Part shown: in pieces, positions 1 through 64,000 of the stretch | Layout of the letters: the number at the start of each line of letters is the position of its first letter | Position numbering within the stretch: position 1 is the first letter of the stretch | Position numbers and translations under genes: made by a program | IMG/VR virus record: IMGVR_UViG_3300026549_000034 | Coordinates: 1-64,000 of that record | Length of the DNA stretch: 64,000 nt | Reading direction: 5' to 3' (one strand) | Origin: a virus | Lineage: Duplodnaviria; Caudoviricetes | The notes under the pieces: model-generated | Database searches by the model: none | What the model saw: only the letters and a program-made list of their open reading frames with translations | Told to the model about the DNA's origin: nothing

Positions 1-731
1 ACAGAAAATATAGGACATCCTTTTTGGTCTCTATTATACATTGGATTGTTCATAATAAATAAGAACAATTGATAAGTCATAATGCATACTTTTGCTTTTA
101 TAGCTTTTTTACGAGCTTTAACGTATTCGCAAGTATATGCACATTGGTATCCTAAATTTTCACATGTTGTAGGATTAAATAATGCAGCCCATGAAATACC
201 TGACATTCTACAGTCAGCATTTTTCATATCCTCGCCATTTATAGTACATTTATAATTTCCAGATTGTCCTTTAAGAGCGGCTATTCCAGTCCTTTTATGT
301 TTCTTAATGAATGATTCATATTGTTCCCATAAAAACAAATCAGATACTAAGATATAAGAAGTAATGTTAAAGTAATCTGCAAGTACACCTGCAGATATTA
401 TATTGATTAATGATTTTCCTGATCCTGTAGGCGCTTCAACAATATAATTTTGATAATTATGGTAAATAATATTCTTTATAATTCTAAATATGCATTCCTT
501 TTGATGTTCTCTAAATTTAAAATTCTTATCAATTCTACTATATACCCATTCATCTATATAACTTAAAATTTGCTTATCATTATATTCTGGTTTTCCATCA
601 ATTTCATCATCACTATCTTCATAACTATTTTCATAACTATTTTCATAATTATCTAAATGTTCCAATAGTGTTTTGTTAAATTCATCTAATTCTTTTATAT
701 TAACATCCTTTATATCTTTTGAATCATTCAT
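1..731 (-). CDS. SF2 DinG/XPD-like helicase, N-terminal part (runs off the window start)
   Basis: Manual translation from ATG at 731: Q-motif FKFREHQ, Walker A IVEAPTGSGKS, LKGQxxNYxC and further Cys residues typical of the Fe-S region. Confidence 0.8.
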   Translation of the reverse strand, partial: MNDSKDIKDVNIKELDEFNKTLLEHLDNYENSYENSYEDSDDEIDGKPEYNDKQILSYIDEWVYSRIDKNFKFREHQKECIFRIIKNIIYHNYQNYIVEAPTGSGKSLINIISAGVLADYFNITSYILVSDLFLWEQYESFIKKHKRTGIAALKGQSGNYKCTINGEDMKNADCRMSGISWAALFNPTTCENLGYQCAYTCEYVKARKKAIKAKVCIMTYQLFLFIMNNPMYNRDQKGCPIFS

Positions 732-818
732 GTTATTCGTACTTAAAAATTTTGTTAATATTATAAAATAGTATAAATTAATGTATTTTTTAATGATTTA
801 TCATCTATAATTGTAATC

Positions 819-848
819 TTTAAATTATTCTTAATCTATAACTATATT
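819..848 (+). promoter_or_regulatory. putative phage promoter TTTAAAT-N16-CTATATT
   Basis: Bipartite motif with fixed 16-17 nt spacer, recurring upstream of many + strand genes. Confidence 0.6.
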
Positions 849-871
849 AAAATATCTAAAAATTAAAAGTT

Positions 872-1270
872 ATGAGTAGTATACCAGTATCAATGATTAA
901 TGAAGTAATCAATTGTAAAAAATCTTGTAATGAAGATTTATATGTAGGACTATGCGGTACTAAATTTGTTGGTTCTGATTGTTATCCTGTAGTAATTACT
1001 GAAATAATATCTCCAAAGGTTGTTCGTGTGGCTAATATGTCTGATAATGATTATAATAGCAATAGGTATCATGAATCTAACGGAAATGAATCTATATTCA
1101 ATATGGGCGATTATATTTGTATAAATAAAGAACGAACAAAAATTGTTGTTAAAGGTGAAATTTATAAATTACGTAAAAACAATAGATGGGTTGAAGAAGG
1201 TCATGGGCTTTGGGAAACTGGCGGTGTTCATTTTGGTAAAGCAGAATTATATTTAGATCCTTCCTTCTAA
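872..1270 (+). CDS. hypothetical phage protein
   Basis: 132 aa ORF behind promoter motif. Confidence 0.75.
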   Translation: MSSIPVSMINEVINCKKSCNEDLYVGLCGTKFVGSDCYPVVITEIISPKVVRVANMSDNDYNSNRYHESNGNESIFNMGDYICINKERTKIVVKGEIYKLRKNNRWVEEGHGLWETGGVHFGKAELYLDPSF

Positions 1271-1301
1271 CATTTACAAAAAATATTATTTAAATTTATT
1301 T

Positions 1302-1457
1302 ATGAAGTGTAGATCAAAGTTTAATCATGATCAAATATATAACTATGAAATAATAACATCTGAAAAGGTAAAAATATTTAAAGACGATTTTAAAATATAT
1401 ATTAGTCAAAAAATGTTTAATGATATATTTGAACCAGTGATTGATTTTGAAGAATAA
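1302..1457 (+). CDS. small hypothetical protein (51 aa)
   Basis: Manual ORF MKCRSKFNHD...IDFEE filling the gap. Confidence 0.5.
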   Translation: MKCRSKFNHDQIYNYEIITSEKVKIFKDDFKIYISQKMFNDIFEPVIDFEE

Positions 1458-1467
1458 TTAAATATTA

Positions 1468-1497
1468 TTTGAATTTTTTAATAATAGATTCTATATT
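1468..1497 (+). promoter_or_regulatory. putative phage promoter, now separated from its gene by the IS
   Basis: TTTGAAT-N16-CTATATT directly abutting the IS end. Confidence 0.55.
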
Positions 1498-1503
1498 TGT
1501 GAA

Positions 1504-2787
1504 CTAACACAATGCTAAAGACATTGTATCTTCCTGCTTAGTAAGTTTGCTTACAAATTTGTTATAAGAAAGCTTTACAGGCCCTTTTATACTTGTTTGA
1601 TTAGTTCCTAACCTATCAAGTTTATTATATTGAAGGTAGAAATATATCATGTTATTAGCAGCATGAATATCTCTATCTTCTTTTTGTCTGCAGTTTGGAC
1701 ATTCAAATATTCTGTCTTTCAGTTCTAATTCTACTTTAGTACCACAATTAGAGCAATATTTAGTTGTTGGGAACCATTTGTCTAACACATTGACTTTATC
1801 TGAGTACATGAGCTTAGATTTTATTCTTCCAAGCACAGAGTGTTGTACTTTAGATCCAGACAACCCATCTTGTCTCCATTCACTTATCTGTTCATCTTGT
1901 ATGACTATTATTTTGTTGTCACTTAGAATTGAATGTACTATCTTATTTGATATGTCATTCTTCTTGTTGTTTATATGGATATACTCTTTTCTAATTTGCT
2001 TAATAGTCTTATACCTGTTGTTTGAGCCTTTTGTCTGTCTTGCAAGCTTAGCTTGAAGTCTCTTAAGTTTCTCACTTTCTCCAACAGATATGTCATATTT
2101 AGTTCCATTAGAAAGAATCAAAGTAGTAGACACCCCCATATCAATGCCTACTATGTCATTTTTGTATTGTTTGTCTATATTGTCTTTGTCTATAAAACAA
2201 GTCAATGAAATATAATAGTCATTTCCATCATAAAGAAGATTTGCTGTTGTAAATTCTATGTTTTTGTCTTTGAATTTATCTAATTGATTTAATCCATTCA
2301 CAATAATAGGTTTCTTGATTCCCTGAAGTTTAATCTTATTCTTGCTTCTTATATCATGTGTTACACCATACTGTTTGAACTTAAGTGAATTTACTTCAGA
2401 CTTGAATTTAAGTTTACCTACATTTAGTCCAGATTTTTTTAGTTGAGCTAATCCTTTTATCTGATCTTGTATTTGCTTAATTAGTTGTTGCCTTGTAGAT
2501 GCTGATATATAGTGTAGTGTTGTATCTATATCTAATCCATTCTTGTCTTTTCTTGTAATTACTTTCAAGTCTTTGTCTGTAATAGAATATGCACTATCAG
2601 TTGATATAATATAATTATAAATCCACTTTGCTTCAACTAAAAGCATTTTAAGTCCTTCTTTTTGACTACAATTTAATCTTGATTTATCAACTTTAAACTT
2701 AAATGTCTTGCATATCTGACTATTACGTTTAAGCAATGTTAAACGCATTGTCTCAGCTATTTGCTTGTTCTTTTTTGTGTTTGACAT
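1504..2787 (-). CDS. tnpB: TnpB RNA-guided nuclease-family protein
   Basis: GIDMG (RuvC-I), CSNCG...CPNC zinc ribbon, DRDIHAANN (RuvC-III); RuvC-II reads IQDEQ. Confidence 0.92.
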   Translation of the reverse strand: MSNTKKNKQIAETMRLTLLKRNSQICKTFKFKVDKSRLNCSQKEGLKMLLVEAKWIYNYIISTDSAYSITDKDLKVITRKDKNGLDIDTTLHYISASTRQQLIKQIQDQIKGLAQLKKSGLNVGKLKFKSEVNSLKFKQYGVTHDIRSKNKIKLQGIKKPIIVNGLNQLDKFKDKNIEFTTANLLYDGNDYYISLTCFIDKDNIDKQYKNDIVGIDMGVSTTLILSNGTKYDISVGESEKLKRLQAKLARQTKGSNNRYKTIKQIRKEYIHINNKKNDISNKIVHSILSDNKIIVIQDEQISEWRQDGLSGSKVQHSVLGRIKSKLMYSDKVNVLDKWFPTTKYCSNCGTKVELELKDRIFECPNCRQKEDRDIHAANNMIYFYLQYNKLDRLGTNQTSIKGPVKLSYNKFVSKLTKQEDTMSLALC

Positions 2788-2816
2788 TTAAATTTAAATT
2801 AATATTTATCTATATT
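2787..2816 (+). promoter_or_regulatory. outward-facing phage-type promoter inside the IS left end
   Basis: TTTAAAT-N16-CTATATT pointing to the RNA ligase gene. Confidence 0.5.
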
Positions 2817-2955
2817 TAATAATAATATTTTTACATTAAAAAGTAAAAAAAAAAAAACAAGAAAAATAAATAGAAGTCAATTCACACACAATACTAAAGA
2901 TATTGTATCTATCTTGACTTAATTTTTGTATATATAATTTTAAAAAATAAATAAA

Positions 2956-3780
2956 ATGGGAAAGCAAAAACGTAGCGAGAACACTTATCAGAAGATTAAT
3001 ACTATCTTCATGAGAGATGCTAAGAATGTAATTATGCCTTATGAGCCTTTTGTAAAGCCAGAGTTTGAGTATCTTCGTGGTCTTAAGTGGCGTGGAGAGG
3101 AGAAAGTGGATGGAACTTCTATGCGTATTGAGGTCACTAAAACACCAATTTGGGATGGCGGTACTGTTGGTGGAACATTAAATGGTGTAGAATTTAAGGT
3201 TCGTATCGCCGGTAAGACTGATAATGCACAGATTCCTAAGAACTTGTTGAAGCATATGCAAGAGAAATATCCCAATGAAAAGGTATATACAGCTCTTGGT
3301 CTTAAGGAGTTTATTCCTGTAGAAGAATGGGAAGATCATAAGTGGAATTCTTATGAAGATATCCCCAATATCTATACTATCTATGGGGAAGGCTATGGTG
3401 AAGGAATTCAGTCTGGTGGGTGGTATATCAAAGGTGGAAATGAGTTTATTGTATTTGATGTAAAGGTTAATAATCTTTATCTTAAGACAGAAGCTCGTGA
3501 TGATATTGCTACTAAGCTTGGTGCTCCTATTGTTCCTCTTAAGGGTTACTTTACTCTTGACGAAGCAATTGATTATGTTCGTAAGGGATTCCGTTCAGAG
3601 GTTGCTGAAAATCCTGAAGCAAAGATGGCTGAAGGTCTTGTTCTTCGTACTGATCTTGGTCTTTGTGATAGAATGGGAGAACGTTTGATTGTTAAAATTA
3701 AATATGAGGACTTCCAGAAATATAGAGCAGTATATGGAACTGATGATAAGGTTGAACAGCAAAGAAATGATCATTATTAA
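2956..3780 (+). CDS. ATP-dependent RNA ligase (Rnl2-like nucleotidyltransferase)
   Basis: Motifs EKVDG, YGEGYG, FIVFDV, EGLV, KIK. Confidence 0.85.
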   Translation: MGKQKRSENTYQKINTIFMRDAKNVIMPYEPFVKPEFEYLRGLKWRGEEKVDGTSMRIEVTKTPIWDGGTVGGTLNGVEFKVRIAGKTDNAQIPKNLLKHMQEKYPNEKVYTALGLKEFIPVEEWEDHKWNSYEDIPNIYTIYGEGYGEGIQSGGWYIKGGNEFIVFDVKVNNLYLKTEARDDIATKLGAPIVPLKGYFTLDEAIDYVRKGFRSEVAENPEAKMAEGLVLRTDLGLCDRMGERLIVKIKYEDFQKYRAVYGTDDKVEQQRNDHY

Positions 3781-3785
3781 TATAT

Positions 3786-4196
3786 ATGAAATATCATTTT
3801 CCTAATACTAATAATAATGAATGGATTGACAAATACAATAAACTGGTAGATGAAGTTGCATCAAAGGAAGATTATTATAAGGAATATAAGAAACATCAAT
3901 CAAAAAGAGATGACAAACATTGGGAAAATTATACATTAGAACATGTTGGAATTCATCATATAATACCAAAGAAGATTGATATGACTTTACTTAAAGATAA
4001 AAACAATCTTCTTTATGTTCCATTAAAATATCATTTAGAACTTCATTACTATCTTTGGAAAGCCGATCCTAAATATGCTTCACATTTTTGGTTTATATGT
4101 ATTGCTGCTAGAAAAATGAAATTATGGGATTTGCCTGGAGGTGAAAATGAATATAGACAATTAGCGAAAGATACTGCATTATCAAGAAAGAAATAA
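3786..4196 (+). CDS. HNH-like endonuclease domain protein
   Basis: HHIIPK...NNL...HLELH pattern. Confidence 0.6.
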   Translation: MKYHFPNTNNNEWIDKYNKLVDEVASKEDYYKEYKKHQSKRDDKHWENYTLEHVGIHHIIPKKIDMTLLKDKNNLLYVPLKYHLELHYYLWKADPKYASHFWFICIAARKMKLWDLPGGENEYRQLAKDTALSRKK

Positions 4197-4226
4197 ATTA
4201 TTTAATTGAAATATAATAATATAATA

Positions 4227-4454
4227 ATGAGTAAACAATCAGTTATTACAGTAGATGGTTATATCGTAGATGTTTATCCTAATACATTATTTAAAGTTGA
4301 AATTGAAAATGGTCATACATTGTTATGCCATATATCAGGAAAAATTAGAACAAATAATATTAGAATAATTGTCGGTGATAAGGTTAAAGTTGAAATGTCA
4401 CCTTACGATATGAGTAAAGGAAGAATTTGTTATCGATATAAAGATGCAAATTAA
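4227..4454 (+). CDS. infA: translation initiation factor IF-1
   Basis: [49 protein letters not shown]. Confidence 0.95.
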
Positions 4455-4460
4455 ATTAAA

Positions 4461-4490
4461 AAAAGAGAGAATTTCGAAATTCTCTCTTTT
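4461..4490. terminator. bidirectional intrinsic terminator
   Basis: Perfect palindrome AAAAGAGAGAATTTC/GAAATTCTCTCTTTT between convergent genes. Confidence 0.8.
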
Positions 4491-4496
4491 ATTGTT

Positions 4497-4784
4497 TTAT
4501 ATTTTAGGCATTGATATAGTAGGCATTTTTGGCATTGTCATTCCCGGCATATTGTTTCTCATTGAATTCATCATTCTATTAGGATTAATATTACCAAGAC
4601 TACTATATTGCTTTTCTTGTTCTTTCTGTTTCTTTTCTTGTTCTTTTTGTACTATATTAATTTCCTCAAGTATTTGTTCATACGTATAAAATGGCATTCT
4701 ATCAATCTCACTTGGTTGAACATTCCATTCTTTACATATAAATAGTTTATTTCGTACCAAACTTGCGGTGTTTATTAGGAACAT
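4497..4784 (-). CDS. baseplate hub/tail assembly chaperone-like small protein (T4 gp51-like)
   Basis: W..QPSEIDRMPFY..E motif; follows the gp26-like gene. Confidence 0.5.
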   Translation of the reverse strand: MFLINTASLVRNKLFICKEWNVQPSEIDRMPFYTYEQILEEINIVQKEQEKKQKEQEKQYSSLGNINPNRMMNSMRNNMPGMTMPKMPTISMPKI

Positions 4785-5835
4785 TGAAAAGATCAGCGAC
4801 GTTATTTGGAAATCGAATATTAGCAGTGACCTCCTCACCACAAACTTCGCACTTAGCAACTAACTTCTGACTTGGTGTTACAGCAATATTTCTAATTACT
4901 TCATTCATAAATGTAAACATTTCCATATCCCAACTATTGAACTTTATTTGGGCATCTTTAATTTGCTTCTTTGCTACATCCATGTCTTTAGAAATCTTAG
5001 GCAACATCCAAGGAAGGAATCTTAAGAATGTCTGATCAAACTTACGATTAGGATTCTCTTGAGTACGTTGAATCATCCAGGTCTTCATATTTGCATCCTT
5101 TTCAAGTGTTGGCAAATATAATCTAATTGTATTTGCTTCAACTTCATACTCTGTAGGATCAATTATCCATGTTCTAGTATTTACATCGTAGTATTTAATG
5201 ATATCTTCATCAGGGAATTCATACATTAATGAACTAGAAGTAAGCTCAAATTCTACAGGATTATCACATTCAGGACAATCTTCAGTATAGTTTAGCTTAT
5301 GCTCACCTTGAACAAATGTATATTCTCTAATTAATAGTAAGAAATAAAATCTATCCCATGTATTAATATTGCCCCAAGGAATTTGGCCTGTAGGTGTTAT
5401 AATACTTAGACAAGACTTAAGTACTTCATTAAATACATCATCAATAACAAGGATATTGTTTTCATCAATATTAGACCAGTTACGAATTGCTTCAACTGTT
5501 GCTGGACGTATTCTAAACTGCCATTCTTCAGGATAGAAATATGAACGTAATCCCATGATACTGCGATCTACAGGAATCCATCCTTCACGCATTTCTGCAT
5601 TTTTAAAAATATTATCTCCTGTTTTCGATACATGATTAGCTTTATCAAAACTTGCAGACTCTTGTTTTTCCTCATCAGTCAATAAAGAACTTCTATCACC
5701 AGGCAAACGTGATAATTTTTGACCTGCTAATGGATTATTTTGTTTCTTCTTTGGCTTTGATTCTTCTTGAGATGCTTCTGGAATTTGATTAGCTAATACA
5801 TTTTCAATTAATTGATCATCTGTAATTTCTTTCAT
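4747..5835 (-). CDS. baseplate hub assembly protein (T4 gp26-like)
   Basis: IRPAT, DRFYFLLLIRE, CPEC and C-terminal CEVCG motifs. Confidence 0.6.
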   Translation of the reverse strand: MKEITDDQLIENVLANQIPEASQEESKPKKKQNNPLAGQKLSRLPGDRSSLLTDEEKQESASFDKANHVSKTGDNIFKNAEMREGWIPVDRSIMGLRSYFYPEEWQFRIRPATVEAIRNWSNIDENNILVIDDVFNEVLKSCLSIITPTGQIPWGNINTWDRFYFLLLIREYTFVQGEHKLNYTEDCPECDNPVEFELTSSSLMYEFPDEDIIKYYDVNTRTWIIDPTEYEVEANTIRLYLPTLEKDANMKTWMIQRTQENPNRKFDQTFLRFLPWMLPKISKDMDVAKKQIKDAQIKFNSWDMEMFTFMNEVIRNIAVTPSQKLVAKCEVCGEEVTANIRFPNNVADLFNVPNKHRKFGTK

Positions 5836-5906
5836 AAAAAATTTGCCTTATATATTTTTTCTTTATATATAAAAATATTTTTGTTTTTTAAAAAACATAT
5901 ATAAAA

Positions 5907-7610
5907 TTAAAAAATTTGTTCATATTTAGAACATTTTATCAATACTTCATTATCTTCTTTCTTTACTTTATATATCATTTTTCTATTTTCAAGTCGCACA
6001 CGTATTTTATGGTTAAACATATCATCTGCCATGTCTGAATGATTTACAATAAATACTGATTTATCTTTAGACATTGTTTCATTTAATAATGCTAACATAA
6101 TATTACGAGTATCAGTATCCATATTTGACATTAATTCATCTAAGAATAAAATATTTACATCAATTGTTGATATGATATTTTGAAGTATACCGAATATAAT
6201 AGCAAGATCTAATGTTTTCTTTTGACCTGTACTTAAACTTGTATATGGTATTTCTTTGTCACATGAATCAACAAAAATATGAGCTTTAAATTCTTGATCA
6301 TATTTAATTTGATATGATTGATCTAATTTATTTATAAAAAATTGAATTGATTTGTTAATATGAGGAATAAGTGTTTCAAGAAGATTATAACGTAATGTTT
6401 TTGTAAACAATACATTCATATCATCCCATTCATTTATTTCTGCATTTGACTTATCAAGTTTTTCTTTTATTTCTGCCAATTTAACATTTAATTCATTAAT
6501 TAAATTATCATAATTTTCCTGAATTAATTGAATACTATCATTATAAGAACGAATTTCAATATCTATTTTAGAAATATCTTTTCTTAGCATATCCATCTTA
6601 TCGTCATATGACAATAATAATGCTTTTGCGCTTTGTATATATTGCTCTTTTTCATTTTCTTTTATGTTCTTTAATGCATCTTGTTCTTTATATATATTAG
6701 CATATTCAATCATTTTATTCTTATATGATTCAATATCTTCTTTATCAATTGGCTTACCGCATGTAGGACAAATACCTGACTTAAATGTATTATAGTTATT
6801 TTTTGCTTGTTTGCCTAATGTTATTGTTTCTGTTATTTTTGCTTGTATTTGTCGTATTTCAGCATCATATTCTTTTACTTTTTTATCTCTATTTGTCTTT
6901 TGATCTTCCTTTTCCTTTTTTAATGCAACACCTTTTGCAACTAAATCATTACGTCGTTTGTTTAAGCTATCAATATTTACTGTTTCCTTAAATTGATTAG
7001 TTTGATTTGTCTGTTTTTGCTGTAAGTTCTCAATTTGATTTAAAGTATCTTGATATAATGCTTGAAATTTTATATTTTCATTTTGTTGATTCTTGCGTTC
7101 AATCATTATTTGATCATTATATTCACTAAATAACTTAAAACCAAATACATCATCTAGAAATGTCTTTATTTCATAAGGATTCATATTAGCTAATGAATTG
7201 AATTGATTGAATGAAATAATACACATTTTCATTATAGCTAATTTAGGTGCATCAAACAATTCTTCCTCAAGTATCTGTTGGGTGTCTCTTTTATTGGATG
7301 CCGCTAACAGTTTTCCATTTACTTCAACAATTAAAGGCTCTTTCATATTACGAATAATATGAATTTCCTTTTCTTTTGAAGTAATATTCATTTGCACCTC
7401 ACATGTCTTTTCATTCCAAGAAATAAGATTTGAATTATTTTGATCTTTTACTTTACCAAACAAACCATATATAATTGCTTCTGCTAAAGATGTTTTTCCA
7501 CTACCAATAGGACCACTTAATTTTATCAATCCTTTACATTTGTCAAAGTCAAAATAATGTCTTCCATATAATGACTTAAAATTTTCTATTTGTATGTTAT
7601 GTATTATCAT
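5907..7610 (-). CDS. Rad50/SbcC-like recombination ATPase (T4 gp46-like)
   Basis: GPIGSGKTS, coiled coil with CPTC hook, LSTGQ signature, LFLDE, NH. Confidence 0.93.
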   Translation of the reverse strand: MIIHNIQIENFKSLYGRHYFDFDKCKGLIKLSGPIGSGKTSLAEAIIYGLFGKVKDQNNSNLISWNEKTCEVQMNITSKEKEIHIIRNMKEPLIVEVNGKLLAASNKRDTQQILEEELFDAPKLAIMKMCIISFNQFNSLANMNPYEIKTFLDDVFGFKLFSEYNDQIMIERKNQQNENIKFQALYQDTLNQIENLQQKQTNQTNQFKETVNIDSLNKRRNDLVAKGVALKKEKEDQKTNRDKKVKEYDAEIRQIQAKITETITLGKQAKNNYNTFKSGICPTCGKPIDKEDIESYKNKMIEYANIYKEQDALKNIKENEKEQYIQSAKALLLSYDDKMDMLRKDISKIDIEIRSYNDSIQLIQENYDNLINELNVKLAEIKEKLDKSNAEINEWDDMNVLFTKTLRYNLLETLIPHINKSIQFFINKLDQSYQIKYDQEFKAHIFVDSCDKEIPYTSLSTGQKKTLDLAIIFGILQNIISTIDVNILFLDELMSNMDTDTRNIMLALLNETMSKDKSVFIVNHSDMADDMFNHKIRVRLENRKMIYKVKKEDNEVLIKCSKYEQIF

Positions 7611-8633
7611 TTATACTTGATTAATCTTATTTTTTATAAATGTGTATTTATCATTTAAATATGCAGGTATGTTACTTTCAATATATGACTCAATATTACT
7701 ATTGAATGATGCTACTGATAATGTTGTAAGATTAGTATCTTCATCAATGATATGTAGTCTTATATTAGAATTTATATATGTTGTCTTAAGATTATTGATT
7801 TGTTCTACATATTTAGCTTTTTTGATGTTATTTGATGAAATACACAATTGTACATATGAATTATTGAATTTTTCATCAGTTACTTCAAAAATCTCATCAT
7901 TATATAATCTTATAAATTTTGGTGTAACATTATTCTTTATTCTATCTACAATTCGATAATTTTCTAGTATATACAAATACTTATCCATATTTACATCATT
8001 AAAAGTAAAAGAACAAGCAGACCCAATATTATATAAATTTGCTGTAGGATCCATATATTCATAATGTATATGACCAGAATAAATGGGAACACCCTTAAAA
8101 GCTGCTATTCTTGCTCCTGGCCAAGCACTTAGATCAGTATGACAAAATATTTCCTTTACTTCTTCATTAAAGTTATAATTGTATAGTATTTCATCAATAT
8201 GTGAATCATTATCTGTCCAATACCAAGGTAAAAATAATGCACCGTCTTCAGTTATATATGGATCATTACTTACAACTGTTAAGTTTTTATGTATTTGTAA
8301 AAATTCTTCACCAAACATAAGTTCATAAGAATTATATATAGCAAATTCTTCTAATGGTGAATAATAATCATGATTTCCAGCAACAATAATAAAATGAATA
8401 TTAGGAAATTGATTAAGCAAATTTCTAAAAATATTTTTAACTTCTATACCAACTTGTTGATTTATTGAATATCTAATATCAGTTATATCACCTAAAAATA
8501 TACATCTATCAAAATTACCTTCTTCTAATGTTGGAATTATTTGTTTATTAAAAAATTCAATTTGTAGTTCTAACCATGATAAAGAATTATTTTTGATTCC
8601 AAAATGTAAATCACCAATAATTAGTTCTTTCAT
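7611..8633 (-). CDS. Mre11/SbcD-like nuclease (T4 gp47-like)
   Basis: GDLHFG, LGD, GNHD, GHIH motifs; start reassigned to ATG at 8633. Confidence 0.92.
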   Translation of the reverse strand: MKELIIGDLHFGIKNNSLSWLELQIEFFNKQIIPTLEEGNFDRCIFLGDITDIRYSINQQVGIEVKNIFRNLLNQFPNIHFIIVAGNHDYYSPLEEFAIYNSYELMFGEEFLQIHKNLTVVSNDPYITEDGALFLPWYWTDNDSHIDEILYNYNFNEEVKEIFCHTDLSAWPGARIAAFKGVPIYSGHIHYEYMDPTANLYNIGSACSFTFNDVNMDKYLYILENYRIVDRIKNNVTPKFIRLYNDEIFEVTDEKFNNSYVQLCISSNNIKKAKYVEQINNLKTTYINSNIRLHIIDEDTNLTTLSVASFNSNIESYIESNIPAYLNDKYTFIKNKINQV

Positions 8634-8722
8634 TAAAGTATGATAAACAAAATATATTTTTAATAAAAATAGAAATATTTTTCTTATCAATTTAACAAAA
8701 TTATAAACTAAATTAATAATAT

Positions 8723-9163
8723 ATGCCAATGCCTTCAGAAGGCGGTTCAACACCTGCCGCCACAGTAGATATAACACCAATAGTTAATGAATTAAAAAAT
8801 ATAAATAATGAACTAATTAATTTAAATTATAAAGAATATGATTTATATCTTTCAAAAGATTCATATATTAAAGATATTGCTGGTAAATTATTTTCTAATG
8901 TTTCATTTGATACTGATAGAAGACCTTATAAAGAAATAGCACATGAATGTATTGAAAAGGCTACAATATTAGCAAATTATTTATATACTACATCGGTTTC
9001 CTCATCAATAATTTATGGACCTGATTCAATTGAAGGAAAGCAAACTGAACGACCTAATTATGTATCAAGGAAGCAAAATAATAAGTCAACAATTGCTTAT
9101 ATTGAATTAGTTATTAGACAAAATGAAAAATCAGACCCATATTATTTCTATGTTAAACTTTAA
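8723..9163 (+). CDS. hypothetical protein
   Basis: 146 aa ORF. Confidence 0.7.
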   Translation: MPMPSEGGSTPAATVDITPIVNELKNINNELINLNYKEYDLYLSKDSYIKDIAGKLFSNVSFDTDRRPYKEIAHECIEKATILANYLYTTSVSSSIIYGPDSIEGKQTERPNYVSRKQNNKSTIAYIELVIRQNEKSDPYYFYVKL

Positions 9164-9241
9164 ATATTTTCATATTGAATATCTATTTTGATATAAATTT
9201 TATAGTTTAAATAATTTATTAATTTTATAATACAACAAAAA

Positions 9242-9829
9242 ATGGATAAAATAAAGTTTAATGTTAATCATTTATATTTAACGACTTCAGTATTTAAAGA
9301 ATCATTAATATATAAATTAAATAGTATTATAGTTAACAATACTACAATTAATGATTTGACAGAATTTTTGGGATATGGTATAATTACATTCGATGATAAT
9401 AAACATGAAACATGGGATGTAGAAGTATTTGATAAGTTTACACGTGGAAAGATAAATGCAATTGTATATAAAGTCAAGGAAGATGAATCTTTAAATCCGT
9501 ATAAGTATGATTATTTAGTAGTTTTTTATAATAATACCAAGGGCTATGAATCTTATGGATATGTATGGGTAGACACTAATAAGCAAAAAACTATACTACG
9601 ATTTTGCTTAGAGTATATAGATTCTATTATACCTCAACATATAATGCAAGATATTAATAGCTGGAAAAATTATATTATATATGAATTATACAATAAGCCT
9701 AATCTTACATTCGGTGAATATAAGAAAGGTATGAATGAATACTATTTGAAAAACAAAGGATGTACTTATGATGAATACCATGATTTTAATAAATGTAATC
9801 GTCGTTGTACAGTTGATATATGTTATTAG
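9242..9829 (+). CDS. hypothetical protein
   Basis: 195 aa ORF after promoter motif at 9159-9189. Confidence 0.7.
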   Translation: MDKIKFNVNHLYLTTSVFKESLIYKLNSIIVNNTTINDLTEFLGYGIITFDDNKHETWDVEVFDKFTRGKINAIVYKVKEDESLNPYKYDYLVVFYNNTKGYESYGYVWVDTNKQKTILRFCLEYIDSIIPQHIMQDINSWKNYIIYELYNKPNLTFGEYKKGMNEYYLKNKGCTYDEYHDFNKCNRRCTVDICY

Positions 9830-9859
9830 TATAACAAATATATTTAAAAACTTATAATT

Positions 9860-10477
9860 ATGAAAAAATATATTGGAATGATATTTACTTGTTTAGTTAT
9901 ACTGTTTACTTGTGTTAGTTGTGACATATATACAGGCGTAACTACTCAAGATGATGTGTATGTTGAAAATGACATTGTTAGAACCGATGTTGATTTTAAT
10001 GTTATTATAAGATATGGACGTCCATATTATTATGAAGGATCATTATTATATTACATATATAATGGTTTATATTATTATCCTTTTTATTATAATAATTACT
10101 GGTATGTAAGGGCATATCGTAGACCATTTAATCATTTATATTATAGACCATATTTTAGACCTCATAGATATGATTATAAGTTTGCGCCCGGACATCATAG
10201 AGGATTTGATAGACCAAATGTCGCACCAAGACCTAATAGACCAGGCATGCGTCCTTCTCAACCATCTAGACCATCCGTTAAACCAAGACCAGATAGACCA
10301 GGCATGCGTCCTTCTCAACCATCTAGACCAATCATTAGACCTACTACACCACAGCCTTCAAGATCTACAGTTACACCGTCAACTCGTTCTAGATCATCAT
10401 TTGGCTCACATGGATCAGTAACAAGAGGATCAAGTATGCCATCAAGAAGTACTAGATCAACAAGAGGTGGAAGATAA
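9860..10477 (+). CDS. putative lipoprotein with Tyr-rich core and Pro/Arg/Ser-rich tail
   Basis: MKK-hydrophobic-VSC lipobox; RPGMRPSQPSRP repeated twice. Confidence 0.75.
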   Translation: MKKYIGMIFTCLVILFTCVSCDIYTGVTTQDDVYVENDIVRTDVDFNVIIRYGRPYYYEGSLLYYIYNGLYYYPFYYNNYWYVRAYRRPFNHLYYRPYFRPHRYDYKFAPGHHRGFDRPNVAPRPNRPGMRPSQPSRPSVKPRPDRPGMRPSQPSRPIIRPTTPQPSRSTVTPSTRSRSSFGSHGSVTRGSSMPSRSTRSTRGGR

Positions 10478-10609
10478 TTTTTTTAAAATATTTTAAATTA
10501 TTATTATATATAAAACAATATTAATATAAATTATATGGATAGGGTTTGCTCTATCCATTATTTTTGAGAAACGAAAAAAAAGTAAAAACATTTAAAAACA
10601 AGTAAAATT

Positions 10610-10807
10610 ATGAAAAAGACAATTTTTGGATTTGTGTTTGCAATTATGTTCGGCATGGCTCTTGGTAGCTGTGGTAATGGTGCTACAGGAGCTGCTACAG
10701 ATGTAGATAGTACAGCTGTAGATTCTGCAGCTGTTGAAGTTGTAGATACTACTGTAGTTGATTCTGTTGTTGCTGACACAGTTGCAGTAGTTGAGGAATG
10801 TGAATAA
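10610..10807 (+). CDS. small acidic lipoprotein (Bacteroidota style)
   Basis: MKK...ALGSC lipobox followed by VDS/VDT repeats. Confidence 0.8.
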   Translation: MKKTIFGFVFAIMFGMALGSCGNGATGAATDVDSTAVDSAAVEVVDTTVVDSVVADTVAVVEECE

Positions 10808-10983
10808 TTTTTCTTAATTACATTTATTGAGTCAGGCTGTACTGAGTACAACCTGACATTTTTTGTTTAAATAGTTTCATTAAATTCATTCATACAGTAA
10901 AAATAAAATAAGCAAATAATAAAACTATTTCGGACAAATATCTATTTTTAATATATAAATATATATTTAGATAGATACATAAA

Positions 10984-12042
10984 ATGTCAAAAAGTAAATT
11001 AACATTGATTATAGATGGAAACTGGCTATTGATTAGCAGATTGTCTGCCATTTGTTCAAGATACTTAGATGATATGGAGATGTGTCATGATCTACAATTA
11101 CTTTTAGTTAAATCTATTAAATTAACATTAAAACAATTTCCTCAAATAGATAATGTTATTTTTGTAAGTGATGGGGGATCATGGCGAACAAATGTTGAAG
11201 TACCTGAACATCTTGTAGATGAAAATGGCGAAAAAATAGTATATAAAGGAAATAGAGAAAAATCTGATGACATTAATTGGGATGTTGTTTTTAATTCATA
11301 TGAAGAATTTATTTCTATTTTACAACAAAATGGTATTAATGCTTATAGAGAACTTGATCTAGAAGGTGATGATTGGATATGGTGGTGGTCTACATATCTC
11401 AATTCACAAGGAACAAATGTAATAATATGGACAAAAGATAATGACCTAAAGCAACTTGTAAATATTGATGACAATAAATGTTTTACTGTATGGTGGAACA
11501 AATCAAATGGAATGTTTACATGTAAGTTTGATGATAGTAATCTTAATTTTCTTTTCAATAATGAATATAATGAAAATGATTTAATTTTCCAGCAAATAAC
11601 AAGAAATACAGAAGTTACACAAATTGATCATAACAATATAATTATTGATAAAATTATTAGAGGTGATCTTGGAGATAACATTCGTCCAATTTTATATAAA
11701 GAAAACAAAAATTCAGAAAGTTCAAGAAAGATAAGAATATCTCAAAAGGATATAGATTATAATTTAGACTTTAATGATGATAAAGCTGTTTATAATTACC
11801 TAAAGACTTTATATGAAAATAAAAAATATAAAAACAAACTTAATGTTACATTAGATAAAGCATTTGAACATTTCAAGTATAATCGAATTATGGTTGCATT
11901 AGAAAGACAATCATATCCTTCTAATATAATGAATATTTTTGAAAATTATAAAGATATTAATGTAAGTAATAATTTTGATAATATAGAAAATCAAATACTT
12001 GCAGCAACAAATAAATTGAACGGAATACTTGATATTATATAA
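10984..12042 (+). CDS. 5'-3' exonuclease/flap endonuclease (T4 RNase H-like)
   Basis: IIDGN, WR...YKGNR, EGDD, DNDLKQL, GDLGDNI. Confidence 0.9.
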   Translation: MSKSKLTLIIDGNWLLISRLSAICSRYLDDMEMCHDLQLLLVKSIKLTLKQFPQIDNVIFVSDGGSWRTNVEVPEHLVDENGEKIVYKGNREKSDDINWDVVFNSYEEFISILQQNGINAYRELDLEGDDWIWWWSTYLNSQGTNVIIWTKDNDLKQLVNIDDNKCFTVWWNKSNGMFTCKFDDSNLNFLFNNEYNENDLIFQQITRNTEVTQIDHNNIIIDKIIRGDLGDNIRPILYKENKNSESSRKIRISQKDIDYNLDFNDDKAVYNYLKTLYENKKYKNKLNVTLDKAFEHFKYNRIMVALERQSYPSNIMNIFENYKDINVSNNFDNIENQILAATNKLNGILDII

Positions 12043-12046
12043 CAAA

Positions 12047-12072
12047 AAAGGAAGAACTTAAGTTCTTCCTTT
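12047..12072. terminator. bidirectional terminator
   Basis: Perfect palindrome AAAGGAAGAACTT/AAGTTCTTCCTTT between convergent genes. Confidence 0.8.
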
Positions 12073-12514
12073 ATTCTTTAACAAAATTTGATAATGGTTC
12101 TTCTTTTATGATTGGTTTATTGTCTTTAGATTCCTTCTTTAATTTTTCAACTGCATCATTAGCTTCATCTTTATTGAAAAAATAATCATACATTTGAGGA
12201 TCCTTTTCATTAAAATATACTACATATACAGTTTCTTCTTGAGCTGCTTCAAATAATTTATGCTTCATTTCATTATCTGGTTCCATTAAAAATATTTCAA
12301 TCAAACCTTCATTAACATTACTTAAAACATAGTTTTTTGCTTCGTATATATTATTATCGTTACCCCATATATATAATGATGATGTTTGGCTGTCATATAT
12401 TGAATTTACTTTATAATTTTCTTCAATATATGAAATACACTCTTTAATATTAGTTCTGTGATGAATTAATGACTCAACCAAATGCTTTGCATTATCATAA
12501 GATGTGTCATTCAT
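12071..12514 (-). CDS. hypothetical protein
   Basis: 147 aa ORF, stop/start overlap with upstream gene. Confidence 0.7.
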   Translation of the reverse strand: MNDTSYDNAKHLVESLIHHRTNIKECISYIEENYKVNSIYDSQTSSLYIWGNDNNIYEAKNYVLSNVNEGLIEIFLMEPDNEMKHKLFEAAQEETVYVVYFNEKDPQMYDYFFNKDEANDAVEKLKKESKDNKPIIKEEPLSNFVKE

Positions 12515-13080
12515 TATACATTATTAATATATTTTTGTAATTTATTAAAAATAATATCGGATAAAAGTTTATCTGATTTTATTTTTTTATTTAAATAATC
12601 TGCAATGTCTTCAATCTTTATGTCTAAATATTCAATAATAGTGTTTAATTCATGTTTAGGTAAAATTTCAAAATTAATGTCTATACTTATTAAATTTTTT
12701 ACATCTACTTTATTAAAAAATTTTTCTAATATCTTAAATGATTCTGGTTCATTATTTTTTGTTTGTGTTGTTTCTTTCTTTGTATTGGTACTATTGAAAC
12801 TACTAATTGATTTTCCGAAATCTGGCTTAATCGTTAGTTCAGTCTTTTGAGGAATTATGTCAGATATATTTACGCTTTCATTACCAATTACTTTTCCAGT
12901 ATTATCATATACTTCATTAGAAACTTGAATATAGTTTGCCGAAAATTCAGTCATAGTCAATTGACCTTTGTCTGTCATCAATATCATTTCATCCCCATCA
13001 ATGACAGAATTATGTATGGTAACTTGTTCACCAGTATTTTTGTTTACCCAAGTACCACTAATCATTAATGATTCATCCAT
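12514..13080 (-). CDS. hypothetical protein
   Basis: 188 aa ORF. Confidence 0.7.
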   Translation of the reverse strand: MDESLMISGTWVNKNTGEQVTIHNSVIDGDEMILMTDKGQLTMTEFSANYIQVSNEVYDNTGKVIGNESVNISDIIPQKTELTIKPDFGKSISSFNSTNTKKETTQTKNNEPESFKILEKFFNKVDVKNLISIDINFEILPKHELNTIIEYLDIKIEDIADYLNKKIKSDKLLSDIIFNKLQKYINNV

Positions 13081-13161
13081 AGTAAATTCTAATAATAATT
13101 AATATATATAATATTAAAATTATACTTCTTAACAAATAAATTTAAATAATTTAATAAAAAA

Positions 13162-13701
13162 TTAAATATTTTCACTACTATTTTCGCTATTTTCACCACT
13201 ATTTTCACTATTTTTTAAAAAATTATTCATACAATCATATATGTCATCAAAAGAATCATTCATAAAATATTCGTAGTTTACATTTTCCAATCTTTGTTCA
13301 ATATATGAGATTTCACAGAATAATTCATTATTTAAATCCATTGAGTTATTGCATGTTGAATCAATCCATATAGTAAATATATTATACTTGTTAAATATTA
13401 CATCTGGAATATTATTGTATTCTTTATATAACAAGAAAAATACATCATTATTATATAAATCATCAATAGTTATTCCAGTAGATACATAATCATTAGTAAT
13501 AACATATAGTAATGAATTATTTTTTAATGCTATATTTACTTCCTTTTGATCTATATAATAATAGTCATCAGATTTTATCTGATTGTCTGTTATAAATTTT
13601 TTACTTATATTTATGTCATTATTTTTCTTATATAAGAATAATTTAAATTCTTTTATAAGATCTTCATTATGATATATGATAAATATTTTCTTTCTTTCCA
13701 T
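13162..13701 (-). CDS. hypothetical protein, possibly a degenerate guanylate kinase-like fold
   Basis: FIT...DYYYI....(G)IT pattern recalls the GMP-binding domain; no P-loop. Confidence 0.4.
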   Translation of the reverse strand: MERKKIFIIYHNEDLIKEFKLFLYKKNNDINISKKFITDNQIKSDDYYYIDQKEVNIALKNNSLLYVITNDYVSTGITIDDLYNNDVFFLLYKEYNNIPDVIFNKYNIFTIWIDSTCNNSMDLNNELFCEISYIEQRLENVNYEYFMNDSFDDIYDCMNNFLKNSENSGENSENSSENI

Positions 13702-13721
13702 TCAATTTATATAAATATTTT

Positions 13722-16700
13722 TTAACTAAAGGTTGTATATATTTTACTATTAACTATATAATAGTTTTCTGGATCATTAGTAGCTGTTAATAAATTATCA
13801 AAGTTTTTATAATATTTTGTCAATCTTGTATTATCTGTTTCTGCATCTGGTTTTATTGATGCTGTTGAAGATTCATAACTTATTGTATAATGATCACCTC
13901 TACTTGGACAATCTACATGACCGTCATTAAAGTTAAGTTGATATTGATTAGTTGTACCATTATTTACATATGATACATTTAATATTGAATTAACTATATA
14001 TAAAGGTTCTTCATCATTAAACAATATATCATTAATCATTAAGAAATAATAATATTTGATATTATCATTACTATTATAAGTAATTTTTATTATAATGTTT
14101 CTTTTCTGATTCTTAAATAAGCTACCAATATCATTATCACTTATATCAATATCATATGTATCTTGTATGAACTTATTCAAATATATAGTATCAAATAATT
14201 TTTGTTTTTTATTTGTAGAAACTGTATTAGAAACTGTATAATTAAATCTAACAAACAATTTATTAGTATCAGTTTCTTTAAGTAATGAAGCTATTTGGGT
14301 AGGATCAATTATAAATGTCCAATTATTATTTGTATTATTAGTAAATAAGTTTTGTACTGAGGCTTTGTTTCTATCATTTTGACTCCATCCTTTATATATA
14401 CTATAACAATATGCATATGTCTTTACATCTATAGTTGATGCATAAAATTTTCCTGTTGGTATTATTTGTTTTGTATTAAATTCAACATCATCAATTTGTT
14501 TTTTCAATAATGGCTCACTTGAGAATGTTAATGGAGTCATTGATTGACTAGATAATGATATTGTTTCTTTTGCATCTAACTTAATATTGTTGAAACCGCT
14601 TATTTCAAGTGTATCAAATGTCTTAAATTGATTATTGTATACAGGATTTAATAATGTATCATTACCTATGTTGATATTGTTTTGTGATGTTGTTATATAT
14701 AATGTTGACTTATCATTATTGTCATATGATGTTCCTATATATCCATAATATATTGCATCATTTGAAATACCTAATATATTACTTCTATTTAATGTATTTA
14801 TATTTCTAAAAAGAATTTCTTTACCATCAAATGTTGGAACATTACTATTAAATGTATATTCATTATAATATCCTGCTTTTGAAATTAAATAAATATCAAC
14901 TTCTTCAGGTATAGCTTCTTTTTGTACTAATTTTGATATTTCCGTTTTTGCTTCAGCTACTGTCTTTACGGATTCAACTATATCACCATTAATTAAAAGC
15001 GTCATGTAATCAGTATCTTCCGACACTTCTCGATTTTCTAATTTATATATAAATTGGAGATTTTCTGTATCCGGACTCTTTACAGTTGTTATATTAGATT
15101 TTGGATATAAAACATTAGTAACCTCTAAACTATCAAATGAGTTTATATATTTTTCACTTTGTTTTGTTTTATAGTTAATATTTGATCCACTAACATTTAG
15201 ATCAACAACATATTCAATAATATAATTAAATAAATTGTTATATTGTTCATTATAGTCTTTTGCAACTTTATTTCTAACAACTGCCCAATATTGTGAATTA
15301 GCTGATCCATTGTCTTGTACAATTTTATTAGTATCAATATATAAAGAATTTACTCTATTATATTTACTTAAAGATATATCTATAAATGAAGTATTATTGA
15401 AAGGATCAAATGCACATGTTTTGGTTTCAAAATCTTTTACATAATCAAAAACATATTCATTATTTATATTGTTTACAGTCCACATTGAGTATACATACTC
15501 TAAAGGATATTCTTTACTGTTTACAATATTTTCTGAATTAGTTATAAGAATGATAAGTGTATTCTTAAAGAATTCAATGTTTTCACTTGTTATCTTAGGT
15601 ATTTTTGTTTTGCATTCAACATTCTTTTGGGCTGTTGCAAAAAAGTGTGGATTTATTGTAAATTTACTATCAATAAATTCAAAATAAGAACTACTAATTT
15701 CATCTTCATATATACTATTATTTAATATTATAGGTGTTGTATTAGCATTTTTATAATATATCATTAAAGTCTTAAATGAAGAATTGATGTTTCCAGTAGC
15801 TTCAATATTAGTATCAACATCATTAATAACCCATTGATTGTTTTTGTTGATATAAGGTAATGAAAATATCTTTATTACGCTAATAGAATTAATAATGTCT
15901 ATGTAGTCTTTATTATAGTTTGTTTCAAATACAAAGAATGCGCTATGATCTACATTGACATAATCATCTGGATTATTGTATATAATATTATTGTACTTGT
16001 TTATATCAGTACTATTTAACTTATTGTTTTCATATGATGTATAAGTTATGAAAATATTATTTGAATAATATATTTCAGTAGCCTTATTACCATTACATGC
16101 AAAGTGTATGTCATAGTCTAAAGGCACAAACATACTATCATTATTTGCACCTTCAACATCATGTATATATGTATATAATTCTATTAGAATTCGTCTATAT
16201 AATGTTTTTAAATCTTTATTATAGATTTCAGCATTATAATATTGTAGAAGTTTATAATATAATAAATTAATATTTGATAATGTAATATATAAGTCATTAA
16301 TGTCATCATTATCAATATAGCCTATCAATTTTTTATATTTTATTTGTTGATCTTGTGATAGTGTTTCTGGTTTGTTAAATTCACCAGTTTCATCATCATA
16401 TTCAAGTTCTATTCCCTTTATAGAAATTATTTTATTGCCATAATCATATTGAGCTAAACTGTTAGGTTCATAATCATTTACTATAAATTGTATAAAAGAA
16501 CTATCATATGAATCAATTACATCATCATACGGATTTTTTATTAGTTTTTGATAATCAACAAAATTCTTATTGAAAATTGTATATGCATATTCAATATTGT
16601 TTTCATCAGTAATTTCAGATGAATACTTATATATCATTTTTATATTATTTGTCAAATCAGCTACTAATTCATTTGTAACATCATTTCGATTTAATATTAA

Positions 16701-17381
16701 ATATGCAATAGTTTCAATTGTAAATAAATATATGTTGTATATGTATTTGTTTGATTGGCTATTATAATCAACTTGATAAAGTATAAATTGCTCTTTATTT
16801 TCTCTATTGCTATCAGTAAAATTACCAAAATATTGTGTATAAATCAAATGAGTAAGTTTATTGCTAGTTTTGTCATATTGAAAATAAATAAGCTTTCCAT
16901 AGTCATCATTTTCAGCATCAACAAATTTTCCTTTAAGAATACATGTAAATAAATCTATATCATTTACAATTATTGAATTTGACTTATATTCTTCTAAGCC
17001 ATTAATAATATATGGCATATTATTTATTGCTTCTATTGCATCATCAATTATAAATATTCTTGATAATGATATGTCTGTTTCATAATTGTTAGATATATTT
17101 TCAACAGGCTCACCAGTTTCTTTATCTATAATAGTTAATGTTATTGTACTATTATCAGAATAATTAAATTTTGCAATATGTTTACTAGCATCATAGTTTT
17201 CTGGTGTATCTAATATATCAAACATATTAAATGAATGATATTTGATACCATCTGCACTGATACCAAAGCGTTGGCCTAAATTAGCTAATGCCTCTATTGA
17301 AAAGTTTTCAAAAAAGGATTTCCAATCATTATTTGTTCCTGAATTCTTGTTTTGTAATTGATTTATATTGAATGTTGACAT
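13722..17381 (-). CDS. large Asn-rich hypothetical protein (possibly virion structural)
   Basis: 1219 aa uninterrupted ORF. Confidence 0.7.
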   Translation of the reverse strand: MSTFNINQLQNKNSGTNNDWKSFFENFSIEALANLGQRFGISADGIKYHSFNMFDILDTPENYDASKHIAKFNYSDNSTITLTIIDKETGEPVENISNNYETDISLSRIFIIDDAIEAINNMPYIINGLEEYKSNSIIVNDIDLFTCILKGKFVDAENDDYGKLIYFQYDKTSNKLTHLIYTQYFGNFTDSNRENKEQFILYQVDYNSQSNKYIYNIYLFTIETIAYLILNRNDVTNELVADLTNNIKMIYKYSSEITDENNIEYAYTIFNKNFVDYQKLIKNPYDDVIDSYDSSFIQFIVNDYEPNSLAQYDYGNKIISIKGIELEYDDETGEFNKPETLSQDQQIKYKKLIGYIDNDDINDLYITLSNINLLYYKLLQYYNAEIYNKDLKTLYRRILIELYTYIHDVEGANNDSMFVPLDYDIHFACNGNKATEIYYSNNIFITYTSYENNKLNSTDINKYNNIIYNNPDDYVNVDHSAFFVFETNYNKDYIDIINSISVIKIFSLPYINKNNQWVINDVDTNIEATGNINSSFKTLMIYYKNANTTPIILNNSIYEDEISSSYFEFIDSKFTINPHFFATAQKNVECKTKIPKITSENIEFFKNTLIILITNSENIVNSKEYPLEYVYSMWTVNNINNEYVFDYVKDFETKTCAFDPFNNTSFIDISLSKYNRVNSLYIDTNKIVQDNGSANSQYWAVVRNKVAKDYNEQYNNLFNYIIEYVVDLNVSGSNINYKTKQSEKYINSFDSLEVTNVLYPKSNITTVKSPDTENLQFIYKLENREVSEDTDYMTLLINGDIVESVKTVAEAKTEISKLVQKEAIPEEVDIYLISKAGYYNEYTFNSNVPTFDGKEILFRNINTLNRSNILGISNDAIYYGYIGTSYDNNDKSTLYITTSQNNINIGNDTLLNPVYNNQFKTFDTLEISGFNNIKLDAKETISLSSQSMTPLTFSSEPLLKKQIDDVEFNTKQIIPTGKFYASTIDVKTYAYCYSIYKGWSQNDRNKASVQNLFTNNTNNNWTFIIDPTQIASLLKETDTNKLFVRFNYTVSNTVSTNKKQKLFDTIYLNKFIQDTYDIDISDNDIGSLFKNQKRNIIIKITYNSNDNIKYYYFLMINDILFNDEEPLYIVNSILNVSYVNNGTTNQYQLNFNDGHVDCPSRGDHYTISYESSTASIKPDAETDNTRLTKYYKNFDNLLTATNDPENYYIVNSKIYTTFS

Positions 17382-17390
17382 ATTTATACT

Positions 17391-20300
17391 TTATCGTAAT
17401 GTTAATTTATATACAATTTTATAAAATTTTTGTTTATATAAACTATTATAATTTATATAATTTTTTTCAAATACTATATCTCCAGAATTGATAACATATT
17501 TATTAAATAAAAATAACAACTTAGTTTCATCTAACTTATTATTGTAATATGTTTTTTTAATTAATTTTTTGAAATACTCATAACATTTTTCACGAGTTTC
17601 ATAATATTTAATGTTATTTATACTTATGCTGTCAATATCATCTGGAGAAAATTCCAAATGAGTAGGCAAACAATATACAAAGTTATTATTAAAATGCTTG
17701 TATTCCATTTGATAAACAGTTTTTGTATTAGTTAAGTCATTTATATTCTCAATATATTGTATAGGTAAGTATTTATAAATATTAATGTCTGTCAATCTAA
17801 TTTTTAGTTTATCAGAATTTTGTTTGTTTTGCTCAGTATTTAACTTAAATAATGAAACGTATTGATTATTTATTACAGATTTGACTTTATTGAATAATGG
17901 CATTATATTACCAAAATATCTATTTATATAAATACTAATAGGATTAGACATAGTATTTAAAACAGAATAAGTAATATTATTTTGTGTTGTTTCCTTGGCA
18001 TTAAGATCTATTATTAGATTTACATTTGTAGGAAATATTATATATGACTTTAATAAATAATAGTTATCTATAAGTAAATCTGTTTTTAAATATGGGTAAA
18101 TATATTTAAAGTTATCATAAATGACAGAATCATCTATATTATTATTTTGTATCTTATCAATTTTTACGTTATCATTTTCATCAACATAATATATATTGAA
18201 TGAATTTGAACTTAAATTAAATGTATATTCTATATTTATGTATTTATATTTTTTTCCATTATCATCAATATGTTCCAATACATTAATAGTTGATGTGTTT
18301 ATTGGTGAAATCTTATATACATCATAATTAGTATACTTTTCATTATATGTAGCTAAATCAGTTTTATAGAATATATTTTTTGGATTATAGTATACATAAT
18401 ATTTTTTAGTATTTTGTGTTACAGATATAATATTATTCTTTATATGATTTTGATTAATGTTATATAATTCACTAACATACATATTTGCGGTAAATGGAAT
18501 TACAATATTATGTATTTCTTCACCGTAGTATGATGAATCTTTATATAATGTCTTTTCAATGTCAGTATTCATTAATTCATGATATATATAAACTGGAATA
18601 TTTTTCTTTAATGTATAATTATATAAGTATTCATTTACCACATATACATTTTTTTGATATAATAGTTTTGCTGTTAGAATAACTGACATACTACTATCTG
18701 TATTATTAAAACTTGCATCAATAGTAAATTCATCTGTTTTGGAATTATATAATGTATGTTGTTTTAGTATTTTCTTAATAGCATCATTATCATATGTATA
18801 ATTAGATTTTGATTTAATATATTCTTTAATAGACTTTATATAATATCGTATTTCATATGTTGTATTATCAAGAACACCCCAATAACAATAGATATTATCA
18901 ATAATATTGTTATTTACATTTTCTATTATATCATTTTCTTTATAATATTTGTCTATAAATATTTTAAGCATATTATCATCTAAAATCTTTATATATACCT
19001 TTTTAGAATCAAATAAACTTTTATTTATAGATACATTATCTAAATTTTCTTTTAAATACTTTGATAAATTATATGAATCAATATAGATGTTATATTTTTC
19101 ATCATTATTAATCTTTTCAAAATAATTATAATCTATATATAAGTTATTGTCATTATAGTATGGTACATAATAGTATAAGGCAAAATTTTTCATAATACTA
19201 GTTAATGCTTCATATACTAATATATATGTATATACTTTTAATATAATGTTTATATATATTGAATCATTTTTTGATAGAGCGCCTGATATATAACGGGTTT
19301 TTATTAATTTACTTATATCTGAAAATTTACCTTTGCTTATTAATAAATTATATAATTGTATTGCTTCCTCATATTCTTTTCTATTATTGTCATTAACTAC
19401 TTTATATATATCCAAAATATATTGATTTAATTCTTGACCTAAATTGTAAAGAATGTTTAATATGTCATTTTCAGAATATATTTGTATAAAGTTTGACTTT
19501 ATAAAGAATGAGAAATTTTCATTTTTAAATTCATTAACATTATAATCACTAAAATATGACTTCAATTGTATTTTTTCTAAAGAATTATTCTTAGAGTAAT
19601 ACAATGAATTTAACAAAATACTATATTCATTATTTAATAAAATATTTTGATTATCATTGTCAATAATGTTTTCATTAGTTAGTGATTTTAATTTTTCATA
19701 TTGATCATCATATATTACTAAATATTCTTCAATATTATTTATTATATTTAGTTTGTCAGATATATTAACTTTATTTGAAAATTGATTATTTATGTTTTCT
19801 TTTATTTTGTTTATGACTTTATTATTTGTTTTGTCATATTTTATATATTTCTTTGTATTTGAAATATTCTCAGATATATAAATGTCATCATCTTCAGTTA
19901 CGTCATCAATAGATACCTTTTCAAAATATTTTCCATAATCAACATCAGATACTTTTGTGTTTGTTATATCATCATATTTTTTATCATTAATTATAATATC
20001 ACCATATACTATTTTGTCTGACCAGTTAACATATTTAGGTGTGACAAATACTCCAAAATAATCAACATCATTTCCTATATTAGAATATAATATGCCTTTA
20101 TGAAATACATTTCCATTATGATTTGTTGCGGTCCAATTGTCAGCATTATTGAAAATATTTGAATCAGATTCAGTATTATCTGTTGTAAATATATCAAACC
20201 AATCACTTATATAGTTATTTTGCAAATACTCATACTGTTGTATGTCTGAATAACTAAAATATTTGTTAGTATTAGCATATGCAAGCAATGGTAATAATAT

Positions 20301-21503
20301 ATTGTTGTTTGCTAACTTACAATATATTTTGTCAATATTGTTCTTTAATATAGGAAATTGATAGTATCGATTATATTTAGATGTATATGCAGCATTAGCA
20401 TTTATTATATAATCTTCAGATTCATAAAGTTTCCATTTGAAATAATTATGCGTTAGAGTATTTTCATATAATAATGATTTGTTAGTTCCTTCTTTATAAG
20501 TATAATTTAAATTATTGTTAAAAACATTATATGAAGTATATTTTATGTTTGTTGTTTTTGCATCAAAATTTTTAATATATAGATTTGAATAATGATAATT
20601 GTGGTCAAAATCATAAAAATCACATGTTGTATTATTCTTTATATATTTTCCTGATATAGTAAAAGTATTGAATTCATAATAGTATTTTTCATTCTTATCA
20701 AATACATCTTCAAGATTGAAAACAAATGATAATGGAATAACTTCACCCATTATTATATTGTTTTTTGCATATCCTATAGATATTAAATTGTCAAATTCAT
20801 TTATCAATAATTGTCTTGAATGATTTATAGGAATATTATATGATGTAAAATTTATAAGACCGCCATTTTTACAATCTATAACATTTTTATATACAATTTT
20901 ATTATTGTTGAAATCCCAATATGCTGGTATATTGTCTTCTATTTTTGTAAGATATTTACTTAAATAAATAGACAGTTTATTTGTACCTATTTGTTTTCCG
21001 ATAGGTATATATATTTTCTTAATGACTATATTATTACTATTTATTATATCAATTACAAAATAGTCAGGTAAGTCATTTCGATTATTTACATATATAGGTG
21101 CAAAAAACTGAAATTGATAGTTATATTTTGTATTTGGTATTCTTTTACATCCAAATTCAAAGTTTTTATCTCTATCATCAGTTAATTCAGCATAATTATA
21201 TAAAGAATCATACTTATTATATTCTGTAAAAGGTGCATCTTGTGGATTAGTAAAAGTATCTTTATAGAACTTATCAGATATTAACTTAAAATAACGTTGT
21301 ACATCATATTCATATTTTGCATTTATAAGATTAACATATATGTCTTTATGAAGCATAAACTTATTATCTAATGGCATTAAAAACGCATTATTTATATAAC
21401 AAGTATATTGACTATTTGATTGCTTAACGTATTCATTAAGCACACAAGATAATGTAAAGTTTCCAGATATAGCAGGTATAGTTCTTAATAATGATCTAAA
21501 CAT
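17391..21503 (-). CDS. large Asn/Tyr-rich hypothetical protein (possibly virion structural)
   Basis: 1370 aa uninterrupted ORF. Confidence 0.7.
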   Translation of the reverse strand: MFRSLLRTIPAISGNFTLSCVLNEYVKQSNSQYTCYINNAFLMPLDNKFMLHKDIYVNLINAKYEYDVQRYFKLISDKFYKDTFTNPQDAPFTEYNKYDSLYNYAELTDDRDKNFEFGCKRIPNTKYNYQFQFFAPIYVNNRNDLPDYFVIDIINSNNIVIKKIYIPIGKQIGTNKLSIYLSKYLTKIEDNIPAYWDFNNNKIVYKNVIDCKNGGLINFTSYNIPINHSRQLLINEFDNLISIGYAKNNIIMGEVIPLSFVFNLEDVFDKNEKYYYEFNTFTISGKYIKNNTTCDFYDFDHNYHYSNLYIKNFDAKTTNIKYTSYNVFNNNLNYTYKEGTNKSLLYENTLTHNYFKWKLYESEDYIINANAAYTSKYNRYYQFPILKNNIDKIYCKLANNNILLPLLAYANTNKYFSYSDIQQYEYLQNNYISDWFDIFTTDNTESDSNIFNNADNWTATNHNGNVFHKGILYSNIGNDVDYFGVFVTPKYVNWSDKIVYGDIIINDKKYDDITNTKVSDVDYGKYFEKVSIDDVTEDDDIYISENISNTKKYIKYDKTNNKVINKIKENINNQFSNKVNISDKLNIINNIEEYLVIYDDQYEKLKSLTNENIIDNDNQNILLNNEYSILLNSLYYSKNNSLEKIQLKSYFSDYNVNEFKNENFSFFIKSNFIQIYSENDILNILYNLGQELNQYILDIYKVVNDNNRKEYEEAIQLYNLLISKGKFSDISKLIKTRYISGALSKNDSIYINIILKVYTYILVYEALTSIMKNFALYYYVPYYNDNNLYIDYNYFEKINNDEKYNIYIDSYNLSKYLKENLDNVSINKSLFDSKKVYIKILDDNMLKIFIDKYYKENDIIENVNNNIIDNIYCYWGVLDNTTYEIRYYIKSIKEYIKSKSNYTYDNDAIKKILKQHTLYNSKTDEFTIDASFNNTDSSMSVILTAKLLYQKNVYVVNEYLYNYTLKKNIPVYIYHELMNTDIEKTLYKDSSYYGEEIHNIVIPFTANMYVSELYNINQNHIKNNIISVTQNTKKYYVYYNPKNIFYKTDLATYNEKYTNYDVYKISPINTSTINVLEHIDDNGKKYKYINIEYTFNLSSNSFNIYYVDENDNVKIDKIQNNNIDDSVIYDNFKYIYPYLKTDLLIDNYYLLKSYIIFPTNVNLIIDLNAKETTQNNITYSVLNTMSNPISIYINRYFGNIMPLFNKVKSVINNQYVSLFKLNTEQNKQNSDKLKIRLTDINIYKYLPIQYIENINDLTNTKTVYQMEYKHFNNNFVYCLPTHLEFSPDDIDSISINNIKYYETREKCYEYFKKLIKKTYYNNKLDETKLLFLFNKYVINSGDIVFEKNYINYNSLYKQKFYKIVYKLTLR

Positions 21504-21609
21504 TTAATTATATAAAATCAAATTTAATATATTATTAATTAAAAATATTTTCATTTGTCTATTTTATCATTAAAAAGTGATAAAAAATGAAATTATATAT
21601 AAAAAAAAT

Positions 21610-21993
21610 ATGTATTATAAGATTAAAGTATCATCAAATAATGAGAAGGGTATAACTACATACTTCACAGATGCTGTTCATTTTGCTGAAGCTGCAAAGA
21701 AAGTATTAGATGTTACTGGTAATGATATTGAAATTGAAGATATATGTCTAATGAAAAACTATAAGCCATCACTTAATGAAAAGTATGATGAGAACAACAA
21801 GCTTTATTTAATAAAAATTGCTGAAGACATATTACAAGACAATAATACTTACAAAACTATAAAATATATATTGCCAGCATTTGCTAACAATTCAAATGAA
21901 CTAAATAATATTGTTAATGATTATTTAAAACAAGGTCTTACTGATATGCGATTGACAACAATATCTGAGACTAAATGGATTTATATTGAATAA
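21610..21993 (+). CDS. DUF4494-like protein (Bacteroidota family)
   Basis: Two-repeat pattern Y.IKV...YFTDAVHFAEA / Y.IKI...ISET. Confidence 0.55.
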   Translation: MYYKIKVSSNNEKGITTYFTDAVHFAEAAKKVLDVTGNDIEIEDICLMKNYKPSLNEKYDENNKLYLIKIAEDILQDNNTYKTIKYILPAFANNSNELNNIVNDYLKQGLTDMRLTTISETKWIYIE

Positions 21994-22002
21994 AGATTAA
22001 AT

Positions 22003-22473
22003 ATGAAGAACATTAATAGCTATATTTTAGAAAAACTAAACATAAACAAAATTGATCTATCATTAGAAAGGAAATATCCTAAATTTACATACAACAATAT
22101 TGCTAATAAAACATTGTTTTTACTTGGATATACTACTTCTGTTGGTGAACATGATGGTATTGGCGTAACTACAAGAGATATTGAATATGTTAAAGAATGG
22201 ATAAGCCAAAATAATATAACAGATGTAGTAGGTGTAATTAATGATAGTGTATTCAATAATGTATCATTTAGTAATCAAAGAAAGAACTATTATATATTTA
22301 ATGATGAATTATATAATAAAATAGATGATGAGTATTTACATTCAAATATTGATGTTTTAAATAAAAGATCATTTATTACTTTATCATGTACAAAAAATAT
22401 TATTTCTACAGATATTTTTAACAATAGTACAATATATGTTATAGACAAAAAATATTTTGACACAATTAAATGA
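22003..22473 (+). CDS. hypothetical protein with capsid-targeting-like N-terminus
   Basis: MKNINSYILEKLNI. Confidence 0.7.
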   Translation: MKNINSYILEKLNINKIDLSLERKYPKFTYNNIANKTLFLLGYTTSVGEHDGIGVTTRDIEYVKEWISQNNITDVVGVINDSVFNNVSFSNQRKNYYIFNDELYNKIDDEYLHSNIDVLNKRSFITLSCTKNIISTDIFNNSTIYVIDKKYFDTIK

Positions 22474-22979
22474 AGCTACTTATTTCATATATACAAGAAA
22501 AACTAAATAAAGGAAGTATTTCAAACTTTGACAAAGAAAAAAATATAAAGGACAAAGAAATACAATTATTTAAGAATTATTATTTTGGATTGTCAAATGA
22601 TGATGCAGATTTAATATTGAATAAATATGTATATGGATGGCCTCTTCCTCAAAATACATTAAATAAAACAACATGTACTGCATTTGAATTATTGTTTATG
22701 CTTGCTGCTATGTTAGTGGATGATGGCAATGACTACTTGCAAGTTTATAAATTAGGATTCACATCATACAAAAAGATTGGAGAAAATAACCCTTATGACT
22801 ATAGTTGGTTTGAAGAAGAAGTTGATGGTAAAGATATGCTTACTATATGTCAGGAATGGATAGCTGATAATGAAAAGGAATTTAGAAACATATATAATTT
22901 ATGCAAAAAATATGATAATGACCTAACTATAGAAAAAATTGAAAGTTTTTATGAGGAAGTATTTGATGCAGAAAATTAA
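22470..22979 (+). CDS. hypothetical protein with capsid-targeting-like N-terminus
   Basis: MKLLISYIQEKL. Confidence 0.7.
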   Translation: MKLLISYIQEKLNKGSISNFDKEKNIKDKEIQLFKNYYFGLSNDDADLILNKYVYGWPLPQNTLNKTTCTAFELLFMLAAMLVDDGNDYLQVYKLGFTSYKKIGENNPYDYSWFEEEVDGKDMLTICQEWIADNEKEFRNIYNLCKKYDNDLTIEKIESFYEEVFDAEN

Positions 22980-23007
22980 AAAAAAATTATGAAAAAATAC
23001 ATTTATT

Positions 23008-23037
23008 TTTAAAATAATTGATATTTTTAACTATAAT
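23008..23037 (+). promoter_or_regulatory. putative promoter of the leader/tRNA island
   Basis: TTTAAAA-N16-CTATAAT. Confidence 0.5.
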
Positions 23038-23085
23038 ATATTATTATTAATTATAAAATAAGTAAAAATTAAACTTCAGAAATAT

Positions 23086-23217
23086 ATGAATAACATTAGT
23101 CTACATAGTATTAGTTTGAATTCATCCCTCTTTAGAGGTATTGAATCATGTGGTAGTATGTTTGAATGTGGACGACCAAGTGAACATATGAAAATTTCTG
23201 GAGATATGGAAGGATAA
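23086..23217 (+). CDS. putative attenuator leader peptide (43 aa, Ser-rich)
   Basis: MNNISLHSISLNSSLFRGIESCGSMFECGRPSEHMKISGDMEG; its 3' end is complementary to the downstream terminator arm. Confidence 0.55.
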   Translation: MNNISLHSISLNSSLFRGIESCGSMFECGRPSEHMKISGDMEG

Positions 23218-23257
23218 AAGTAATATACATATTGAAGTATAAAACATATTAGAATAT

Positions 23258-23296
23258 AAATCTCCAGAACCTTGAAAAAGATTTTGGAGATTTTTT
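23258..23296 (+). terminator. intrinsic terminator (attenuator candidate)
   Basis: AAATCTCCAGAA / TTTTGGAGATTT stem with CTT-GAAA-AAG cap and U tract. Confidence 0.75.
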
Positions 23297-23341
23297 GATT
23301 TATAATAAAAAGGAAGAAAAAATTAAAAAAGTTTGAAAATA

Positions 23342-23371
23342 TTTAAATTTACTTGAAAAATAAACTATATT
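23342..23371 (+). promoter_or_regulatory. putative promoter directly upstream of the first tRNA
   Basis: TTTAAAT-N16-CTATATT. Confidence 0.55.
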
Positions 23372-23455
23372 TAATTATCAAAGTTAATTAAAAAACTGAG
23401 ATTAAATTATCAAAACAAAAAAATAAAGAAGAGTTCTTTGAATACTTTTAATAAT

Positions 23456-23531
23456 GCGGGGTTCGTCTAGAGGCCCAGGACTCGAGATTTTCATTCTCGC
23501 AACATGGATTCGAATTCCATACCCCGTACCA
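23456..23531 (+). tRNA. tRNA-Glu(TTC)
   Basis: Full cloverleaf, loop TTTTCAT, encoded CCA. Confidence 0.93.
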
Positions 23532-23642
23532 TTGTTAAATATTTGGCAGAGTTAGGCCTATTGCACTGCTCCCTACGAGTTAGGTAAAGTGGTATTTACA
23601 GTGGTAATTAATCAAGGGTTCAAATCCCTTAATATTTAACAA
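23532..23642 (+). ncRNA. tRNA-like RNA with 12 bp terminal stem and branched anticodon region
   Basis: Ser-type D arm, AAGGG-TTCAAAT-CCCTT T arm, no normal anticodon arm. Confidence 0.55.
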
Positions 23643-23836
23643 ACGATCTTTGACATATTGATACAATAATACATAAAAAAATATATAAATTACCTGTACT
23701 GGTCAACGATTCTAAGGTACAGAGGGGTACAGGTCATAAGTCATAAACTCTCAGAACGCTGTTGAAACATAACAGATGCGTCAAGTGCCAGCTACTGAGC
23801 AGTCGTAACGGGTTTATGAGATTTATTTTCAAATAT

Positions 23837-24062
23837 AAGTTTCCGAGGGCTGGAAGGAATTCCAATATTGAACCTCCAATGGGCATACTGAATTGACAGT
23901 TGAAAGACCTTGTAGTGGCAAACATGTGATTGAGGTCAGTGCGATACGTAAAGCAACGTAATGGAGACTGTGAAAGAGAAAAGCAGTGAGAATCTGCACT
24001 TTAGTAGAATCCCTTTAGTGGATTGAAGGAGTTAATTGCTCTATGACAGATGTAGGAAACTT
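23837..24062 (+). ncRNA. unknown structured RNA (about 225 nt)
   Basis: Closing stem AAGTTTCC/GGAAACTT, several internal hairpins, GC higher than flanks. Confidence 0.5.
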
Positions 24063-24157
24063 TTAAAATATTATACAGTCACTGGTTGTCGAGAAGACAA
24101 TTAGAATCAGATATCCCTCATAGATGTGTAGATGAACTGTTGAGGAGGGTAAAACAT

Positions 24158-24268
24158 AAGATGCTATGGTTGACCTGCATGACGAAAGGGCGGGTCCGAG
24201 GGTTCGAATCCCTCTCCTGAGGTATCTCGGGATGGCAGAGTGGTTGAATGCATGACCTAAGGTATCTT
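24158..24268 (+). ncRNA. circularly permuted tRNA mimic (YrlA-like topology)
   Basis: Order: variable arm, T arm, acceptor stem closed by GTAT loop, D arm; ends pair as extended anticodon-side stem. Confidence 0.75.
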
Positions 24269-24276
24269 TATTTTTT

Positions 24277-24365
24277 GGAGGTTTGGCAGAGTTGGTCGAT
24301 TGCACCGGTCTTGAAAATCGGCGGGCGTTCATAGCGTCCCGGGGGTTCGAATCCCTCAGCCTCCG
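24277..24365 (+). tRNA. tRNA-Ser(TGA)
   Basis: Class II cloverleaf, loop CTTGAAA, G73. Confidence 0.95.
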
Positions 24366-24370
24366 CATAT

Positions 24371-24448
24371 AAATTCATTGTTGTAGAATAGAGTTACTTC
24401 AATAATAGGGTTTTTATTTAATACTTTATTCGCTAGTTACATGAATTT
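24371..24448 (+). ncRNA. Y RNA-like module, minimal form
   Basis: AAATTCAT/ATGAATTT stem, TGTTGTA/GCTAGTTAC internal loop, GAATAGAGT/ACTTTATTC stem, TACTTC. Confidence 0.65.
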
Positions 24449-24455
24449 TTAATTT

Positions 24456-24540
24456 GGGCAGTTGGATGAGCGATTTAGTCGGCAGTCTGCAAAACTGTTA
24501 GTGGTGAGAACCCAGGCCGGTTTGACTCCGGCACTGCCCT
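24456..24540 (+). tRNA. tRNA-Cys(GCA) with long variable arm
   Basis: Loop CTGCAAA, U73, 17 nt variable region. Confidence 0.85.
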
Positions 24541-24561
24541 CAAAAAAATAAATAATAAATT

Positions 24562-25074
24562 ATGATATTACAATTAAAAGAATATTTAGCAGAAAAATTA
24601 ATAGATACACATATATTTGAAATGGCAAAATCTATTAGTGAATTTGAAGATCTTGTAGAAAATATGATTGATCCAATATTATGTCATATTATTTTAATTT
24701 TAAAAGCTAAAGAAGAAAATTCAACAGAATTTGTTATACATTGGAAAAAAGAAGTCATAGGATTTTTTAAAAAATTTACAAATATTAAATTAAAAACTAA
24801 AAATTCATATGAATCAAAACTAAAACATATAAAATCTATATTATTTGATGAGTTAAATTTAGATAACATGGATAATTTAGATAATATTAAGAAAATTATA
24901 TATATCAAAATGTATCAAGAAGGATATGATTTAAATGATAAAAAAATATGGGATGATTTTAAATCTATTATAGAAGATATTCAAATCAATCATTTAGATA
25001 TAATAATTGATTTAATGGCTTCAAATGATCAATATAAAATCGTTAATTATATAGAAAATTTATATAAAACATAA
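24562..25074 (+). CDS. hypothetical protein (DUF29-like HW..E motif) with capsid-targeting-like N-terminus
   Basis: LKEYLAEKL; HII...HWKKE. Confidence 0.6.
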   Translation: MILQLKEYLAEKLIDTHIFEMAKSISEFEDLVENMIDPILCHIILILKAKEENSTEFVIHWKKEVIGFFKKFTNIKLKTKNSYESKLKHIKSILFDELNLDNMDNLDNIKKIIYIKMYQEGYDLNDKKIWDDFKSIIEDIQINHLDIIIDLMASNDQYKIVNYIENLYKT

Positions 25075-25156
25075 TGAGTGTAGTTTCAACAAGGACTTTT
25101 CTACAAGAACGTTCATTACAAAGTCGTTGTGACAAATAGGGAGAGACCTGTACATT

Positions 25157-25236
25157 GGGTCACGTAGCTGAGAAGGTTTAGCGCTGGATTGAAGCTCCAG
25201 GTCATTTGTACGGCAGTTCGATTCTGCCCGGACCCA
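25157..25236 (+). tRNA. tRNA-Phe(GAA), atypical
   Basis: Loop TTGAAGC; bulged A in acceptor stem; 11 nt variable region. Confidence 0.75.
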
Positions 25237-25529
25237 CTATTGCATTTTTTGAATACTGTTTATGCAAGTCAAATAAGAGAACAGTATATAAGATATACAA
25301 AATATATCTAAAACGCTCAAACATCATAGAGGAGGTCGTAATTCTTTAGGTGGGCTATTGATACTATGGTGAAACTCTGTAGAAATTTAAAATTTAAATC
25401 TGCGCATCTTTTATTAAATTTCTACATATCTTAAGAGTTATCTTGTTACTTGAGGCGCCAAGGAAGGAACCCCGCTTACGAGGAATTAGGGGAAATATTA
25501 AGGACAAGGATTAGGAAAAGATTTTTTAA

Positions 25530-25607
25530 CTGGGTGTATGCCGGTAATTGGTTTAACCGTCCACATTTGGAATGTGGTTTATGCAGGTTCGAATCCTGTC
25601 ACCCAGA
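25530..25607 (+). tRNA. tRNA-Pro(TGG)
   Basis: Loop TTTGGAA, canonical T arm; extended acceptor-D linker. Confidence 0.85.
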
Positions 25608-25609
25608 CT

Positions 25610-25749
25610 AAAGGCAAACGTATTTAAGTGTACATAAAATACGTGTTTGAAAAGAAATGTCAGAATTCGCGGTTCTGAATATAGGTTCGAATCCTTCTTA
25701 ACGGTAGCCAAACGTTTAGTTTATTGGTTAAAACATTTCAAACGCCTTT
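25610..25749 (+). ncRNA. second circularly permuted tRNA mimic
   Basis: T arm AGG-TTCGAAT-CCT precedes closed stem AACG..CGTT and D arm GTTT-ATTGGTTA-AAAC; outer stems GTTTGAAA/TTTCAAAC and AAAGGC/GCCTTT. Confidence 0.65.
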
Positions 25750-25758
25750 TTATTCAAT

Positions 25759-25829
25759 GGGGATGTAGATCAATAGTAAATCATAACACTTTCAATGTTA
25801 AGTCTCCGGAGCGTAACCGGACTTCCCTA
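25759..25829 (+). tRNA. tRNA-Glu(TTC)-like with non-canonical D and T loops
   Basis: Loop CTTTCAA; T loop AGCGTAA; D loop lacks GG. Confidence 0.6.
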
Positions 25830-25831
25830 CT

Positions 25832-26017
25832 AAAAACTATTCATCCTGGTGGCTGGCTGACAGCAAATAGGAGGCATTAGAAGAGCGGGTTCATTCCGGA
25901 AAATTTTATACCACGCTTTCTTGCCGGAAATTTGGAATCAAGTGCGCATACAAGAACAAGTTTCCCATAGGCTTTAACCTGAACAGAATTGGGTGAGATG
26001 GTAATTGAATAGTTTTT
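25832..26017 (+). ncRNA. unknown structured RNA
   Basis: 12 bp perfect closing stem AAAAACTATTCA/TGAATAGTTTTT. Confidence 0.45.
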
Positions 26018-26023
26018 TATTAT

Positions 26024-26097
26024 TGGGCTGTAGCTCAGTTGGTTAGAGCGCTACACTGATAATGTAGAGGTCCTGAGTTCAAATCTCAGCAGCCCAA
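26024..26097 (+). tRNA. tRNA-Ile(GAT)
   Basis: Canonical cloverleaf, loop CTGATAA. Confidence 0.95.
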
Positions 26098-26101
26098 CTT
26101 A

Positions 26102-26298
26102 GAAGTCTAGCTTAAAAGATCTGTGGGAATATTTTAATAATTAAGTCAAGAAGGACGTCGCTTGAAACTGATTTTTAAGATTAGTACCAAGAGAAGATGA
26201 AAGTATGGAACTTAGCTAACTCCAGAAATTAATTCTTAATAATCAGACATAGAGTGCCAGCACGAGGCTGGTGGATTCCGTGAAAGTCGGAGACTTCG
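26102..26298 (+). ncRNA. tRNA-shelled RNA with large insert in place of the anticodon loop
   Basis: GAAGTC/GACTTC acceptor-like stem, TCCG-TGAAAGT-CGGA T-like arm, GCCAGC/GCTGGT arm, TCTGTG/CATAGA stem. Confidence 0.45.
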
Positions 26299-26303
26299 CC
26301 CTA

Positions 26304-26383
26304 TACCGATGTATACCCTCGCTCTCATAAGGCGCTGAAAGGTTAATTGGGTTACATAACAGTTCGATTCTGTTCGTCGGTAC
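26304..26383 (+). ncRNA. rearranged tRNA-like RNA with CAT anticodon hairpin
   Basis: Acceptor and T arms normal; CGCT-CTCATAA-GGCG hairpin with no preceding D arm. Confidence 0.55.
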
Positions 26384-26387
26384 ATAT

Positions 26388-26493
26388 GGAGGTTCACTTG
26401 CAATAATTATTAAGTCTTAAGAAGCTGTTGGGAAACTAATAATTATGAAGTAAAACAATAGGGATTCTGATAGTGATAAATGTACCTCCACCA
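26388..26493 (+). ncRNA. RNA with acceptor-like stem ending in ACCA but lacking T and D arms
   Basis: GGAGGT/ACCTCC-ACCA; internal ATAATTATTA/TAATAATTAT helix. Confidence 0.4.
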
Positions 26494-26499
26494 ATATAT

Positions 26500-26642
26500 A
26501 AATTCCTTGTTGTAAATAAGAGTTACTTCTTTCACCAATATTTCGAAAGGGTAGTTCAGTGGTCAGAACACCAGCATTGAAAACTGGAGGTCGTTGGTTC
26601 GAATCCAACTCTATAAACTTTTATTGAATGTTACAGGAATTT
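26500..26642 (+). ncRNA. Y RNA-like module enclosing a tRNA body (D, anticodon, T arms)
   Basis: Same outer module as 24371-24448; inside GTTC-AGTGGTCA-GAAC, CCAG..CTGG, GTTGG-TTCGAAT-CCAAC. Confidence 0.75.
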
Positions 26643-26652
26643 TATAATTTTT

Positions 26653-26725
26653 GCAGTATTGGTGTTAGTGATTAGCATAGGACACTTCCAATGTTCAGGG
26701 GACAGTTTGAATCTGTTATACTGCT
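26653..26725 (+). tRNA. tRNA-Gly(TCC)
   Basis: Loop CTTCCAA, U73. Confidence 0.88.
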
Positions 26726-26820
26726 CAGGGTCTAATTTAGTAGTAATCAAGACGCAAGGTGTATTCAAAGACTACACAGGAGATAACTACTCAAACCGGT
26801 AAGTAGAGGCCGGTATTTTT

Positions 26821-26895
26821 ACCCTATTCGACTAATGGTTTAGGTCACTACTATCTTAAAGTAGAAATGATGAAGTTCGAATCTTCCATAGGGTG
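26821..26895 (+). tRNA. tRNA-Lys(CTT), atypical
   Basis: Loop ATCTTAA; imperfect T stem. Confidence 0.7.
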
Positions 26896-26898
26896 CTT

Positions 26899-27030
26899 AG
26901 CGCGGTGGTGAAATTCAATAAAACTTTTTTCGCTGTTGCTTCTTTATGAATGCTGTAGATAAGAGTTACTTCAGGTATACACACTTTATTTTGGTTAAAG
27001 ATTATGTTGGTTCGAGTCCAACCCGCGCTA
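26899..27030 (+). ncRNA. tRNA-Gln(TTG)-like RNA with a permuted Y RNA-like module (about 58 nt) in its D loop
   Basis: AGCGCGG/CCGCGCT acceptor, CTTTA-TTTTGGT-TAAAG anticodon arm, canonical T arm; insert 26916-26973. Confidence 0.75.
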
Positions 27031-27042
27031 CTATTTTTTAAT

Positions 27043-27111
27043 AAGTACTTAGCTCAATGTTAGAGCCTTGGATTTTACCAAGAGATTCAGGTTTAATTCC
27101 TGAGGTACTTT
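27043..27111 (+). tRNA. tRNA-like gene with 6 nt anticodon loop (identity undetermined)
   Basis: CTTGG-ATTTTA-CCAAG; paralog at 29898. Confidence 0.6.
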
Positions 27112-27117
27112 TTTAAT

Positions 27118-27193
27118 GCTTCTGTAGCTCAATTGGATTAAGAGCATCTGAATACGAATCAGGAGGTTGCGGGTTCGAGTCCTGTCAGAAGTA
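27118..27193 (+). tRNA. tRNA-Arg(ACG)
   Basis: Loop ATACGAA, A20. Confidence 0.92.
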
Positions 27194-27314
27194 CTAAATC
27201 CTATGGCTATATAGTTGAATTACGTAATAAATATTATATAGTTAAGTAAGCATAGGCGAGGGTCAAGAGGCGAGACGCGTGACTAAGTTTTCGGATCTAA
27301 GGAAAACCGAATTT

Positions 27315-27386
27315 GCAGTGTAGGTGTTAATGGTTGCATAGGATCCTGCCACGATTCAGGAGTCAGTTCAAATCTGATACACTGCT
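27315..27386 (+). tRNA. tRNA-Gly(GCC)
   Basis: Loop CTGCCAC, U73. Confidence 0.9.
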
Positions 27387-27573
27387 CAAAAATTTTCAAA
27401 TCGAAGGAAACATCTAAGAGAAGTCGCAGTTCAGGACCGAATTAGAAGAAGTTACTGTAGGCAACGTTAATAAGAAGCGCAGATGGTGCAATTTATAAAG
27501 TCCTCTGGGAACATTGATGTAACCCCATTATTAAACAGTTGTACAGGATAGTGGAATGTAGATTTGAATATAT

Positions 27574-27671
27574 AAACTTTATAAGAGAACAAGGTGAGAA
27601 ACCAAGATGACCTCAAGTTGTAAAACGGTTGAAGGCGTTAGTTTAGTTATTATAAAACACTTATAAAGTTT
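27574..27671 (+). ncRNA. degenerate permuted tRNA mimic
   Basis: 12 bp outer stem AAACTTTATAAG/CTTATAAAGTTT; GG-TGAGAA-CC before a D-like arm GTTT...AAAC. Confidence 0.4.
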
Positions 27672-27677
27672 TAACAT

Positions 27678-27751
27678 GGTGGTTTTAGCTCAAATGGTAG
27701 AGCGTCTGATTGTGACTCAGAAGGTAATGGGATCGTTACCCATAAACCACC
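27678..27751 (+). tRNA. tRNA-His(GTG)
   Basis: G-1:C73, loop TTGTGAC; T loop ATCGTTA is atypical. Confidence 0.9.
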
Positions 27752-27776
27752 CAAATAAATTTAATAAATATAAATT

Positions 27777-28805
27777 ATGCAATCTTTAGAAAGTTATATT
27801 GAACGGTTTAAGAATAATTATTACGAGCGTCATTATCAAATAGATTTAAATAATTTAGATTTATTTGATATGTTGATTTTAGATTCATGTATTAATTATT
27901 ATAAAGTAAACTATGATGAACATTATGAATTTGGACAATTATTTGAAAGTCATTCAGTATTTAATAAGTGCAGAGACATAACTAAATTCTTGACATTTGT
28001 GTTAACTAATTTTGATGTAAAGGAATCATCAATACTTTTTATGTGTAATAATATAGAAGAATTAAAAAATGATTACGTTATATCAATTAATATTAATTAT
28101 GAATCAAATATTGAAGATAATGCACAATATGACCAAACAATAGAAAAAAGCATAATAGATAATAAACTTGATTATATTGTTATAAATATTAATACAAACT
28201 TAGATAAAGACGAAATATATGATAAGATTGAACATGAATTAATTCATTCATTTGAAGATTATAATAGAATAATAAATGGAGCAGAATCTTTAAATGATAA
28301 AGCAATACAAGATAAATATTACAAATTATCATTAAGTGAAACCGATTCACAAGAATTACAAGATGTTAAAAATCTACTATACTTATTAGATAAATCTGAA
28401 CAAAATGCGTATATTGCTCAATTTGATGGAATTTTGGGTGATAATAAATATGTAACAATTCAACAAGCATATGAAAAGATATATAATTCCAAATTATATA
28501 AAGACATTAAATCATTTTCATATTTAGTTCTCAATAAAGATAAAGATACACAAGATTTATTATGTAATTTATACAGAAAAATATATGAGACAAATATAAT
28601 AAACAACAAAATTCTTAAAAAGATATATAAAGAATGGAATAGATTTTTTGAACATTTTAGAAGAAATATATATCAATGTATTTGTGACCATATTAAAGAT
28701 AATAGAAATATTTTAGATCGTGGAAGAACAATAAAAGATAATAGCAAATTAAAAGAAAAAATTGAAAACGAATATTTAAATAAATTTATTTTTATTGAAA
28801 AGTAA
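27777..28805 (+). CDS. putative zinc metallopeptidase-like protein (HExxH)
   Basis: HELIH...EQNAY; N-terminus MQSLESYIE. Confidence 0.55.
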   Translation: MQSLESYIERFKNNYYERHYQIDLNNLDLFDMLILDSCINYYKVNYDEHYEFGQLFESHSVFNKCRDITKFLTFVLTNFDVKESSILFMCNNIEELKNDYVISININYESNIEDNAQYDQTIEKSIIDNKLDYIVININTNLDKDEIYDKIEHELIHSFEDYNRIINGAESLNDKAIQDKYYKLSLSETDSQELQDVKNLLYLLDKSEQNAYIAQFDGILGDNKYVTIQQAYEKIYNSKLYKDIKSFSYLVLNKDKDTQDLLCNLYRKIYETNIINNKILKKIYKEWNRFFEHFRRNIYQCICDHIKDNRNILDRGRTIKDNSKLKEKIENEYLNKFIFIEK

Positions 28806-28818
28806 TTTTATGATTTTT

Positions 28819-28904
28819 GGAGAGTAAAGCTAGACAAGGTCAGCGGCTGCCTGCTAAGCAGTTCGTGCGGGTAACTGCATGTGGGGCGGGACCACTGCTC
28901 TCCG
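28819..28904 (+). tRNA. tRNA-Ser(GCT) with atypical T loop
   Basis: Loop CTGCTAA, long variable arm, G73; T loop GGCGGGA. Confidence 0.85.
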
Positions 28905-28905
28905 C

Positions 28906-29094
28906 AGAAACAATGTAGCGCGCATTAACGTACTGTTGATAGCCTTTGATTTTTGCTATCACCGAAACGTACTGATTCGGGAAAGTTTTCTTGGTCTTAT
29001 AATGAAATTGTTGAAAATTTCATATTTTCAATAATGTAATTTTGAAAATTTCATATTTTCAATAATGCAAAAGCTCGTGATGAGAAAAATCAAG
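28906..29094 (+). ncRNA. duplicated structured RNA, copy 1 (with tandem hairpin insert)
   Basis: Homologous to 29968-30090 with compensatory base changes. Confidence 0.7.
29011..29067 (+). repeat. tandem duplication TTGAAAATTTCATATTTTCAATAATG x2
   Basis: Copies at 29011 and 29042, each a hairpin. Confidence 0.85.
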
Positions 29095-29158
29095 TTTTAT
29101 TTTTATTAAAAGATATAAATTATAAATTATAAATCATAAAAACATTAAAGATTATATT

Positions 29159-29404
29159 ATGAAAAATATAAATGAATATCTGGTGAAAGAATCTGCTGAT
29201 GAAGTAGAACTTGTTGTTCTTTCGCCAGAAGAACTTAAAAAGGTTTTAGAATTTATTAAAGGTAATGAGGATAGAGGTATTTGTTTAAGAGATACACGAA
29301 ATACTGATGATGAATGGTATCAAATAGATGCTTGCTATTATGACGATAGAAATGATAAAGGTCCTCGTAATTGGCCTTGGAAAAAAATAGTAAGAAAAAA
29401 CTAA
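29159..29404 (+). CDS. hypothetical protein with capsid-targeting-like N-terminus
   Basis: MKNINEYLVKE. Confidence 0.65.
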   Translation: MKNINEYLVKESADEVELVVLSPEELKKVLEFIKGNEDRGICLRDTRNTDDEWYQIDACYYDDRNDKGPRNWPWKKIVRKN

Positions 29405-29432
29405 AATAAAATATAAAAATATTATATAAATT

Positions 29433-29729
29433 ATGAAACAAATTCAAAATTTTTTATTTGAGGCATCTATAGTTAATCAGGTAGATAATATAATTATTAG
29501 TGGTTGTGGATCAATGCATAATGAAAATGTAATAAATGTTATTAAGTCATTGAAGAATAATTTTAAAAATGCTAATTTATATGTATATGACGGTGATAAA
29601 GATGAAGTTATTCCATTAAAGGATATTAATGATTTTAAAGCCAATGGTCCTCATAATAATAATTTATCTGGTATTGCAAAATTTTACAAAGATCATTTAG
29701 GAGAAATAACAATATTTATACAAAACTAA
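29433..29729 (+). CDS. hypothetical protein with capsid-targeting-like N-terminus
   Basis: MKQIQNFLFEA. Confidence 0.65.
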   Translation: MKQIQNFLFEASIVNQVDNIIISGCGSMHNENVINVIKSLKNNFKNANLYVYDGDKDEVIPLKDINDFKANGPHNNNLSGIAKFYKDHLGEITIFIQN

Positions 29730-29897
29730 TATATCCAAGTAGTCATGAATGCTTGGTGACGTAAAGCCTAAATCCCCGTCATTTAGGGAGAATCGTAAGT
29801 CTCATATCACAAGTACAGGGCCTATGATATCTGTGGTTTAAGAAGGTTTACCTGAGGATAAGAAACCCAAAAACTTCAAAAGAGCCTTGTGTTTTTT

Positions 29898-29966
29898 ACC
29901 TCTTTAGCTCAATGTTAGAGCCTTGGATTTTACCGAGAGATATAGGTTCGATTCCTATGAGAGGTA
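29898..29966 (+). tRNA. tRNA-like gene with 6 nt anticodon loop (identity undetermined)
   Basis: CTTGG-ATTTTA-CCGAG; D arm identical to the 27043 copy. Confidence 0.6.
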
Positions 29967-29967
29967 C

Positions 29968-30090
29968 AGAAACAATGTAGCGCGCATTAACGTACTGTCG
30001 ATAACCTCTATTTTGTTATCGCCGAAACGTACAGATTCGGGAAAGTTTTATTGGTTTTATAATGCAAAAGCTCAAATGAGAAAAACCAAT
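29968..30090 (+). ncRNA. duplicated structured RNA, copy 2
   Basis: Homologous to 28906-29094. Confidence 0.7.
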
Positions 30091-30196
30091 TTTAATAATT
30101 TGGATGCCTGCTGATATTGTAGAACATGTGAAAATTGTGTCTACCTTGTCCACCAGCTCGGTATTAAATAGCAGAATGTGTCCAAATTATTTTAAT

Positions 30197-30283
30197 GCCC
30201 AGGTGTTGGAATGGTAGACATCCCTGCCTTAGAAGCAGGTGCGAAATAATAGTAGCGTGGGAGTTCGAGTCTCCCTCTGGGTA
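30197..30283 (+). tRNA. tRNA-Leu(TAG)
   Basis: Loop CTTAGAA, class II, A73. Confidence 0.92.
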
Positions 30284-30291
30284 CAAAATAT

Positions 30292-30364
30292 TGGGATATG
30301 GTGTAATGGTTGAGCACACAGGTCTCTGAAGCCTTTAGTATCAGTTCGAATCTGGTTATCCCAA
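30292..30364 (+). tRNA. tRNA-Gln(CTG)
   Basis: U1-A72, loop CTCTGAA. Confidence 0.88.
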
Positions 30365-30500
30365 CAAATACTGCCCGTAGTTTTAGATATGAGTTTGACC
30401 CGTATAAGAAACCATATCAAAAACATTTTCAATGACTATAGGAAGAGATTATTGCAGTTGCTCTTCAAAAAACGCACATCCTATATAGAAAATGTAAAAT

Positions 30501-30588
30501 GCGGCTGTGGAGGAATAGGCAGACTCGTTTGCCTAAGGAGCAAATTCGAAATAACAGTAGAGTGTGGGTTCGAGTCCCACCAGCCGTA
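30501..30588 (+). tRNA. tRNA-Leu(AAG)
   Basis: TTTGC-CTAAGGA-GCAAA; Leu-type D arm and variable arm. Confidence 0.88.
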
Positions 30589-30733
30589 CAATTTGTGTAA
30601 TAATAGTAACACTGGATGTGCACGTTGTTATCTATTCAGAGGATAAGAAGTATGAATATATAAATAAGTAATAATAGCGCTATAAAATTATTCATATTGT
30701 TCATATTTAACTGTAAATTTCACTTATCCAAAA

Positions 30734-31272
30734 GCCTCAGTAGTTCAATGGATAGAACAATTGCCTTCAAATTTTCTGTGAAGAAATAATCAGGAGTGCA
30801 TAGGCGAGAAATCCCTATGTAGAATCTCCTAAATTCGGTGGAGGGCCTTTGCGGTAGAAACTTAAGGCTATCAAAGTTAAAACACTAACCAATAATGTGT
30901 AAGGATAATACCGAGCGAAAATGAAAGAAAGTGGCAAGCAAATCACTACCCCATAAACTCTGTGCTTGGTCAGAGTGTTTCATAATCGTGTAGAGACTGA
31001 ACGGGAGATACCTAAGTTGAAATTATACCTCATATACGTGTCCATAAGATTGTAAAAACGGTAAATGGGCAGCCATTTAATCGGAATGAGACTTGCAAGA
31101 ATTTCAATAAGGTAAAGAGACAGTCCAGGCCACAACAGACAAAGAGCGCTGAAGCATCGGTGTAAAATCGAGTTCTCACGCTTAAATAACTAAATTAGTG
31201 TCTTTGTTTGGCTATGGTAACATAGAGTGGTAAGCTAAGCAATCAATCTGGGTTCGATTCCCGGCTGAGGTA
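30734..31272 (+). tRNA. tRNA-Arg(TCT) interrupted by a group I intron (exons 30734-30767 and 31235-31272)
   Basis: Joined exons give ATTGC-CTTCTAA-GCAAT, A20, normal T arm. Confidence 0.88.
30768..31234 (+). ncRNA. group I self-splicing intron (IC3-like), no ORF
   Basis: Core motifs AAATTCGGTG, ATACCGAGC, GTAGAGACTGAACGG, GACAGTCC; exon ends in U, intron ends in G. Confidence 0.88.
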
Positions 31273-31317
31273 CAAATCAAAATCCTACATTAATATTATT
31301 GTATCAATATTTTTAAT

Positions 31318-31396
31318 GCCACAATGGCGGAATTAGGTAGACGCGCTAGATTCAAAATCTAGTCTTCGGGTGTAGGTTCGAGTCCTACTTGTGGTA
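31318..31396 (+). tRNA. tRNA-Leu(CAA)
   Basis: Loop TTCAAAA, Leu D arm. Confidence 0.92.
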
Positions 31397-31618
31397 CTTA
31401 TTTAAATATTCTTTAAATAATTTATAAGATGGATATTTAGAATATTTATTTAATGATAATTTAATTGATTTTAAAAATGTCAATACAATTAAATTATCAT
31501 GTTTATATTAGTTTTTTAAATATTTTTAATAAATACAAATACATATGTAGATTTTTTTATGAATTGTTAAATTAAAATTACATATGATTCTATTTTTAAA
31601 ATAACAAATTAATAAATT

Positions 31619-32164
31619 ATGAATAATAATATGAATGATACTAGTTCACTTTTTAAATTGATTGATTCCATATTTGGTGATTTAATTGTTGTAAATGACG
31701 ATGATGACAAAAACATTGAAAAACAAGAATGTAAAACACAAGAATGTAAACAACAAGACAATGAAGATAAGAATGAAATTAATCATGAAATAATTTCTGA
31801 CTTATTTACGGAAGATGATATTAAAGATCCAGTAAAAAGAAAACAAATTATTGATTCATTAGTAAATATAAAAGACAATTATTTGTTTAAGATATTGATG
31901 AAAAACAACAAATATCTTAACGATATAATTACTAATACTATTGATGTTTTGAACGAATATGAGAAGAAGGAAGAAAAGAAAATTGTAAGACCTTCTGAAA
32001 ATATTGATCCTACTGTCGGAGTACAACTTCATAAATTGGTTACAAAATATGTAGATGAATATATTAGACCATACGTTAATGATTCTGAAAAACATAAAGA
32101 TATGATAAACAATATATATGCTGGTCTTTATGAATATTCATGCTGGGTAATACAACAAAAATAA
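31619..32164 (+). CDS. hypothetical protein
   Basis: 181 aa ORF after promoter motif. Confidence 0.7.
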   Translation: MNNNMNDTSSLFKLIDSIFGDLIVVNDDDDKNIEKQECKTQECKQQDNEDKNEINHEIISDLFTEDDIKDPVKRKQIIDSLVNIKDNYLFKILMKNNKYLNDIITNTIDVLNEYEKKEEKKIVRPSENIDPTVGVQLHKLVTKYVDEYIRPYVNDSEKHKDMINNIYAGLYEYSCWVIQQK

Positions 32165-32176
32165 TCAAATAGTTAA

Positions 32177-32509
32177 ATGTTAAAAGTTAATGATTTACAG
32201 AAACAAATAAAAGCCGGTTTGACAGAAGTATATAAGCCAGCAATTGAACGTATTATTTTAATGTCATTTCCTGAAAAGACAGATGCTGGTGATAAGCTTG
32301 CAGCCGATATTGCCGAAGCATTTGATGATATGACTTCTGAAGCTGTTGCTGAAATATTAGCTAATGCAATTGACTATTATGTAAAAAATATTACTATTAC
32401 TGGTAATCTTATAACAAATGGATCACCGACAACACATACATGTACAATAACGCCTGCGCCAACACCTATCACAGCAGGAAAAATACCAAATACTTTAGGA
32501 ATATCTTAA
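32177..32509 (+). CDS. hypothetical protein (possibly virion associated)
   Basis: 110 aa ORF. Confidence 0.7.
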   Translation: MLKVNDLQKQIKAGLTEVYKPAIERIILMSFPEKTDAGDKLAADIAEAFDDMTSEAVAEILANAIDYYVKNITITGNLITNGSPTTHTCTITPAPTPITAGKIPNTLGIS

Positions 32510-32615
32510 AAAAATAAAAAAGAATATTTGAATATATCTTTGAACTTTAACAATTTTAAAATAACAAAAACAATAAAAATTTGAAAATATAAATTTATCT
32601 AATTATTTAACAAGT

Positions 32616-33698
32616 ATGAACGAAAATGAAATTTTGGGATTTGATCCCTCACAGTTGTCAGTTTTTAATCAAGACGAAAACACACCAAAGAATTTTAACA
32701 GTAACATTTACAAGACAAGACCTGCAGATTCAAAGTCTGATGATGGTATTTATCGAGCAACAATTAAGGTAATTTATAATCCTTTTAATCTTAAGAACAG
32801 TGTACTTCAACAGCAATCTTATGGTTTGCAAGACAATGAAGGTTGGTTTAGCGTAGTAAGTTCTTTGACAGTTAATGATACAAATTGTCCTATTTTCAAG
32901 GCATGGAAGAAGTGTCATTATGCAGAAAAGGGTTCACAACTTTATTTACAGGCTGCTCCAAAAGAGGAAGGCGGTAATGCATTATTTGATAAGAGATTTG
33001 CTCGTTATGTAACAGTTCAGATTATTGAAGATAAGAATCAACCTGAACTTGAAGGAAAGTATATGTTCTGGAAGTTGCCTAAGTCAATTTGGGATATTAT
33101 TAATGCAAAAATGAATCCTTCAGTAGAATCTAAGAAGGCACCAATTCCTGTTATGGACTTCTTGTTCGGTAGAGCAATTGATATTGAAGTCATCCCAGGA
33201 CCTAAGGATCCTTTGCATCCAGAGCGTGTACAACGTGAGACAAAGTACATGGGTGAGATTAGTGAAGATGTTGTAAGCTGTGTAAATCCTGATGGAAGTC
33301 CTTTGCTTAATGATAGTGAGCAAGATGTATTGGATGAATATGTTCGTCAAATGTCTAAGGTATGGCGTTCTAAGAATCCTGAAGAAAGAGCAGAATTGGT
33401 AAAGGAAATTAATGCAAATGAAAATACACAAAAGCTTCGTAAGATTTATGAAAGAGTTCTTGAAGAAATTAAGAAGGTTTGTCCTGATCTTAATGAAGAA
33501 CTTGGATATCATGAATGGCCTGATAATGTTAAGCAACGTGTACAAAAGTGGATTGATATTGTATTAAGTGGTAATTTGCCAGCAACAAGTGATAATGACG
33601 GTGCAGCAGTAGCATCAACACTTGAAGCTAAGCCAGAAGTACCAGCAAGTACCGCAAGTTCTACAGAAACCGATACATCAGATGATTTACCATTTTAA
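32616..33698 (+). CDS. single-stranded DNA-binding protein (T4 gp32-like)
   Basis: CPI, RYVTVQIIED..PELEGK..FW.LPK.I, acidic tail DDLPF. Confidence 0.8.
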   Translation: MNENEILGFDPSQLSVFNQDENTPKNFNSNIYKTRPADSKSDDGIYRATIKVIYNPFNLKNSVLQQQSYGLQDNEGWFSVVSSLTVNDTNCPIFKAWKKCHYAEKGSQLYLQAAPKEEGGNALFDKRFARYVTVQIIEDKNQPELEGKYMFWKLPKSIWDIINAKMNPSVESKKAPIPVMDFLFGRAIDIEVIPGPKDPLHPERVQRETKYMGEISEDVVSCVNPDGSPLLNDSEQDVLDEYVRQMSKVWRSKNPEERAELVKEINANENTQKLRKIYERVLEEIKKVCPDLNEELGYHEWPDNVKQRVQKWIDIVLSGNLPATSDNDGAAVASTLEAKPEVPASTASSTETDTSDDLPF

Positions 33699-33715
33699 TT
33701 TATATAATATTTTTG

Positions 33716-33745
33716 AAGAGGATGTCATATGACATCCTCTTTTTT
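33716..33745 (+). terminator. intrinsic terminator
   Basis: Palindrome AAGAGGATGTCAT/ATGACATCCTCTT plus U tract. Confidence 0.8.
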
Positions 33746-33810
33746 GTTTTAAATAATTCGGAACAAAAAACTATATTTAATTTATATATAAATTTTAAAA
33801 TTAATAGATT

Positions 33811-34434
33811 ATGAATAATAAAAAATTTGAAATTACTGAGATTATTGATTTGACAGAAAATGCATCTTTTACTTTAGTTAATGATGATTTTGAAAATGAA
33901 GCAACAGTTGTCATTAAGGATGAAAAGATTGGAATTTATTTTGAAAACGGTGATATTGAAGAATTTGGTGATGATTATACTTCTATGCTAAATAGAGTAA
34001 ATGAACTTGGATATAAGTTTGTCAAGCTTATGAATGGTGCTCATAGATGGAAGAAATATAATCCTAATCCTAAGTCAAGAAATACTGGTGATTGTACTAT
34101 TAGAGCATATTGTGCGGCATTCAATATTAGTTGGGATAAAGCATATGATGAAGCTTCAAACTATGCTAAAGAAGAAAAATATATTCTTGATGCTACACCG
34201 GTAGTAAAGAAAATTGTAGTTGATCATTTTGGTTGTATTGAGGATGAAGACTATAAGAAAACAAAAGCAAAAGATAGAATGACAGTAAATACTTTTGCAA
34301 TGACGCATCCTTACGGAACTTATATTGTACACATTAGAGGACATCTTGTTACTGTTAAGAATGGTGAATACTGGGATTCTTGGGATAGTGGTGACAAGAA
34401 GGTAGATGCAATATATAAAGTTGCTAAAAGATAA
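33811..34434 (+). CDS. hypothetical protein with putative Cys-His-Asp (papain-like) C-terminal domain
   Basis: YNPNP..GDCTIRA...GHLVTV..G.YWDSWDS. Confidence 0.6.
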   Translation: MNNKKFEITEIIDLTENASFTLVNDDFENEATVVIKDEKIGIYFENGDIEEFGDDYTSMLNRVNELGYKFVKLMNGAHRWKKYNPNPKSRNTGDCTIRAYCAAFNISWDKAYDEASNYAKEEKYILDATPVVKKIVVDHFGCIEDEDYKKTKAKDRMTVNTFAMTHPYGTYIVHIRGHLVTVKNGEYWDSWDSGDKKVDAIYKVAKR

Positions 34435-34435
34435 A

Positions 34436-34987
34436 ATGAAAAATATTAAAGAATATATTAACGAGCAATTTAATCCAGAATGGGACTATGTTATAGAAAT
34501 GGCTTCTATAGGATATCCCATTCTTAATAAACAAAAACATTATATTGCTTTACACGGTGCACATGCTGGTGACAGGGAAAGACCACATATTCATATATAT
34601 TTAGAAAATGATATTAGGCCATTTAGTAAATTTAATTTTGAAATAGCATTAGATGAAATATTATGTTATGATGAAATTAATTTAATTAGAATGGTAGATA
34701 GTAAAAAACATATAGATATTAGAAATAGAAATAAGTGCTCATGGGAAGGATATAATAAACTAAAAAATGACTTTGAAGATTGGTTGTTTTCTAATGAGGT
34801 TGATTTACGAGGTGATTATATAGATAATTTAGATGCTTGTATATATTTTTATAATCAAGAATCTGGAAAATCTGAAAATAATCCTTTATTAAAATATATC
34901 AAAGATCATGGCATGAAAATTCTCCAAAAATATGAAAAATATTTTTCTAAAGAAGATAAAGAACAATATAAAGAATGTTTTAATTAA
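34436..34987 (+). CDS. hypothetical protein (DUF4160-like PHIH motif) with capsid-targeting-like N-terminus
   Basis: MKNIKEYINE; DRERPHIHI. Confidence 0.6.
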   Translation: MKNIKEYINEQFNPEWDYVIEMASIGYPILNKQKHYIALHGAHAGDRERPHIHIYLENDIRPFSKFNFEIALDEILCYDEINLIRMVDSKKHIDIRNRNKCSWEGYNKLKNDFEDWLFSNEVDLRGDYIDNLDACIYFYNQESGKSENNPLLKYIKDHGMKILQKYEKYFSKEDKEQYKECFN

Positions 34988-34992
34988 AAATT

Positions 34993-35940
34993 ATGAAAAT
35001 AGTATTTGATACAGAAAAGAATACAGTAAAGGTTGGAAATAAGACCTTCGGTGTAGATATGCAAAAGGAAAAAGAAAATTGTATTGTATCATTTTTCAAT
35101 AAGTTTGTAAAAGATCATACAACTCTTAATGACTTTAATGGATATGAGGAAGATTCAATGTGGATGTCATATAGATATTGCATTGGAAGACATACTATTG
35201 CAAGTCATATGCGGGCTGGTGATATTGCTTCAAATTGTTATGGACGTATGAGTGAAGAACGTTCTATATTTACTGCATATGATATAAATAGAGAGATTGA
35301 ACAAAGCATGCAATTCGGCAGTGGACCAGACTGGCATTTCCCTATTACTTCACTTAACAAAATTTATACAAGTGCAATAGATATATTTTGTCAGTTCATT
35401 GAAGATTATAATATTCAGTCAAAAGAAGACTATCTTAAATACTATGCAATTGATGTGATTCTTACAGATAATGAACGAGGCTACAAAATTGAAACAACAA
35501 CTTGGGAAGAAAAGTTACAATCATTAATACCTTTATTTAAAGAAATATATGGGGATGATAATTGTAATGTTGAAAGTATTAAAGAACTTATAAATGAGAC
35601 AAAAAAGAAAAGTACTGATGATGTAGATTCAAGAATTCGTTGGATTATTAAAAGTTATCCTAATCCTGATTATTTCTATTTTAATGACATTGAAGACTTG
35701 TTTGTGTGGAACAATTTGGTACATTTGTTTGATTTAGAACATCATCATAAGTCTATTCTTACAAATGGTGAAGAAGTTGAATGGTATTGGACATATACGC
35801 ATGCAAGTGAGCAACATGAAGACGGATATTGGTATCGTAAAGAAGTTGGATATGAAAGAATAAGAGTTCCAGTTGATGCAAAAATAGGAAGTGTTACAAC
35901 TTGGATTCCTGAAGAAAGTATAAAAGAAGATTTATATTAA
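34993..35940 (+). CDS. hypothetical protein
   Basis: 315 aa ORF. Confidence 0.75.
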   Translation: MKIVFDTEKNTVKVGNKTFGVDMQKEKENCIVSFFNKFVKDHTTLNDFNGYEEDSMWMSYRYCIGRHTIASHMRAGDIASNCYGRMSEERSIFTAYDINREIEQSMQFGSGPDWHFPITSLNKIYTSAIDIFCQFIEDYNIQSKEDYLKYYAIDVILTDNERGYKIETTTWEEKLQSLIPLFKEIYGDDNCNVESIKELINETKKKSTDDVDSRIRWIIKSYPNPDYFYFNDIEDLFVWNNLVHLFDLEHHHKSILTNGEEVEWYWTYTHASEQHEDGYWYRKEVGYERIRVPVDAKIGSVTTWIPEESIKEDLY

Positions 35941-35956
35941 AGAAAATATATTTAAC

Positions 35957-36196
35957 ATGGATAAATTAGATATTAATAGACAGGTTATTGAATACGATTC
36001 TCGGCCGTTTGGTGATTGTTATTTTCAGTATAAAAACATTAGAATTGAAATTGATGAAGATACAAACATCATTCGAATTATGAAAGGTAATAAAATGGTA
36101 AAATTTTGGTATGAACTTGATACAATTCAAACATCCAAATTACCTAATAGTTGTGAAATTATTCATGAATTTAATAACGTATTTGAAAATAAATAA
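35957..36196 (+). CDS. hypothetical protein
   Basis: 79 aa ORF in operon. Confidence 0.6.
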   Translation: MDKLDINRQVIEYDSRPFGDCYFQYKNIRIEIDEDTNIIRIMKGNKMVKFWYELDTIQTSKLPNSCEIIHEFNNVFENK

Positions 36197-36217
36197 AAAA
36201 TATATAATATAATATAA

Positions 36218-36934
36218 ATGATTAAGTGGGATAAATATTTTAGTAATATATATGTTGTAAGTAGATGCTCAAATTTTGATAAACGAGAAAGTGTTGAACG
36301 AGAGTTTAAACGTATTGGATTAAATAACTATAATTGGTTTTATAATTGTGATGATGAATTAATTGATTATGAAAGACTAATTAATTATCATAGAAGCAAA
36401 GCAGCAGTAAGATGTACACATGCTCATTATAGATTAATAAAGACATTATATGAATTAAACTATGATAATGTATTAATAATTGAAGATGATATACATTTTT
36501 TACAAGACATAAGTAAAATAAAGAAACAATTAGATATATTCAATAAGCAAAAACATCTATGTAATGGTTATTTCTTTAGTTATGTTATATATGGTATATC
36601 TATATTTTTAGCAGACTTCTATTATCTTGATAGAAAATTAATGAAATATCTATTATATTGTTTTGAACATTATCCTTGTGCAAATGATAACTATATATTT
36701 ACAAATTATATATATCCTAATGATGTTACAGGCATTACAATGCAATTTGGTTCCACAACATCAAATGACAGTATTACAGCAAAAATATCTTCAGAGGATA
36801 ATTTGTTACCGTTACAAATAATGTTAGCACCTCAACGCATTTCTGTACAACCAGATAAAATTAATTTCTATACTACAGAAAACTCTGAACATGTTACTAA
36901 CAAAATAGAAAACTTTAATGAATATAACGTATGA
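36218..36934 (+). CDS. glycosyltransferase family 25-like protein
   Basis: IYVVS...KR, C..AH, VLIIEDD. Confidence 0.7.
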   Translation: MIKWDKYFSNIYVVSRCSNFDKRESVEREFKRIGLNNYNWFYNCDDELIDYERLINYHRSKAAVRCTHAHYRLIKTLYELNYDNVLIIEDDIHFLQDISKIKKQLDIFNKQKHLCNGYFFSYVIYGISIFLADFYYLDRKLMKYLLYCFEHYPCANDNYIFTNYIYPNDVTGITMQFGSTTSNDSITAKISSEDNLLPLQIMLAPQRISVQPDKINFYTTENSEHVTNKIENFNEYNV

Positions 36935-37359
36935 ATTTAGATAATATACAAAATGGAAATACTCTTTATGGAGCATGTGTATTTTGCAAAAATACAGAAG
37001 AGCCTATAGATTATTCCGTAAAAATTATTCCCATAAAAATTACAGACATAAAATATAAAGAAAATAATCATTATATTAAGTTTTATATAAATGATGTTAA
37101 ATATAGTAATAAAATATTTGAAAAGGAAATTTTAGATTATGATATGAAAAGAAATCATTTTACCGTATCTAATGTATATAATGTTTATGGTTTTGATGGT
37201 ATGTCATTTATTGAAATATTTTCTTCAAAAAAAGATGCATATGAATATGGTAAGAAATATATAAATAATATTATAGATATATATCATAAAAAAATAGATT
37301 ATTATATAAAAAGATTACAAGCATTAGAAAATAATATTAAAGAATTAAAATATGAATAA
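36931..37359 (+). CDS. hypothetical protein
   Basis: 142 aa ORF. Confidence 0.65.
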   Translation: MNLDNIQNGNTLYGACVFCKNTEEPIDYSVKIIPIKITDIKYKENNHYIKFYINDVKYSNKIFEKEILDYDMKRNHFTVSNVYNVYGFDGMSFIEIFSSKKDAYEYGKKYINNIIDIYHKKIDYYIKRLQALENNIKELKYE

Positions 37360-37639
37360 CGATTTACTATTAAACGGTGGTGGTGTTCCTACAATTGGAA
37401 AGCCAAAAATTGATCCACGTGATTATGAAACTATAAAATGCTCACACTGTGGAGGTATTATATTTGAAGAAAAATATATATTGAAAAGGGTTTCAGGAGT
37501 AGAACTTGGTCAAGGTGCAAGAGATATGATGATACCGTTAAATGTTCTTGTATGCAGTCAATGTCATAATATCATGGATGATGATATTAAAGGATATAAA
37601 TTAGAAAAGGATTTAGGTTTAGAAAATAATAGCAAATAA
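37352..37639 (+). CDS. zinc-ribbon protein
   Basis: CSHCG ... CSQCH. Confidence 0.7.
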   Translation: MNNDLLLNGGGVPTIGKPKIDPRDYETIKCSHCGGIIFEEKYILKRVSGVELGQGARDMMIPLNVLVCSQCHNIMDDDIKGYKLEKDLGLENNSK

Positions 37640-37647
37640 TTAAATAC

Positions 37648-37917
37648 ATGGAAGATAAAATTATTTTATATAATAGAGATGGTGGGCATCTATGGTTAGA
37701 ACATATTAAAGACAAATTATGGGCTTTTATGTCTGACAATGATTCATTATTTGTAAATTATGCAAGATTCATTTTTGATGAAAACAAATTGCTTGAAGCT
37801 TTTGATCCACCAGGAGGTCCGTATATATCAGTAGGTTCAATTATAAATGATAAGTATATTGTTAAGTCTATTGAAGGCAATTTATTGTTTTTTGAACTTG
37901 AAGAAATTAAGAAATAA
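37648..37917 (+). CDS. hypothetical protein
   Basis: 89 aa ORF, DPPGGPYI motif. Confidence 0.65.
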   Translation: MEDKIILYNRDGGHLWLEHIKDKLWAFMSDNDSLFVNYARFIFDENKLLEAFDPPGGPYISVGSIINDKYIVKSIEGNLLFFELEEIKK

Positions 37918-37985
37918 TTTTTTATACAATATTAAATTTTTATTGAATTAATTCTATATTATATATATCATTAAATAAATATAGT

Positions 37986-38162
37986 ATGGAATTAATTCTT
38001 TTAGTATTATTTGGTATATTAGTATTTGTAATACTTGGTATATGCGGATGGATAATCAAAATAATAGGAAGTATTTTTGAATTTTTACTCGATGGGTGTA
38101 TGAATTCTATAGGTTGCCTTGTATGGGTAATAGTATTTATAGTAATCATATGTTCAATTTAA
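37986..38162 (+). CDS. small two-TM membrane protein (58 aa)
   Basis: Manual ORF MELILLVLFG...VIICSI after promoter motif 37931-37960. Confidence 0.6.
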   Translation: MELILLVLFGILVFVILGICGWIIKIIGSIFEFLLDGCMNSIGCLVWVIVFIVIICSI

Positions 38163-38214
38163 CTTAACAAAAAATATTTTTAAAAAATTAGCAAAATATA
38201 TAATAAATAAAATT

Positions 38215-38520
38215 ATGAATAATATAACAAAACGTTGGAATATAATTGTAATAGTAATATTGGCAGTATTTAGTTTAAGTAAATGTACTCAATCTTGCTC
38301 TCGTCAAACAATCATTAATAATAAAGAAATAACTATTCATGAAAAGGATTCATTACTTAAAGTAGCAAATGATTCTATAAACATGTTAAATACCAAAATA
38401 CAAATTTATGAAGAACGTATTTCTGGTTTGACAAATTCATTAACTATTCAAGAAGAAGCAGCTCGTCGTATATCTGAAGCAAAAAAGAATATTAGTGTAA
38501 CTGTTAAAGAAAGAAAATAG
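38215..38520 (+). CDS. membrane-anchored coiled-coil protein
   Basis: N-terminal hydrophobic segment then coiled coil. Confidence 0.6.
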   Translation: MNNITKRWNIIVIVILAVFSLSKCTQSCSRQTIINNKEITIHEKDSLLKVANDSINMLNTKIQIYEERISGLTNSLTIQEEAARRISEAKKNISVTVKERK

Positions 38521-38523
38521 TAT

Positions 38524-39273
38524 ATGAAAAGAATAACAATAGGCGATCCGCATGGGCGTTGGAATGCATTTAAACAAATCTATGATAAAGAACAACCTGA
38601 TGAAGTTATTGTGGTTGGGGATTATTTTGATTCATTTGATATAGATGCTTATGCTCAAAGGGAATGCTATGACAACATTATAAATCTTCGTAAAGAACAT
38701 CTTAAGAAATTTGGTAGAGGATTTCATATGCTTATCGGAAATCATGATATGCATTACATGGATGAAAGTTTTGGTAGGTGTTCTGGTTGGAATTATCTTA
38801 CTTATTCTCAGGCAGGATATCCTCTTTGTAGAGATTGGGATAAAGGAATATTGCAAATAGTTTTCATTGATGAAATAAACAAGACTATCTATTCACATGC
38901 AGGTGTCACAATGAATTGGTTTCAACAATGGATTAAATCAAACAATTTGGGCGATATTAATACTATTGAGACAAAGGCATTCCAGTTTACTTACAAAAAT
39001 GGCGGAGACTATTATGGAAGTTCATCATGGAACAGCCCATTGTGGGTACGTCCAGAAGGATTGGCTAAATCCCCATATACGGAATGTGCAGATGGAAATG
39101 GAATTATATGGTCACAAGTGTTTGGACATACAGAACCAAAAGCACCTCACCATTGGATAGATACAAGAGGAGAATTTTGGGGAATTGATTGTATAAACAG
39201 AGGATATCTTGTTGAAGAGTTTGATGATGACAATAAGTTAGTTTCAAGAAAATTTTCATATGTCAACTACTAA
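38524..39273 (+). CDS. calcineurin-like metallophosphoesterase
   Basis: GDPHG, GDYFD, GNHD, SHAG, FGHT. Confidence 0.9.
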   Translation: MKRITIGDPHGRWNAFKQIYDKEQPDEVIVVGDYFDSFDIDAYAQRECYDNIINLRKEHLKKFGRGFHMLIGNHDMHYMDESFGRCSGWNYLTYSQAGYPLCRDWDKGILQIVFIDEINKTIYSHAGVTMNWFQQWIKSNNLGDINTIETKAFQFTYKNGGDYYGSSSWNSPLWVRPEGLAKSPYTECADGNGIIWSQVFGHTEPKAPHHWIDTRGEFWGIDCINRGYLVEEFDDDNKLVSRKFSYVNY

Positions 39274-39670
39274 ATCATGCAGTATTAATATTAAAAAACT
39301 AAATAAGTTTCTTTTAGATCTTGACAATGAATATGATATTAATAGTGGAGCGTGCGCATTAATAGCAAGTATAATAGCAAAATATCTTGAAAATAATGAC
39401 ATAAAATATAGAACTAAAGTCTACTATTATGAAGATAACTATGAATATGCTTGGCATTATTCATTAGTTGTTAACAATATTGAAATTAATCCTTCAACAT
39501 ACGAATATCAAGAATGGGAATGTGAAATAACAAGAATTGAAGATAATTGGGATAGTAATGAACTATTAGAAAAGTATAATAGTATTATTGATGATTCTAA
39601 TTATTGGAAATGTAATAATGAAAAGAAAGTAATCAATTTGTTGGCAAACTTTTTGTCTAATGAAATTTAA
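39260..39670 (+). CDS. hypothetical protein
   Basis: 136 aa; INSGAC...WHY possible Cys-His dyad. Confidence 0.6.
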   Translation: MSTTKSCSINIKKLNKFLLDLDNEYDINSGACALIASIIAKYLENNDIKYRTKVYYYEDNYEYAWHYSLVVNNIEINPSTYEYQEWECEITRIEDNWDSNELLEKYNSIIDDSNYWKCNNEKKVINLLANFLSNEI

Positions 39671-39971
39671 TGAATGGATTGTCTTTAAGACAAATAAGTG
39701 TTTCTTCACATGCATTACAATTTTTCTTGAAGTTCACTACTTGTTCTACGGTAAGATCAAACCATTCATTTTTTACTCTTGAACTCACATATCTTACATG
39801 CATCATTTGTTCAATATTATATGGATATTCGGTTTTGTAATAAGAACTTATATAGATTTCATTAGGGTTGCCTGTTTGTAATTCTGCAATTCTTTTATGA
39901 ATGTCCTTTTGCTTAGTCATTCCTATCTTAAAACGTTCACCATCACAAAGCAAATAAACAAAGCCTTTCAT
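39657..39971 (-). CDS. GIY-YIG family (T5orf172/MUG113-like) protein
   Basis: VYLL..FKIG.T....RIAELQTGNP...E...H...EWF. Confidence 0.85.
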   Translation of the reverse strand: MKGFVYLLCDGERFKIGMTKQKDIHKRIAELQTGNPNEIYISSYYKTEYPYNIEQMMHVRYVSSRVKNEWFDLTVEQVVNFKKNCNACEETLICLKDNPFIKFH

Positions 39972-39984
39972 TTAATCAATATCA

Positions 39985-41031
39985 TTAATCATATAATTTC
40001 TTTTTTAATAAACTTCCAAACATTTCTTTAAATGTTTTTAAGTTAACTACTTCATAGTCAATTGCAGCTAATACATATCCATAAAGACCACCGCCTTCAT
40101 CAGTTACTACATCAAATGTTACATCAATTGATTTATCTCCCTTTTCAACAGTTACAATAAATCCTTCTGTCCATGCTCTTCCATTTTTTCTCATTGCATC
40201 TTTACCTGCTTTTGTTTTAGCATTTTTAAATGCTTCTTTCCAAGTAATAGTGTAATCTGTTAATGATTCAAAATATTTATATACTGATTTTGTTATCCAA
40301 CTTTCAGCTATTTTTTTAGTTTCTTTATCTAAACGTTTCATATCTGAATCATCGACCTTTTCATCATCTGCTTTATATTTTTCTGTATAAGCAACAATTT
40401 CTGCTTTAGTAAGAAGCTTTCTATCTGTTATTGCATATCCAAATACTGATATTGCTTCTTCCCATCCAATTTTAATAGCAGCTATCCAACGAGCAACAAG
40501 TTTATTATCATCTTTAATAGATTTAACTAATCTTTCTGGATCTGAACGCTTATTAAAATATGCTTTCATTTTAGCTATATGCTTTTCATCTGTTTTATAT
40601 TTAGAAGTATCTGCATTTTGAACATCACTTGCAAATTTTTCTGCAGCTTTCTTTTCTTTTTCTGCTTCACCATCTATTGCTTCTTTACGTTTCTCATCTT
40701 TCTCAGGATCATATTTAAAACAAAGAATAGCATAATATTTACTATTTGCATTTACTTTTCTAAATCTGCTAATGCCTTTGTTATTAGATAAACGTTCTTT
40801 CCAATCATCAACTTTATCTCTACTTATTCCATAAAGAGCATAATTTTGAACTTTATCAAATATGTTTTGAATATATATACCTGAATTACCACTAAGCCAA
40901 CTATTAGAGCCTAAGCCATATAATGAATTAAGCCATTCTATATCTGACATACTTGCAATTCTACCTTCAAGTAATAATTCATTAGTATTTAATTCTTTTT
41001 GTTCTCTTATAAATCTATTTAAGGATTTCAT
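39985..41031 (-). CDS. hypothetical protein with capsid-targeting-like N-terminus
   Basis: MKSLNRFIRE...LLEG. Confidence 0.7.
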   Translation of the reverse strand: MKSLNRFIREQKELNTNELLLEGRIASMSDIEWLNSLYGLGSNSWLSGNSGIYIQNIFDKVQNYALYGISRDKVDDWKERLSNNKGISRFRKVNANSKYYAILCFKYDPEKDEKRKEAIDGEAEKEKKAAEKFASDVQNADTSKYKTDEKHIAKMKAYFNKRSDPERLVKSIKDDNKLVARWIAAIKIGWEEAISVFGYAITDRKLLTKAEIVAYTEKYKADDEKVDDSDMKRLDKETKKIAESWITKSVYKYFESLTDYTITWKEAFKNAKTKAGKDAMRKNGRAWTEGFIVTVEKGDKSIDVTFDVVTDEGGGLYGYVLAAIDYEVVNLKTFKEMFGSLLKKKLYD

Positions 41032-41225
41032 ATTTTATATCTTCTAAATTTTTTTCTTCTTTTGTATAATTTTCCAGTTTTTACATCGATACACATTGGC
41101 TGTGGAATATCTCCTGACCCAACTTGAGAATTATCCATACTTGGTGCACTTGGATTACCCATACCAATAGTATTCATTGGTGTTGCAAACAATTCTTCTT
41201 CAATATATTCTTTTAAGCTTTTCAT
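41028..41225 (-). CDS. small protein with capsid-targeting-like N-terminus
   Basis: MKSLKEYIEE; start reassigned to 41225. Confidence 0.65.
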   Translation of the reverse strand: MKSLKEYIEEELFATPMNTIGMGNPSAPSMDNSQVGSGDIPQPMCIDVKTGKLYKRRKKFRRYKI

Positions 41226-41584
41226 TTTAGATCTTGTGAAGTAAAACCTATAAATATACAAGGGATATCATATAAATATTTCATTATGCCTTCTGCATTT
41301 GTATGTTTATTAGCAATTTCTTTTATTTCTTTAAATTTCTTTGCTAACTTATCATCTGGCATTCCATTATATTCAGGTACATACTTCTTTATTATATCAT
41401 CTACTTTACGTAATTCACTTTCATTTGCAATATCATATATATAAACATAATAAGAACTATAAAGTTTATGTTTTGATGATACAAGACTGACACTTGTTCC
41501 CCAATTTTCAAATTCTTTCTTTATTTTGTTTATTATAGTAGTTGTTGAACTTGACTCTGAAATATATTGAATAATTTTTTTCAT
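41222..41584 (-). CDS. hypothetical protein with capsid-targeting-like N-terminus
   Basis: MKKIIQYISE. Confidence 0.65.
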   Translation of the reverse strand: MKKIIQYISESSSTTTIINKIKKEFENWGTSVSLVSSKHKLYSSYYVYIYDIANESELRKVDDIIKKYVPEYNGMPDDKLAKKFKEIKEIANKHTNAEGIMKYLYDIPCIFIGFTSQDLK

Positions 41585-41640
41585 ATATTATTAAATTTTT
41601 GAAATATTTATACTATATTTATTAAAAATAAATTAAAAAT

Positions 41641-42135
41641 ATGAATGTAAATATCAGTAATTCAAAAAATGTAATAAGGCATTTTAAATTTGAGCCGACA
41701 GATATAAATAAGTATATTGTTCTCAAATTTAGATATGAGCAGCATATGTTTACAAACAATTCTATGTTTGGTTCAACATTAGTCATAAACAAGCATGAAT
41801 TGTCAATGAGAAATACTGATTATTTGTATGGGGTGTATAAAATAGAGTGGCATAGTGATTATTTTAAGATGCATAATGATATGTCTTATAAAGTACAGCT
41901 TACACCAGTTGGCTTTTGGAAAGACTATTGTCCAAATAGATCATGGTATACAAGCGATGTAGAACAAATTATTAATGAGGATTATGATTTGTTTAATGAA
42001 ATGCCTCTTTTTGATACTTATAAAGATGCTGAGAATTTTGCAGTAAAGAAAAATGATGAACTTTACCCATATATTCCTACTAAATTCGAAAAATTTAAGT
42101 CATATATTAAGGGTTTATTTAAAAAGGAAGTATGA
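41641..42135 (+). CDS. hypothetical protein
   Basis: 164 aa ORF after promoter motif. Confidence 0.7.
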   Translation: MNVNISNSKNVIRHFKFEPTDINKYIVLKFRYEQHMFTNNSMFGSTLVINKHELSMRNTDYLYGVYKIEWHSDYFKMHNDMSYKVQLTPVGFWKDYCPNRSWYTSDVEQIINEDYDLFNEMPLFDTYKDAENFAVKKNDELYPYIPTKFEKFKSYIKGLFKKEV

Positions 42136-42431
42136 TACTTAGAATTCTACAATTGAAAGATAATGATGATTTAAGAGCATATTATTTTGCATCATTAGAT
42201 CTATTGAAAGACTTGAATCTTGAAGTAGACATAAATAACTATGATGTTGTATATGTTGATAATGATTTCAATCTTAAGTCAAAAGATATTTTAGAGGAAA
42301 TTTACATATTATTTCAAGGTCAAAAACCAATATCTTATACAGGACATTCACTGTCAGTTGCAGATATTATAGAACTTGATGGCGAACAATATTACGTTGA
42401 TAGTTATGGGTTTGAAAAATTAAAAAAATAA
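42132..42431 (+). CDS. YodL-domain protein
   Basis: LEEIY..F...P..YTGHSLSVADII....YYVDSYGF. Confidence 0.85.
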   Translation: MILRILQLKDNDDLRAYYFASLDLLKDLNLEVDINNYDVVYVDNDFNLKSKDILEEIYILFQGQKPISYTGHSLSVADIIELDGEQYYVDSYGFEKLKK

Positions 42432-42710
42432 TATAAAATTAAAAAATATTTTTTAAGATACCATGTAATATAGAATTTATTCATTCTCCTATATTCCGAT
42501 GAATTCTGTGTGCATGATATGTTAAAAAATAATAAAATATATATTTATAATATTTTAGTTTAGTAGGGTGTAGATATGACATTTTTTTCAGTTCTACATT
42601 TTCTAAAATATTTTGAATATATTTAAATTTTGTTAATATTAAAATCTATATTGTATATATAAAACTGAAAGTAGTAAATTAGTAATATTAATTTTTAAAA
42701 AATTTTAATT

Positions 42711-43124
42711 ATGAAGTTTGAATATTATAATCCTAATGTGGATGCAAAAACATTTAAGTCAGGAAAGCCAAAGTTTTGGAATCGAAATGATAGTTCTGTA
42801 AGAGCAATTTGTAAAGCAATTGACAAAGATTGGATCACAGTTTATGATGAGTTATGCAATATTGGTCATAGTTATAATGATATGCCAAGTTCTAAACAAG
42901 TTGTAACAAATATGTTGTCTAATTATGGATATGAGTTAGTAACACTTGGAAAGCCAGTACAAGGTCAAAAACGCCCTACTATTGAAGAATTTGCTCAAGA
43001 ACATAATGAAGGAACTTATGTTTTATATCTTAGGGATTATTATATTACTATGATAGACGGCGTCCTTTATAATACTGAGAATTTTGCCGAAGAAAAAGTA
43101 TATTCATATTGGTATGTTAAATAG
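42711..43124 (+). CDS. paralog of the 33811 C-terminal domain lacking Cys/His
   Basis: YYNPN...DSSVRAI...GTYVL...Y. Confidence 0.65.
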   Translation: MKFEYYNPNVDAKTFKSGKPKFWNRNDSSVRAICKAIDKDWITVYDELCNIGHSYNDMPSSKQVVTNMLSNYGYELVTLGKPVQGQKRPTIEEFAQEHNEGTYVLYLRDYYITMIDGVLYNTENFAEEKVYSYWYVK

Positions 43125-43202
43125 AATTTCTTAGAAATTTATTAAAACCATATTTTATATTTATCTATTTTTTATATATAAAGATATGTATATGAATATA
43201 TA

Positions 43203-43748
43203 ATGATAGATAAATATCAGACATTAGTCATTAATTTAATTGGTGGTCCATGTTCAGGTAAATCAACAATTGCTGCGGAATTATTTGCTCGTCTAAAGAA
43301 GATGGGTATTCATTGTGAGCTAGTTTCAGAATATATTAAAGAAAGAATATATGAAGAAAATAAAACAATGCCCGTTAATCAAATTGCAATATTTGGTATG
43401 GAGCATTATTCAGTATCAAATAAGATAGGAAAAGTTGATGTTATAGTTCATGATGGATCTTTTATAAACAATATTATCTATAAAAAGGAAGATAATCCTG
43501 AATTTGATGAACTAATTGTTTCTGAATATAAAAAATTCAATAATTTAGATTTCTTTGTTAAACGTGGAAATATTGAATTTGAAGATTATGGGCGTATACA
43601 TAACCTTAAACAGTCAAAAGAATTAGATAAAATAATTAAAGATACATATCAGAAATATGGATTAAATTTTATAGAAGTAGAAGCAAGAGATGCAGTTGAT
43701 AAAATGATACCTATTATTTTAAAAAATATTAATGAAAATAATAATTAA
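43203..43748 (+). CDS. P-loop nucleotide kinase/AAA_28 (NadR-like)
   Basis: GGPCSGKST, E..K, GRIH. Confidence 0.8.
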   Translation: MIDKYQTLVINLIGGPCSGKSTIAAELFARLKKMGIHCELVSEYIKERIYEENKTMPVNQIAIFGMEHYSVSNKIGKVDVIVHDGSFINNIIYKKEDNPEFDELIVSEYKKFNNLDFFVKRGNIEFEDYGRIHNLKQSKELDKIIKDTYQKYGLNFIEVEARDAVDKMIPIILKNINENNN

Positions 43749-43772
43749 TTTAGAACAAATATAACTTATAAA

Positions 43773-44120
43773 TTAAAAAACTTCATTCTTTTTGCACCGT
43801 TTAATTATTTCATCATTATGATCTTCTATAAATGTAGATAATGCATAAATATCAATTTGCAATTTTTCAGACATGGTTTTCATCTCACCTTGGAAATAAT
43901 CTAATATATTAAGTATATTTTTGTTAAAATATTTAGTTAATAAAGTAAATCTATTAGTTTTATCTCTTTTATGGCTAACAGGTATAGTATATATGTCATC
44001 TTCCAACAACCAATCAGATAAATAAGTAATAATATTGTGCATCATTATTTTGTTTTTATCTGGTAGATTGATATTTTTAATATTTAGTTTTTATATAATA
44101 GTATCTTTTAAATTTTTCAT
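43773..44120 (-). pseudogene. tagged protein with premature TAA at codon 10
   Basis: MKNLKDTII*KLNIKNINL continues in frame into the 90 aa ORF. Confidence 0.6.
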
Positions 44121-44146
44121 TTGTATTTTAGATTTTATTTTTTATT

Positions 44147-44677
44147 CTAATACCATTTTGGTGGATTTTTTTCTAAAGAAGAACCCTTAAACATATTTCT
44201 CATGTCTTTAACATTGCTTACATTCCAATTAGATATATCTCCCTTGAATTCTGAATATTCAAACATACAATACATAATTTCAACATTACTTACATCCCAA
44301 TTAGATATATCTCCATTGAATTTAGAATCATAAAACATATTTGTCATTATTTCAACATTGCTTACATCCCAATTTGATATATCTCCATTTTCTCCTGTAA
44401 ATTTAGAATTAAAAAACATATCATTCATATTTTTAACATTACTTACATTCCATTTAGATATATCTCCATTGAATGCCGAATATTCAAATATGTTTGACAT
44501 ATCATTTATTTCTGATGTATCTATATCATTCAAATCAGCATTCCATCCACGTTCTTTAATAAGTTTTTTTACTAATTCTTTTAATTCATCTCTTGTTTTG
44601 GGATGATAATTATATTGATGTACTTTAATATTCTTTATATTAAGCTTCTCAGATATATAGTTATTTAATTTCTTCAT
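44147..44677 (-). CDS. DUF285/BspA-like repeat protein
   Basis: FNGDISNWDVSNV..M..MF repeats; MKKLNNYISEKL. Confidence 0.85.
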   Translation of the reverse strand: MKKLNNYISEKLNIKNIKVHQYNYHPKTRDELKELVKKLIKERGWNADLNDIDTSEINDMSNIFEYSAFNGDISKWNVSNVKNMNDMFFNSKFTGENGDISNWDVSNVEIMTNMFYDSKFNGDISNWDVSNVEIMYCMFEYSEFKGDISNWNVSNVKDMRNMFKGSSLEKNPPKWY

Positions 44678-44680
44678 ATA

Positions 44681-44902
44681 TTAATTATTTGATTTTTTAA
44701 TTCCAATATGCCATTTTCCACATACTTTACATATATAAGGTACATATTTATACATCTTATGTTTTTTTATATAAAGTTTAGCTTCATCAGCGGTTTTAAA
44801 TTTTTTCTTTGGTTTCCATTCGCCATTTTTACGAGCGTAATGTTCACGTTTAATAATATGTTTGTTACAATCAGATCTAGTCGTTTGTCGTTGCTTATTC
44901 AA
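44681..44902 (-). CDS. small basic zinc-finger-like protein
   Basis: Y.CKVCGKWH. Confidence 0.65.
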   Translation of the reverse strand: MNKQRQTTRSDCNKHIIKREHYARKNGEWKPKKKFKTADEAKLYIKKHKMYKYVPYICKVCGKWHIGIKKSNN

Positions 44903-44916
44903 AATTACTTAAATAA

Positions 44917-45369
44917 TTATTTTTTGTTATATACTGGTTTAAAAATTCTATATGTTTCTAAATCATCAGATAAATATGCATATCGAAATGCTGGTAGACG
45001 TCTTTTAAAATTATAATTTTTTATATTAACGTTAGCATATTGTAAAAAATATCCTCCAGATCCCTGCTTTATACAATAGTTACTCTTAAAATGATCTAAA
45101 TGTTTAGCTTTATATCGTATACAATTTACAAAAAAATTTTCTTCTGCATTATTTGTTGTTATATCATCAAATTGTAAATCATTTACATTAATATTATTAT
45201 TTTGTAGACAAATATTTTCTAGTGCAAAAAGATCATCACTATCTATATTATCATTTATAAGATCTTGCATTAGATTACAAAATTCTTTACATGTGAAATT
45301 TTTCTTTTGTGGTATATTTATTTTATGTATATTTAGTTTTTCATATAAACATGTTTTAAGATTTTTCAT
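44917..45369 (-). CDS. hypothetical protein with capsid-targeting-like N-terminus
   Basis: MKNLKTCLYEKLNI. Confidence 0.65.
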   Translation of the reverse strand: MKNLKTCLYEKLNIHKINIPQKKNFTCKEFCNLMQDLINDNIDSDDLFALENICLQNNNINVNDLQFDDITTNNAEENFFVNCIRYKAKHLDHFKSNYCIKQGSGGYFLQYANVNIKNYNFKRRLPAFRYAYLSDDLETYRIFKPVYNKK

Positions 45370-45442
45370 AACAAAAAAATAAATTATATTAAAAATATAT
45401 CAATAAATTACTATATTTACTTATAATTAATAATATTATTTT

Positions 45443-47332
45443 ATGACCAATAAAGAAAAATTAGAGTTATATTATAAAGCTAAAGAAGCTTATTATAATG
45501 GTCAGGAAATTATGACTGACTTTGAGTTCGATAATCTTGAAAAGGAGCTTGGACTGGAGAACAAATCTGAAGTAGGATCACGGCATAATCCTTCCTATAC
45601 AATCAAACATCCATTTATTATGGGTTCTTTAGCAAAAGTTCAAATTCATAAAGATAAGGAAGGAAATATTGACTGGAAAAAATATAGAGGTCAAATATAT
45701 AATTATATTAACATGGAGCATTCATTTCATGTAATTATAACTCCTAAGTTTGATGGGTGCTCATTTGAATGCGAAATAGAGAATAATAAGATTCATACAA
45801 TTTCTTCAAGAGGTGATGGAACTTGGGGTAAGGATCTTATGAATCATCTTATTAATTTAATTCCATCAGAATATGTAAAACTAAATCATAATCATTATAT
45901 TTTACGTGGTGAGGTTCTTGTAAAGAAATCTATATTTGAAAAGAAATATGCAGAACAGTTTACTAATCCTCGTTCATTTGTATCAGGTGTACTTAATAGA
46001 GATTATTCTGGGCTTGATAAGAACTTCTTAGAAATGCTTAATGATCTTTCAATAGTTATTTATGACTATCGAGTAGACTATTATGGAACTTGGACAGATC
46101 ATGATTGGACAGAACTTCCTTATAATGATGTTCTTCCTCAGTTTTCAATGAATGATGTATCTATATATGAGCCAGAAGCAATACCTATCATATATAATGA
46201 ATTTTCAGAGTATAGAAAGAATTGTGAATATACTCTTGATGGTATTGTTATAAAGCCTATTGCAAAAAATAGAATCAATAATTTGACAGAACATCGTCCA
46301 AAGGATTGTGTTGCTATTAAGTTTATTCCAATGCTTGAAGAAACTGAAGTGTTGAACATTACATGGCAACTTGGTAAGACACATGAATATACCCCAATTA
46401 TTTGGGTAAAGCCAGTAGAAATGGATGGTAGAATGGTACAGAAATGTTCCGGTCATAATATTGGATATCTTAGACAAAAAGGAATTACAATTGGGGCAAA
46501 AATCATTATGAGTCTTGCTGGTGACATTATTCCGTTCATGTATAAGGTTACACAGGAAAATCCAAATGGTGAAATTCCTATGCCAACAGACCATGAATAC
46601 TATGAAGATGACATTCATTTGATGGCTATACTTTCTTATGAAGATAAATGTTATTATAAGTTTTTGAATTCCGTTACCTCACTTAACATTCCAACTATAG
46701 GCCCATCAGGTGCTAAGGAAATATTTAAGTATATGACTTCCATTGATTCTATGACACTGGAATTCTTCGGGGAGCAAGCAAAGGAAATACCATATAATAT
46801 ACTTTTCTGTTCACCAGAGGACATTCTATTTGCCTTAGGAGGAAAACTCGGTACAAATGCACAAAAGGCTTTTAAGAATATACTTGAAAATCTTACATTA
46901 AATGATATTATCAAGTCATGTAACTTCAAATTATGTGGAACTAAAGTAACAGATGCGGTTGTTGATTATCTTCTTACTGGTAATGAAAACTTTGAACATC
47001 TAGCATCTGAAGGCTATTCTTGGATATTCAATAACAATTCCCAACAGTATCAAGAAATGAATAAGATTCTTGAACATCTTGGAAAAACTATTGAAGATTT
47101 TAAGACGCAACATGAAAAGACAGTAAAAGCAATGTCAAATCAAATTCCAGTTATTCTTACAGGTGAACCAAATAATTATAGAACAAAAGGTGAATTCTTA
47201 GATTGCCATCCAGAATATAGAAATACAACATCTTGGAAAGAAGTACAAATTGTATTTACTAATTCATTGGATAGTAATACTGGAAAAATGAAGAAGGCAA
47301 GAGAAAAAGGTATAAAAATTGAATTATATTAA
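45443..47332 (+). CDS. ligA: NAD-dependent DNA ligase
   Basis: YYNG..IMTD.EFD.LE, MGSL.K, KFDG, SRGDG, RGE, NPR, DGIV, AIKF, GDIIP, BRCT-like tail. Confidence 0.93.
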   Translation: MTNKEKLELYYKAKEAYYNGQEIMTDFEFDNLEKELGLENKSEVGSRHNPSYTIKHPFIMGSLAKVQIHKDKEGNIDWKKYRGQIYNYINMEHSFHVIITPKFDGCSFECEIENNKIHTISSRGDGTWGKDLMNHLINLIPSEYVKLNHNHYILRGEVLVKKSIFEKKYAEQFTNPRSFVSGVLNRDYSGLDKNFLEMLNDLSIVIYDYRVDYYGTWTDHDWTELPYNDVLPQFSMNDVSIYEPEAIPIIYNEFSEYRKNCEYTLDGIVIKPIAKNRINNLTEHRPKDCVAIKFIPMLEETEVLNITWQLGKTHEYTPIIWVKPVEMDGRMVQKCSGHNIGYLRQKGITIGAKIIMSLAGDIIPFMYKVTQENPNGEIPMPTDHEYYEDDIHLMAILSYEDKCYYKFLNSVTSLNIPTIGPSGAKEIFKYMTSIDSMTLEFFGEQAKEIPYNILFCSPEDILFALGGKLGTNAQKAFKNILENLTLNDIIKSCNFKLCGTKVTDAVVDYLLTGNENFEHLASEGYSWIFNNNSQQYQEMNKILEHLGKTIEDFKTQHEKTVKAMSNQIPVILTGEPNNYRTKGEFLDCHPEYRNTTSWKEVQIVFTNSLDSNTGKMKKAREKGIKIELY

Positions 47333-47336
47333 AAAA

Positions 47337-47717
47337 ATGAAAAATTTAGAAATAATAGGGGAAAATTATCCTAAGGTTGGAGAGATTTTTTATTGGGTGG
47401 ATGAAAATAATGATATTCATGAAGATACATGTCTAAGGATAGATGAAAAGGACAATCCTGATATTGATACAATGTATTTTATATATGTTTCTGCTAATGG
47501 TGGTGGAACATTTGTTACGGAAGATGATGTAATTGAGCCTTGGAAAATGGAAGTTGTGAAATTCAAACAGAAAAAGGCAAAAGAAAAAGCACAAAATATA
47601 GCAAAATATATTTCACAGGAAGAAGTTAGATGTGAATTATATAATAAGTTAAGAGAAAATTATTTTTCCGAAGATGACGCGGAACATATATTAAATATTT
47701 TAGCTGAATATGAGTGA
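47337..47717 (+). CDS. hypothetical protein
   Basis: ORF, start reassigned to ATG. Confidence 0.65.
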   Translation: MKNLEIIGENYPKVGEIFYWVDENNDIHEDTCLRIDEKDNPDIDTMYFIYVSANGGGTFVTEDDVIEPWKMEVVKFKQKKAKEKAQNIAKYISQEEVRCELYNKLRENYFSEDDAEHILNILAEYE

Positions 47718-47994
47718 AATAAGAGTCAATATAGATTTTAATTATTATCCTGCAGCCAATGAAGAATGTAAAAGGGTATTAAATGCTTTAGGATATACTG
47801 ATTTCTATATTCAACATTATACAGGATCTCATCATGCTGACATATATTTCTTTGGAACTGATGAAGATAAATTTAAAGAAGAACTTTTAGAAAATACCGT
47901 AATAGGCAAATATAGAAAATTTTATTTTTCTAAATATTATAAAATTTTTGATAAAGAAAAACTATATTATAATGTACAATATATTAAAAAATAA
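47710..47994 (+). CDS. hypothetical protein
   Basis: 94 aa ORF in operon. Confidence 0.6.
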   Translation: MSEIRVNIDFNYYPAANEECKRVLNALGYTDFYIQHYTGSHHADIYFFGTDEDKFKEELLENTVIGKYRKFYFSKYYKIFDKEKLYYNVQYIKK

Positions 47995-47997
47995 CAT

Positions 47998-48510
47998 ATG
48001 AAAATTACAAGAGCAATTAACACAGAACAAGATATTAGATATCTTCGTGCAACAATGGGTGTTCGTTACTGGGTAGATTGCGACTACTCAGATGACAATG
48101 GTAAAACTTGGCATGGTGATTTTAATGATACTGGTGAGGAATCTGAACGTATTATGAACTTAACTCCTTGTGTAGTTAGAAAAGATATTGGATATGATGA
48201 AAGTGATTATTTAGAACTTTTAATTGATCTTAATGAAGGAAAAGTACTTAATTGGCCAGATGGATTTTGTCTTAAGACTAATTATAAAGTATGTGATGAC
48301 GGCGAATATGTTTTCCTTGATGAAAATATGAATGAAGTTGTCAATATTACCAAAGAATATAAACAATATTATGTTCCTGATTTTTTAAGTTTAGAAGATG
48401 ATGGATATGGTGATTATGTATATTTGAATATTAATGGTGATGGTACTATTGATAATGCAGATATTATGAGGAAACGTATTGAAAGATTTTTTGCTAATAT
48501 TAATGATTAA
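47998..48510 (+). CDS. hypothetical phage protein
   Basis: VRYW.D, YKVCD.G.Y, YVP, GDY motifs. Confidence 0.7.
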   Translation: MKITRAINTEQDIRYLRATMGVRYWVDCDYSDDNGKTWHGDFNDTGEESERIMNLTPCVVRKDIGYDESDYLELLIDLNEGKVLNWPDGFCLKTNYKVCDDGEYVFLDENMNEVVNITKEYKQYYVPDFLSLEDDGYGDYVYLNINGDGTIDNADIMRKRIERFFANIND

Positions 48511-48513
48511 GCT

Positions 48514-48888
48514 ATGAAAGATTCATTTGTAATAGAATGTCGTTATGAAATTTGGACTAGTACTGGTAAAGGCTGGAGTAATTGGTTTATTTTAAAAAGT
48601 GATCAAATGTCAAAAGATGAAGCAAATGATTATATAACAGAAACAAGAAATGCATTTGACTTTATAGATAAAAAAACAAAACTAAAGCATGAATATAGAC
48701 TTAAGTCTTATAACGAATATGCAAATGAAATGAATGATCTTTTAGCAGAAATTGAAGAATCTTCCAAAAAGCAAGCAGCATATTATAAATCTGCAGAATA
48801 TAAAGAACTTCAATGTAAGAAAAGACAATATACTAAAGAACTAAAAGAACGCCAGAAAAAATACAGGGAAGAACATGAAAAAAATTAA
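48514..48888 (+). CDS. hypothetical protein
   Basis: 124 aa ORF. Confidence 0.65.
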   Translation: MKDSFVIECRYEIWTSTGKGWSNWFILKSDQMSKDEANDYITETRNAFDFIDKKTKLKHEYRLKSYNEYANEMNDLLAEIEESSKKQAAYYKSAEYKELQCKKRQYTKELKERQKKYREEHEKN

Positions 48889-48989
48889 GTTTAATATATA
48901 TTTCTAATGAATTATTTTTAAAAAATAGTTTAAATATGTGAAATTTTTTTACTATTTTTAATAAATAAATATATTTTTAACTTACTAAA

Positions 48990-49238
48990 ATGAGGGAAAC
49001 ATTGTATAAGATAGTTGTTGCTATTCTATCATTAGTAATTGGTTATTACACAATTACTTCAGAAGGATCTTTTGCTGGATCATGGGTATTTGTAGTATTA
49101 ACACCAGCAATTATGTTTGGTTTGGCTGAATTAGTATGGACTAAGTTACTTGCATATCATACAAGATATCAAGTATGGATTCCTGTAGGTGGAATTGTTG
49201 CAGCATTGGTAGGTGGTGTTCTTGCAGTTTTATTCTAA
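48990..49238 (+). CDS. small three-TM membrane protein
   Basis: Three hydrophobic segments; own promoter motif and terminator-like hairpin. Confidence 0.7.
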   Translation: MRETLYKIVVAILSLVIGYYTITSEGSFAGSWVFVVLTPAIMFGLAELVWTKLLAYHTRYQVWIPVGGIVAALVGGVLAVLF

Positions 49239-49358
49239 TTGTAATAACATACATATTTATATATAAAGAGTTAGTTCAAATGATTTATTTGAATTGACTC
49301 TTTTAATTTTTTAAATATTTATACTATTTTAAAAAATCAATTGTTATTAAAAAATATT

Positions 49359-49892
49359 ATGGGAGAAGAATATCTACAATCATCTTATACTGGGAATATT
49401 TATAAAGTAATGGATAAATATTTACTGCAAATGTCGCCTTGGAAAGACGGTGATGATAGACGTGTATATGAATATGATAATGATGATATGCATGTTATAA
49501 CATATCAAAATGCTTGTATGATTGTGAATAAGCAGTTTGCAGAAACAGATGAAGAATGGGAGCACAATGGAAAGAGATATAAAGCAAGAGCAATCACAAG
49601 TAAAGATATTAATGAATATGCTGCTTTATTGTCAATGTTGCCTTCTCATTATATTAAAGACAATACAAAAATACTTAAGCGTTTACAAGACAATAACGCA
49701 ATATCATTTACTGATAATAATGGTAATGAATTTAAGATGATAAAACATAAAGGTAAAATCTATTATATATTACTTATTGAAAAATACTATCCTAAAGTGC
49801 CTTTGCATGATATGTTTTTTAATTTTTGTCAATGGGTAAATATAAAAAATGTAAAGCCTATATATAATGAAACTGATAAAAAATATATATAA
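49359..49892 (+). CDS. hypothetical protein
   Basis: ORF, start reassigned to ATG. Confidence 0.65.
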   Translation: MGEEYLQSSYTGNIYKVMDKYLLQMSPWKDGDDRRVYEYDNDDMHVITYQNACMIVNKQFAETDEEWEHNGKRYKARAITSKDINEYAALLSMLPSHYIKDNTKILKRLQDNNAISFTDNNGNEFKMIKHKGKIYYILLIEKYYPKVPLHDMFFNFCQWVNIKNVKPIYNETDKKYI

Positions 49893-49907
49893 AAATATTT
49901 AAATACT

Positions 49908-50471
49908 ATGAAGATATATTTTGATACGGAATTTACAGGATTACATAAAGATACTACATTAATTAGTATTGGATTAGTAGATGAAAATGGGCGAACTTGT
50001 TATGCTGAATTTTCTGATTATGACGAATCTCAATGTGATAAATGGATTCGTGAGAATGTAATTAAGCATCTAAAATGGTCTATTGAAGGTCCTCTTGAAG
50101 ATTTTTCAAATATATATGGTTATAATTGGGAAGCCTTTGGATCAAAAGAATATATAAAAATATTATTAGCAGATTGGCTTTCACAGTATGAAGAAGTTGA
50201 ACTTGTTTCTGATTGCTGTCATTATGATATGGTTCTTTTCATAGATATATTTGGTAATGCATTTGATATTCCAAAAAACGTAAATCCAGTTTGCTATGAT
50301 ATTAATCAAGATATTGCAAAATATTTTAAAACATCTGAAAGAGAAGCATTTGATATGTCACGTGAACAAATTTTAGATCATTATGACATTAAAATAAATG
50401 GCAATAAACACAATTCATTATATGACGCAAAAGTAATTAAAGAAATATATAATTTAATTAACTATGAATGA
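49908..50471 (+). CDS. DEDDh 3'-5' exoribonuclease (Rv2179c/RNase AS-like)
   Basis: FDTEFTGL, LISIGLV, YD, HNSLYDA. Confidence 0.85.
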   Translation: MKIYFDTEFTGLHKDTTLISIGLVDENGRTCYAEFSDYDESQCDKWIRENVIKHLKWSIEGPLEDFSNIYGYNWEAFGSKEYIKILLADWLSQYEEVELVSDCCHYDMVLFIDIFGNAFDIPKNVNPVCYDINQDIAKYFKTSEREAFDMSREQILDHYDIKINGNKHNSLYDAKVIKEIYNLINYE

Positions 50472-51048
50472 TTCTTTACATATAAGAAGTATATTAGCAG
50501 GATTATGTATAGCACTTGGTAGCGCTATATTTTGTAAACTTGGCGGTGTAATTGGTGCCGTTATGTTTGCTTTTGGATTACTTGCCGTAGTTCATTATAA
50601 GTTACCATTATATACTGGCATGGCTGGTTTTTTTGATTATAAAAGTGAAAACGAATGGCTTTCATTAGTAATTACATTAATTGGCAATATAATTGGTGCT
50701 TCTATAATTATTTTCTTTAATATACCAGATATTAATGAAACTGCAACAAATATTATTCAATCTAGATTAGTTGATGGATATATTAATTGTTTTGTAAAAT
50801 CAATAGGCTGTGGTATTATTATGACATTAATTGTACAAGGTGGCAGAGACAATAATCTTCTTTTGATATTATTTGGCATTCCATTATTTATATTGTTAGG
50901 TTTTTATCATAGTATCGCAGATTTCGCTTATTTGGCTTTAAGTGTTGATAGTGAAGCAAAAATTGCATATTCTATAAACTGGTTCATAATTGTATTAGGA
51001 AATTTTGTTGGCTGTAATATTCCAAGATTATTGCACTATAAATGTTAA
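50464..51048 (+). CDS. formate/nitrite transporter (FNT) family protein
   Basis: LAG..IALG, LYTG, GNIIG, GFYHSIAD, LGNFVG. Confidence 0.85.
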   Translation: MNDSLHIRSILAGLCIALGSAIFCKLGGVIGAVMFAFGLLAVVHYKLPLYTGMAGFFDYKSENEWLSLVITLIGNIIGASIIIFFNIPDINETATNIIQSRLVDGYINCFVKSIGCGIIMTLIVQGGRDNNLLLILFGIPLFILLGFYHSIADFAYLALSVDSEAKIAYSINWFIIVLGNFVGCNIPRLLHYKC

Positions 51049-51154
51049 ATTTATTGTATTTTTTTAACAATAAAAATTTCTATATATTATTAAATTTCTA
51101 AATAATTATTTCTATATTAATTAAAAATTAAATAATATATTAAAAATAAAAGAT

Positions 51155-51481
51155 ATGACATTTACATTTGATCCTAATAGCATGGTAGTAACAGCGTTTT
51201 ATTCATATCCTACCTGTGTAGTAGATAGAATAGCTGAATATAGTGAAGATTTGTTTGACAAACCACGTGGTGATAATAATATTAAAGAATTTTTTGAAGA
51301 TTGCCTGAAATATACGGAAGAAAAACTGGCAAAGAATCATCTTATGGATAATAAAATTGCAATGAAAGTTGTAATTCCTGAGACTGGACAATTCTTTTAT
51401 ATTGGCTATAAGGATAACATCTATACTATTGGTCTTACACTTAATCCTTATATGACAGGTACAAAAAAGATAGTTGTATAA
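51155..51481 (+). CDS. hypothetical protein
   Basis: 108 aa ORF after promoter motif. Confidence 0.65.
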   Translation: MTFTFDPNSMVVTAFYSYPTCVVDRIAEYSEDLFDKPRGDNNIKEFFEDCLKYTEEKLAKNHLMDNKIAMKVVIPETGQFFYIGYKDNIYTIGLTLNPYMTGTKKIVV

Positions 51482-51510
51482 ATTAATAAATCACATAAAT
51501 TAGTGAAGTT

Positions 51511-52470
51511 ATGGTGATGTTTCCTAATCCTATTTTTGAATTACATTTTCTAATGGGTTTGCCTGCTTCTGGTAAGTCTTATTGGGCAAGACAAAACTTC
51601 AATGAAAATACCACATGTAATCATACTGGTGATTTCATTGTTGATCTTGACAAGTATTTGCACTATGAGAATGGAAAACTAACTACACCTGTGATTTATA
51701 GTGCTCTCAATAATTCTGATATGAAGCATTATGTTGGTGGTGAATTACAAAATACAAGAGAAATCATAAAGATATGTATTGATGGTCTCATTACAACCAT
51801 GAATGATTTGGATAAGGTGATTGGTGATACACTTAACTATATTCATAATAGATATAAGGGATGTGACTATCAAGTTAAGATTTATATTCATCAATGGAAT
51901 GAAGATAGAGAGACTTGCTTGCATAATGATAGGATGCGAATGGAGAGCAGTGAACGAAATGAAAGTTCAGAAACAACAATTCGCAACCGCCCTTATGAAT
52001 ATATTCAAAAGGAACAGTTAGTAAATCACATAGAAGATAATCATGTAGTATCAATTAAATTTGAAAATCATGTTGTAAAATATATTGATACATATGATAC
52101 ATTATTCATCCCGCTTATTGGATATGATAAGACTGATTATCGCAACAGTACACCTAAGAAGACACGGTATATGTATTCTGAATCTTGGTCTGCTGGTGGA
52201 TCATGGGGTGATTGCTGGGGTAATGAAGGAACAATTTCTCCCGACAGCCCTTCAGATTTTCATGAATTTGATGATCTTCTTATGAAGATATGCCCAGATA
52301 TATCATTTATGAATTATAAGAAGTTATTGAATGAATGTACTGAAACAGAAGAATATAGTGAATCTGATTATTATGGGGGATGTGAATATCGGCAGAGATG
52401 GAAGTGTGATATGAAGAGACTATATGAATTATTGAATGAAATGAATTTACTTCCAAATGAAGATAAATAA
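51511..52470 (+). CDS. P-loop kinase (polynucleotide-kinase-like) fused to unknown domain
   Basis: GLPASGKS, D.D, ID, C..N..R. Confidence 0.65.
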   Translation: MVMFPNPIFELHFLMGLPASGKSYWARQNFNENTTCNHTGDFIVDLDKYLHYENGKLTTPVIYSALNNSDMKHYVGGELQNTREIIKICIDGLITTMNDLDKVIGDTLNYIHNRYKGCDYQVKIYIHQWNEDRETCLHNDRMRMESSERNESSETTIRNRPYEYIQKEQLVNHIEDNHVVSIKFENHVVKYIDTYDTLFIPLIGYDKTDYRNSTPKKTRYMYSESWSAGGSWGDCWGNEGTISPDSPSDFHEFDDLLMKICPDISFMNYKKLLNECTETEEYSESDYYGGCEYRQRWKCDMKRLYELLNEMNLLPNEDK

Positions 52471-52897
52471 TAAATCTAACATAAAACCTATGACAAAAGA
52501 ATTTGTTGAAAAACTGGCACAAATGCGTGCGGAGAAAATATTTACAAAGGAATATTTCACAAATGTAACTGATTCGTGGTATTTTGATGAACTTGATGAA
52601 TTTAAGTCACATAAATATGGAATAGAAGGCCGCCGTCCAACTAAGCAAGAATGTGAATGGTATGGGGGTGCTATAGATGACCTATTTGATAAATATAAAG
52701 AAAAGTTCTATGCTAAAGAATTGGCTCAAGATTGTTACGGAAAATGTATAGATTGCTTTGATAAGATATTTAAATATATTGAATTTGGAAATAATAATTA
52801 TTCAAAATTCGATATTAATGAAGAAACTGTACAAAAATTAAAAGATCTTGCTAATATATTTGTATATAAGCATAATGAATTTTGTAATGATAAATAA
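52457..52897 (+). CDS. hypothetical protein
   Basis: 146 aa ORF. Confidence 0.6.
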   Translation: MKINNKSNIKPMTKEFVEKLAQMRAEKIFTKEYFTNVTDSWYFDELDEFKSHKYGIEGRRPTKQECEWYGGAIDDLFDKYKEKFYAKELAQDCYGKCIDCFDKIFKYIEFGNNNYSKFDINEETVQKLKDLANIFVYKHNEFCNDK

Positions 52898-52909
52898 TTT
52901 GAATATTAT

Positions 52910-53440
52910 ATGAAAAAATTTTATTGTTATCCTAAATACCTTTTTGATATGCTTATGGAGAAATCTGGATTTTTTACACCAGATGACCTCCCAAATAATG
53001 TAGCCATCATATCAATAGGTGCACCATGGAATGAGCAAGAAGATCATTGGTTTAAGACAACTAATGATAGAATTTTAAATATTGATTTTGATGATGTTTC
53101 TCCTACACTTTGGTGGAATTATGATATGTATGATGATGCAATGAAAGATAATGACCAAAGTAAATATTTTGATCATTCATATGTTAATTCAAATGGTGGT
53201 ATAACTGAATTACATGCATTTAATTATGATCAAGCCAGAACAATAGTAAAGTTTATTGAGGATCATAAAGATTGTGATTTTTATATTCATTGTTCGGCAG
53301 GTATAAGTCGTAGTCAAGGCGTTGTAAGATATGTTATGGATATGTATGGTGATTTTAAGACAAACCCAGACAATCCGTGTACATGTCCTAATGTGCATGT
53401 TATTATAATGTTAAAAAGAGCATATAGGGAATTATATTAA
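52910..53440 (+). CDS. Cys-dependent (PTP/DSP-like) phosphatase
   Basis: FDD, HCSAGISRS, PN.HV. Confidence 0.88.
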   Translation: MKKFYCYPKYLFDMLMEKSGFFTPDDLPNNVAIISIGAPWNEQEDHWFKTTNDRILNIDFDDVSPTLWWNYDMYDDAMKDNDQSKYFDHSYVNSNGGITELHAFNYDQARTIVKFIEDHKDCDFYIHCSAGISRSQGVVRYVMDMYGDFKTNPDNPCTCPNVHVIIMLKRAYRELY

Positions 53441-53460
53441 TTAAATTAAAATATACAAAA

Positions 53461-54018
53461 ATGGATAATACACTTAAAGAATTATGGGCAAAATATAATT
53501 TAGAAGATATTTTAAATGCCGGATTAATGTTAAATAAAATTAGTTCAGTAGACATAATTAATGCTTCAGACATATATAAAGACCCAAATAAAGAATATTC
53601 TGATGAAGAAGTTCAAGAAATCATTAAAGACAGAGGACTACATGATATTTTGACACTTATACAAAATGAATATGATTTAGAAGACATTATTGATGATATT
53701 GGTAAGAATGATGTTTTAGATGCTATTGATGAGGATGATAGATTTGAATCTATTAAATATAGTTTTGTTTTAGATGACCATGATAGTGATATTCGGGAAG
53801 AAACTAAAGAAGAATGCTATGAACAAATTTATGAAGATGTATTAAATAAGTTAAAAGATAACCGTAAAAAATATTTTGAAGATTATTCACCAGATGAATT
53901 ACGAACATATTTTTGTAATATGTTTGGTATTGGATATTATGATGATGAAGGATTAACTAAAGGATTTTCAAAATTATTTCAAATAATGAACAAATCAATA
54001 TATAATATTAAAAAATGA
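53461..54018 (+). CDS. acidic hypothetical protein
   Basis: 185 aa Asp/Glu-rich ORF. Confidence 0.65.
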   Translation: MDNTLKELWAKYNLEDILNAGLMLNKISSVDIINASDIYKDPNKEYSDEEVQEIIKDRGLHDILTLIQNEYDLEDIIDDIGKNDVLDAIDEDDRFESIKYSFVLDDHDSDIREETKEECYEQIYEDVLNKLKDNRKKYFEDYSPDELRTYFCNMFGIGYYDDEGLTKGFSKLFQIMNKSIYNIKK

Positions 54019-54488
54019 ATAAAGAAATACCTAAAATTGGAAAGTATTATCATTTTTTTGATGATGGTAAACTTGCTGCAAGTAGACATTATATTTGTAA
54101 AGTTGAACAAATCATAACGGCTGAAGAAGCTAAAAGTATTATGATTGAAGTTCCAAATGAATATGATGATATTATGGACACTATATTATCATTGTATGAT
54201 CATTGGCATGATAATGAAATGCCTAATCATGATTGGTTATATGCAAAAGATACTGATTATTTCATTGAATGTTCTTGTCCTAAATATGATAAACATAATC
54301 TTTGGTTTGTTAGAACTAAAGATGGCGGTTGGTTTTCAATGGATATACAATCATCATGGCAAGGAGGTAGATTAGATATAGATGAAAGTATATATGAATC
54401 AATTTTGAATGATATAGAAAATGACCCATATTATTCTACGGAAGCTAAAGAAGGACTTTTAGAAATATATAAAGCCGAAAAATATTAA
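54015..54488 (+). CDS. hypothetical protein
   Basis: 157 aa; FFDDGK, FVRT..GGWFS. Confidence 0.7.
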   Translation: MNKEIPKIGKYYHFFDDGKLAASRHYICKVEQIITAEEAKSIMIEVPNEYDDIMDTILSLYDHWHDNEMPNHDWLYAKDTDYFIECSCPKYDKHNLWFVRTKDGGWFSMDIQSSWQGGRLDIDESIYESILNDIENDPYYSTEAKEGLLEIYKAEKY

Positions 54489-54517
54489 AATTTAACTAAT
54501 AATTATAATATCATTTT

Positions 54518-54721
54518 ATGAAACAAATTAGTATAAAGTGTAATCAATGTGAAAAGGTATTTCATTTTACAATTACTGAAGAACAATATAAACAATATAT
54601 TAGTGGCGAAGGACTAATTCAAAATATTTTTCCTGAAATTCAACCCGAATATAGAGAACTATTTATAAGTCAAATTTGTCCAGATTGTTGGAATAGGATT
54701 TTTAGTTATGCAGATGAATAA
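54518..54721 (+). CDS. small zinc-binding protein
   Basis: CNQC ... RELFIS.ICPDCW. Confidence 0.7.
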   Translation: MKQISIKCNQCEKVFHFTITEEQYKQYISGEGLIQNIFPEIQPEYRELFISQICPDCWNRIFSYADE

Positions 54722-55316
54722 GAATAAACAATTTATATATACAGAAAAGGACGCTGAAAATTTTTATTTTGTTAGTGATACTCATTTTTCTCATGAAAAC
54801 ATAATTAAATATTGTAAACGTCCTTTTGATTCAATAGAACAGCATGATAATGAATTAATTAAGCGATGGAATGAGAAAGTACCAGAAGATGGAATTGTAT
54901 TTCATCTGGGTGATGTTGCATTTGCTAATCGAGATAGAGTAGATAATATTCTTAAACAACTTAATGGAAAGATCTATTTAGTAATTGGAAATCATGATTG
55001 GAGAAGAATTGTGACCGATCATAGCTGGCGATTTGAATTGATGACACAACAAATTAATATGAAAATTGGAAAGCGTCATATAATTCTTAATCATTATCCT
55101 ATGCTTGCTTTTAGTGGAGCCTGGCGTGGTGAAGATGCAACTTATCAATTATTTGGTCATGTTCATACTTCTCCATATACTGATGAAGGTCTTGATACAC
55201 CAAGAATGAAAATGCTATTTGCTTCTCAATATGATGTCGGTGTAGATAATAATAATTTTACACCAGTATCTTGGAATGAAATAGATACAATTATTAAAAA
55301 TAGAATAAGTGAATAA
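54708..55316 (+). CDS. calcineurin-like metallophosphoesterase
   Basis: SDTHFSH, HLGD, GNHD, HYP, GHVH, DVGVD. Confidence 0.9.
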   Translation: MQMNKNKQFIYTEKDAENFYFVSDTHFSHENIIKYCKRPFDSIEQHDNELIKRWNEKVPEDGIVFHLGDVAFANRDRVDNILKQLNGKIYLVIGNHDWRRIVTDHSWRFELMTQQINMKIGKRHIILNHYPMLAFSGAWRGEDATYQLFGHVHTSPYTDEGLDTPRMKMLFASQYDVGVDNNNFTPVSWNEIDTIIKNRISE

Positions 55317-55758
55317 TAAATATACTAAAACAAATAATATGGATTATGTAGATTTGGGTTTGTCTGTTAAATGGGCAGATTGTAATGTAGGAGCAAATTC
55401 ACCTGAAGAGTTTGGAAGTTATTTTAATCGTGATGAATCAAAGAAAATCAAAGATATTACAATTCCAACGCTTGATCAGTGGCAAGAACTTCAGAGTAAT
55501 TGTACGTGTAAATTAAATAAAAATAAAAAAGGATGGACTATTACTGGTAAGAACGGCAATAAAATATATTTACCTATAGCTGGAGAAGGAAAGAATAATC
55601 CAAATGTAAAAGTGATGGGTGCATTTTTCTGGTCAAGCGATGATACTGAAGTAAATGGATTGCCTTTCACTTGGTATGCAGCATTTGATATGAAGGGTCG
55701 TAAAGATACACATTTGTTAGATCCTGAATATTGGATTTCTGTAAGAGGAGTACAATAA
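55309..55758 (+). CDS. VDLGL-domain protein (DUF1566/FISUMP-like, common in Prevotella)
   Basis: YVDLGLSVKWA.CNVGA...PT..W.EL...VRGV. Confidence 0.75.
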   Translation: MNNKYTKTNNMDYVDLGLSVKWADCNVGANSPEEFGSYFNRDESKKIKDITIPTLDQWQELQSNCTCKLNKNKKGWTITGKNGNKIYLPIAGEGKNNPNVKVMGAFFWSSDDTEVNGLPFTWYAAFDMKGRKDTHLLDPEYWISVRGVQ

Positions 55759-55840
55759 TTATGTAAATAATTATGTATTTTGCTTGTTTTAATTTCTGGA
55801 GTTTTTATACTATATTAAAATAAATCACAAATTAAAAAAT

Positions 55841-56083
55841 ATGAAAAAATGGTTTAAATTTTCAGTTTATAAAGATAAAGAAGAACAAAAATTTATCATT
55901 CATTGGTGGTGGAATGTTCCAAAGATTTCATTTGAAGGTGTTGAATATGCAAAGACAAAAAGACTACATCAATTAGTATTTTGTGGAAAAGATAATTTGT
56001 ATTGGGTATTTAGTAAGTCATATCCTGAGGGAAAATATAAATTCTTCAATAAGACAACTAATGATCATGTAAGTTGTGGCTAA
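55841..56083 (+). CDS. hypothetical protein
   Basis: 80 aa ORF after promoter motif. Confidence 0.6.
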   Translation: MKKWFKFSVYKDKEEQKFIIHWWWNVPKISFEGVEYAKTKRLHQLVFCGKDNLYWVFSKSYPEGKYKFFNKTTNDHVSCG

Positions 56084-56106
56084 CAAATATATAATAAAAA
56101 TTAATT

Positions 56107-56286
56107 ATGAGTAAACGTTTAACTTTAGGAAAAAAACCTTTATTACTTGGTGTTTGTTCAGGTTTTGCTGAATATTTTGATATAGATGTTACATTTATAA
56201 GATTTGTGTATTTAATTTTAGTATTCTGTTTTGGCGTAGGAATTCTACCATATTTTATTGCTTGGTTATTAATGCCTAAAAATTAA
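56107..56286 (+). CDS. pspC: PspC-domain membrane protein
   Basis: Manual ORF MSKRL...LGVCSGFAEYFDIDVTFIR...YFIAWLLMP. Confidence 0.88.
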   Translation: MSKRLTLGKKPLLLGVCSGFAEYFDIDVTFIRFVYLILVFCFGVGILPYFIAWLLMPKN

Positions 56287-56299
56287 AAATTTAAATATT

Positions 56300-56578
56300 A
56301 TGAAAAATAAGATAATTTATTGTATTTTTGCTCTTTGGTTTGTAGCTATAATAATTAATATTTATAGTTCATGTTATTCTATAAAAGGTTCAAATAATAC
56401 TGTTATAGAAAATAAATATAAATTTACAGATCATATTACTAGATCAGAAGTTACTGACTCATTAGGACATATGTATTATATATATGAAAATGAACAATAT
56501 GTTATGTTTAAACGTATATATTCCTTTTCTGTAGAACATAGAATGGATTGTAAAAAATGCTTAGATATATTTGATTAA
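56300..56578 (+). CDS. membrane-anchored hypothetical protein
   Basis: N-terminal TM, C-terminal H..DC..C. Confidence 0.6.
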   Translation: MKNKIIYCIFALWFVAIIINIYSSCYSIKGSNNTVIENKYKFTDHITRSEVTDSLGHMYYIYENEQYVMFKRIYSFSVEHRMDCKKCLDIFD

Positions 56579-56586
56579 CTTTTTAA

Positions 56587-57162
56587 ATGAAAATTATATT
56601 TCTTGATTTTGATGGAGTAATAACAATTCCTCCAAAATGGCATTTTGATAATGATAAGATCAAATATATTAAAAAAATAGTAGATGAAACAAATGCTAAA
56701 ATTGTTGTTTCATCTTCTTGGCGGAGGAAAACTATTAATGAAACCATTGAAAAAATTAAAAAATGGAATTATAAATATACTAAATCAAAATTATTTGATT
56801 GGTTTATCAATAATTTATATGATGTAACTCCTTGGATTTCTGATAATAAATATTCAGGAACAGGTAGAGGTGGAGAAATTCAAACTTGGTTAGATGATCA
56901 TCCTGATGTTGATAATTATGTTATTATAGATGATGATAGTGATATGTTAGATAGTCAATTATATCATTTTGTAGAAACTAATTATGAAGACGGTATTACT
57001 GAGGTTGAAGCACATAGGGCAATAAAAATACTAAATAAAGTTAAAATTATTAATCCTATGGCAATTAATTTTGAACTGCGATATCAATATTTATTAAAAA
57101 TTAATAAACTTCCAAATAAATATGATGAATTAAAAAAATATGATATGAATGATCATTATTAA
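56587..57162 (+). CDS. HAD phosphatase (Swiss Army Knife RNA-repair-type)
   Basis: FLDFDGV, VSSSWR, RG.EI..WL, YVIIDD. Confidence 0.85.
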   Translation: MKIIFLDFDGVITIPPKWHFDNDKIKYIKKIVDETNAKIVVSSSWRRKTINETIEKIKKWNYKYTKSKLFDWFINNLYDVTPWISDNKYSGTGRGGEIQTWLDDHPDVDNYVIIDDDSDMLDSQLYHFVETNYEDGITEVEAHRAIKILNKVKIINPMAINFELRYQYLLKINKLPNKYDELKKYDMNDHY

Positions 57163-57182
57163 ATATATAAAATTAAGAAATT

Positions 57183-57998
57183 ATGAATGGAATTATAGGA
57201 GCAATTGTTGGATCAAGTATAGGATTTTCTTATGAAATTAAGAAAACAAAAAATTATAACTTTAATATGATTTATGATAAGTCAAATGCAACAGATGATT
57301 CTGTAGCTATTATTGCCACTGCTGATTGGCTTATGACAACTAATCATACAAAAGATGAATATATTGATAAGCTACATTATTGGTGTAACAAATACAATTA
57401 TGGGATGTATAATTACGGAAATGCTACCAAATTTAAAGAATGGGTAAGAAATAAAGAAAGGACACCATATAATTCATTTGGTAATGGATCTGCTATGAGA
57501 GTAATTCCTGTAGGTTGGTATGCAAAAAGTATTGAAGAAGCTGAAAGACTTGCAAAAATAACTGCAGAAGTAACTCATAATCATCCTGAAGGCATTAAAG
57601 GTGCTCAAGCTGTTGCTGTTACTATTTGGATGATTCGCAATAATGCTTCTAAAAAAATTATTAAAAGGTATATTGAAGAATCTTATAATTATAATCTTAA
57701 TATATCATATGAAAAATTAAAAACACATCATATATTTGTATGTACTTGTCCTAATTCTGTTCCAGCATCATTAATTTGTTGGTTAAATAGTAATAGTTAT
57801 GAAGATTGTATAAGAAAAGCAGTAAGTCTTGGTGGTGATGCTGATACTGAAGCTGCAATTGCAGGAGCATTTGCTGCGGCTGATAGTAATACACCCGTTG
57901 ATGATAATTTAGTAAATGATCTAACTAGATTTTTTTCAATTGATTTTCTTGAAGTATTAAATAAGTTTCATAATAATATTGAATTAAAGAATGGATAA
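57183..57998 (+). CDS. ADP-ribosylglycohydrolase (DraG/ARH family)
   Basis: TDD, SFGNGSAMR, THNHPEG, GGDADT. Confidence 0.92.
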   Translation: MNGIIGAIVGSSIGFSYEIKKTKNYNFNMIYDKSNATDDSVAIIATADWLMTTNHTKDEYIDKLHYWCNKYNYGMYNYGNATKFKEWVRNKERTPYNSFGNGSAMRVIPVGWYAKSIEEAERLAKITAEVTHNHPEGIKGAQAVAVTIWMIRNNASKKIIKRYIEESYNYNLNISYEKLKTHHIFVCTCPNSVPASLICWLNSNSYEDCIRKAVSLGGDADTEAAIAGAFAAADSNTPVDDNLVNDLTRFFSIDFLEVLNKFHNNIELKNG

Positions 57999-58219
57999 AA
58001 TCAAGATTAAAGTTGCTAAAGACTACTTATTAACAAAAATGATTTATGAATCTGATTGTAGAAGTGCTCGTAGTGGAATAAGCAAAACTTATTTGGCTGA
58101 ATATGGAGGTGATTGAGTATCGGAAGAAGTCATTTTACAAACATTACAAGAATATATTTCACATGGATATGCAATAAAAATTAATTGTTAAAACTAAATG
58201 AAAATATATAATATTAAAT

Positions 58220-58249
58220 ATTAAATAAAATCTAATTAATTACTATATT
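58220..58249 (+). promoter_or_regulatory. putative promoter of the Ro60/TROVE gene
   Basis: ATTAAAT-N16-CTATATT. Confidence 0.55.
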
Positions 58250-58297
58250 ATATAATAATTAAAGGAAAAATATTAACAACAAAAAAAGAACAAAATC

Positions 58298-59752
58298 ATG
58301 AGTAAACTTAATTCCACACGTAAGTCTTCTACATTGAAGACAAATCAAATAACTGTTGGTGAAATTGCTGGTCAGATAACAGATACTGCAGCAGCTCAGT
58401 CAAATATCGCTCTTCTTCGTAGAGCAGTTCTTGCAAATCTTCTTTGGGAGAATATTGCATACATGGATGGTGAGTCTGTCACAAATGAGATAAAGAGATT
58501 GATTTCTCTTTGTGATCCTCAAGATGTTGCAAATCTAACTATTGAAGCTCGTACTATGCAAAAGCTTCGTCATACTCCTCTTTTCCTTGCAGTAGAAATG
58601 TGTAAGCATGAAGCAACACGTCCTTATGTAAAGGATATACTTCCAAAGATTATCACACGTGCAGATATGCTTACTGACTTCATGGCTCTTTACTGGGCTG
58701 ACGGTAAGTGTCCTATTTGTAATGCAGCAAAGAAGGGTCTTGCTGAAGCATTCCATAACTTCAATGAGTACAAGTTTGCTAAGTATGACCGTAATGCAGA
58801 AATCAAGCTTCGCGACGTAATGTTCATGGTTCGTCCAAAGCCAGAAACTCCTCTTGAGGTTGAACTTTACAAGAAGATTGCTGATCGTACTCTTGAAACT
58901 CCTGAGACATGGGAGGTGCTTCTTTCACTTGCTCACACTAATGAAGAAAAGGCAGCCGTTTGGACAAAGCTTATTACTGAAGGTAAGCTTGGTGGTAAGG
59001 CTATGCTTATGAACATCCGTAATATGCAAAATGCAGGTGTTCCTCGTCCAATCATTGTACAAGGTCTTCAAGAACTTAAGGGAGCTATGCTTCTTCCACT
59101 TGATTTCTTGAAAGCTATGCGTGAAAGTAATGGCTTTGATAGAGAGATTGAAGATGCAATGCTTAAGACATATGAGAATATGCCTAAGCTTCCAGGTAAG
59201 ACTCTATTTATTGTGGATGTATCTGGATCTATGGGATCACTTACAAGCAGTGGTTCAACATTTACTAGACTTGACCAAGCATGTTCGATGGCAATGTTGG
59301 CAGCTAACCAATGTACTGACTTTGAACTTGTATGTACTGCCGGTTCTGATGGAGAGCTTCGTGAAGAGCAAATGAGAATTCTGTATCCTCCTAAGGGATT
59401 TAATCTCTTCAAAGAAATTGAAGCCTCCCGTAAAACTGTAGGAGGTGGTGGTATCTTCACATACCAGTGTCTTGAAAAGCTTCGTAAGGAGCTTGGTGAT
59501 AAGATACATGATTATGACAGAATCATTGTATTCAGTGATTCGCAGGATATAGATGTATCAAGTTGGCGTTCACCTAACCATGATAAGAAGCCACGTCCAT
59601 TTGGTAAGTACAATTATATCTGTGATATATCTGCTCATACTCGTGGTATTGCTTACAATGGTGTTTGGACAGCTGAAATTTCGGGTTGGTCAGAACACTT
59701 CCTTACATATATTGCAGCATATGAAGGAATTGAAAATACATTTGATGAATAA
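58298..59752 (+). CDS. Ro60/TROVE-domain RNA-binding protein (Rsr-like) with vWA domain
   Basis: LR..P, ITRAD, F.EY..AKY, LRDV.F..RPKP, TWE..LS, DVSGSM MIDAS, FSD.Q, SGWSE. Confidence 0.93.
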   Translation: MSKLNSTRKSSTLKTNQITVGEIAGQITDTAAAQSNIALLRRAVLANLLWENIAYMDGESVTNEIKRLISLCDPQDVANLTIEARTMQKLRHTPLFLAVEMCKHEATRPYVKDILPKIITRADMLTDFMALYWADGKCPICNAAKKGLAEAFHNFNEYKFAKYDRNAEIKLRDVMFMVRPKPETPLEVELYKKIADRTLETPETWEVLLSLAHTNEEKAAVWTKLITEGKLGGKAMLMNIRNMQNAGVPRPIIVQGLQELKGAMLLPLDFLKAMRESNGFDREIEDAMLKTYENMPKLPGKTLFIVDVSGSMGSLTSSGSTFTRLDQACSMAMLAANQCTDFELVCTAGSDGELREEQMRILYPPKGFNLFKEIEASRKTVGGGGIFTYQCLEKLRKELGDKIHDYDRIIVFSDSQDIDVSSWRSPNHDKKPRPFGKYNYICDISAHTRGIAYNGVWTAEISGWSEHFLTYIAAYEGIENTFDE

Positions 59753-59831
59753 TTATTTTTGCTATATTATAATTTATTATAATTATTTTTAATTATAATT
59801 ATTTATATATAAATATATAAAAATAGAATTT

Positions 59832-60344
59832 ATGAAAAGTATAAAAAACTATATTAATGAAGCATTACAAAATGAAGATTGGTTAAGCAATGCAAAAAAT
59901 AATGAGGAACCATTTGTTAAAGCTGCGCTTGAAAATGAAGGATGGAAAATAAAAGTTGGATCACAAGATGAAGATTTTAAAGGTATTGACTTAAAGGTTG
60001 AAAAGGATGATACTGATGATCAATTTGGTGGAAAATTCAATATAGATGTTAAGGGATGTTCAGCAAAAAATAAAAATTCAAAACGTTTCTTATTTACATG
60101 TAAAAGTTCATCTGGAAAAGAATATCCATACAAAGATAAACACTTTATAGCATTTATTAATTATACAGATAAGACTATTACAATAGTTGCAGATAATGAT
60201 ATTAAAACATTAGCAAGTAAATATAAAGAATATGATAGTCAATCTGGCGATAATTCTAAGTTTATATTATTACCAAAAATGGAGGTTCAAAAACTTGGTA
60301 GAACAATTGATCCATCTGATGAGATTAAATCATTATTAAAATAA
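59832..60344 (+). CDS. PD-(D/E)XK nuclease-like protein with capsid-targeting-like N-terminus
   Basis: E..V, D.KGID, IDVK; MKSIKNYINEA. Confidence 0.65.
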   Translation: MKSIKNYINEALQNEDWLSNAKNNEEPFVKAALENEGWKIKVGSQDEDFKGIDLKVEKDDTDDQFGGKFNIDVKGCSAKNKNSKRFLFTCKSSSGKEYPYKDKHFIAFINYTDKTITIVADNDIKTLASKYKEYDSQSGDNSKFILLPKMEVQKLGRTIDPSDEIKSLLK

Positions 60345-60375
60345 TTAATAAGTTATACAATCATATATCATATAC

Positions 60376-60405
60376 AAAAAGGAATCACTTAAGTGATTCC
60401 TTTTT
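60376..60405. terminator. bidirectional terminator
   Basis: Perfect palindrome AAAAAGGAATCACTT/AAGTGATTCCTTTTT. Confidence 0.8.
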
Positions 60406-60447
60406 TTATTATAAAAAATAACACAACTTTAATGTATATTGGGCTCA

Positions 60448-61290
60448 TTAATCAATTCTATCTTCATGATACCATTTTGGCCATTTTGATGGACAATTTT
60501 CTAACATAAAATCATAATTACACTTTTGATTAATTTGCCAATTTGTTATATCAATTTTTAAGTTTTTACAATCTTTAAAACATTTTGTTAAACTTATACA
60601 GTTACTTACATTCCAATTTTCTATACCTTTAATTGTTTTTAATGATGTACAACCTTCAAATAATGAAGTTAGATCACCACAATTATCTAGTTTCCAATTG
60701 CTTGTATCACCTACATTTTCTAATGATGTACAATTCTTAAATATTCTTCTAAATATCTCACATTTACTTAAATTCCAATTTGACAAATCAATAGTTTTTA
60801 GTTTAGGACATCTAACAAATAATATGCGAATTTCCGAAAGATTTGAAGTGTCCCAAGTATCTAATCCATTAATTTGTTTTAGAAACATGTTTTGTGAAAA
60901 TATACCATGTAATCCCCATACATTTGACAAATCCCAATTAGTAACATCTATATATTTTAATTGTGTATCTGAAAAAATATTTTCTAATTCACAATTATTA
61001 CAAAACTTCCAATTAGATGCATTAATATATTCTATTTTTCTATCACTATCAAATAAAAATGATAGTTCATCACCACTATTAATTTTTGAAAAATCTATAT
61101 AAGATACATCAACAGGAGATATGGGTGTACCGCTTCCATATATATCTTTTTGTTTTTCTATATATTGTTCTAATTCTGACAGATTTTTAGGTACAAACCA
61201 TGTATGATTAGTATTTACAGATTTAACATTTAATTTTTCATTAATATAAACATTTAATTTTTCATTAATGTGTTGTGTTAAAGATAACAT
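60448..61290 (-). CDS. BspA/DUF285-like leucine-rich repeat protein
   Basis: NWD.SN....F..C..L repeats; doubled INEKLNV tag. Confidence 0.85.
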   Translation of the reverse strand: MLSLTQHINEKLNVYINEKLNVKSVNTNHTWFVPKNLSELEQYIEKQKDIYGSGTPISPVDVSYIDFSKINSGDELSFLFDSDRKIEYINASNWKFCNNCELENIFSDTQLKYIDVTNWDLSNVWGLHGIFSQNMFLKQINGLDTWDTSNLSEIRILFVRCPKLKTIDLSNWNLSKCEIFRRIFKNCTSLENVGDTSNWKLDNCGDLTSLFEGCTSLKTIKGIENWNVSNCISLTKCFKDCKNLKIDITNWQINQKCNYDFMLENCPSKWPKWYHEDRID

Positions 61291-61911
61291 TTATTCTTCT
61301 GATTGTATATTTGTGTTTTCAATTCGTGGATTTACTTCATTACGAACAGCTACAATATCATCAAGCATATCTTGTAAAAGTTGTAAATGTTCTTCTTCAT
61401 CAGCAAGAATTTCTTTACATTTCTTTTCTGTTGTATAATCTTTGAATGATTGTGCAACTTCAATTAAATCTCTATATGTTTCTATTGCACCCATTTCATT
61501 TTCAACATTTTGTAATAATGAATCAAGTACATCTATAACTTGTTTATCATTATTTAAAATATTTTGGTGACCATATTTAGGTGACCATTTAGGTGATATA
61601 TAAGTATGATCTGCTGTCAACCAAGATGCTGGTGATATTGTAATGTCTTCAATTGTTGCTTCAAGTTCACTAAGACGCTGCATTATCCAATATGCATGAT
61701 CTTCAAGTTCATCTTTAGCAGTTTCTTCATATAATTTAACTATTTCTGGTCTACAATTTCCAACAAGCCAATCTCGAACTACTATATATCCATACCATGC
61801 ATTAAATTCCTCTTTAAGTGCATTTTTTAATTTTTCTACGATTACTCTATTTGATTCTGAATCTATCCATGATTCCGTATAAGCTTCATTAATAGTACTG
61901 AATTTTTTCAT
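61291..61911 (-). CDS. ferritin-like (Dps/bacterioferritin-type) protein
   Basis: EE..AWY.Y, DELEDH, E..AI..Y, D..T...IL.DEEEH. Confidence 0.85.
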   Translation of the reverse strand: MKKFSTINEAYTESWIDSESNRVIVEKLKNALKEEFNAWYGYIVVRDWLVGNCRPEIVKLYEETAKDELEDHAYWIMQRLSELEATIEDITISPASWLTADHTYISPKWSPKYGHQNILNNDKQVIDVLDSLLQNVENEMGAIETYRDLIEVAQSFKDYTTEKKCKEILADEEEHLQLLQDMLDDIVAVRNEVNPRIENTNIQSEE

Positions 61912-61929
61912 ATTATAATTTTTTGTTTT

Positions 61930-62118
61930 TTATTTATTAGCAAAATACGCTTTTAAAGCATTTTCAGCCTTTTCTCTTGTTTTATATTTTGCTCTCCAAT
62001 ATCCTCGTTTAGGTGTGTTAGTTCCTTTACCGGCGTGTCCTTTAATGCGCCAGTAATCACCAACCTTAACGATAACATCTTCAAGTTGTTCTTGTATATA
62101 TGTTTTAAGATCTTTCAT
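61930..62118 (-). CDS. small basic protein with capsid-targeting-like N-terminus
   Basis: MKDLKTYIQE. Confidence 0.65.
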   Translation of the reverse strand: MKDLKTYIQEQLEDVIVKVGDYWRIKGHAGKGTNTPKRGYWRAKYKTREKAENALKAYFANK

Positions 62119-62120
62119 TT

Positions 62121-62432
62121 TTAATCAAGAAAATCAGGTAATTTTTGACTTATAAAATCATAATAATTTGAGCAATCATTAGGATATTTTTCTTCCAAAT
62201 ATGCCCAAATAGTATTTAATAATTCTTCAGTTTTATCAAGATGTGCATTCTTTGAAGGATAATCAATGGTTTTTAATATAATATTCATATCATAATCATA
62301 TTTTTCCATTTCTTTCTTTATTTCTTCAATATCTAAATCTTTATTATCAGCTTTAACATTATCCATAATTGTTTTAGCTAATTTATCATCTAATTTCGCT
62401 CCTTCTAATATAAATTCTTTTAAACTTTTCAT
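62121..62432 (-). CDS. hypothetical protein with capsid-targeting-like N-terminus
   Basis: MKSLKEFILE. Confidence 0.65.
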   Translation of the reverse strand: MKSLKEFILEGAKLDDKLAKTIMDNVKADNKDLDIEEIKKEMEKYDYDMNIILKTIDYPSKNAHLDKTEELLNTIWAYLEEKYPNDCSNYYDFISQKLPDFLD

Positions 62433-62486
62433 ATTATAATATTTTATAAATTTATTTTTATGTTTCTACTAATATATAAAATCTTT

Positions 62487-63176
62487 TTAACTTAAAATAG
62501 GACGAACCGGCAAGCCAGCACAACGATTATATGTGTATAAATAAATATCATGTCTATCAGCACGCAGGAGGTAAGCATATCTTGGATTATTTATCATAAG
62601 AGATGAAGACCAAACATTAATGTTAGAACCACCATAGTCATCATAATCACCATCACGATCACCAGCAGCTGGAATAAATAAAGTATTGTTATTTGTTTTA
62701 GATGTAAATAGTCTACCATTTAGACCAGATATATCTTGATAATTTGTTATCCATTTATTATTTGTTTCATCCATTAATTCCACAAATTGTTCTCCGTCAG
62801 GTAGTTTATATTTTCCCGTCATATTAGCATTAGCCATGTCATCTTGCATATCTAATTCTAATATATTGTCTGGTTTGCCTGCACCACCCCAGTAATCTGT
62901 TTTATTAGTAGGACAATACTTAGTTAGTTTATCCCAAACACCTTTAGCATATTTATAGTTATCCCAATCACATTTTTTATTATCTGCTGGTTCAATATCA
63001 CCCCACATAAAGTAATTACCATACCAAGATTCGGCGGTAGATCCATGTTTAGCGCCAACATTATATTTGCACCATAAAGTACCTGATGGCAAACCTAAGT
63101 CTACGGTGTTATCTTTACTTATATCAATATTTTTTATATTAAGTTTTTCTGTTATATATGAATGTATTGATTTCAT
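62487..63176 (-). CDS. VDLGL-domain protein with capsid-targeting-like N-terminus
   Basis: MKSIHSYITEKL; VDLGLPSGTLW..YNVGA...GLPVRP. Confidence 0.75.
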   Translation of the reverse strand: MKSIHSYITEKLNIKNIDISKDNTVDLGLPSGTLWCKYNVGAKHGSTAESWYGNYFMWGDIEPADNKKCDWDNYKYAKGVWDKLTKYCPTNKTDYWGGAGKPDNILELDMQDDMANANMTGKYKLPDGEQFVELMDETNNKWITNYQDISGLNGRLFTSKTNNNTLFIPAAGDRDGDYDDYGGSNINVWSSSLMINNPRYAYLLRADRHDIYLYTYNRCAGLPVRPILS

Positions 63177-63190
63177 ATACTTAAGTATAT

Positions 63191-64000
63191 TTATTTTTCT
63201 AACATAAATCTTGTTCCGAGTGCACCATTTATAGCAGCAAATGATCCAGTGAATTTCATTCTACGTCCTTTATACATTACTACAATACCTTCGGCCGCAT
63301 TATATTTGTTTCCTAATGCTTGAAGACGTTTCATACATTTTTCAAGTTTCTCTTTAGCATCAATAGAATCAGAAGCTTCAATTGTCTTAATTAAATTTTC
63401 AGTATCTTGTTTAACTATCTCTATAGTTTTATCTTTAGCCTCAGAATTTACAAATCCTTCTAATTGATCTAATAATTCATTTCCAATTGATAAGAAAAGA
63501 TTATCCATAGGTTCCATAATTTTACCTACAAGTTCTTTTCCACCTTTTTTATCAAGATTATTTAATTCATCAATATGATCTCCATATTTCTTTTTAAGTT
63601 CACGTAAATTAACTGATTTATCACCATTACATAAACGATTAAAAATTAGTTCATCATCTTTACACCAGTCAGGAGCAAACTTTTTAAATCTTGATTTTTT
63701 CCAATCTTCAATTGAAGTATCAGTAGTTAAACCTTCATCATCCCAAAGTTTAGATATTTCCTTTGTAAATTTTTCTGCGAACTTGATACCTTCTTCAAGA
63801 TTCTTTATCATTAAATCTGGACGTGGTTTGGCTTCATCTATATCTTCAGCAGCTTTATATAATTCATCAACATGACCTTCTACATCTTCCTTTTCAATCC
63901 ATGCAAAATTACCTTTTTTATCAGTTCCTTTTTCCCATATAGTATATCCATGAAATGCTACACGATCTTTAGCATAAGGCATAATATTTGTTTTACCAGC
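63191..64000 (-). CDS. conserved large-phage protein, C-terminal part (runs off the window end)
   Basis: Frame open to 64000; ends EGIV..YKG...KFTG.FA..N. Confidence 0.65.
   Translation of the reverse strand, partial: AGKTNIMPYAKDRVAFHGYTIWEKGTDKKGNFAWIEKEDVEGHVDELYKAAEDIDEAKPRPDLMIKNLEEGIKFAEKFTKEISKLWDDEGLTTDTSIEDWKKSRFKKFAPDWCKDDELIFNRLCNGDKSVNLRELKKKYGDHIDELNNLDKKGGKELVGKIMEPMDNLFLSIGNELLDQLEGFVNSEAKDKTIEIVKQDTENLIKTIEASDSIDAKEKLEKCMKRLQALGNKYNAAEGIVVMYKGRRMKFTGSFAAINGALGTRFMLEK

Follow-up and report, generated by a model that had tools for sequence, protein, structure and literature searches.

The DNA analysed here, referred to as the window, covers the initial 64 kb of G000, a 193-kb IMG/VR phage record of 27% GC that is incomplete (68% complete). 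Its source is an uncultured giant T4-related phage, and T4-like genes for gp32, UvsX and the baseplate wedge are present in the record. Two relatives are near-complete, G003 (223 kb, with terminal repeats) and G005 (376 kb, 98% complete). Many ORFs of the window begin with a common peptide of the form M-K-x-[LI]-x-x-[YFC]-[IL]-x-E, with Glu at residue 10 (Table 1), as an earlier note on this DNA had claimed. Translation of the 19 starts listed there gives the canonical tag in 13. One of the others is a doubled variant (61290), four are shifted or degenerate (24562, 29159, 27777 and 61911) and the tag at 44120 is dead because TAA replaces the Glu codon. At 61290, position 7 of the tag is His, and the doubling of this tag, also noticed earlier, is due to a perfect 21-nt repeat that duplicates INEKLNV. 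The G005 orthologue of the ferritin-like protein, which has a shortened tag in the window, carries the full tag MKSINELIIE. It is the start at 34436 that abuts the preceding stop codon, and not that of a longer ORF from 34406.

Table 1. Genes of the window that carry the tag or a variant of it, with one untagged protein for comparison (on the minus strand the start is the higher coordinate)
Positions	Strand	Length (aa)	Tag	Remarks
22003..22473	+	156	canonical, MKNINSYILEKLNI	body matches no known family
22470..22979	+	169	canonical, MKLLISYIQEKLNK	start overlaps stop of 22003..22473 (ATGA)
24562..25074	+	170	shifted, MILQLKEYLAEKL, Glu at 11, no Lys2	between tRNA genes
27777..28805	+	342	degenerate, MQSLESYIER, Glu at 9	HExxH at residue 153
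29159..29404	+	81	degenerate, MKNINEYLVKE, Glu at 11	
29433..29729	+	98	canonical, MKQIQNFLFE	
34436..34987	+	183	canonical, MKNIKEYINE	start abuts preceding gene's stop
39985..41031	-	348	canonical, MKSLNRFIRE	last of three tagged genes with start/stop overlaps
41028..41225	-	65	canonical	capsid N-arm copy (LFATPMNTIGMGNPSAPS..GSGDIP), basic tail; T4 gp61.1 counterpart
41222..41584	-	120	canonical, MKKIIQYISE	first of the three-gene run; G005 homologue also tagged
43773..44120	-		dead, MKNLKDTII, TAA at codon 10, then KLNIKNI	90-aa ORF restarts at 44045
44147..44677	-	176	canonical	DUF285 repeat protein (Pfam)
44917..45369	-	150	canonical, MKNLKTCLYEKLNI, Cys7, Leu8	
55309..55758	+		untagged (comparison)	VDLGL...LPIAG motifs, same order as in 62487..63176
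59832..60344	+	170	canonical, MKSIKNYINE	candidate nuclease-like
60448..61290	-	280	end doubled (INEKLNV x2)	DUF285 protein (Pfam)
61291..61911	-	206	shortened, MKKFSTINE, I-N-E at 7-9	ferritin-like (Pfam)
61930..62118	-	62	canonical, MKDLKTYIQE	basic protein
62121..62432	-	103	canonical, MKSLKEFILE	
62487..63176	-	229	canonical, MKSIHSYITEKLNIKNI	followed by VDLGLPSGTLW...IPAAG motif domain

Over the whole 193 kb the strict tag is found in 33 of the 269 called ORFs. Enrichment over shuffled N-termini, the check set by the earlier note, is pronounced, as the expectation with residues 2-20 shuffled is 0.03 (2000 shuffles, maximum one match). In a six-frame scan of the record, 34 of 4828 open ATG-started decamers match the tag and all 34 are gene starts. 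The triplet [LI]-x-E, counted by register with no regular expression, has its Glu at residue 10 in 46 ORFs, versus 1-9 ORFs at each other register from 6 to 22. Carriers of the tag number about 42 in the 193 kb (about 15% of genes), 14-19 of them inside the window. Relative entropy, taken over all ORFs starting with MK and with later residues unfiltered, peaks at positions 4, 7, 8 and 10 in G000, G001 and G002; in G005 the same peaks are weaker. The KLNI extension that had been described after the tag is real, but it is a sub-flavour: among the 33 strict tags, K11 is found in 17, L12 in 21 and N13 in 17 (KLN[IV]).

Such a common N-terminus could be a by-product of DNA or translation constraints, that is, of a recombination cassette that shuffles bodies or of an A/T-rich initiation region in a host that makes no use of Shine-Dalgarno sequences, the peptide itself being functionless. 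Indeed, a Shine-Dalgarno-like motif lies upstream of only 4% of genes, tagged genes are clustered (19 adjacent pairs versus 6.4 expected) and one tag end is tandemly duplicated. However, shuffled N-termini do not reproduce the matches, and conservation concerns specific residues (Tyr/Phe7, Ile8 and Glu10), not base composition. The variety of synonymous codons within the tag is what genome usage predicts (sharing of 0.57-0.65 versus 0.61), indicating that the peptide is selected and is not recently copied DNA. In the DUF285 family the tag residues are invariant while identity between bodies averages 43%. The shuffling, the codon variety and this invariance largely refute the by-product explanation, which we find hardly credible.

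Tag status is kept among homologues in related phages: both members are tagged in 32 homologue pairs and both untagged in 177, with one tagged/untagged and five untagged/tagged pairs. An alignment between a tagged G005 protein and its untagged homologue in G000 begins at residue 11 of the former and residue 2 of the latter; judged from it, the tag behaves as an exact 10-residue cassette. The bodies behind it are unrelated, as had been stated. At a BLASTP threshold of 1e-3, 41 tagged proteins fall into 29 groups: 27 are singletons, one is a pair and one is a DUF285 family of 12 members.

In T4, the capsid-targeting sequence of IPII and IPIII is removed by the gp21 prohead protease, the cleavage rule of which is L/I-x-E. 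The N-terminus of T4 ipII and ipIII, MKTYQEFIAE, has the same length as the tag and a closely similar sequence, both starting with Met-Lys and having position 4 hydrophobic, position 7 aromatic, Ile8 and Glu10. In both cases the peptide is borne by unrelated, fast-evolving small proteins, and some tagged genes lie by a tRNA cluster, as do ipII and ipIII in T4. Amber-suppression work on T4 IPIII is described as assigning positions 4 and 7 to targeting and 8 and 10 to processing; with Asp at position 10, targeting persists while processing is lost (PMC9026906). The conserved positions of the tag are the same four. There are also differences. Only three T4 gene starts (ipII, ipIII and 61.1) fit a loose form of the pattern, versus the roughly 42 carriers here, which include enzymes and the 12-member DUF285 family. 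The extended form E-K-L-N-[IV]-K-x-I is frequent here, and Glu is often followed by Lys, where ipII and ipIII have Ala. Moreover, the protease gene is absent from the G000 contig.

Neither a Peptidase_S77 (gp21-type) protease nor a Gp23-type capsid protein was found in the 193 kb of this 68%-complete record, which has no head module at the position where synteny with G005 would put it. In both G003 and G005, a Peptidase_S77 protease adjoins a Gp23-type capsid protein. The two protease ORFs themselves start with ...[LI]-I-Y-E, Glu being at residue 10, and that of G005 has an acidic, repeat-rich, scaffold-like tail. The tagged genes of G003 directly adjoin the protease gene; in G005, tagged arrays at 184-191 kb and 229-234 kb lie about 15-20 kb either side of the protease/capsid genes. 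The likeness to T4 capsid targeting proposed earlier holds for length, conserved positions and the occurrence of a gp21-type protease in the lineage, but the incomplete G000 contig itself is without the head protease and capsid genes.

The tagged protein at 41028-41225 copies the N-arm of the capsid protein (E = 2e-9). T4 gp61.1 copies gp23 in the same way (E = 4e-9), its I-K-E10 being aligned to L-T-E, which we take to be where gp23 is cleaved. In the window, MKSLKEYIEEELFA can be aligned with MKTFKEFIKEDMVA of gp61.1. Like gp61.1, the window protein combines a CTS-like tag, a copy of its own major-capsid N-terminus and a basic tail. Past the tag, each copy resembles the capsid protein of its own lineage, not the other copy, and the window gene belongs to a three-gene tagged run instead of lying beside primase. 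T4 gp61.1 is a 54-aa protein annotated as hypothetical, and its gene adjoins primase gene 61.

The best explanation appears to be that the tag serves for addressing and cleavage in the T4 manner, as a capsid-targeting sequence greatly expanded in this lineage (probability about 0.6). The phage would thus probably have a sizeable protein cargo that changes rapidly. The tag would form a short helix and bind to the scaffolding core while the prohead is being assembled, and in this way any protein bearing it would be enclosed. A gp21-type prohead protease would then cut the tag off after Glu10, at the [LI]-x-E site. Carriers comprise many unrelated small proteins of fast turnover, the DUF285 repeat family, some enzymes and the gp61.1-like mimic of the capsid N-arm. 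The analysis establishes the motif with its enrichment, selection on the peptide, the exact limit of the cassette, its conservation among relatives and T4-type head genes in the lineage; core binding, cleavage, packaging, ejection and any host role of the tagged proteins are what we infer. It must be noted that tagging about 15% of genes is far above the handful in T4, that packaging would be of no obvious use for NDK, HAD hydrolase and AAA ATPase and that several family members (the HExxH family) have no Glu10. Also counted against a capsid tag are the record's want of a Peptidase_S77 or Gp23 match, the frequent Lys after Glu10 and the position of many tagged genes among replication-type and tRNA genes.

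An alternative, unlikely in our estimation, assumes a non-capsid address: either a degron or unfolding handle recognised by a ClpX-like unfoldase of the phage, or a helix that docks on another phage-made complex or compartment, which would serve the timed removal or co-localisation of accessory proteins. G000 does encode a ClpX-like AAA+ protein at 96112-97341 (AAA_2, ClpB_D2-small and a weak ClpX zinc finger). Orthologues are found in G004 and G005, the latter having ClpP as well. In G003, the sole complete relative without ClpX/ClpP, the tag is almost confined to one DUF285 family, to which 18 of its 21 tagged proteins belong, and enzymes such as NDK and HAD would be odd capsid cargo. However, G003 keeps about 21 tagged genes adjoining the head protease though it has neither ClpX nor ClpP, and the correlation with ClpX is drawn from five related genomes, of which three are incomplete. 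Within the tag, conservation is highest for [LI]-x-E, whose register is fixed; this triplet is a gp21 cleavage site and is not known to us as a motif that ClpX recognises. An almost identical peptide serves T4 for capsid loading, and we know of no ClpX in the T4 genome.

The tagged proteins might instead enter the prohead as assembly, scaffolding or DNA-condensing parts and not as injected effectors, those without Glu10 being targeted but never cleaved. The tagged set does include the gp61.1-like mimic and small basic proteins, and all 23 homologues of the HExxH protein at 27777-28805 keep positions 1-8 (MKxIxEYI) without Glu10. The published account of T4 ascribes assembly roles to IPIII and the core proteins and, as mentioned, targeting without processing to Asp10 (PMC9026906). 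Yet 27 unrelated singleton bodies with fast turnover between relatives resemble accessory cargo, not conserved structural parts, and the enzyme bodies (NDK, HAD, ATPase and ferritin-like) are not scaffold-like. We consider this model improbable.

If the tag is indeed a capsid-targeting sequence, a further parallel may be seen in the giant phages. There, phiKZ, 201phi2-1 and SPN3US have many propeptide-bearing head or ejection proteins, but with another cleavage context and longer, non-uniform propeptides in place of one short common N-terminal tag. Published descriptions of these phages include tens of head-internal proteins that the prohead protease cuts after Glu and that are delivered with the DNA (PMC5694885, PMC7411985, PMC10052503). 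A more far-reaching version of the capsid-tag model, possible but tentative, holds that the tag is a general plug-in delivery system by which 40 or more proteins would be loaded per head and released with the DNA as a pre-made "starter proteome". Repeat-protein binders would be part of it, along with enzymes that handle nucleotides and RNA, a ferritin-like protein and metallopeptidase-like proteins, and gaining the 10-residue cassette would be enough to recruit further cargo.

Most of the cargo identities proposed in the earlier note are unconfirmed, family support being confined to the two DUF285 proteins and the ferritin-like protein. For the nuclease of the PD-(D/E)XK type, a claim that we assigned to 59832-60344, a language model gives a weak lead to DpnI, its score of 0.89 falling short of the 0.9 level. 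No match was found in Pfam, NCBIfam or PDB sequences; the match to a PHROG without known function is sub-threshold (E = 0.0019) and the AF2 single-sequence model (pLDDT 43) is unusable. The HExxH motif of the protease-like protein at 27777-28805 is kept at the corresponding place in 23 of 23 homologues; Pfam, PHROG, NCBIfam and PDB returned no match, and SprT-like leads score only 0.83. The VDLGL protein at 62487-63176 and its supposed paralogue at 55309-55758, which is indeed untagged, have the same ordered motifs, but their similarity is not significant (BLASTP E = 0.13). Analogy is all that supports the proposal that the tagged proteins are injected as immediate anti-defence effectors, and the NDK, HAD hydrolase and AAA ATPase in the genome-wide tagged set fit poorly with a purely anti-defence cargo.

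Replication-type and tRNA genes surround many of the tagged genes. The ferritin-like protein scores 55.8 bits against PF00210 (gathering cut-off 24.5), and the DUF285 proteins at 44147-44677 and 60448-61290 score 156.2 and 89 bits against PF03382 (cut-off 25), confirming the earlier assignments. The latter two share their repeat body with BspA-like leucine-rich-repeat proteins; the phage copies differ in having the tag and a flexible linker before it, and we know of no such tag on cellular DUF285 proteins. In the AF2 model of 44147-44677, residues 1-20 are predicted as a low-confidence helix (residues 4-12) and a disordered linker, and the body as a confident solenoid.

Translation upholds the shared N-terminal tag described in the earlier note: 13 of the 19 starts listed encode a canonical M-K-x-[LI]-x-x-[YFC]-[IL]-x-E. 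At 61290, residue 7 is His and the segment INEKLNV is doubled through a perfect 21-nt repeat; at 24562, 27777, 29159 and 61911 the tag is one residue off register or degenerate. The tag at 44120 is dead because a TAA stands at its Glu codon. An internal Met still gives the body of this gene as a 90-aa untagged ORF, which may be a natural instance of tag loss.

The strict pattern (M-K-x-[LI]-x-x-[YF]-[IL]-x-E, ending at Glu10) is found in 33 of the 269 ORFs of the whole record containing the window (G000), against an average of 0.03 matches among shuffled N-termini, confirming the enrichment. When all open ATG-started decamers are read in six frames, 34 of 4828 match the tag and all 34 are gene starts. 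With no pattern imposed, [LI]-x-E places its Glu at residue 10 in 46 ORFs and in any other register in 1-9. Filtering ORFs for an MK start alone yields conservation maxima at positions 4, 7, 8 and 10 in the record and in two related IMG/VR contigs (G001 and G002); the same maxima appear in a further relative, G005, but are weaker. Tagged genes are clustered, with 19 adjacent pairs observed versus 6.4 expected. The long form, in which KLN[IV] follows Glu10, is specific to this lineage since a scan of IMG/VR returned only one unrelated contig.

Stripped of their tags, 41 tagged proteins resolve into a DUF285 family of 12 members, a single pair and 27 singletons. Synonymous codons within the tag are shared at a rate of 0.57-0.65, just as the genome predicts (0.61), which rules out recent copying of the DNA and indicates that the peptide is what is conserved. 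In a tagged nucleotidyltransferase-like protein of G005, residue 11 aligns with residue 2 of the untagged G000 homologue, so that the tag is an exact 10-residue cassette ending at Glu. Across the DUF285 family of three genomes, M1, K2, E10, K11 and L12 do not vary and Y7 and I8 scarcely do; the mean column identity of the body is 43%. An AF2 model built on the DUF285 alignment gives a confident solenoid (pLDDT above 90), and within residues 1-20 (pLDDT 53-56) a helix spans 4-12 and leads into a disordered linker.

The five related contigs, G001 to G005, have a baseplate-wedge protein in common (39-59% identity) and contain 10, 22, 2, 5 and 30 matches to the tag pattern, respectively; the reversed pattern, used as a control, has zero. 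Tag status almost always agrees between homologues (32 pairs tag/tag, 1 tagged/untagged, 5 untagged/tagged and 177 untagged/untagged). Most tagged bodies of the window found no homologue even in these relatives, implying that their turnover is fast.

Few rules are known by which a phage selects the proteins carried inside its head, and the capsid-targeting sequence (CTS) of T4 internal proteins is one. It serves a handful of proteins, among them IPI, a proven anti-restriction factor. The N-terminus of T4 ipII and ipIII is MKTYQEFIAE. Residues 1-10 of IPIII are enough to load a protein into the head; positions 4 and 7 are the main determinants of targeting, and positions 8 and 10 those of processing; the prohead protease gp21 cleaves after L/I-x-E, and it has been suggested that T4-like phages may use the CTS to bring varied proteins into their capsids (PMC9026906). 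The four functional T4 positions are exactly those conserved in the tag of this lineage. A loose DNA pattern of the tag, run on T4 as a specificity control, hits gene starts only at ipII, ipIII and gene 61.1, the remaining two hits lying inside genes 12 and 43.

The most likely mechanism, to which we give a probability of roughly 0.6, is that of a T4-type address-and-cleave tag. The tag helix would bind the prohead core and an S77 protease would then remove the tag after Glu10; we infer that the tagged proteins are packaged, cleaved and ejected. The tag itself and its use on varied cargo are already known from T4. Unlike the T4 CTS, the tag of this lineage has far more carriers, of a wider range, and the extended EKLN[IV] form. 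What is new is this form, together with the number and variety of carriers in a jumbo relative that is distant, uncultured and AT-rich; the literature searched contained no paper describing such an expansion.

Two relatives are near-complete, G003 (terminal repeats) and G005 (98% complete), and in each a Peptidase_S77 (gp21-type) protease adjoins a Gp23-type capsid protein. The incomplete records, G000 included, gave neither match, and the whole head module is missing from G000 at the site syntenic with G005. Arrays of tagged genes flank the G005 protease and capsid genes on both sides, at a distance of about 15-20 kb. In G003, tagged DUF285 genes directly adjoin the protease gene and bear a nine-residue form of the tag, MSLxx[FY]IxERLKITS. 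Both protease ORFs start ...[LI]-I-Y-E, with Glu as residue 10. That of G005 has an acidic tail after the protease domain, with tandem WVVEEFAPEVQN repeats and numerous [LI]-x-E sites, and from its sequence looks like a protease-scaffold fusion.

Several observations count against an address-and-cleave function. The protease gene is absent from this contig, the carriers are very numerous and include an NDK, a HAD hydrolase and an AAA ATPase, and Lys often comes next after Glu. Moreover, members of the HExxH family all begin MK-x-[IL]-x-E-Y-I, thus keeping residues 1-8, and none has Glu at 10. That the tag addresses something other than the capsid, for instance as a degron for a ClpX-like unfoldase, is retained as a minor and rather improbable explanation because the phage encodes such an unfoldase (G005 has ClpP in addition) and because the complete relative G003, which has neither ClpX-like unfoldase nor ClpP, has most of its tags on a single family. 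Even so, tagged genes adjoin the protease in G003, and an [LI]-x-E held in a fixed register marks a protease site.

The 65-aa tagged protein at 41028-41225 aligns with the capsid protein of G005 over residues 63-120 of the latter (E = 2e-9), and its orthologues in G001 and G005 carry the tag too. The window thus holds at least one tagged gene that is independently linked to the capsid. T4 gp61.1 likewise matches residues 57-93 of the T4 major capsid protein, gp23 (E = 4e-9), its I-K-E10 falling on an L-T-E that we take to be where gp23 is cleaved on maturation. The two proteins share one design, each copying the N-arm of its own phage's gp23-type protein, although outside the tag they have no resemblance. 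Both seem to be head components that have escaped notice.

Coordinates of features in the window (bare numbers), the whole record (G000), two relatives (G003, G005) and T4
Feature	Position	Strand	Remark
tRNA gene run	23456-31397 (23.4-31.4 kb)	+	Rfam n=16, ARAGORN n=16, about 20 distinct loci
HExxH protein	27777-28805	+	
gp32-like protein	32616-33698		T4-type replication gene
65-aa tagged protein	41028-41225	-	capsid N-arm copy and basic tail
Inactivated tag	43773-44120	-	TAA at Glu10 codon position
NAD-dependent DNA ligase	45443-47332	+	T4-type replication gene
ADP-ribosylglycohydrolase	57183-57998	+	
Ro60/TROVE protein	58298-59752		
Promoter-like T[TA]ATTTTTAA, examples	41631, 59783; G000 102101, 130198, 134241, 149870		
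Tagged HAD hydrolase	G000 69962-70606		Pfam domain from residue 22
Tagged NDK	G000 71412-71846		Pfam domain from residue 19
ClpX-like AAA+ unfoldase	G000 96112-97341 (L011:8112-9341)	+	weak ClpX zinc-finger match
Tagged AAA ATPase	G000 148533-149819		Pfam domain from about residue 70
S77 protease	G003 214501-216414		
gp21-type protease ORF	G005 212552-214165 (L028:12552-14165)	+	537 aa
ClpX-like / ClpP loci	G005 259195-260367 and 274307-274795		
T4 gene 61.1	KJ477684.1 18952-19116	-	annotated hypothetical

Among the cargo identities proposed in the earlier note, family searches confirmed the two DUF285 proteins and the ferritin-like protein, whose G005 orthologue bears the full tag; searches of the window's tagged bodies against Pfam, PHROGs, NCBIfam and PDB sequences gave nothing beyond these. 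The HExxH motif of the protease-like protein is conserved, but the protein has no family match. Together with homologues P0001-P0023 it forms a phage protein family of ~345 aa, which may be targeted without cleavage, or whose N-terminal helix may belong to the fold. The VDLGL protein and its supposed paralog share motif order, but not a significant BLASTP match, and the PD-(D/E)XK nuclease stays unconfirmed, a single-sequence AF2 model of 59832-60344 giving pLDDT 43. The NDK, HAD hydrolase and AAA ATPase (sub-stretches L009 and L014) have complete domains directly behind the tag. That the tagged cargo consists of anti-defence effectors is speculation.

If the address-and-cleave function is true, the presence of a T4-like tag on some 15% of genes would imply that co-injected proteins can form a major and evolvable part of a phage's infection strategy. 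Dozens of familyless genes would become candidates for which both a place (inside the head) and a time of action (the first seconds of infection) are predicted. The conserved positions would provide a sequence rule for spotting head cargo in uncultured T4-like phages, and the tag is near enough to that of T4 for the expression-packaging system available in T4 to test it directly.

The late-promoter candidate TATAAATA occurs <=45 nt upstream of 6/42 tagged versus 8/227 untagged genes (p = 0.012), a gene-level value similar to those of control AT-rich octamers, of which two are the motif shifted by one base; at the operon level p = 0.085. TTATTTTTAA followed by TATAG was rejected as a tag-specific motif, since it precedes tagged and untagged genes alike. 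A promoter-like T[TA]ATTTTTAA, with TATAG or TATAA ~10 nt on, lies 30-55 nt upstream of many G000 starts, tagged or untagged. A Shine-Dalgarno-like motif is present upstream of just 4% of G000 genes.

The source record, of which the window is the initial 64 kb, measures 193,181 bp with 26.7% GC and a CheckV completeness of 68%, so that ~90 kb of the genome is lacking from it; 15 kb of the window gave no megablast match to GenBank phages. Outside the window, the record encodes a UvsX-like recombinase, a baseplate-wedge protein and a head-closure protein. The Ro60-like gene shares a block with the ADP-ribosylglycohydrolase and NAD-dependent DNA ligase genes. Tagged ORFs are interspersed among the tRNA genes, and in two tRNA-like genes (27043-27111 and 29898-29967) ARAGORN reads a two-base 'tt' anticodon loop.

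What the first reader, a model, noticed from the sequence alone, without database searches (positions are those of the whole stretch)
23086..23296. Attenuator-like leader in front of the tRNA/Y RNA island
Seen: a promoter motif (23008), a 43-codon ORF with 9 Ser codons (5 in the first 14), then an intrinsic terminator. TTCTGGAGAT (23196-23205), near the end of the ORF, is the exact complement of the terminator 5' arm ATCTCCAGAA (23260-23269), so the two pairings are mutually exclusive. Established: this is the layout of ribosome-mediated attenuators. Inference: when host tRNAs are cleaved or uncharged the ribosome stalls early, the antiterminator forms, and the phage raises tRNA transcription, giving a translation-stress sensor for counter-defence. 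Caveat: another promoter motif (23342) lies downstream of the terminator, so this may be a booster and not the sole switch.
Basis: partly seen in the sequence, partly recalled or inferred. Interest (0 to 1): 0.82.

Follow-up and report, generated by a model that had tools for sequence, protein, structure and literature searches.

The report
Leader-peptide attenuator before phage tRNA genes
A rumen phage and at least seven related lineages place a tiny, probably translated gene wired to a switchable transcription stop just ahead of their tRNA gene island, so ribosome speed on that mini-gene probably helps decide how much transcription runs on into the tRNA genes.

Summary
ORF 23086-23217 (43 codons, 9 Ser), the terminator (23259-23296) and the 10-nt complement (23196-23205 against 23260-23269) are as described. 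Among 52 terminator-like hairpins in this 193-kb genome, no other has an upstream complement longer than 7 nt.

A fourth element (CTTCAGAAAT, 23074-23083, just 5' of the ATG) also pairs with 23194-23203, completing a 1-2-3-4 layout.

Eight divergent lineages from rumen metagenomes keep the module: ORF, elements 2-4, terminator, a promoter-like motif, then tRNA-Glu. Upstream neighbours and the spacer sequence change. Element 1 is in seven of the eight. Fourteen peptide variants (37-43 aa, in-frame indels, invariant SSL) argue for translation. In every lineage the fold prefers 2:3 before element 4 exists and the terminator afterwards.

The peptide is rich in the amino acids whose tRNAs the island encodes, placing it in the top 0.3% of random 42-codon windows.

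Not supported:
- A Ser-specific stall, because the Ser codons do not overlap element 1.
- A link to counter-defence.
- The leader as sole switch, because a conserved promoter-like motif follows the terminator.
- Compensatory covariation in 2:3.

I found no publication of such control for phage tRNA genes. Unchecked notes from this scan report similar leaders in other phages.

The parts
23029..23059 (+). Candidate promoter P1 for the leader: AACTATAAT at 23029-23037 and TATAAAAT at 23052-23059. Inferred only.
   Evidence: It resembles the AACTATATT motif that recurs at 12 intergenic sites. Relatives carry TATATTAA-like elements 25-45 nt upstream of element 1. A metatranscriptome contig starts at 23068, which is a weak hint. 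Sigma-70 pattern matches here are at chance density.
23074..23088 (+). Element 1: CTTCAGAAAT plus ATATG, which includes the start codon. It pairs with 23185-23203 and would act as an anti-antiterminator.
   Evidence: The pairing appears in the MFE fold. CTTCAGAA is invariant in 7 of 8 lineages. In L028 a different start-codon-proximal sequence pairs with the 5' side of element 2.
23086..23217 (+). Leader ORF, 43 codons, MNNISLHSISLNSSLFRGIESCGSMFECGRPSEHMKISGDMEG.
   Evidence: ORF listing. It is called as a gene in public assemblies, in a cluster of 5 variants. A family of 14 variants of 37-43 aa has in-frame indels. The start context (A/T-rich, T at -1, no SD) is typical of this phage's genes.
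23107..23130 (+). Ser/Leu-rich core of the peptide (codons 8-15, SISLNSSL). SSL is invariant in the family. TCC and CTC are the rarest codons of their sets.
   Evidence: Family alignment. RSCU is 0.15 for TCC and 0.07 for CTC. L024 encodes the same SSL with different codons, AGT TCA TTA.
23196..23205 (+). Element 2: TTCTGGAGAT, covering codons 37 (third base) to 40 (SGD). It is the antiterminator 5' strand, and 23194-23203 also pairs with element 1.
   Evidence: Exact complement of 23260-23269. All cells are paired across 10 sequences. Only 1 of 10 columns varies among five lineages, against 44 of 107 elsewhere in the ORF. The one change, C to T in L016, turns Ser into Phe but keeps a G:U pair.
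23218..23258 (+). Variable spacer between the stop codon and the terminator.
   Evidence: At least five unrelated sequence versions, 27-43 nt long, while the flanks stay invariant.
23259..23296 (+). Intrinsic terminator: element 3 (ATCTCCAGAA, 23260-23269), upper stem with GAAA loop (23271-23280), element 4 (TTTTGGAGAT, 23282-23291) and T run (23291-23296).
   Evidence: Folds. Compensatory changes in the upper stem in L018. The upper stem is built differently again in L024 and L025, while the lower stem is invariant.
23353..23371 (+). Conserved promoter-like element P2: TTGAAA-N4-AACTATATT.
   Evidence: Present 45-75 nt after the terminator in all 8 lineages. AACTATATT occurs at 12 intergenic sites in the genome. 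Its function as a promoter is inferred.
23456..23531 (+). tRNA-Glu(UUC), the first gene of the tRNA/ncRNA island and the invariant downstream partner of the leader module.
   Evidence: ARAGORN and Rfam. tRNA-Glu(UUC) follows the leader in every relative long enough to show it.

Best explanation
This is a translation-coupled (leader-peptide type) transcription attenuator at the entry to the phage's tRNA/ncRNA island.

Proposed mechanism:
1. A transcript starting about 20 nt upstream of the ATG carries a 43-codon ORF.
2. Its last codons (SGD) form RNA element 2. Element 2 can pair with element 1 next to the start codon, or with element 3, the 5' arm of the terminator.
3. If ribosomes run the ORF quickly to its stop, 10-12 nt past element 2, they cover or unwind element 2. 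Elements 3 and 4 then fold and transcription ends at 23296.
4. If nothing translates the leader, 1:2 forms and the terminator also forms.
5. If ribosomes are loaded but slow, element 1 is masked by initiating or queued ribosomes while element 2 is still free. Then 2:3 forms first and RNA polymerase reads on towards tRNA-Glu and the island.

The peptide is built mainly from amino acids whose tRNAs the island encodes, so the likely signal is decoding capacity for those codons. That would make it a feedback gauge of tRNA supply. The island has its own conserved promoter-like element, so the switch probably adds to island transcription and does not control it alone.

Shown by sequence and comparison: the elements, their conservation and the alternative folds. 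Strongly suggested: translation of the ORF. Inferred: where the ribosome stalls, the ribosome queue that would mask element 1, what the element senses, and conditional readthrough itself.
For: 1. The 10-nt complement is unique among the 52 terminator-like hairpins of the genome; the others reach at most 7 nt.
2. Eight lineages keep the ORF, elements 2-4, the terminator, P2 and tRNA-Glu; element 1 is in seven of them. These are the window group, L012, L016, L018, L019, L024, L025 and L028. Meanwhile the upstream neighbour changes (a 169-aa gene only 45% identical, a giant gene on the other strand, or tRNA-Met) and the spacer is replaced.
3. In all 8 lineages the transcript truncated before element 4 prefers the 2:3 fold by 4.5-11.6 kcal/mol. 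The full transcript prefers 1:2 plus the terminator by 6-13 kcal/mol. Duplex energies rank 2:3 (-15 to -18) above 3:4 (-13.5 to -14) above 1:2 (-10 to -13.5).
4. The terminator's upper stem changes by compensation, yet elements 2, 3 and 4 stay nearly invariant. The only changes keep both alternative pairings through G:U or G:C. That is expected if each strand has two partners.
5. In L016 element 2 changed Ser to Phe but kept pairing. In L018 element 3 keeps AA although those bases no longer pair within the terminator.
6. Translation: 14 peptide variants, indels only in multiples of three, invariant M1, H7, S13, S14, L15, E20, G29 and P31, a stop always 2-3 codons after element 2, and a start context typical for this SD-less phage.
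7. Composition: 27 of 42 codons are readable by island tRNAs, against 15.7 +/- 3.7 in random 42-codon windows of phage genes. That is the top 0.3%, or 0.6% when GC-matched. All lineages score 22-30. Enriched residues are C, S, H, G, M, R, P and E. A, T, W, Y, V, D and N have no island tRNA and are depleted or absent.
8. A rumen metatranscriptome with strongly uneven coverage of the island holds a contig, 23068-23728, that starts 6 nt before element 1 and bridges the terminator.
Against: - There are no double compensatory changes in 1:2 or 2:3. The support is conservation, not covariation.
- Element 1 lies 5' of the ORF, not under the candidate stall codons. Modelled single ribosomes at codon 5 or at codons 13-14 still allow 1:2 plus the terminator. 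Readthrough therefore needs ribosome queuing or frequent initiation, which is my inference.
- A conserved promoter-like element (23353-23371) lies between the terminator and tRNA-Glu, so the island need not depend on readthrough.
- The conserved peptide blocks (EGRP, SGDMEV) could reflect a functional micro-protein. dN/dS is 0.3-1.4 and uninformative.
- The codon-match test was post hoc and used the window's tRNA set for all lineages.
- The RNA data are assembled contigs. They cannot show 3' ends at 23296 or any conditional readthrough.
Confidence: 0.55

Rival explanations
1. It is an ordinary small gene with its own terminator. The 43-aa peptide is a functional micro-protein. The hairpin ends this small transcription unit and insulates the island promoter P2 from upstream transcription. 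The complement in the last codons would be a by-product, for example a relic duplication of the terminator's 3' arm kept because SGD is needed in the peptide.
For: The peptide has conserved blocks (SSL, EGRP, SGDMEV) across 14 variants. A conserved promoter-like element follows the terminator. There is no compensatory covariation in 2:3. One RNA contig (X18, 23091-23237) covers only the ORF.
Against: The 10-nt complement is an outlier among 52 terminators. The S-to-F change in element 2 breaks SGD but keeps pairing. The lower terminator stem is invariant while the upper stem covaries. The module is always linked to the downstream tRNA-Glu, never to a fixed upstream gene. A composition mirroring the island tRNA set is odd for an ordinary protein. 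No Pfam or PHROG family matches.
Confidence: 0.2
2. It is a ribosome-independent RNA switch. The 130-nt region closed by helix 1:2 would be an aptamer-like domain binding a small molecule, a protein or a tRNA. A bound state keeps 1:2 so the terminator forms. An unbound state lets 2:3 form. The ORF would be incidental or secondary.
For: The layout (closing helix whose 3' strand overlaps an antiterminator) is that of transcriptional OFF riboswitches. Several blocks are invariant at synonymous sites, for example CGACCAAGTGAA. dN/dS is near 1 in close lineages.
Against: There is no Rfam family even at E<=10. The interior of the predicted rod shows no covariation, and the changes seen break predicted pairs. 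The frame stays open in all 14 variants, with only in-frame indels. SSL is kept with different codons in L024. The leader's motifs are permuted in L028.
Confidence: 0.1
3. This is the first reader's specific version: a serine-codon stall sensor for counter-defence. Cleavage or uncharging of host tRNA-Ser would stall the ribosome early, the antiterminator would form, and phage tRNA output would rise to overcome an anti-phage tRNase.
For: Ser is enriched 3-fold in every family member, at 6-9 residues. The SSL core is invariant. The island encodes two tRNA-Ser(UGA) genes.
Against: The Ser codons are a mix of AGT, TCA, TCC, TCG and TCT, read by at least two isoacceptors. Ser at codons 5, 8 and 10 is not conserved. 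A ribosome at the Ser cluster does not cover element 1. Cys, His, Gly, Arg and Met are enriched as much as Ser. Nothing found here points to a tRNase.
Confidence: 0.07
4. It is an arrest-peptide variant. The conserved nascent chain (for example EGRPSE or SSL) would itself stall the ribosome, perhaps in response to a ligand, and the position of that stall would set the RNA fold, as with TnaC or SpeFL.
For: The peptide blocks are more conserved than in classical leader peptides. Conserved residues sit 8-30 codons before the stop.
Against: No known arrest motif was recognised, which rests on my own knowledge and was not tested. The motifs ERPS and EGCGM occur in swapped order in L028. A stall at codons 29-33 would cover element 2 and favour termination.
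Confidence: 0.08

Closest known systems
Leader-peptide (ribosome-mediated) transcription attenuators of amino-acid operons (E. coli trpL, hisL, pheL, leuL, thrL, ilv leaders)
   Same: A short ORF in the leader. Four RNA segments allow 1:2, 2:3 and 3:4 pairings. An intrinsic terminator precedes the regulated genes. The stop codon is placed so that a terminating ribosome interferes with segment 2. The peptide is enriched in residues related to the regulated product.
   Different: It sits in a phage and ahead of tRNA/ncRNA genes, not biosynthetic enzymes. Segment 1 lies 5' of the start codon and not under the regulatory codons. There is no long run of a single codon; it has SSL plus a broad bias. 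The ORF is longer, at 39-43 codons. A promoter-like element lies between the terminator and the target.
Mycobacterial whiB7 uORF attenuator (PMC10274678)
   Same: A uORF whose translation stalling is proposed to give antitermination. Its sequence varies between species but keeps a compositional bias (alanine there; Ser and the island-tRNA amino acids here). It responds in principle to many translation insults.
   Different: The host, the regulated gene (a transcription factor) and the bias all differ. whiB7 has experimental support and this element has none.
Leader-peptide attenuators ahead of phage tRNA genes noted earlier in this scan (unchecked AI notes e1-5656894, e1-4038497, e1-5653917, e1-5340910 and others)
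   Same: A tiny ORF plus a switchable terminator at the head of a phage tRNA island. One case is also a rumen jumbo phage with codon-matched leaders.
   Different: There is no sequence similarity to this window. Several of those leaders are described as using all 20 amino acids, whereas this one uses 14-16 and lacks Ala and nearly lacks Thr, Trp and Tyr. Those notes are not independent evidence.
T-box leaders and transcriptional OFF riboswitches
   Same: A terminator/antiterminator choice in a 5' leader. A closing helix whose 3' strand overlaps the antiterminator. A conceptual link to tRNA status.
   Different: No match to the T-box or any riboswitch model in Rfam. No conserved specifier or T-box sequence. 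The spacer that would be the antiterminator loop is not conserved. The ORF is conserved.

Membership tests
Leader-peptide transcription attenuator | Short translated ORF within the 5' leader | tested here: met
   A 39-43-codon ORF is kept open in 14 variants, with in-frame indels only and a start context typical for this phage. Translation itself was not observed directly.
Leader-peptide transcription attenuator | Intrinsic terminator between the leader ORF and the regulated genes | tested here: met
   Hairpin of about -15 kcal/mol plus T6 at 23259-23296. It is conserved in 8 lineages, with compensatory changes in the upper stem.
Leader-peptide transcription attenuator | Antiterminator helix mutually exclusive with the terminator | tested here: met
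   A 10-11-bp 2:3 pairing in 8 of 8 lineages, an outlier against 52 genomic terminators, and favoured by 4.5-11.6 kcal/mol before element 4 is made. No compensatory double changes are available.
Leader-peptide transcription attenuator | Stop codon placed so that a terminating ribosome blocks segment 2 | tested here: met
   The stop lies 2-3 codons (6-9 nt) after element 2 in all lineages with DNA in hand, including those with a replaced spacer.
Leader-peptide transcription attenuator | Regulatory codons overlap segment 1, so a stalled ribosome frees segment 2 | tested here: not met
   Element 1 (23074-23083) lies 5' of the ATG. Masking a ribosome footprint at codon 5 or at codons 13-14 still gives 1:2 plus the terminator. 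The scheme works only with queued or initiating ribosomes, which is inferred. In L028 a UUCAGAA copy lies inside the ORF at codons 13-15.
Leader-peptide transcription attenuator | Leader codons cognate to the regulated product | tested here: met
   27 of 42 codons are readable by island tRNAs, in the top 0.3% of random windows. Amino acids without an island tRNA are depleted or absent. The test was post hoc.
Leader-peptide transcription attenuator | Regulated genes depend on readthrough (no promoter after the terminator) | tested here: inconclusive
   A conserved TTTGAAA-N4-5-AACTATATT element lies after the terminator in all lineages. Whether it is a promoter is unknown.
Leader-peptide transcription attenuator | Readthrough changes with translation or aminoacyl-tRNA supply | not testable with these tools
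   Only assembled RNA contigs were available. One bridges the terminator.
T-box riboswitch | Match to the T-box model (Stem I specifier loop, conserved T-box sequence in the antiterminator) | tested here: not met
   No T-box hit in Rfam at the gathering score or at E<=10 over 22900-24300. The antiterminator loop sequence is not conserved.
Known riboswitch classes | Match to an Rfam aptamer model, with covarying helices | tested here: not met
   No Rfam hit. There is no covariation in the interior of the 1:2 domain.

The most novel reading that the evidence does not exclude
The leader is a self-referential gauge of tRNA supply. It is a test ORF written mostly in the amino acids or codons served by the island's own tRNAs, so slow decoding of any of them raises transcription into the island, and restored decoding shuts it again. 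Together with the unrelated leaders noted elsewhere in this scan, this would mean that leader-peptide attenuation of tRNA genes is a widespread, repeatedly invented and so far undescribed control principle in large phages.
Probability: 0.35. Interest if true: 0.8.

Novelty: new variant of a known kind. Interest (0 to 1): 0.66.

Why it matters
Phage tRNA genes are usually discussed as codon-usage helpers or as replacements for tRNAs lost to host defences. How their expression is controlled is largely unknown. A leader ORF that reports decoding capacity and feeds back on transcription of the tRNA/ncRNA island would give phages a homeostatic control of translation resources. It would extend the classical attenuation mechanism to RNA genes and to viruses of SD-less hosts that look like Bacteroidota. 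It would also offer a compact natural translation-speed sensor. The family found here is a ready set of natural variants for reporter tests: eight DNA lineages and 14 peptides.

Tried and rejected
- Rfam at gathering score and at E<=10 gave nothing but tRNAs and noise.
- GenBank phages by blastn gave no match for the region. By tblastn the best relative of a replication gene is only 29% identical.
- IMG/VR and GTDB genome scans with ORF-core and terminator patterns were empty. A looser three-element pattern then found one 410-kb contig.
- Pfam and PHROGs gave nothing credible for the peptide.
- CTTCAGAAAT as a shared regulatory word: it recurs in four promoters at 182-185 kb. There it lies on the other strand, in the spacer of TTTG-N20-TATATTTG promoters, and the count is compatible with chance. 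I dropped it.
- Constant distance between elements 2 and 3: it looked conserved at 61-64 nt, but L019 has 50. Dropped.
- The rod-like interior structure of the ORF region has no covariation and substitutions break pairs. I do not claim it.
- The order E-S-C-..-F in the peptide against the island order Glu, Ser, Cys, Phe is broken in L019 and L028, so I treat it as coincidence.
- 'Uses all 20 amino acids', as in other scan notes, is not true here: 14-16 are used.
- Enforced-pair folding gave inconsistent energies and is not used. One search replaces it.
- RNA runs are contigs only. Parts without cover, and a 505-nt 'skip' joint with a 21-nt side, were not interpreted.
- Papers: three full-text searches found no description of attenuators before phage tRNA genes.

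Full report
**What is there.** The window is the first 64 kb of a 193,181-bp contig with 26.7% G+C. It carries T4-like replication and recombination genes and a Ro60-like gene. From 23456 onward it has a roughly 8-kb island of tRNA and tRNA-like genes.

- ORF 23086-23217 has 43 codons and 9 Ser.
- TTCTGGAGAT at 23196-23205 is the reverse complement of ATCTCCAGAA at 23260-23269.
- ATCTCCAGAA is the 5' arm of a hairpin closed by TTTTGGAGAT (23282-23291) and followed by a T run to 23296.

Folding adds a fourth element. CTTCAGAAAT(ATATG) at 23074-23088, directly 5' of and including the start codon, pairs with 23185-23203. The locus therefore has the full 1:2, 2:3 and 3:4 scheme.

**Is it more than chance?** I scanned the whole genome for stable hairpins that end at a T run and found 52. 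For each, I measured the longest perfect complement of the 5' arm in the 115 nt upstream. The other 51 give 0-7 nt and this one gives 10 nt. Ser enrichment has P of about 0.0009 against the phage proteome. The sigma-70-type promoter matches are at background density, 85 found against 76 expected.

**Relatives.** The 43-aa ORF is called as a gene in public assemblies.

Close strains (L001-L011) are 97-99% identical in the flanks. In these:
- The sequence from upstream of the ORF to ...GGAGATAT is almost invariant.
- The terminator is also almost invariant.
- In L009 and L010 the spacer between them is replaced, with the ORF ending two or three codons later in a new sequence.

More distant lineages came from three routes: homologues of the upstream 169-aa gene, peptide profile searches, and a three-element DNA pattern. 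They are L012-14, L016/17, L018, L019, L024, L025-27 and L028/29.

All keep the following:
- An ORF of 39-43 codons.
- TT[C/T]TGGAGAT two or three codons before its stop.
- A 27-43-nt unconserved spacer.
- ATCTCCAGA[A/G].
- A terminator.
- An element TTTGAAA-N4-5-AACTATATT.
- The motif GTTCTTTGAA.
- tRNA-Glu(UUC).

What lies upstream differs between lineages. It is the 169-aa gene (only 45% identical in L012), a 1483-aa gene on the opposite strand (L024), or tRNA-Met (L028). The module therefore travels with the start of the island, not with an upstream operon.

**RNA pairings.**
- On ten distinct sequences the 2:3 helix is paired in 100% of cells. Eight pairs are invariant and two change on one side only, G:C to G:U and A:U to G:U.
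- The terminator's upper stem shows true compensatory changes in L018. It is built differently again in L024 (TT:AA) and L025 (CC:GG).
- The lower stem and element 2 do not change. This is what one expects if each strand must satisfy two partners, but it is conservation, not covariation.
- Two small observations point the same way. In L016 element 2 mutated C to T, turning the otherwise constant Ser of 'SGD' into Phe while keeping a G:U pair. In L018 the two A's of element 3 no longer pair within the terminator but are retained, and they still pair with element 2.
- Thermodynamically, in all eight lineages the transcript that ends just before element 4 prefers a fold with 2:3 by 4.5-11.6 kcal/mol. 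The complete transcript prefers 1:2 plus the terminator by 6-13 kcal/mol.
- The predicted rod inside the ORF is not supported. There is no covariation, and substitutions break its pairs.

**Is the ORF translated?**
- Pairwise dN/dS among the closer lineages is 0.3-1.4, with substitutions spread evenly over codon positions. The sequence as a whole is therefore not under strong protein-level constraint.
- The profile search, however, revealed a family of 14 peptides of 37-43 residues. It has at least five indel positions, all in frame. M1, H7, S13, S14, L15, E20, G29 and P31 are invariant, and the C-terminus is conserved as SGD(M/I)E(V).
- L024 encodes the invariant SSL with different codons (AGT TCA TTA against TCA TCC CTC), which argues for selection at the level of decoding or peptide.
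- None of about 190 long ORFs of this phage has a GGAG-type Shine-Dalgarno. Upstream regions are A/T-rich with T at -1, exactly as at this ORF.
- I conclude that translation is very likely, though not observed.

- Ser is 3-fold enriched in every member, but so are Cys, His, Gly, Met and Arg. Ala is absent, and Thr, Trp, Tyr, Lys, Asp, Val and Asn are depleted.
- After adding tRNA-Pro(UGG), a second tRNA-Glu and tRNA-Gly(UCC), which default ARAGORN missed, the island encodes tRNAs for Glu, Ser, Cys, Phe, Pro, Ile, Gly, Lys(AAG), Arg(CGN), His, Leu and Gln. It has none for Ala, Thr, Val, Trp, Tyr, Asp or Asn.
- Of the 42 codons after the start, 27 can be read by island tRNAs. Random 42-codon windows of phage genes give 15.7 +/- 3.7, and only 0.3% reach 27, or 0.6% when matched for G+C. 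The other lineages score 22-30.
- An earlier unchecked note of this scan prompted this test, so it is post hoc. G+C content does not explain the result: Ala is G+C-rich yet absent, and Thr, Val and Asp have the same G+C as Ser, Cys, His and Glu.
- The invariant Arg uses CGA (RSCU 0.52, read by the island's tRNA-Arg(ACG)) and not the dominant AGA. TCC and CTC at codons 14-15 are the rarest codons of their sets.

**Mechanism and its weak point.** The stop codon lies 9 nt after element 2, so a ribosome that finishes the ORF covers or has just unwound element 2, and the terminator can form. Without translation, 1:2 forms and the terminator forms as well.

Readthrough needs element 2 free and element 1 unavailable. 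Element 1 lies 5' of the ATG, so a single ribosome paused at codon 5 or at codons 13-14 does not cover it. The constrained folds still give 1:2 plus the terminator.

The scheme works if slow ribosomes cause queuing back to the start codon, given a disome spacing of about 10 codons, or if frequent initiation keeps element 1 covered. This step is inference.

**Expression.** Rumen metatranscriptomes hold the locus. In run X2 the island's structured RNAs reach contig depths of 1400-3000, against 5-30 for neighbouring ORFs, so the signal is RNA and not contaminating DNA. One contig (23068-23728, depth 31.5, no mismatches) begins 6 nt before element 1 and crosses the terminator into tRNA-Glu. In X18 a contig covers only 23091-23237. 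Contigs cannot show ends or local depth, so this is only a weak hint of a start near 23068 and of some readthrough.

**The second promoter.** The element after the terminator (23353-23371) is conserved in all lineages. AACTATATT recurs at 12 intergenic sites of the genome. The phage also has four canonical Bacteroidota-type promoters (TTTG-N20-TATATTTG) at 182-185 kb. If 23353-23371 is a promoter, the leader can only add to, or time, island transcription.

**Comparison and novelty.** The element works like a leader-peptide attenuator and meets most defining features. It fails the classical overlap of regulatory codons with segment 1. It is not a T-box or a known riboswitch. The whiB7 uORF, whose sequence varies but keeps a compositional bias and which responds to many translation insults, is the nearest functional analogue (PMC10274678). 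Three full-text searches found no description of such control ahead of phage tRNA genes.

Earlier notes of this scan describe leader-peptide attenuators at the heads of tRNA islands in unrelated phages. They share no sequence with this one and are not independent evidence. I tested the idea of codon matching here and found it supported. The idea of an all-20-amino-acid leader does not apply here.

**Verdict.** I put about 0.55 on a translation-coupled attenuator. The remainder is split between an ordinary small gene with its own terminator, a ribosome-independent RNA switch, an arrest-peptide variant and the Ser-specific version.

Noticed in passing
genome C1 about 182.2, 183.5, 184.6 and 185.1 kb (outside the window), + strand: Four near-identical canonical Bacteroidota-type promoters (TTTG-N20-TATATTTG) lie ahead of + strand genes. 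Together with the total absence of Shine-Dalgarno motifs, this points to a Bacteroidota host. Their spacer contains ATTTCTGAAG, the reverse complement of leader element 1, probably by chance.
   Followed up: partly
window 840, 23363, 33769, 47960 and eight further intergenic sites of the genome: The motif AACTATATT(A/T)A recurs in intergenic regions and is a candidate phage-specific promoter. One copy at genome position 168982 is followed by the same GTTCTTTGAAA motif that precedes tRNA-Glu.
   Followed up: partly
window 25532-25605, 25759-25829, 26653-26725: Three tRNA genes seen by Rfam but missed by default ARAGORN. By fold, their anticodon loops read UGG (Pro), UUC (Glu) and UCC (Gly).
   Followed up: partly
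window 27043-27111 and 29898-29967: Two tRNA-like genes share an identical D arm and an anticodon stem closed by a six-base loop AUUUUA, so no normal anticodon can be assigned.
   Followed up: no
window 23778-24045 and 24314-24447: In a rumen metatranscriptome (run X2), contigs over these unassigned structured RNAs of the island have depths of about 770-1400 and about 3050, against 5-30 for neighbouring ORFs. They are by far the most abundant RNAs of the region.
   Followed up: no
window 23423-23432, 23643-23660 and equivalent places in L016, L019, L024, L025 and L028: A short motif (GTTCTTTGAA, or GATCTTTGACATATTG) recurs 10-25 nt upstream of tRNA and ncRNA genes of the island in all lineages. 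It may be a processing or promoter signal.
   Followed up: no
L028:862-981 (= L029, contig ONIZ01000001.1, 410,106 bp): In the most divergent lineage the leader sits after tRNA-Met. The peptide motifs ERPS and EGCGM(W/F) appear in swapped order. CTTCAGAA is missing 5' of the ATG, and a UUCAGAA copy lies inside the ORF at codons 13-15. The contig is labelled 'uncultured Firmicutes bacterium RUG343' but is also an IMG/VR viral genome, so the label is probably a binning artefact.
   Followed up: partly
window 23456-26200 compared with L001-L005, L016, L024 and L025: The content and order of the tRNA/ncRNA island is mosaic between strains that are 97-99% identical in the flanking genes. Identity drops to 20-60% in blocks, and different tRNAs follow tRNA-Glu.
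   Followed up: no
window 1504-2787 (-) and 58298-59752 (+): A transposase-like ORF (phrog_506, E 3e-47) and a Ro60-like RNA-binding protein (phrog_850, E 3e-27).
   Followed up: no

What the first reader, a model, noticed from the sequence alone, without database searches (positions are those of the whole stretch)
26500..26642. Y-like RNA enclosing a non-permuted tRNA body
Outer stems AAATTCCT/AGGAATTT and AATAAGAGTT/AACTTTTATT with the TGTTGTA/GAATGTTAC loop replace the acceptor stem. Inside are D arm, anticodon arm (ATTGAAA loop, UGA) and T arm in normal order. YrlA places the Ro stem at the anticodon side, whereas this RNA places it at the acceptor side and exposes an anticodon loop. That geometry would suit an unchargeable decoy for anticodon nucleases (inference).
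Basis: partly seen in the sequence, partly recalled or inferred. Interest (0 to 1): 0.82.

Follow-up and report, generated by a model that had tools for sequence, protein, structure and literature searches.

The report
Phage Y RNA carrying whole tRNA mimic
This giant rumen phage encodes a small RNA in which a conserved hairpin "handle", probably the docking site for the phage's own Ro60 ring protein, carries a complete tRNA look-alike with an exposed anticodon arm; the design recurs in other phages and extends the known tRNA-mimicking Y RNAs of bacteria.

Summary
One detail is wrong: the acceptor stem is present. CUUUC (26529-26533) pairs with GAAAG (26545-26549), and GG pairs with UC. This gives a 7-bp acceptor closed by a loop that begins ACCA. 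The chain leaves through the 3' strand between positions 67 and 68.

The outer stem-bulge-stem "handle" is a conserved RNA module.
- On 11 plain hairpins, 96% of cells pair and 13 of 17 pairs show double changes.
- It lies directly beside TROVE/Ro60 genes in crAss001, cr106_1, cr112_1 and Xanthomonas phage Tenjo. A weaker match lies beside the gene in CcrColossus.
- This genome encodes a Ro60 homologue (58298-59752, 63% identical to crAss001's) and RtcB.

The closed-acceptor, full-tRNA cargo recurs in 11 other loci. One lies 366 nt upstream of the TROVE gene of Rhizobium phage RHph_TM30. Seven distinct acceptor helices covary, and 11 of 12 loops carry CCA.

Best reading: a Ro60-partner Y RNA of a new topology, closest to YrlA and Yrn1. 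The anticodon-nuclease decoy idea is untested, and some relatives have tetraloops in place of the anticodon loop.

Earlier notes of this scan describe the handle family and a look-alike of this design on other DNA.

The parts
26500..26507 (+). Handle helix P1, 5' strand (AAATTCCT)
   Evidence: Pairs 8/8 with 26635-26642. All 8 P1 pairs show double-sided changes across 11 plain hairpins.
26508..26514 (+). Handle bulge, 5' side (UGUUGUA), carrying the YGWA motif
   Evidence: Conserved as UGUUGUA, UGGUGUA or UAGUGUA in relatives. It reads UGGCGUA in CcrColossus and UUGCGAA in RHph_TM30. This grades into the published CGAA/GNCGAA Ro60-binding motif (PMC4201824, PMC12135203).
26515..26523 (+). Handle helix P2, 5' strand (AATAAGAGT)
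   Evidence: Pairs 9/9 with 26617-26625, including a conserved G-U. Five of 9 pairs show double changes.
26524..26528 (+). Linker UACUU, part of the invariant UACUUC motif
   Evidence: UACUUC is invariant in the alignment of 12 cargo-bearing members. It is also present in Tenjo and CcrColossus.
26529..26533 (+). Acceptor 3' strand, positions 68-72 (CUUUC), placed upstream of position 1
   Evidence: Pairs with GAAAG 26545-26549. Compensatory variants in relatives are CUUCC/GGAAG, AAUCC/GGAUU, AAGCC/GGCUU and CGCUU/AAGCG.
26534..26544 (+). Loop closing the acceptor stem (ACCAAUAUUUC); it starts with a discriminator base plus CCA
   Evidence: CCA lies within the first 4 nt of this loop in 11 of 12 members. 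Only 1 of 18 tRNA genes in this window encodes CCA.
26545..26551 (+). Acceptor 5' strand, positions 1-7 (GAAAGGG)
   Evidence: Positions 1-5 pair with 26529-26533. Positions 6-7 pair with UC at 26610-26611.
26552..26570 (+). U8 A9, the D arm (GUUC AGUGGUCA GAAC) and A26
   Evidence: Matches Rfam tRNA model positions 6-65. A14, G15, G18, G19 and A21 are present. The D stem covaries across members.
26571..26587 (+). Anticodon arm: CCAGC AUUGAAA ACUGG, anticodon UGA, C31-A39 mismatch
   Evidence: L057 and L122 have the same stem with loops CUUGAAA and GUUGAAA. Other members carry GCA, ACA, a UUU-like loop, or a tetraloop.
26588..26609 (+). Variable loop AGGUC and T arm GUUGG UUCGAAU CCAAC
   Evidence: The G15-C48, G53-C61, U54-U55-C56 and A58 positions are all canonical.
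26610..26616 (+). Acceptor positions 66-67 (UC), then linker UAUAA back to the handle
   Evidence: The exit point varies between 66/67, 67/68 and 68/69 among members while the acceptor total stays at 7 bp.
26617..26642 (+). Handle 3' half: P2 3' strand ACUUUUAUU, bulge GAAUGUUAC, P1 3' strand AGGAAUUU
24371..24448 (+). Second copy of the handle without cargo (plain hairpin), between tRNA-Ser(UGA) and tRNA-Cys(GCA)
   Evidence: 88% identical over the 5' half. R1 scores 83 bits. P1 shows a C-G to A-U compensatory change relative to element A.
26898..27032 (+). Third handle RNA: a tRNA-shaped RNA with a permuted copy of the handle inside it (subject of another report of this scan)
58298..59752 (+). 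Ro60 homologue (TROVE + vWA, 484 aa), the presumed protein partner
   Evidence: Pfam TROVE E 8e-17 plus VWA_2. 63% identical to crAss001 gp96. Best PDB matches are 9KOP and 9L5Y, the Thermus phage phiLo Ro60.

Best explanation
Element A is a phage Y RNA, meaning a partner RNA of the phage-encoded Ro60 ring protein.

Structure. The 5' and 3' ends form a stem-bulge-stem handle (P1, a bulge carrying the UGUA motif, P2, then UACUUC). This is inferred to be the Ro60 docking site. The handle carries a complete tRNA mimic: a 7-bp acceptor stem closed by a loop that encodes ACCA, a D arm, a free anticodon arm (UGA) and a T arm. The handle joins the tRNA through the 3' strand of the acceptor stem, between positions 67 and 68.

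Biogenesis (inferred). The RNA is most likely transcribed with the tRNA array and released when its tRNA neighbours are processed. By analogy with M. smegmatis YrlA, RNase P may cut before G1 (26545). Trimming back to the encoded CCA would then give a two-piece RNA held together by the handle.

Function (inferred). Like other Y RNAs, it would tether Ro60 to, or gate it for, a tRNA-recognising factor. Candidates are PNPase, RtcB-type repair enzymes or a host tRNA nuclease, in the contest over tRNAs during infection.

Shown versus inferred. Shown here: the structure, its conservation, and the genomic link of the handle to Ro60 genes. Inferred: Ro60 binding, the processing steps and the effector.
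For: Handle structure: on 11 plain hairpins, 96.3% of cells pair and 13 of 17 pairs have double-sided changes. Registers slid by 1-3 columns give 41-50% pairing, and 0 of 500 shuffles reach the observed value.

Handle sits beside TROVE genes on the same strand:
- crAss001 and cr106_1.
- cr112_1, with three copies.
- Xanthomonas phage Tenjo, 30.6 bits, with entirely different helix sequences.
- Caulobacter phage CcrColossus, 21.6 bits.

Ro60 in the genomes: the window's own genome has a TROVE+vWA gene 63% identical to crAss001's. All 3 handle-bearing records that are at least 90% complete have a Ro60 homologue.

The cargo design recurs in 11 other loci: 10 viral-contig loci and RHph_TM30. Seven distinct acceptor helices are 98% paired, with 2-4 pair types at every position. 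Shuffled partners give 57%, and 0 of 2000 shuffles reach the observed value. One member lies 366 nt upstream of the TROVE CDS of cultured Rhizobium phage RHph_TM30.

CCA opens the acceptor loop in 11 of 12 members, against 1 of 18 ordinary tRNA genes in this window.

Published precedents:
- Thermus phage phiLo Ro60 binds stem-bulge-stem Yrl RNAs through a CGAA bulge motif and forms a complex with host PNPase (PMC12135203).
- M. smegmatis YrlA, which has a closed 7-bp acceptor, is cut by RNase P and receives CCA in vivo (PMC4201824).

Repair context: RtcB is encoded in the genome, and an RNA-repair-type HAD domain gene lies next to the Ro60 gene.
Against: - No binding, expression or processing data exist for this RNA.
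- In this genome the RNA lies 31.7 kb from the Ro60 gene, not within the 4 kb typical of YrlA.
- The bulge motif is UGUA, not the published CGAA. In phiLo, single substitutions in CGAA cost 3-4 fold in affinity (PMC12135203).
- Rfam's YrlA model (RF02553) gives no match even at E <= 10.
- Nine handle-bearing records show no Ro60 gene, but all are 14-83% complete.
- The proposed cloverleaf scores -22.6 kcal/mol against an MFE of -31.0 kcal/mol, so thermodynamics alone does not favour it.
Confidence: 0.78

Rival explanations
1. Anticodon-nuclease decoy. The exposed UGA anticodon arm sits on a class-I body that seryl-tRNA synthetase should not charge. It would soak up or inhibit a host tRNA-Ser(UGA)-directed nuclease, possibly presenting it to Ro60/PNPase or handing cut ends to RtcB. 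This is compatible with the best explanation, as one specific effector hypothesis within it.
For: - The loop has the shape of a tRNA-Ser(UGA) anticodon loop. L057 has CUUGAAA, identical to the phage's own tRNA-Ser(UGA) loop.
- A second subgroup carries a canonical tRNA-Cys loop, CUGCAAA.
- No long variable arm is present.
- RtcB and an RNA-repair HAD domain are encoded in the genome.
- Hughes et al. 2020 proposed competitive inhibition of an anticodon nuclease for YrlA (PMC7790460).
Against: - Members L104 and L163 have GNRA tetraloops in place of the anticodon loop. L094 has an 8-nt loop, and RHph_TM30 has an irregular 20-nt arm.
- The UGA subgroup keeps a C31-A39 mismatch that a faithful mimic would not need.
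- No nuclease that targets tRNA-Ser(UGA) or tRNA-Cys is known for the unidentified host.
Confidence: 0.2
2. Permuted tRNA gene. The handle would be an excision signal: an endonuclease removes it, a ligase such as the phage RtcB joins positions 67 and 68, and RNase P plus 3' trimming open the acceptor loop. The product would be a normal 76-nt tRNA with an encoded CCA end.
For: - All tRNA parts are present, and the loop encodes discriminator plus CCA.
- RtcB is encoded in the genome.
- Permuted tRNA genes processed through circular intermediates are known in algae (established knowledge, not tested here).
Against: - The same handle occurs without any tRNA cargo, next to Ro60 genes.
- It also occurs with YrlA-order cargo that cannot give a tRNA.
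- No splicing endonuclease (PF01974) was found in the 68% of the genome held.
- No bulge-helix-bulge motif lies at the junction.
- Anticodon and body do not match any synthetase's rules: UGA sits on a class-I body, and the Cys-type members have G/A73 rather than U73 (identity rules are from established knowledge).
- Some members have tetraloops in place of the anticodon loop.
Confidence: 0.06
3. A processing or stability hairpin of the tRNA operon (for example an RNase III or RNase E site, or a spacer) that happens to hold a decaying tRNA pseudogene, with no link to Ro60.
For: - Both copies lie between tRNA genes on the tRNA strand.
- Two 8-9 bp helices around an internal loop resemble phage RNase III sites (established knowledge).
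Against: - The handle is found beside TROVE genes in phages where no tRNA array surrounds it, such as Tenjo.
- The bulge and UACUUC sequences are conserved across very distant phages while the helices covary.
- The cargo keeps every tRNA tertiary-contact nucleotide and a covarying 7-bp acceptor in at least 7 lineages. A pseudogene would not.
Confidence: 0.05
4. CRISPR repeat mimic (RNA anti-CRISPR). The 5' part (AAUUC-UUGUUGUA) resembles the Cas12a repeat handle AAUUUCUACUGUUGUAGAU.
For: Sequence resemblance recalled from memory only. Relatives read AAUUUCAUUUGUUGUAGA.
Against: - The Cas12a repeat hairpin (UCUAC/GUAGA) cannot form here.
- The AAUUC segment instead pairs with a partner about 130 nt downstream, with covariation.
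Confidence: 0.01

Closest known systems
YrlA, the tRNA-mimicking bacterial and mycobacteriophage Y RNA (Rfam RF02553; Chen et al. 2014, PMC4201824; structure preprint 10.1101/312249)
   Same: The 5' and 3' ends form the presumed Ro60-binding stem. The cargo has tRNA-like D and T arms with the tertiary-contact nucleotides. The acceptor stem is closed by a loop. M. smegmatis YrlA has a 7-bp acceptor that RNase P cuts and that then gets CCA. The RNA travels with a Ro60 gene and often with RtcB.
   Different: In YrlA the order is Ro stem, V, T, acceptor loop, D, and the Ro stem replaces the anticodon arm. Here the order is acceptor 68-72, loop, 1-7, D, anticodon arm, V, T, 66-67, and the stem leaves through the acceptor's 3' strand, so a full anticodon arm is displayed. 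CCA is encoded in the loop. The bulge motif is UGUA, not GNCGAA. The Rfam model does not match. The RNA is 31.7 kb from the Ro60 gene in this genome.
Deinococcus radiodurans Yrn1 (Chen et al. 2014, PMC4201824, Fig. 2E as described in the text)
   Same: The paper states that the T and D arms face the opposite way to YrlA relative to the 5' end, and that the stem-loop between them occupies the anticodon-arm position. This implies that the Ro stem takes the acceptor side.
   Different: Yrn1 has only a partial D arm, a 6-nt 'anticodon' loop, no variable arm and no closed acceptor stem with CCA.
Yrl1/Yrl2 of Thermus phage phiLo bound by phage Ro60 (PMC12135203; PDB 9KOP, 9L5Y)
   Same: A phage-encoded Ro60 with stem-bulge-stem partner RNAs. 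A 4-nt motif on the 5' side of the bulge contributes to binding. That protein is the closest solved relative of this window's Ro60 (E 8e-10).
   Different: The phiLo RNAs are simple hairpins carrying CGAA, and no tRNA-like cargo is mentioned. Here the motif is UGUA and the cargo is a complete tRNA mimic.
Circularly permuted tRNA genes of red and green algae (established knowledge)
   Same: The 3' acceptor piece plus CCA lies upstream of position 1, joined by an intervening loop.
   Different: Those genes are cut at a bulge-helix-bulge motif and ligated to give working tRNAs. Here no such motif or endonuclease was found, and the flanking helix is a Ro60-type handle that is also used without any tRNA.

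Membership tests
Y RNA (partner RNA of Ro60/Rsr) | Physically bound by Ro60 | not testable with these tools
   Needs RIP or EMSA. Only genomic association is shown here.
Y RNA (partner RNA of Ro60/Rsr) | 5' and 3' ends pair into a stem-bulge-stem | tested here: met
   P1 is 8 bp and P2 is 9 bp around a 7/9-nt internal loop. Covariation is shown, and R1 matches the element.
Y RNA (partner RNA of Ro60/Rsr) | Conserved Ro-binding motif on the 5' strand of the bulge (GGUCCGA, GNCGAAN0-1G or CGAA) | tested here: inconclusive
   The element has G-U-U-G-U-A. Relatives grade from UGUA and UGAA through CGUA (CcrColossus) to CGAA (RHph_TM30) at the same position. The literal published motif is absent.
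Y RNA (partner RNA of Ro60/Rsr) | Ro60 gene in the same genome | tested here: met
   TROVE+vWA ORF at 58298-59752. Three of 3 near-complete handle-bearing records also have one.
Y RNA (partner RNA of Ro60/Rsr) | Encoded within about 4 kb of the Ro60 gene on the same strand (criterion of Chen et al. 2014) | tested here: not met
   Same strand, but 31.7 kb away, inside the tRNA array. The criterion is met by homologous handles in crAss001, cr106_1, cr112_1, Tenjo and CcrColossus. It is also met by the same cargo design in RHph_TM30.
YrlA (RF02553) | Match to the Rfam covariance model | tested here: not met
   No RF02553 match at E <= 10 in 26350-26800, nor on the RHph_TM30 locus.
YrlA (RF02553) | Module order Ro stem, V, T arm, closed acceptor, D arm, with the Ro stem in place of the anticodon arm | tested here: not met
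   The order here is acceptor 3' piece, loop, acceptor 5', D, anticodon arm, V, T. True YrlA-order cargos on the same handle exist in related loci.
YrlA (RF02553) | tRNA-like D and T arms with tertiary-contact nucleotides, and an acceptor stem closed by a loop | tested here: met
   U8, A14, G15-C48, G18, G19, A21, G53-C61, U54-U55-C56 and A58 are all present. The closed 7-bp acceptor is supported by covariation.
Functional tRNA gene | Free 5' and 3' ends at a 7-bp acceptor stem as encoded | tested here: not met
   The acceptor is closed by an 11-nt loop, and the chain is interrupted at 67/68 by the handle. The Rfam tRNA match covers model positions 6-65 only.
Functional tRNA gene | Anticodon and body consistent with one amino-acid identity | tested here: not met
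   The UGA (Ser) anticodon sits on a body with a 5-nt variable loop. The phage's real tRNA-Ser(UGA) at 24277-24366 is 90 nt with a long arm. The rule that SerRS needs the long arm is established knowledge.
Permuted tRNA gene (algal type) | Bulge-helix-bulge junction and a splicing endonuclease | tested here: not met
   No PF01974 match in the held genome. The junction is flanked by 5-nt linkers and the handle, not by a 3-4-3 bulge-helix-bulge.

The most novel reading that the evidence does not exclude
The RNA is opened by RNase P in its acceptor loop and trimmed to the encoded CCA. This would give a two-piece, CCA-ended, full-length tRNA that stays bolted to Ro60 through the handle. The Ro60-tethered pseudo-tRNA would then act as bait for a host tRNA-directed defence, such as an anticodon nuclease or another tRNA-Ser(UGA)/tRNA-Cys-specific effector. 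It would either inhibit that effector or deliver it, or the cut RNA ends, to PNPase or the phage RtcB. If so, phage Y RNAs would form a programmable counter-defence family whose cargo names the tRNA under attack.
Probability: 0.15. Interest if true: 0.85.

Novelty: new variant of a known kind. Interest (0 to 1): 0.6.

Why it matters
Bacterial Y RNAs are known to mimic tRNA, but what the mimic is for remains an open question. In the published cases the anticodon arm is missing.

This element shows that phages build the same Ro60 handle onto a complete tRNA shape, with a displayed anticodon arm and an encoded CCA. Related phages use the same handle with no cargo, with YrlA-type cargo, with whole tRNAs, and inside tRNAs. 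That modularity points to the cargo as the part that selects the target.

It also gives culturable systems in which Ro60 binding, RNase P opening and any role in tRNA conflicts can be tested directly. Rhizobium phage RHph_TM30 carries this design. Bacteroides phage crAss001 carries the plain-hairpin handle and the form with the handle inside a tRNA-shaped RNA.

I found no paper or Rfam family describing this handle family or this topology in the searches I could run.

Tried and rejected
- An exact 60-nt search for the tRNA body in viral contigs found nothing.
- A search for relatives of the in-array ORF 27777-28805 found none.
- My first pattern for the handle had the wrong length and missed both real copies.
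- Single-sequence folding is uninformative: z = -1.5 for the whole element and -0.2 for the cargo. The proposed fold is 8 kcal/mol above the MFE.
- MAFFT misaligns the acceptor hairpins of distant members. I therefore parsed the 11 members by hand-set segment lengths in a script and ran the shuffle control there. That parse is fitted to the proposed structure.
- The Cas12a-repeat resemblance was rejected because the repeat hairpin cannot form.
- The RNase III-site and pseudogene readings were rejected on conservation.
- The permuted-tRNA-gene reading is kept only as a minor rival.
- PF09511 (T4 Rnl1) gave no match, but its control rang nowhere, so that search is uninformative.
- The promoter/terminator scan showed nothing specific around the element.
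- The 2020 Annual Review on bacterial Ro60 (PMC10870794) and the supplements of Chen et al. 2014 are not held. I therefore could not check their phage lists.

Full report
**What is there**

The window is the first 64 kb of a 193-kb, 26% GC virus record. It carries a tRNA array at 23.4-31.4 kb on the + strand.

- P1: AAATTCCT / AGGAATTT.
- An asymmetric bulge: TGTTGTA / GAATGTTAC.
- P2: AATAAGAGT / ACTTTTATT.
- A tRNA body inside.

Rfam's tRNA model matches this body over positions 6-65 only (45.6 bits). ARAGORN forces it into a 72-nt 'tRNA-Ser(tga)' with four acceptor pairs. Thermodynamic folding of the single sequence is not significant (z = -1.5). The case therefore rests on comparison with other sequences.

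**The outer helices are a conserved module**

The 5' half recurs at 24367-24400. That copy (24371-24448) is a plain hairpin between tRNA-Ser(UGA) and tRNA-Cys(GCA). It has the same bulge sequences and a compensatory C-G to A-U change in P1.

A pattern taken from the bulge and P2 found the same hairpin between tRNA genes in other large viral contigs. On 11 plain hairpins:
- 96.3% of cells pair.
- 13 of 17 pairs show changes on both sides.
- Registers slid by 1-3 columns pair at 41-50%.
- No shuffle out of 500 reaches the observed values.

A covariance model built from these hairpins (R1) finds element A at 38.2 bits, E 3e-5, although A was not in the training set. It also finds many further copies in related loci, up to seven per locus.

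**The module travels with Ro60**

A blastn search with the plain copy hit an unannotated spot in Bacteroides phage crAss001 and in cr106_1. In both phages that spot lies directly downstream of a TROVE-domain gene. Two plain handle hairpins follow the gene in each, and two tRNA-shaped RNAs containing a permuted handle follow in crAss001.

Further cases:
- cr112_1 has three handle hairpins after its TROVE gene.
- Xanthomonas phage Tenjo, whose Ro60 is about 34% identical, has one in the gap upstream of the gene (30.6 bits). Its helices have completely different, GC-rich sequences, but it keeps the motifs UGGUGUA ... UACUUC ... GUUUGUUCC.
- Caulobacter phage CcrColossus has a weaker match (21.6 bits, E 0.013-0.04 depending on the search) with UGGCGUA.

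The window's own genome encodes a TROVE+vWA protein at 58298-59752. It is 63% identical to crAss001 gp96. Its closest solved relative is the Ro60 of Thermus phage phiLo.

Of the handle-bearing viral records I could search, all three that are at least 90% complete have a Ro60 homologue. The nine without one are 14-83% complete.

The published phiLo work shows that a phage Ro60 binds stem-bulge-stem RNAs through a CGAA motif in the bulge and assembles with host PNPase (PMC12135203). At the same place, this family reads UGUA or UGAA. CGUA (CcrColossus) and CGAA (RHph_TM30) occur as intermediates. I read the handle as a divergent Ro60 docking site. That step is inference.

**The cargo is a complete tRNA, not an acceptor-less one**

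This prompted me to re-read the hairpin in front of the D arm:
- CUUUC (26529-26533) pairs with GAAAG (26545-26549). These are acceptor pairs 1-5 with 68-72.
- G6 and G7 pair with U66 and C67 (26610-11).
- The closing loop starts with ACCA.

A second pattern search recovered ten more RNAs of this build. An eleventh lies in Rhizobium phage RHph_TM30. I parsed the ten plus element A segment by segment and RHph_TM30 separately.

Findings across these RNAs:
- The acceptor total is 7 bp in all but one member (L162, with 5 paired of 6 positions).
- The exit point moves between 66/67, 67/68 and 68/69.
- There are seven distinct acceptor helices, for example GAAAG/CUUUC, GGAAG/CUUCC, GGAUU/AAUCC, GGCUU/AAGCC and AAGCG/CGCUU.
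- They are 98% paired, with 2-4 pair types at every position. Shuffled partners give 57%, and 0 of 2000 shuffles reach the observed value.
- CCA opens the loop in 11 of 12 members, whereas only 1 of 18 ordinary tRNA genes in this window encodes CCA.
- D, anticodon and T stems also covary.
- Element A has all the usual tertiary-contact nucleotides.

The RHph_TM30 copy sits 366 nt upstream of the TROVE CDS on the same strand. This ties this particular cargo design to Ro60 by adjacency.

**How it compares with what is known**

In YrlA the order is Ro stem, V, T, closed acceptor, D, and the Ro stem stands where the anticodon arm would be (PMC4201824, sections 5-6; preprint 10.1101/312249). Element A keeps the closed acceptor but adds a full anticodon arm and moves the junction to the acceptor's 3' strand.

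The acceptor-side orientation has a partial precedent in D. radiodurans Yrn1, which the same paper models with an 'anticodon arm' between a partial D arm and the T arm.

M. smegmatis YrlA, the one YrlA with a 7-bp acceptor, is cut by RNase P and receives CCA in vivo (PMC4201824, section 8). With a 7-bp acceptor and an encoded CCA, element A looks built for the same treatment. This is inference.

Rfam's YrlA model does not match element A or the RHph_TM30 RNAs.

Related loci show the same handle with five kinds of cargo:
- No cargo.
- YrlA-order cargo.
- Closed-acceptor full tRNAs, as in element A.
- Open-acceptor full tRNAs joined by linkers.
- The handle placed inside a tRNA.

**Function**

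The genome also encodes RtcB. The Ro60 gene is flanked by an RNA-repair-type HAD domain gene and an ADP-ribosylglycohydrolase gene. This resembles the rsr-yrlBA-rtcBA repair operon in composition.

The anticodon loops fall into groups:
- UGA loops: window A, L057 and L122, all with a conserved C31-A39 mismatch.
- Canonical Cys-type GCA/ACA loops: L068, L098, L127, L162.
- A UUU-like loop: L139.
- An 8-nt loop: L094.
- GNRA tetraloops: L104, L163.
- An irregular arm: RHph_TM30.

The decoy idea has a published parallel (PMC7790460). It is attractive for the UGA and Cys groups, but it cannot be the function of the whole class and nothing here tests it.

**Rivals**

- A permuted tRNA gene is unlikely because the handle also occurs with no cargo or with non-tRNA cargo, no splicing endonuclease was found, and anticodon and body do not match.
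- A processing hairpin holding a pseudogene is contradicted by the conservation of the cargo.
- A Cas12a-repeat mimic is excluded by the covarying long-range pairing.

**Verdict**

This is a real, conserved RNA. Most likely it is a Ro60-partner Y RNA of a topology not described in the papers or Rfam release I could search. It is a new variant of a known kind.

Earlier notes of this scan report the handle family many times on other DNA, and one of them describes a look-alike of this very design.

Noticed in passing
window 24456-24541: The 'tRNA-Cys(GCA)' next to the plain handle is 86 nt long with a long extra arm. Its best Rfam model is tRNA-Sec (43.4 bits, just under the 47-bit gathering score), so it has a Sec-like body with a Cys anticodon.
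   Followed up: no
window 23640-24215: About 570 nt of GC-richer non-coding sequence ends in a T arm and an acceptor-like 3' end. There is a weak tmRNA match at 24165-24215 (E 6e-4). A genuine tmRNA (132.9 bits) sits among handle RNAs in related locus L094 4149-4504.
   Followed up: partly
window 26386-26493: Directly upstream of element A, GGAGGU pairs with ACCUCC followed by ACCA. This encloses about 90 nt that are not tRNA-like. It is an unidentified RNA with a tRNA-style end.
   Followed up: partly
window 23537-23638: A 102-nt tRNA-model match (34.8 bits) with a large insert and a 12-bp terminal helix (TTGTTAAATATT/AATATTTAACAA). ARAGORN does not call it.
   Followed up: no
window 54708-57998 and genome 157165-158364: The Ro60 gene is preceded by a metallophosphoesterase gene, a HAD_SAK_2 (RNA-repair 'Swiss army knife' HAD) gene and an ADP-ribosylglycohydrolase gene. 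RtcB is encoded about 98 kb further on.
   Followed up: partly
L162 348-490; L130 1059-1210: In other phages the same handle encloses a whole ordinary tRNA whose 7-bp acceptor ends are joined to P2 by single-stranded linkers. Examples are a UCC anticodon in L162 and CCU in L130. Normal RNase P/Z processing would cut such an RNA out of its handle.
   Followed up: partly
window 24371-24448 versus the anticodons of relatives: The plain handle lies exactly between tRNA-Ser(UGA) and tRNA-Cys(GCA). These are the two anticodons that the full-tRNA cargos of this phage group display. This may be coincidence, or a trace of how the cargos arose.
   Followed up: no

Follow-up and report, generated by a model that had tools for sequence, protein, structure and literature searches.

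A previously uncatalogued family of structured RNAs in the tRNA arrays of rumen phages

Two similar stretches of DNA lying among the tRNA genes of a phage record raise the question of what they encode and how they relate to the tRNAs around them. The window, i.e., the whole stretch of DNA that was analysed (64,000 nucleotides), corresponds to positions 1–64,000 of a 193-kb virus record (IMGVR_UViG_3300026549_000034; 27% G+C; about 68% complete), and carries a tRNA array on its + strand at 23.4–31.4 kb. The original prediction, made by reading the sequence, was that of a duplicated, covarying structured RNA fused to tRNA 3' ends, in a position recalling the self-cleaving ribozymes of tRNA trailers in gut phages. 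Comparative analysis established for this element a fold, a family, a strand and an array context.

The two copies indeed lie at 28906–29094 (copy 1) and 29968–30090 (copy 2): a 22-mer taken from their common start occurs twice in the window versus not once in 100 shuffles, and exactly two copies are found in the 193-kb record, by BLAST as well as by covariance model. They are about 88% identical, and their differences preserve the pairing of the stems. Both sets of compensatory differences that had been read from the sequence are real (TGATAGC/GCTATCA versus CGATAAC/GTTATCG, and CTTGGT/ATCAAG versus ATTGGT/ACCAAT), the hairpins CCGAA/TTCGG and CTC/GAG are present in both copies, and the tandem hairpin insert described for copy 1 consists of two exact 26-nt units starting at 29011 and 29042. 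Each of these units has TAATG at its end; the units are absent elsewhere in the 193-kb record, and the insert is missing from the other 12 members of the family. The parts of the two copies, together with the elements directly 5' of them, are the following, each base of the copy 2 pairs having been verified individually:

28820–28905, + strand: degenerate tRNA-Ser(GCU)-like element, directly 5' of copy 1
28906–29094, + strand: copy 1 of the RNA (covariance model R1, 103 bits, E = 2.5e-20)
28907–28911 with 28985–28989, + strand: copy 1, helix P1
28912–28915 with 28923–28926, + strand: copy 1, helix P2
28927–28936, + strand: copy 1, J2/3, AACGTACTGT
28937–28943 with 28955–28961, + strand: copy 1, helix P3
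28962–28966 with 28976–28980, + strand: copy 1, helix P4
28990–28995 with 29089–29094, + strand: copy 1, helix P5
29005–29067, + strand: copy 1, insert inside the P5 internal loop (two exact tandem 26-nt hairpin units)
29074–29076 with 29082–29084, + strand: copy 1, helix P6
29898–29967, + strand: tRNA with a 6-nt anticodon loop (ATTTTA), directly 5' of copy 2 (ARAGORN; Rfam tRNA, 45.9 bits)
29968–30090, + strand: copy 2 of the RNA (covariance model R1, 144.7 bits, E = 1.7e-29)
29969–29973 with 30045–30049, + strand: copy 2, helix P1 (present in the single-sequence fold)
29974–29977 with 29985–29988, + strand: copy 2, helix P2 (RNAalifold)
29989–29998, + strand: copy 2, J2/3
29999–30005 with 30015–30021, + strand: copy 2, helix P3 (RNAalifold)
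30022–30026 with 30036–30040, + strand: copy 2, helix P4, loop ACGTACAGA (RNAalifold)
30041–30044, + strand: copy 2, GAAA
30050–30058 with 30082–30090, + strand: copy 2, helix P5 (RNAalifold)
30058–30070, + strand: copy 2, conserved TATAATGCAAAAG
30071–30073 with 30078–30080, + strand: copy 2, helix P6 (RNAalifold)

Wider homologues exist as well, covariance and pattern searches having yielded a family of 13 members in two groups, i.e., 11 beyond the two copies of the window, on contigs from ruminant gut phages. L004, in a 116-kb record, is the sole relative in IMG/VR (six of seven pattern scans returned it alone and one returned nothing, all remaining matches being due to chance according to nhmmer), while a pattern scan of JGI metagenomes gave five relatives (L121, L127, L128, L132 and L124, with seven further chance matches) and one of genomes gave L133, a short contig that had been placed in a rumen Ruminococcus MAG (with four further chance matches). 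Four more members come from contigs retrieved by means of a neighbouring ORF (L157, L158, L159 and the truncated L162). Sequencing runs containing the stretch derive from gut samples of bovine, goat and sheep. No meaningful match to the motif was obtained by blastn against 50,697 phage records, nor was the motif found by covariance model in 150 bacterial genomes of the family to which the MAG hit belongs, or in relatives carrying the neighbouring 342-aa gene; the motif is therefore phage-borne and sporadic. In related phages the same flanking elements occur without it. A weak candidate (L142:1501-1628, - strand, equivalent to G001:8177-8304; 14.9 bits), located between two tRNAs, has in common with the family only the 5' module, namely the P2 hairpin GAGG[TCGCG]CCTC followed by AACGTAATGT, and its 3' part is unrelated; this RNA may be a modular relative.

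The motif is indeed a structured RNA, about 125 nt long, and the covariation that had been noticed between the two copies is borne out among the 13 members by the hairpins of RNAalifold and by compensatory changes. RNAalifold, applied to a MAFFT alignment made without reference to structure, gave five hairpins: P2 (4–5 bp, its loop of about 7 nt containing GCG), P3 (7–8 bp), P4 (CCGAA/UUCGG, loop ACGUACNGA), P5 (an AU-rich 9-bp helix) and P6 (3 bp, within P5, after the 13-nt one-sided loop UAUAAUGCAAAAG). This is an independent check, since the model-fitted alignment leans towards structure; in that alignment of the 13 members, the paired cells amount to 93.5%, compared with 29–48% after sliding the partners by 1–3 columns, and the covariation score is 0.464 versus 0.183 ± 0.019 for shuffles. 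Changes on both sides of a pair affect 7/7 pairs of P3, 3/4 of P2 and 3/6 of P5, and also occur in P6, while P4 is invariant, so that covariation neither supports nor contradicts it. The many G-U pairs identify the strand of the RNA as that of the tRNAs. The thermodynamic z-score of copy 2 is unremarkable (-0.2), and the case for the fold thus rests on the comparative evidence.

P1 (GAAAC/GUUUU) is the weakest helix. When copy 2 is folded by itself, P1 closes the structure, and a single pair of it covaries (G-U is replaced by U-A in L004 and L127). We regard it as tentative, since it is missing from the RNAalifold prediction and group 2 has another P1 or none. The helices that are supported are all nested, without any pseudoknot among them, and the 5' and 3' ends of the motif are unpaired with one another. 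The pseudoknot GCATTA/TAATGC that had been thought possible gives way to a local, covarying hairpin, AATG[7 nt]CATT: its pair AATG/CATT becomes AAAG/CTTT, GTAG/CTAC or GTGG/CCAC in relatives, while TAATGC stays constant, so the 5' strand varies with AATG and not with TAATGC. A further candidate, the pairing of J2/3 with the P4 loop (GUAC with GUAC), involves two near-invariant strands and so is beyond the reach of covariation; one member has AACCUACUGU with the loop unchanged, which speaks mildly against it. A coding reading was also discarded, given that loop-length differences are not multiples of three and that the changes are compensatory.

About 45 unpaired or loop nucleotides are nearly invariant across lineages whose stems have fully diverged. 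The near-invariant unpaired segments are AAC[G/C]UACUGU, the P4 loop ACGUACNGA, GAAAG and UAUAAUGCAA; AACGUAC occurs twice per motif, at the P2–P3 junction and in the P4 loop. The hexamer TATAAT shows no change in the 12 members that extend this far, and conservation goes well past it (TATAATGCAA). The phage genome has no excess of sequences complementary to the invariant segments (GTACGTT is present four times on the + strand versus about 7.8 expected).

None of this corresponds to a catalogued RNA. Over the window, Rfam 15 at gathering thresholds returned tRNAs alone, and a cmscan of 28700–30250 with E up to 10 gave no ribozyme, Y RNA, riboswitch or other family, which agrees with the earlier impression, gained by eye, that the fold matches neither HDV nor hammerhead. 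The HDV, hammerhead, twister, twister-sister, hatchet, pistol and hairpin ribozyme models are all without a match in that interval at the same threshold, and the P4 loop differs from a hammerhead core in that its CUGA-like segment is variable (CAGA, CUGA, CCGA). Neither ARAGORN nor the Rfam tRNA model RF00005 calls a tRNA at the motif, whose P4 loop ACGUACNGA is not a T loop. Promoter and terminator patterns are likewise absent from the motif, and no terminator-like site was seen in 28600–30400. The motif accordingly represents an RNA family not catalogued before, belonging to the tRNA arrays of large, AT-rich rumen phages.

All 13 members lie inside tRNA arrays and on the same strand as the tRNAs. 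On the upstream side, a tRNA or tRNA-like element abuts 6 of the 13, with P1 starting exactly 2 nt past the discriminator; three of these follow a tRNA with a 6-nt anticodon loop (copy 2, L128 and L133), two follow a tRNA-His with an encoded G-1, and copy 1 follows the tRNA-Ser(GCU)-like element. In L121 a 20-nt spacer separates the upstream tRNA from the motif, and the five group-2 members start at, or a few nt from, the stop codon of an ORF. The L127 member sits between two tRNA-His genes. A start directly after a tRNA discriminator, as originally described, is therefore not a general property of the family, and even in the window it needs qualifying: copy 2 begins 2 nt past the discriminator, and copy 1 behind a degenerate element that escapes tRNA calling. 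This element has the acceptor GGAGAG/CTCTCC, the anticodon-arm loop CTGCTAA and a non-canonical T loop, and gave no ARAGORN call at any threshold and no Rfam tRNA match. Its homologue in L151 (about 2274–2361) is recognised as tRNA-Ser(gct) when the ARAGORN threshold is relaxed, and not otherwise, and no motif follows it. In both phages (window and L151), the degenerate element follows the 342-aa gene.

The downstream tRNA is the more constant neighbour. Of the 12 members whose 3' end is complete, 10 have a tRNA or tRNA-Ser-like sequence beginning 3–13 nt past P5, and what lies between P5 and the next tRNA is only a variable U-rich tail of 3–13 nt, P5 being followed by 4–6 U in most members. 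In the window, copy 1 has an ORF downstream and copy 2 is 106 nt from its tRNA. The roughly 100 nt that separate copy 2 from tRNA-Leu(UAG) (30094–30196) are missing in L128 and L133, where the motif and the tRNA are 6–9 nt apart. The identities of the flanking tRNAs vary between members.

Part of this close packing is a general feature of the arrays. Gaps of 4–10 nt between tRNAs are common in them, so that tight abutment is the local norm. In the window and in L004, L121, L124, L127, L128, L132 and L133, the sequence N73-C-(A/T) stands behind most tRNA genes, which suggests a common rule of tRNA 3'-end maturation in these phages; the "CA" linker, which follows most of their tRNA genes, is thus not part of the motif. 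Few tRNA genes of these contigs encode a full CCA.

Several other observations concern the arrays themselves. The tRNAs with a 6-nt anticodon loop (AUUUUA), to which ARAGORN assigns no anticodon, are found at 27043–27111 and 29898–29967 of the window, at L128:1987-2056 (- strand) and at L133:230-299 (- strand), and their anticodon stem stays paired across the three contigs (CTTGG/CCGAG, CTTGG/CTGAG, CCTGG/CTGGG). The roughly 160 nt 5' of the odd tRNA in the window (29730–29890) are 87% identical to L133, with differences clustering in apparent hairpin loops (e.g., CATATCA...TGATATC) and without any Rfam match, and may be another structured RNA. Spacers between tRNAs are often 100–400 nt long in the arrays of the window and L127, which leaves space for more small RNA genes. 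A TnpB/Cas12f-like (OrfB_IS605) gene lies within the tRNA array of a group-2 phage contig (L157:1601-2770), and a 473-kb relative (L146) encodes homologues of Tpt1/KptA (PTS_2-RNA) and Thg1 (tRNA-His guanylyltransferase) at 1087–2745, about 10 kb upstream of an array of 21 tRNAs.

The explanation that we favour, although tentatively and at somewhat less than an even chance, is that of a small RNA gene within the tRNA array whose product is released by the ordinary tRNA-processing nucleases. The motif would be transcribed, in the orientation of the tRNAs, within the array precursor. RNase Z-type 3' processing of the abutting tRNA, where there is one, would cut upstream of it, and RNase P would cut downstream, where the next tRNA begins, usually 3–13 nt further on. 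The freed RNA would be a string of hairpins, consisting of P2, P3, P4, a long P5 whose large internal loop lies on one side, and a small P6, which P1 might close into a four-way junction, and its near-invariant unpaired segments would offer a working surface for some protein or RNA partner. Excision by tRNA nucleases and action in trans are inferred. In two samples, RNA-library contigs extend over the stretch; being broken at a 32-nt repeat (a joint that "goes back 1062"), they carry no information on RNA ends. Against this explanation, the near-invariant junction nucleotides would suit a catalytic or ligand-binding core equally well.

A catalytic core is what the main rival proposes, namely a new class of self-cleaving ribozyme that cuts at the 5' border of the motif, ahead of the first P1 base, and thereby trims the trailer of the upstream tRNA or parts an upstream mRNA from the tRNA array, as the HDV-like theta ribozymes do in gut phages. 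The exact distance of 2 nt between discriminator and P1, kept in 6/13 members and in three unrelated contexts (odd tRNA, tRNA-His and tRNA-Ser-like element), would fit such a cut, as would the G-U first pair of P1 in five members, which resembles the HDV cleavage site; the almost invariant junction and loop nucleotides between varying stems look like a ribozyme core, and tRNA-adjacent ribozymes have a precedent (PMC10879173). However, no Rfam ribozyme model matches with E up to 10, the fold has neither HDV nor theta topology, and there is no 3' strand for an HDV P2 pseudoknot because the U-rich tail and the next tRNA directly follow P5. The helix next to the supposed cut is moreover the weakest one; one member has its 20-nt spacer, and the five members behind an ORF have a different P1 or none. 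Close spacing and "CA" being general features of the arrays, and only 6/13 members abutting an upstream tRNA or tRNA-like element, the positional argument for a tRNA-trailer ribozyme is weak, and we regard a self-cleaving ribozyme as unlikely. Its specific form as an unpseudoknotted multi-hairpin ribozyme of about 125 nt, with the two AACGUAC segments and the UAUAAUGCAA loop as active core, appears rather improbable. Were the motif catalytic, it would represent a new ribozyme class linked to tRNA maturation.

Quite improbable, too, is a cis-acting structured spacer that is degraded after excision and that insulates the folding of pre-tRNAs or sets the cuts of RNase P and RNase Z. The motif always lies between array units, mostly with a tRNA 3–13 nt downstream, and its upstream partners are often odd (the tRNA with a 6-nt anticodon loop, the degenerate tRNA-Ser-like element, tRNA-His with G-1), as a spacer of this kind might lead one to expect; but a spacer would not need some 45 near-invariant unpaired or loop bases across diverged lineages, the flanking tRNAs differ in identity between members, and related phages have the same flanks without the motif. 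A riboswitch-like element or attenuator, whose junction would bind a metabolite or factor while P5 and the U-rich tail control read-through into the tRNA, could draw on the conserved junction between variable stems and on the 4–6 U behind P5 in most members. It is nevertheless very improbable, as there is no terminator-like site, P5 is AU-rich and broken by a 13-nt loop, alternative pairing is not evident, and the arrangement in the window, with copy 1 ahead of an ORF and copy 2 at 106 nt from its tRNA, does not suit it; we know of no riboswitch within a tRNA array. Least credible of all is an element acting as DNA, i.e., a promoter by virtue of TATAAT or a site of recombination or homing. TATAAT is invariant in 12/12 members that reach it, and the motif occurs sporadically and at varied array positions, but neither copy has a -35 partner or any sigma-70-like match on the + strand, conservation extends well beyond TATAAT (TATAATGCAA), and compensatory changes in four helices together with G-U pairs on a single strand favour RNA.

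If the motif is indeed a small RNA gene, the long spacers in the tRNA arrays of large rumen phages can contain RNA genes. Targeted assays are feasible, since natural variation defines both the fold and the invariant, presumably functional, nucleotides.

Several known systems invite comparison. GOLLD, ROOL and the Drum motif are orphan structured RNAs often located near tRNA genes in phages and in rumen or gut metagenomes; the first two are several times larger than the motif, and none of the three Rfam families matches the motif region. Y RNAs, known from bacteria and phages as partners of Ro60, are small, structured and often close to tRNA-like modules. The setting recalls that of YrlA-type Y RNAs in that the phage record of the motif itself encodes TROVE/Ro60, a 491-aa ORF at 58298–59752 of the window matching Pfam TROVE (Ro60) above the cut-off. 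In contrast to Y RNAs, however, the motif has no 5'–3' terminal stem with a bulged Ro-binding helix, no tRNA-like domain and no Rfam Y RNA match, and in the G001 fragment (only 44% complete) the motif is present while a TROVE match is absent.

Theta ribozymes, which are minimal HDV-like ribozymes, adjoin tRNAs of gut phages (PMC10879173). Like them, the motif is a structured element found directly 3' of gut-phage tRNA genes that lack an encoded CCA, and some members share a G-U first pair of P1. Unlike theta and HDV ribozymes, it has no nested double pseudoknot, no identifiable J4/2 catalytic C and no Rfam HDV match, and many of its members are not fused to a tRNA.

The closest parallel is offered by phage T4, whose RNAC and RNAD, the species 1 and 2 RNAs of the tRNA region, are stable RNAs of unknown role (PMC3014915, PMC9697503). 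In T4, rnaD starts 1 nt past tRNA-Arg and rnaC 6 nt past rnaD, and the rumen motif resembles these RNAs in its size class of about 120–140 nt, its location inside a phage tRNA cluster, its orientation on the tRNA strand and its abutment to tRNA genes. The parallel is one of position only, because covariance model R1, run with filters off over the T4 tRNA region, gave no match at the rnaC/rnaD coordinates, and because the T4 RNAs have tRNA-like ends (the ...CACCA 3' end of rnaD and the T-arm-like GGTTCGAATCC of rnaC), both of which the rumen motif lacks. The motif may thus be viewed as a positional analogue of T4 RNAC and RNAD, and would then represent, after these, a second and unrelated case of a small RNA residing in phage tRNA clusters.
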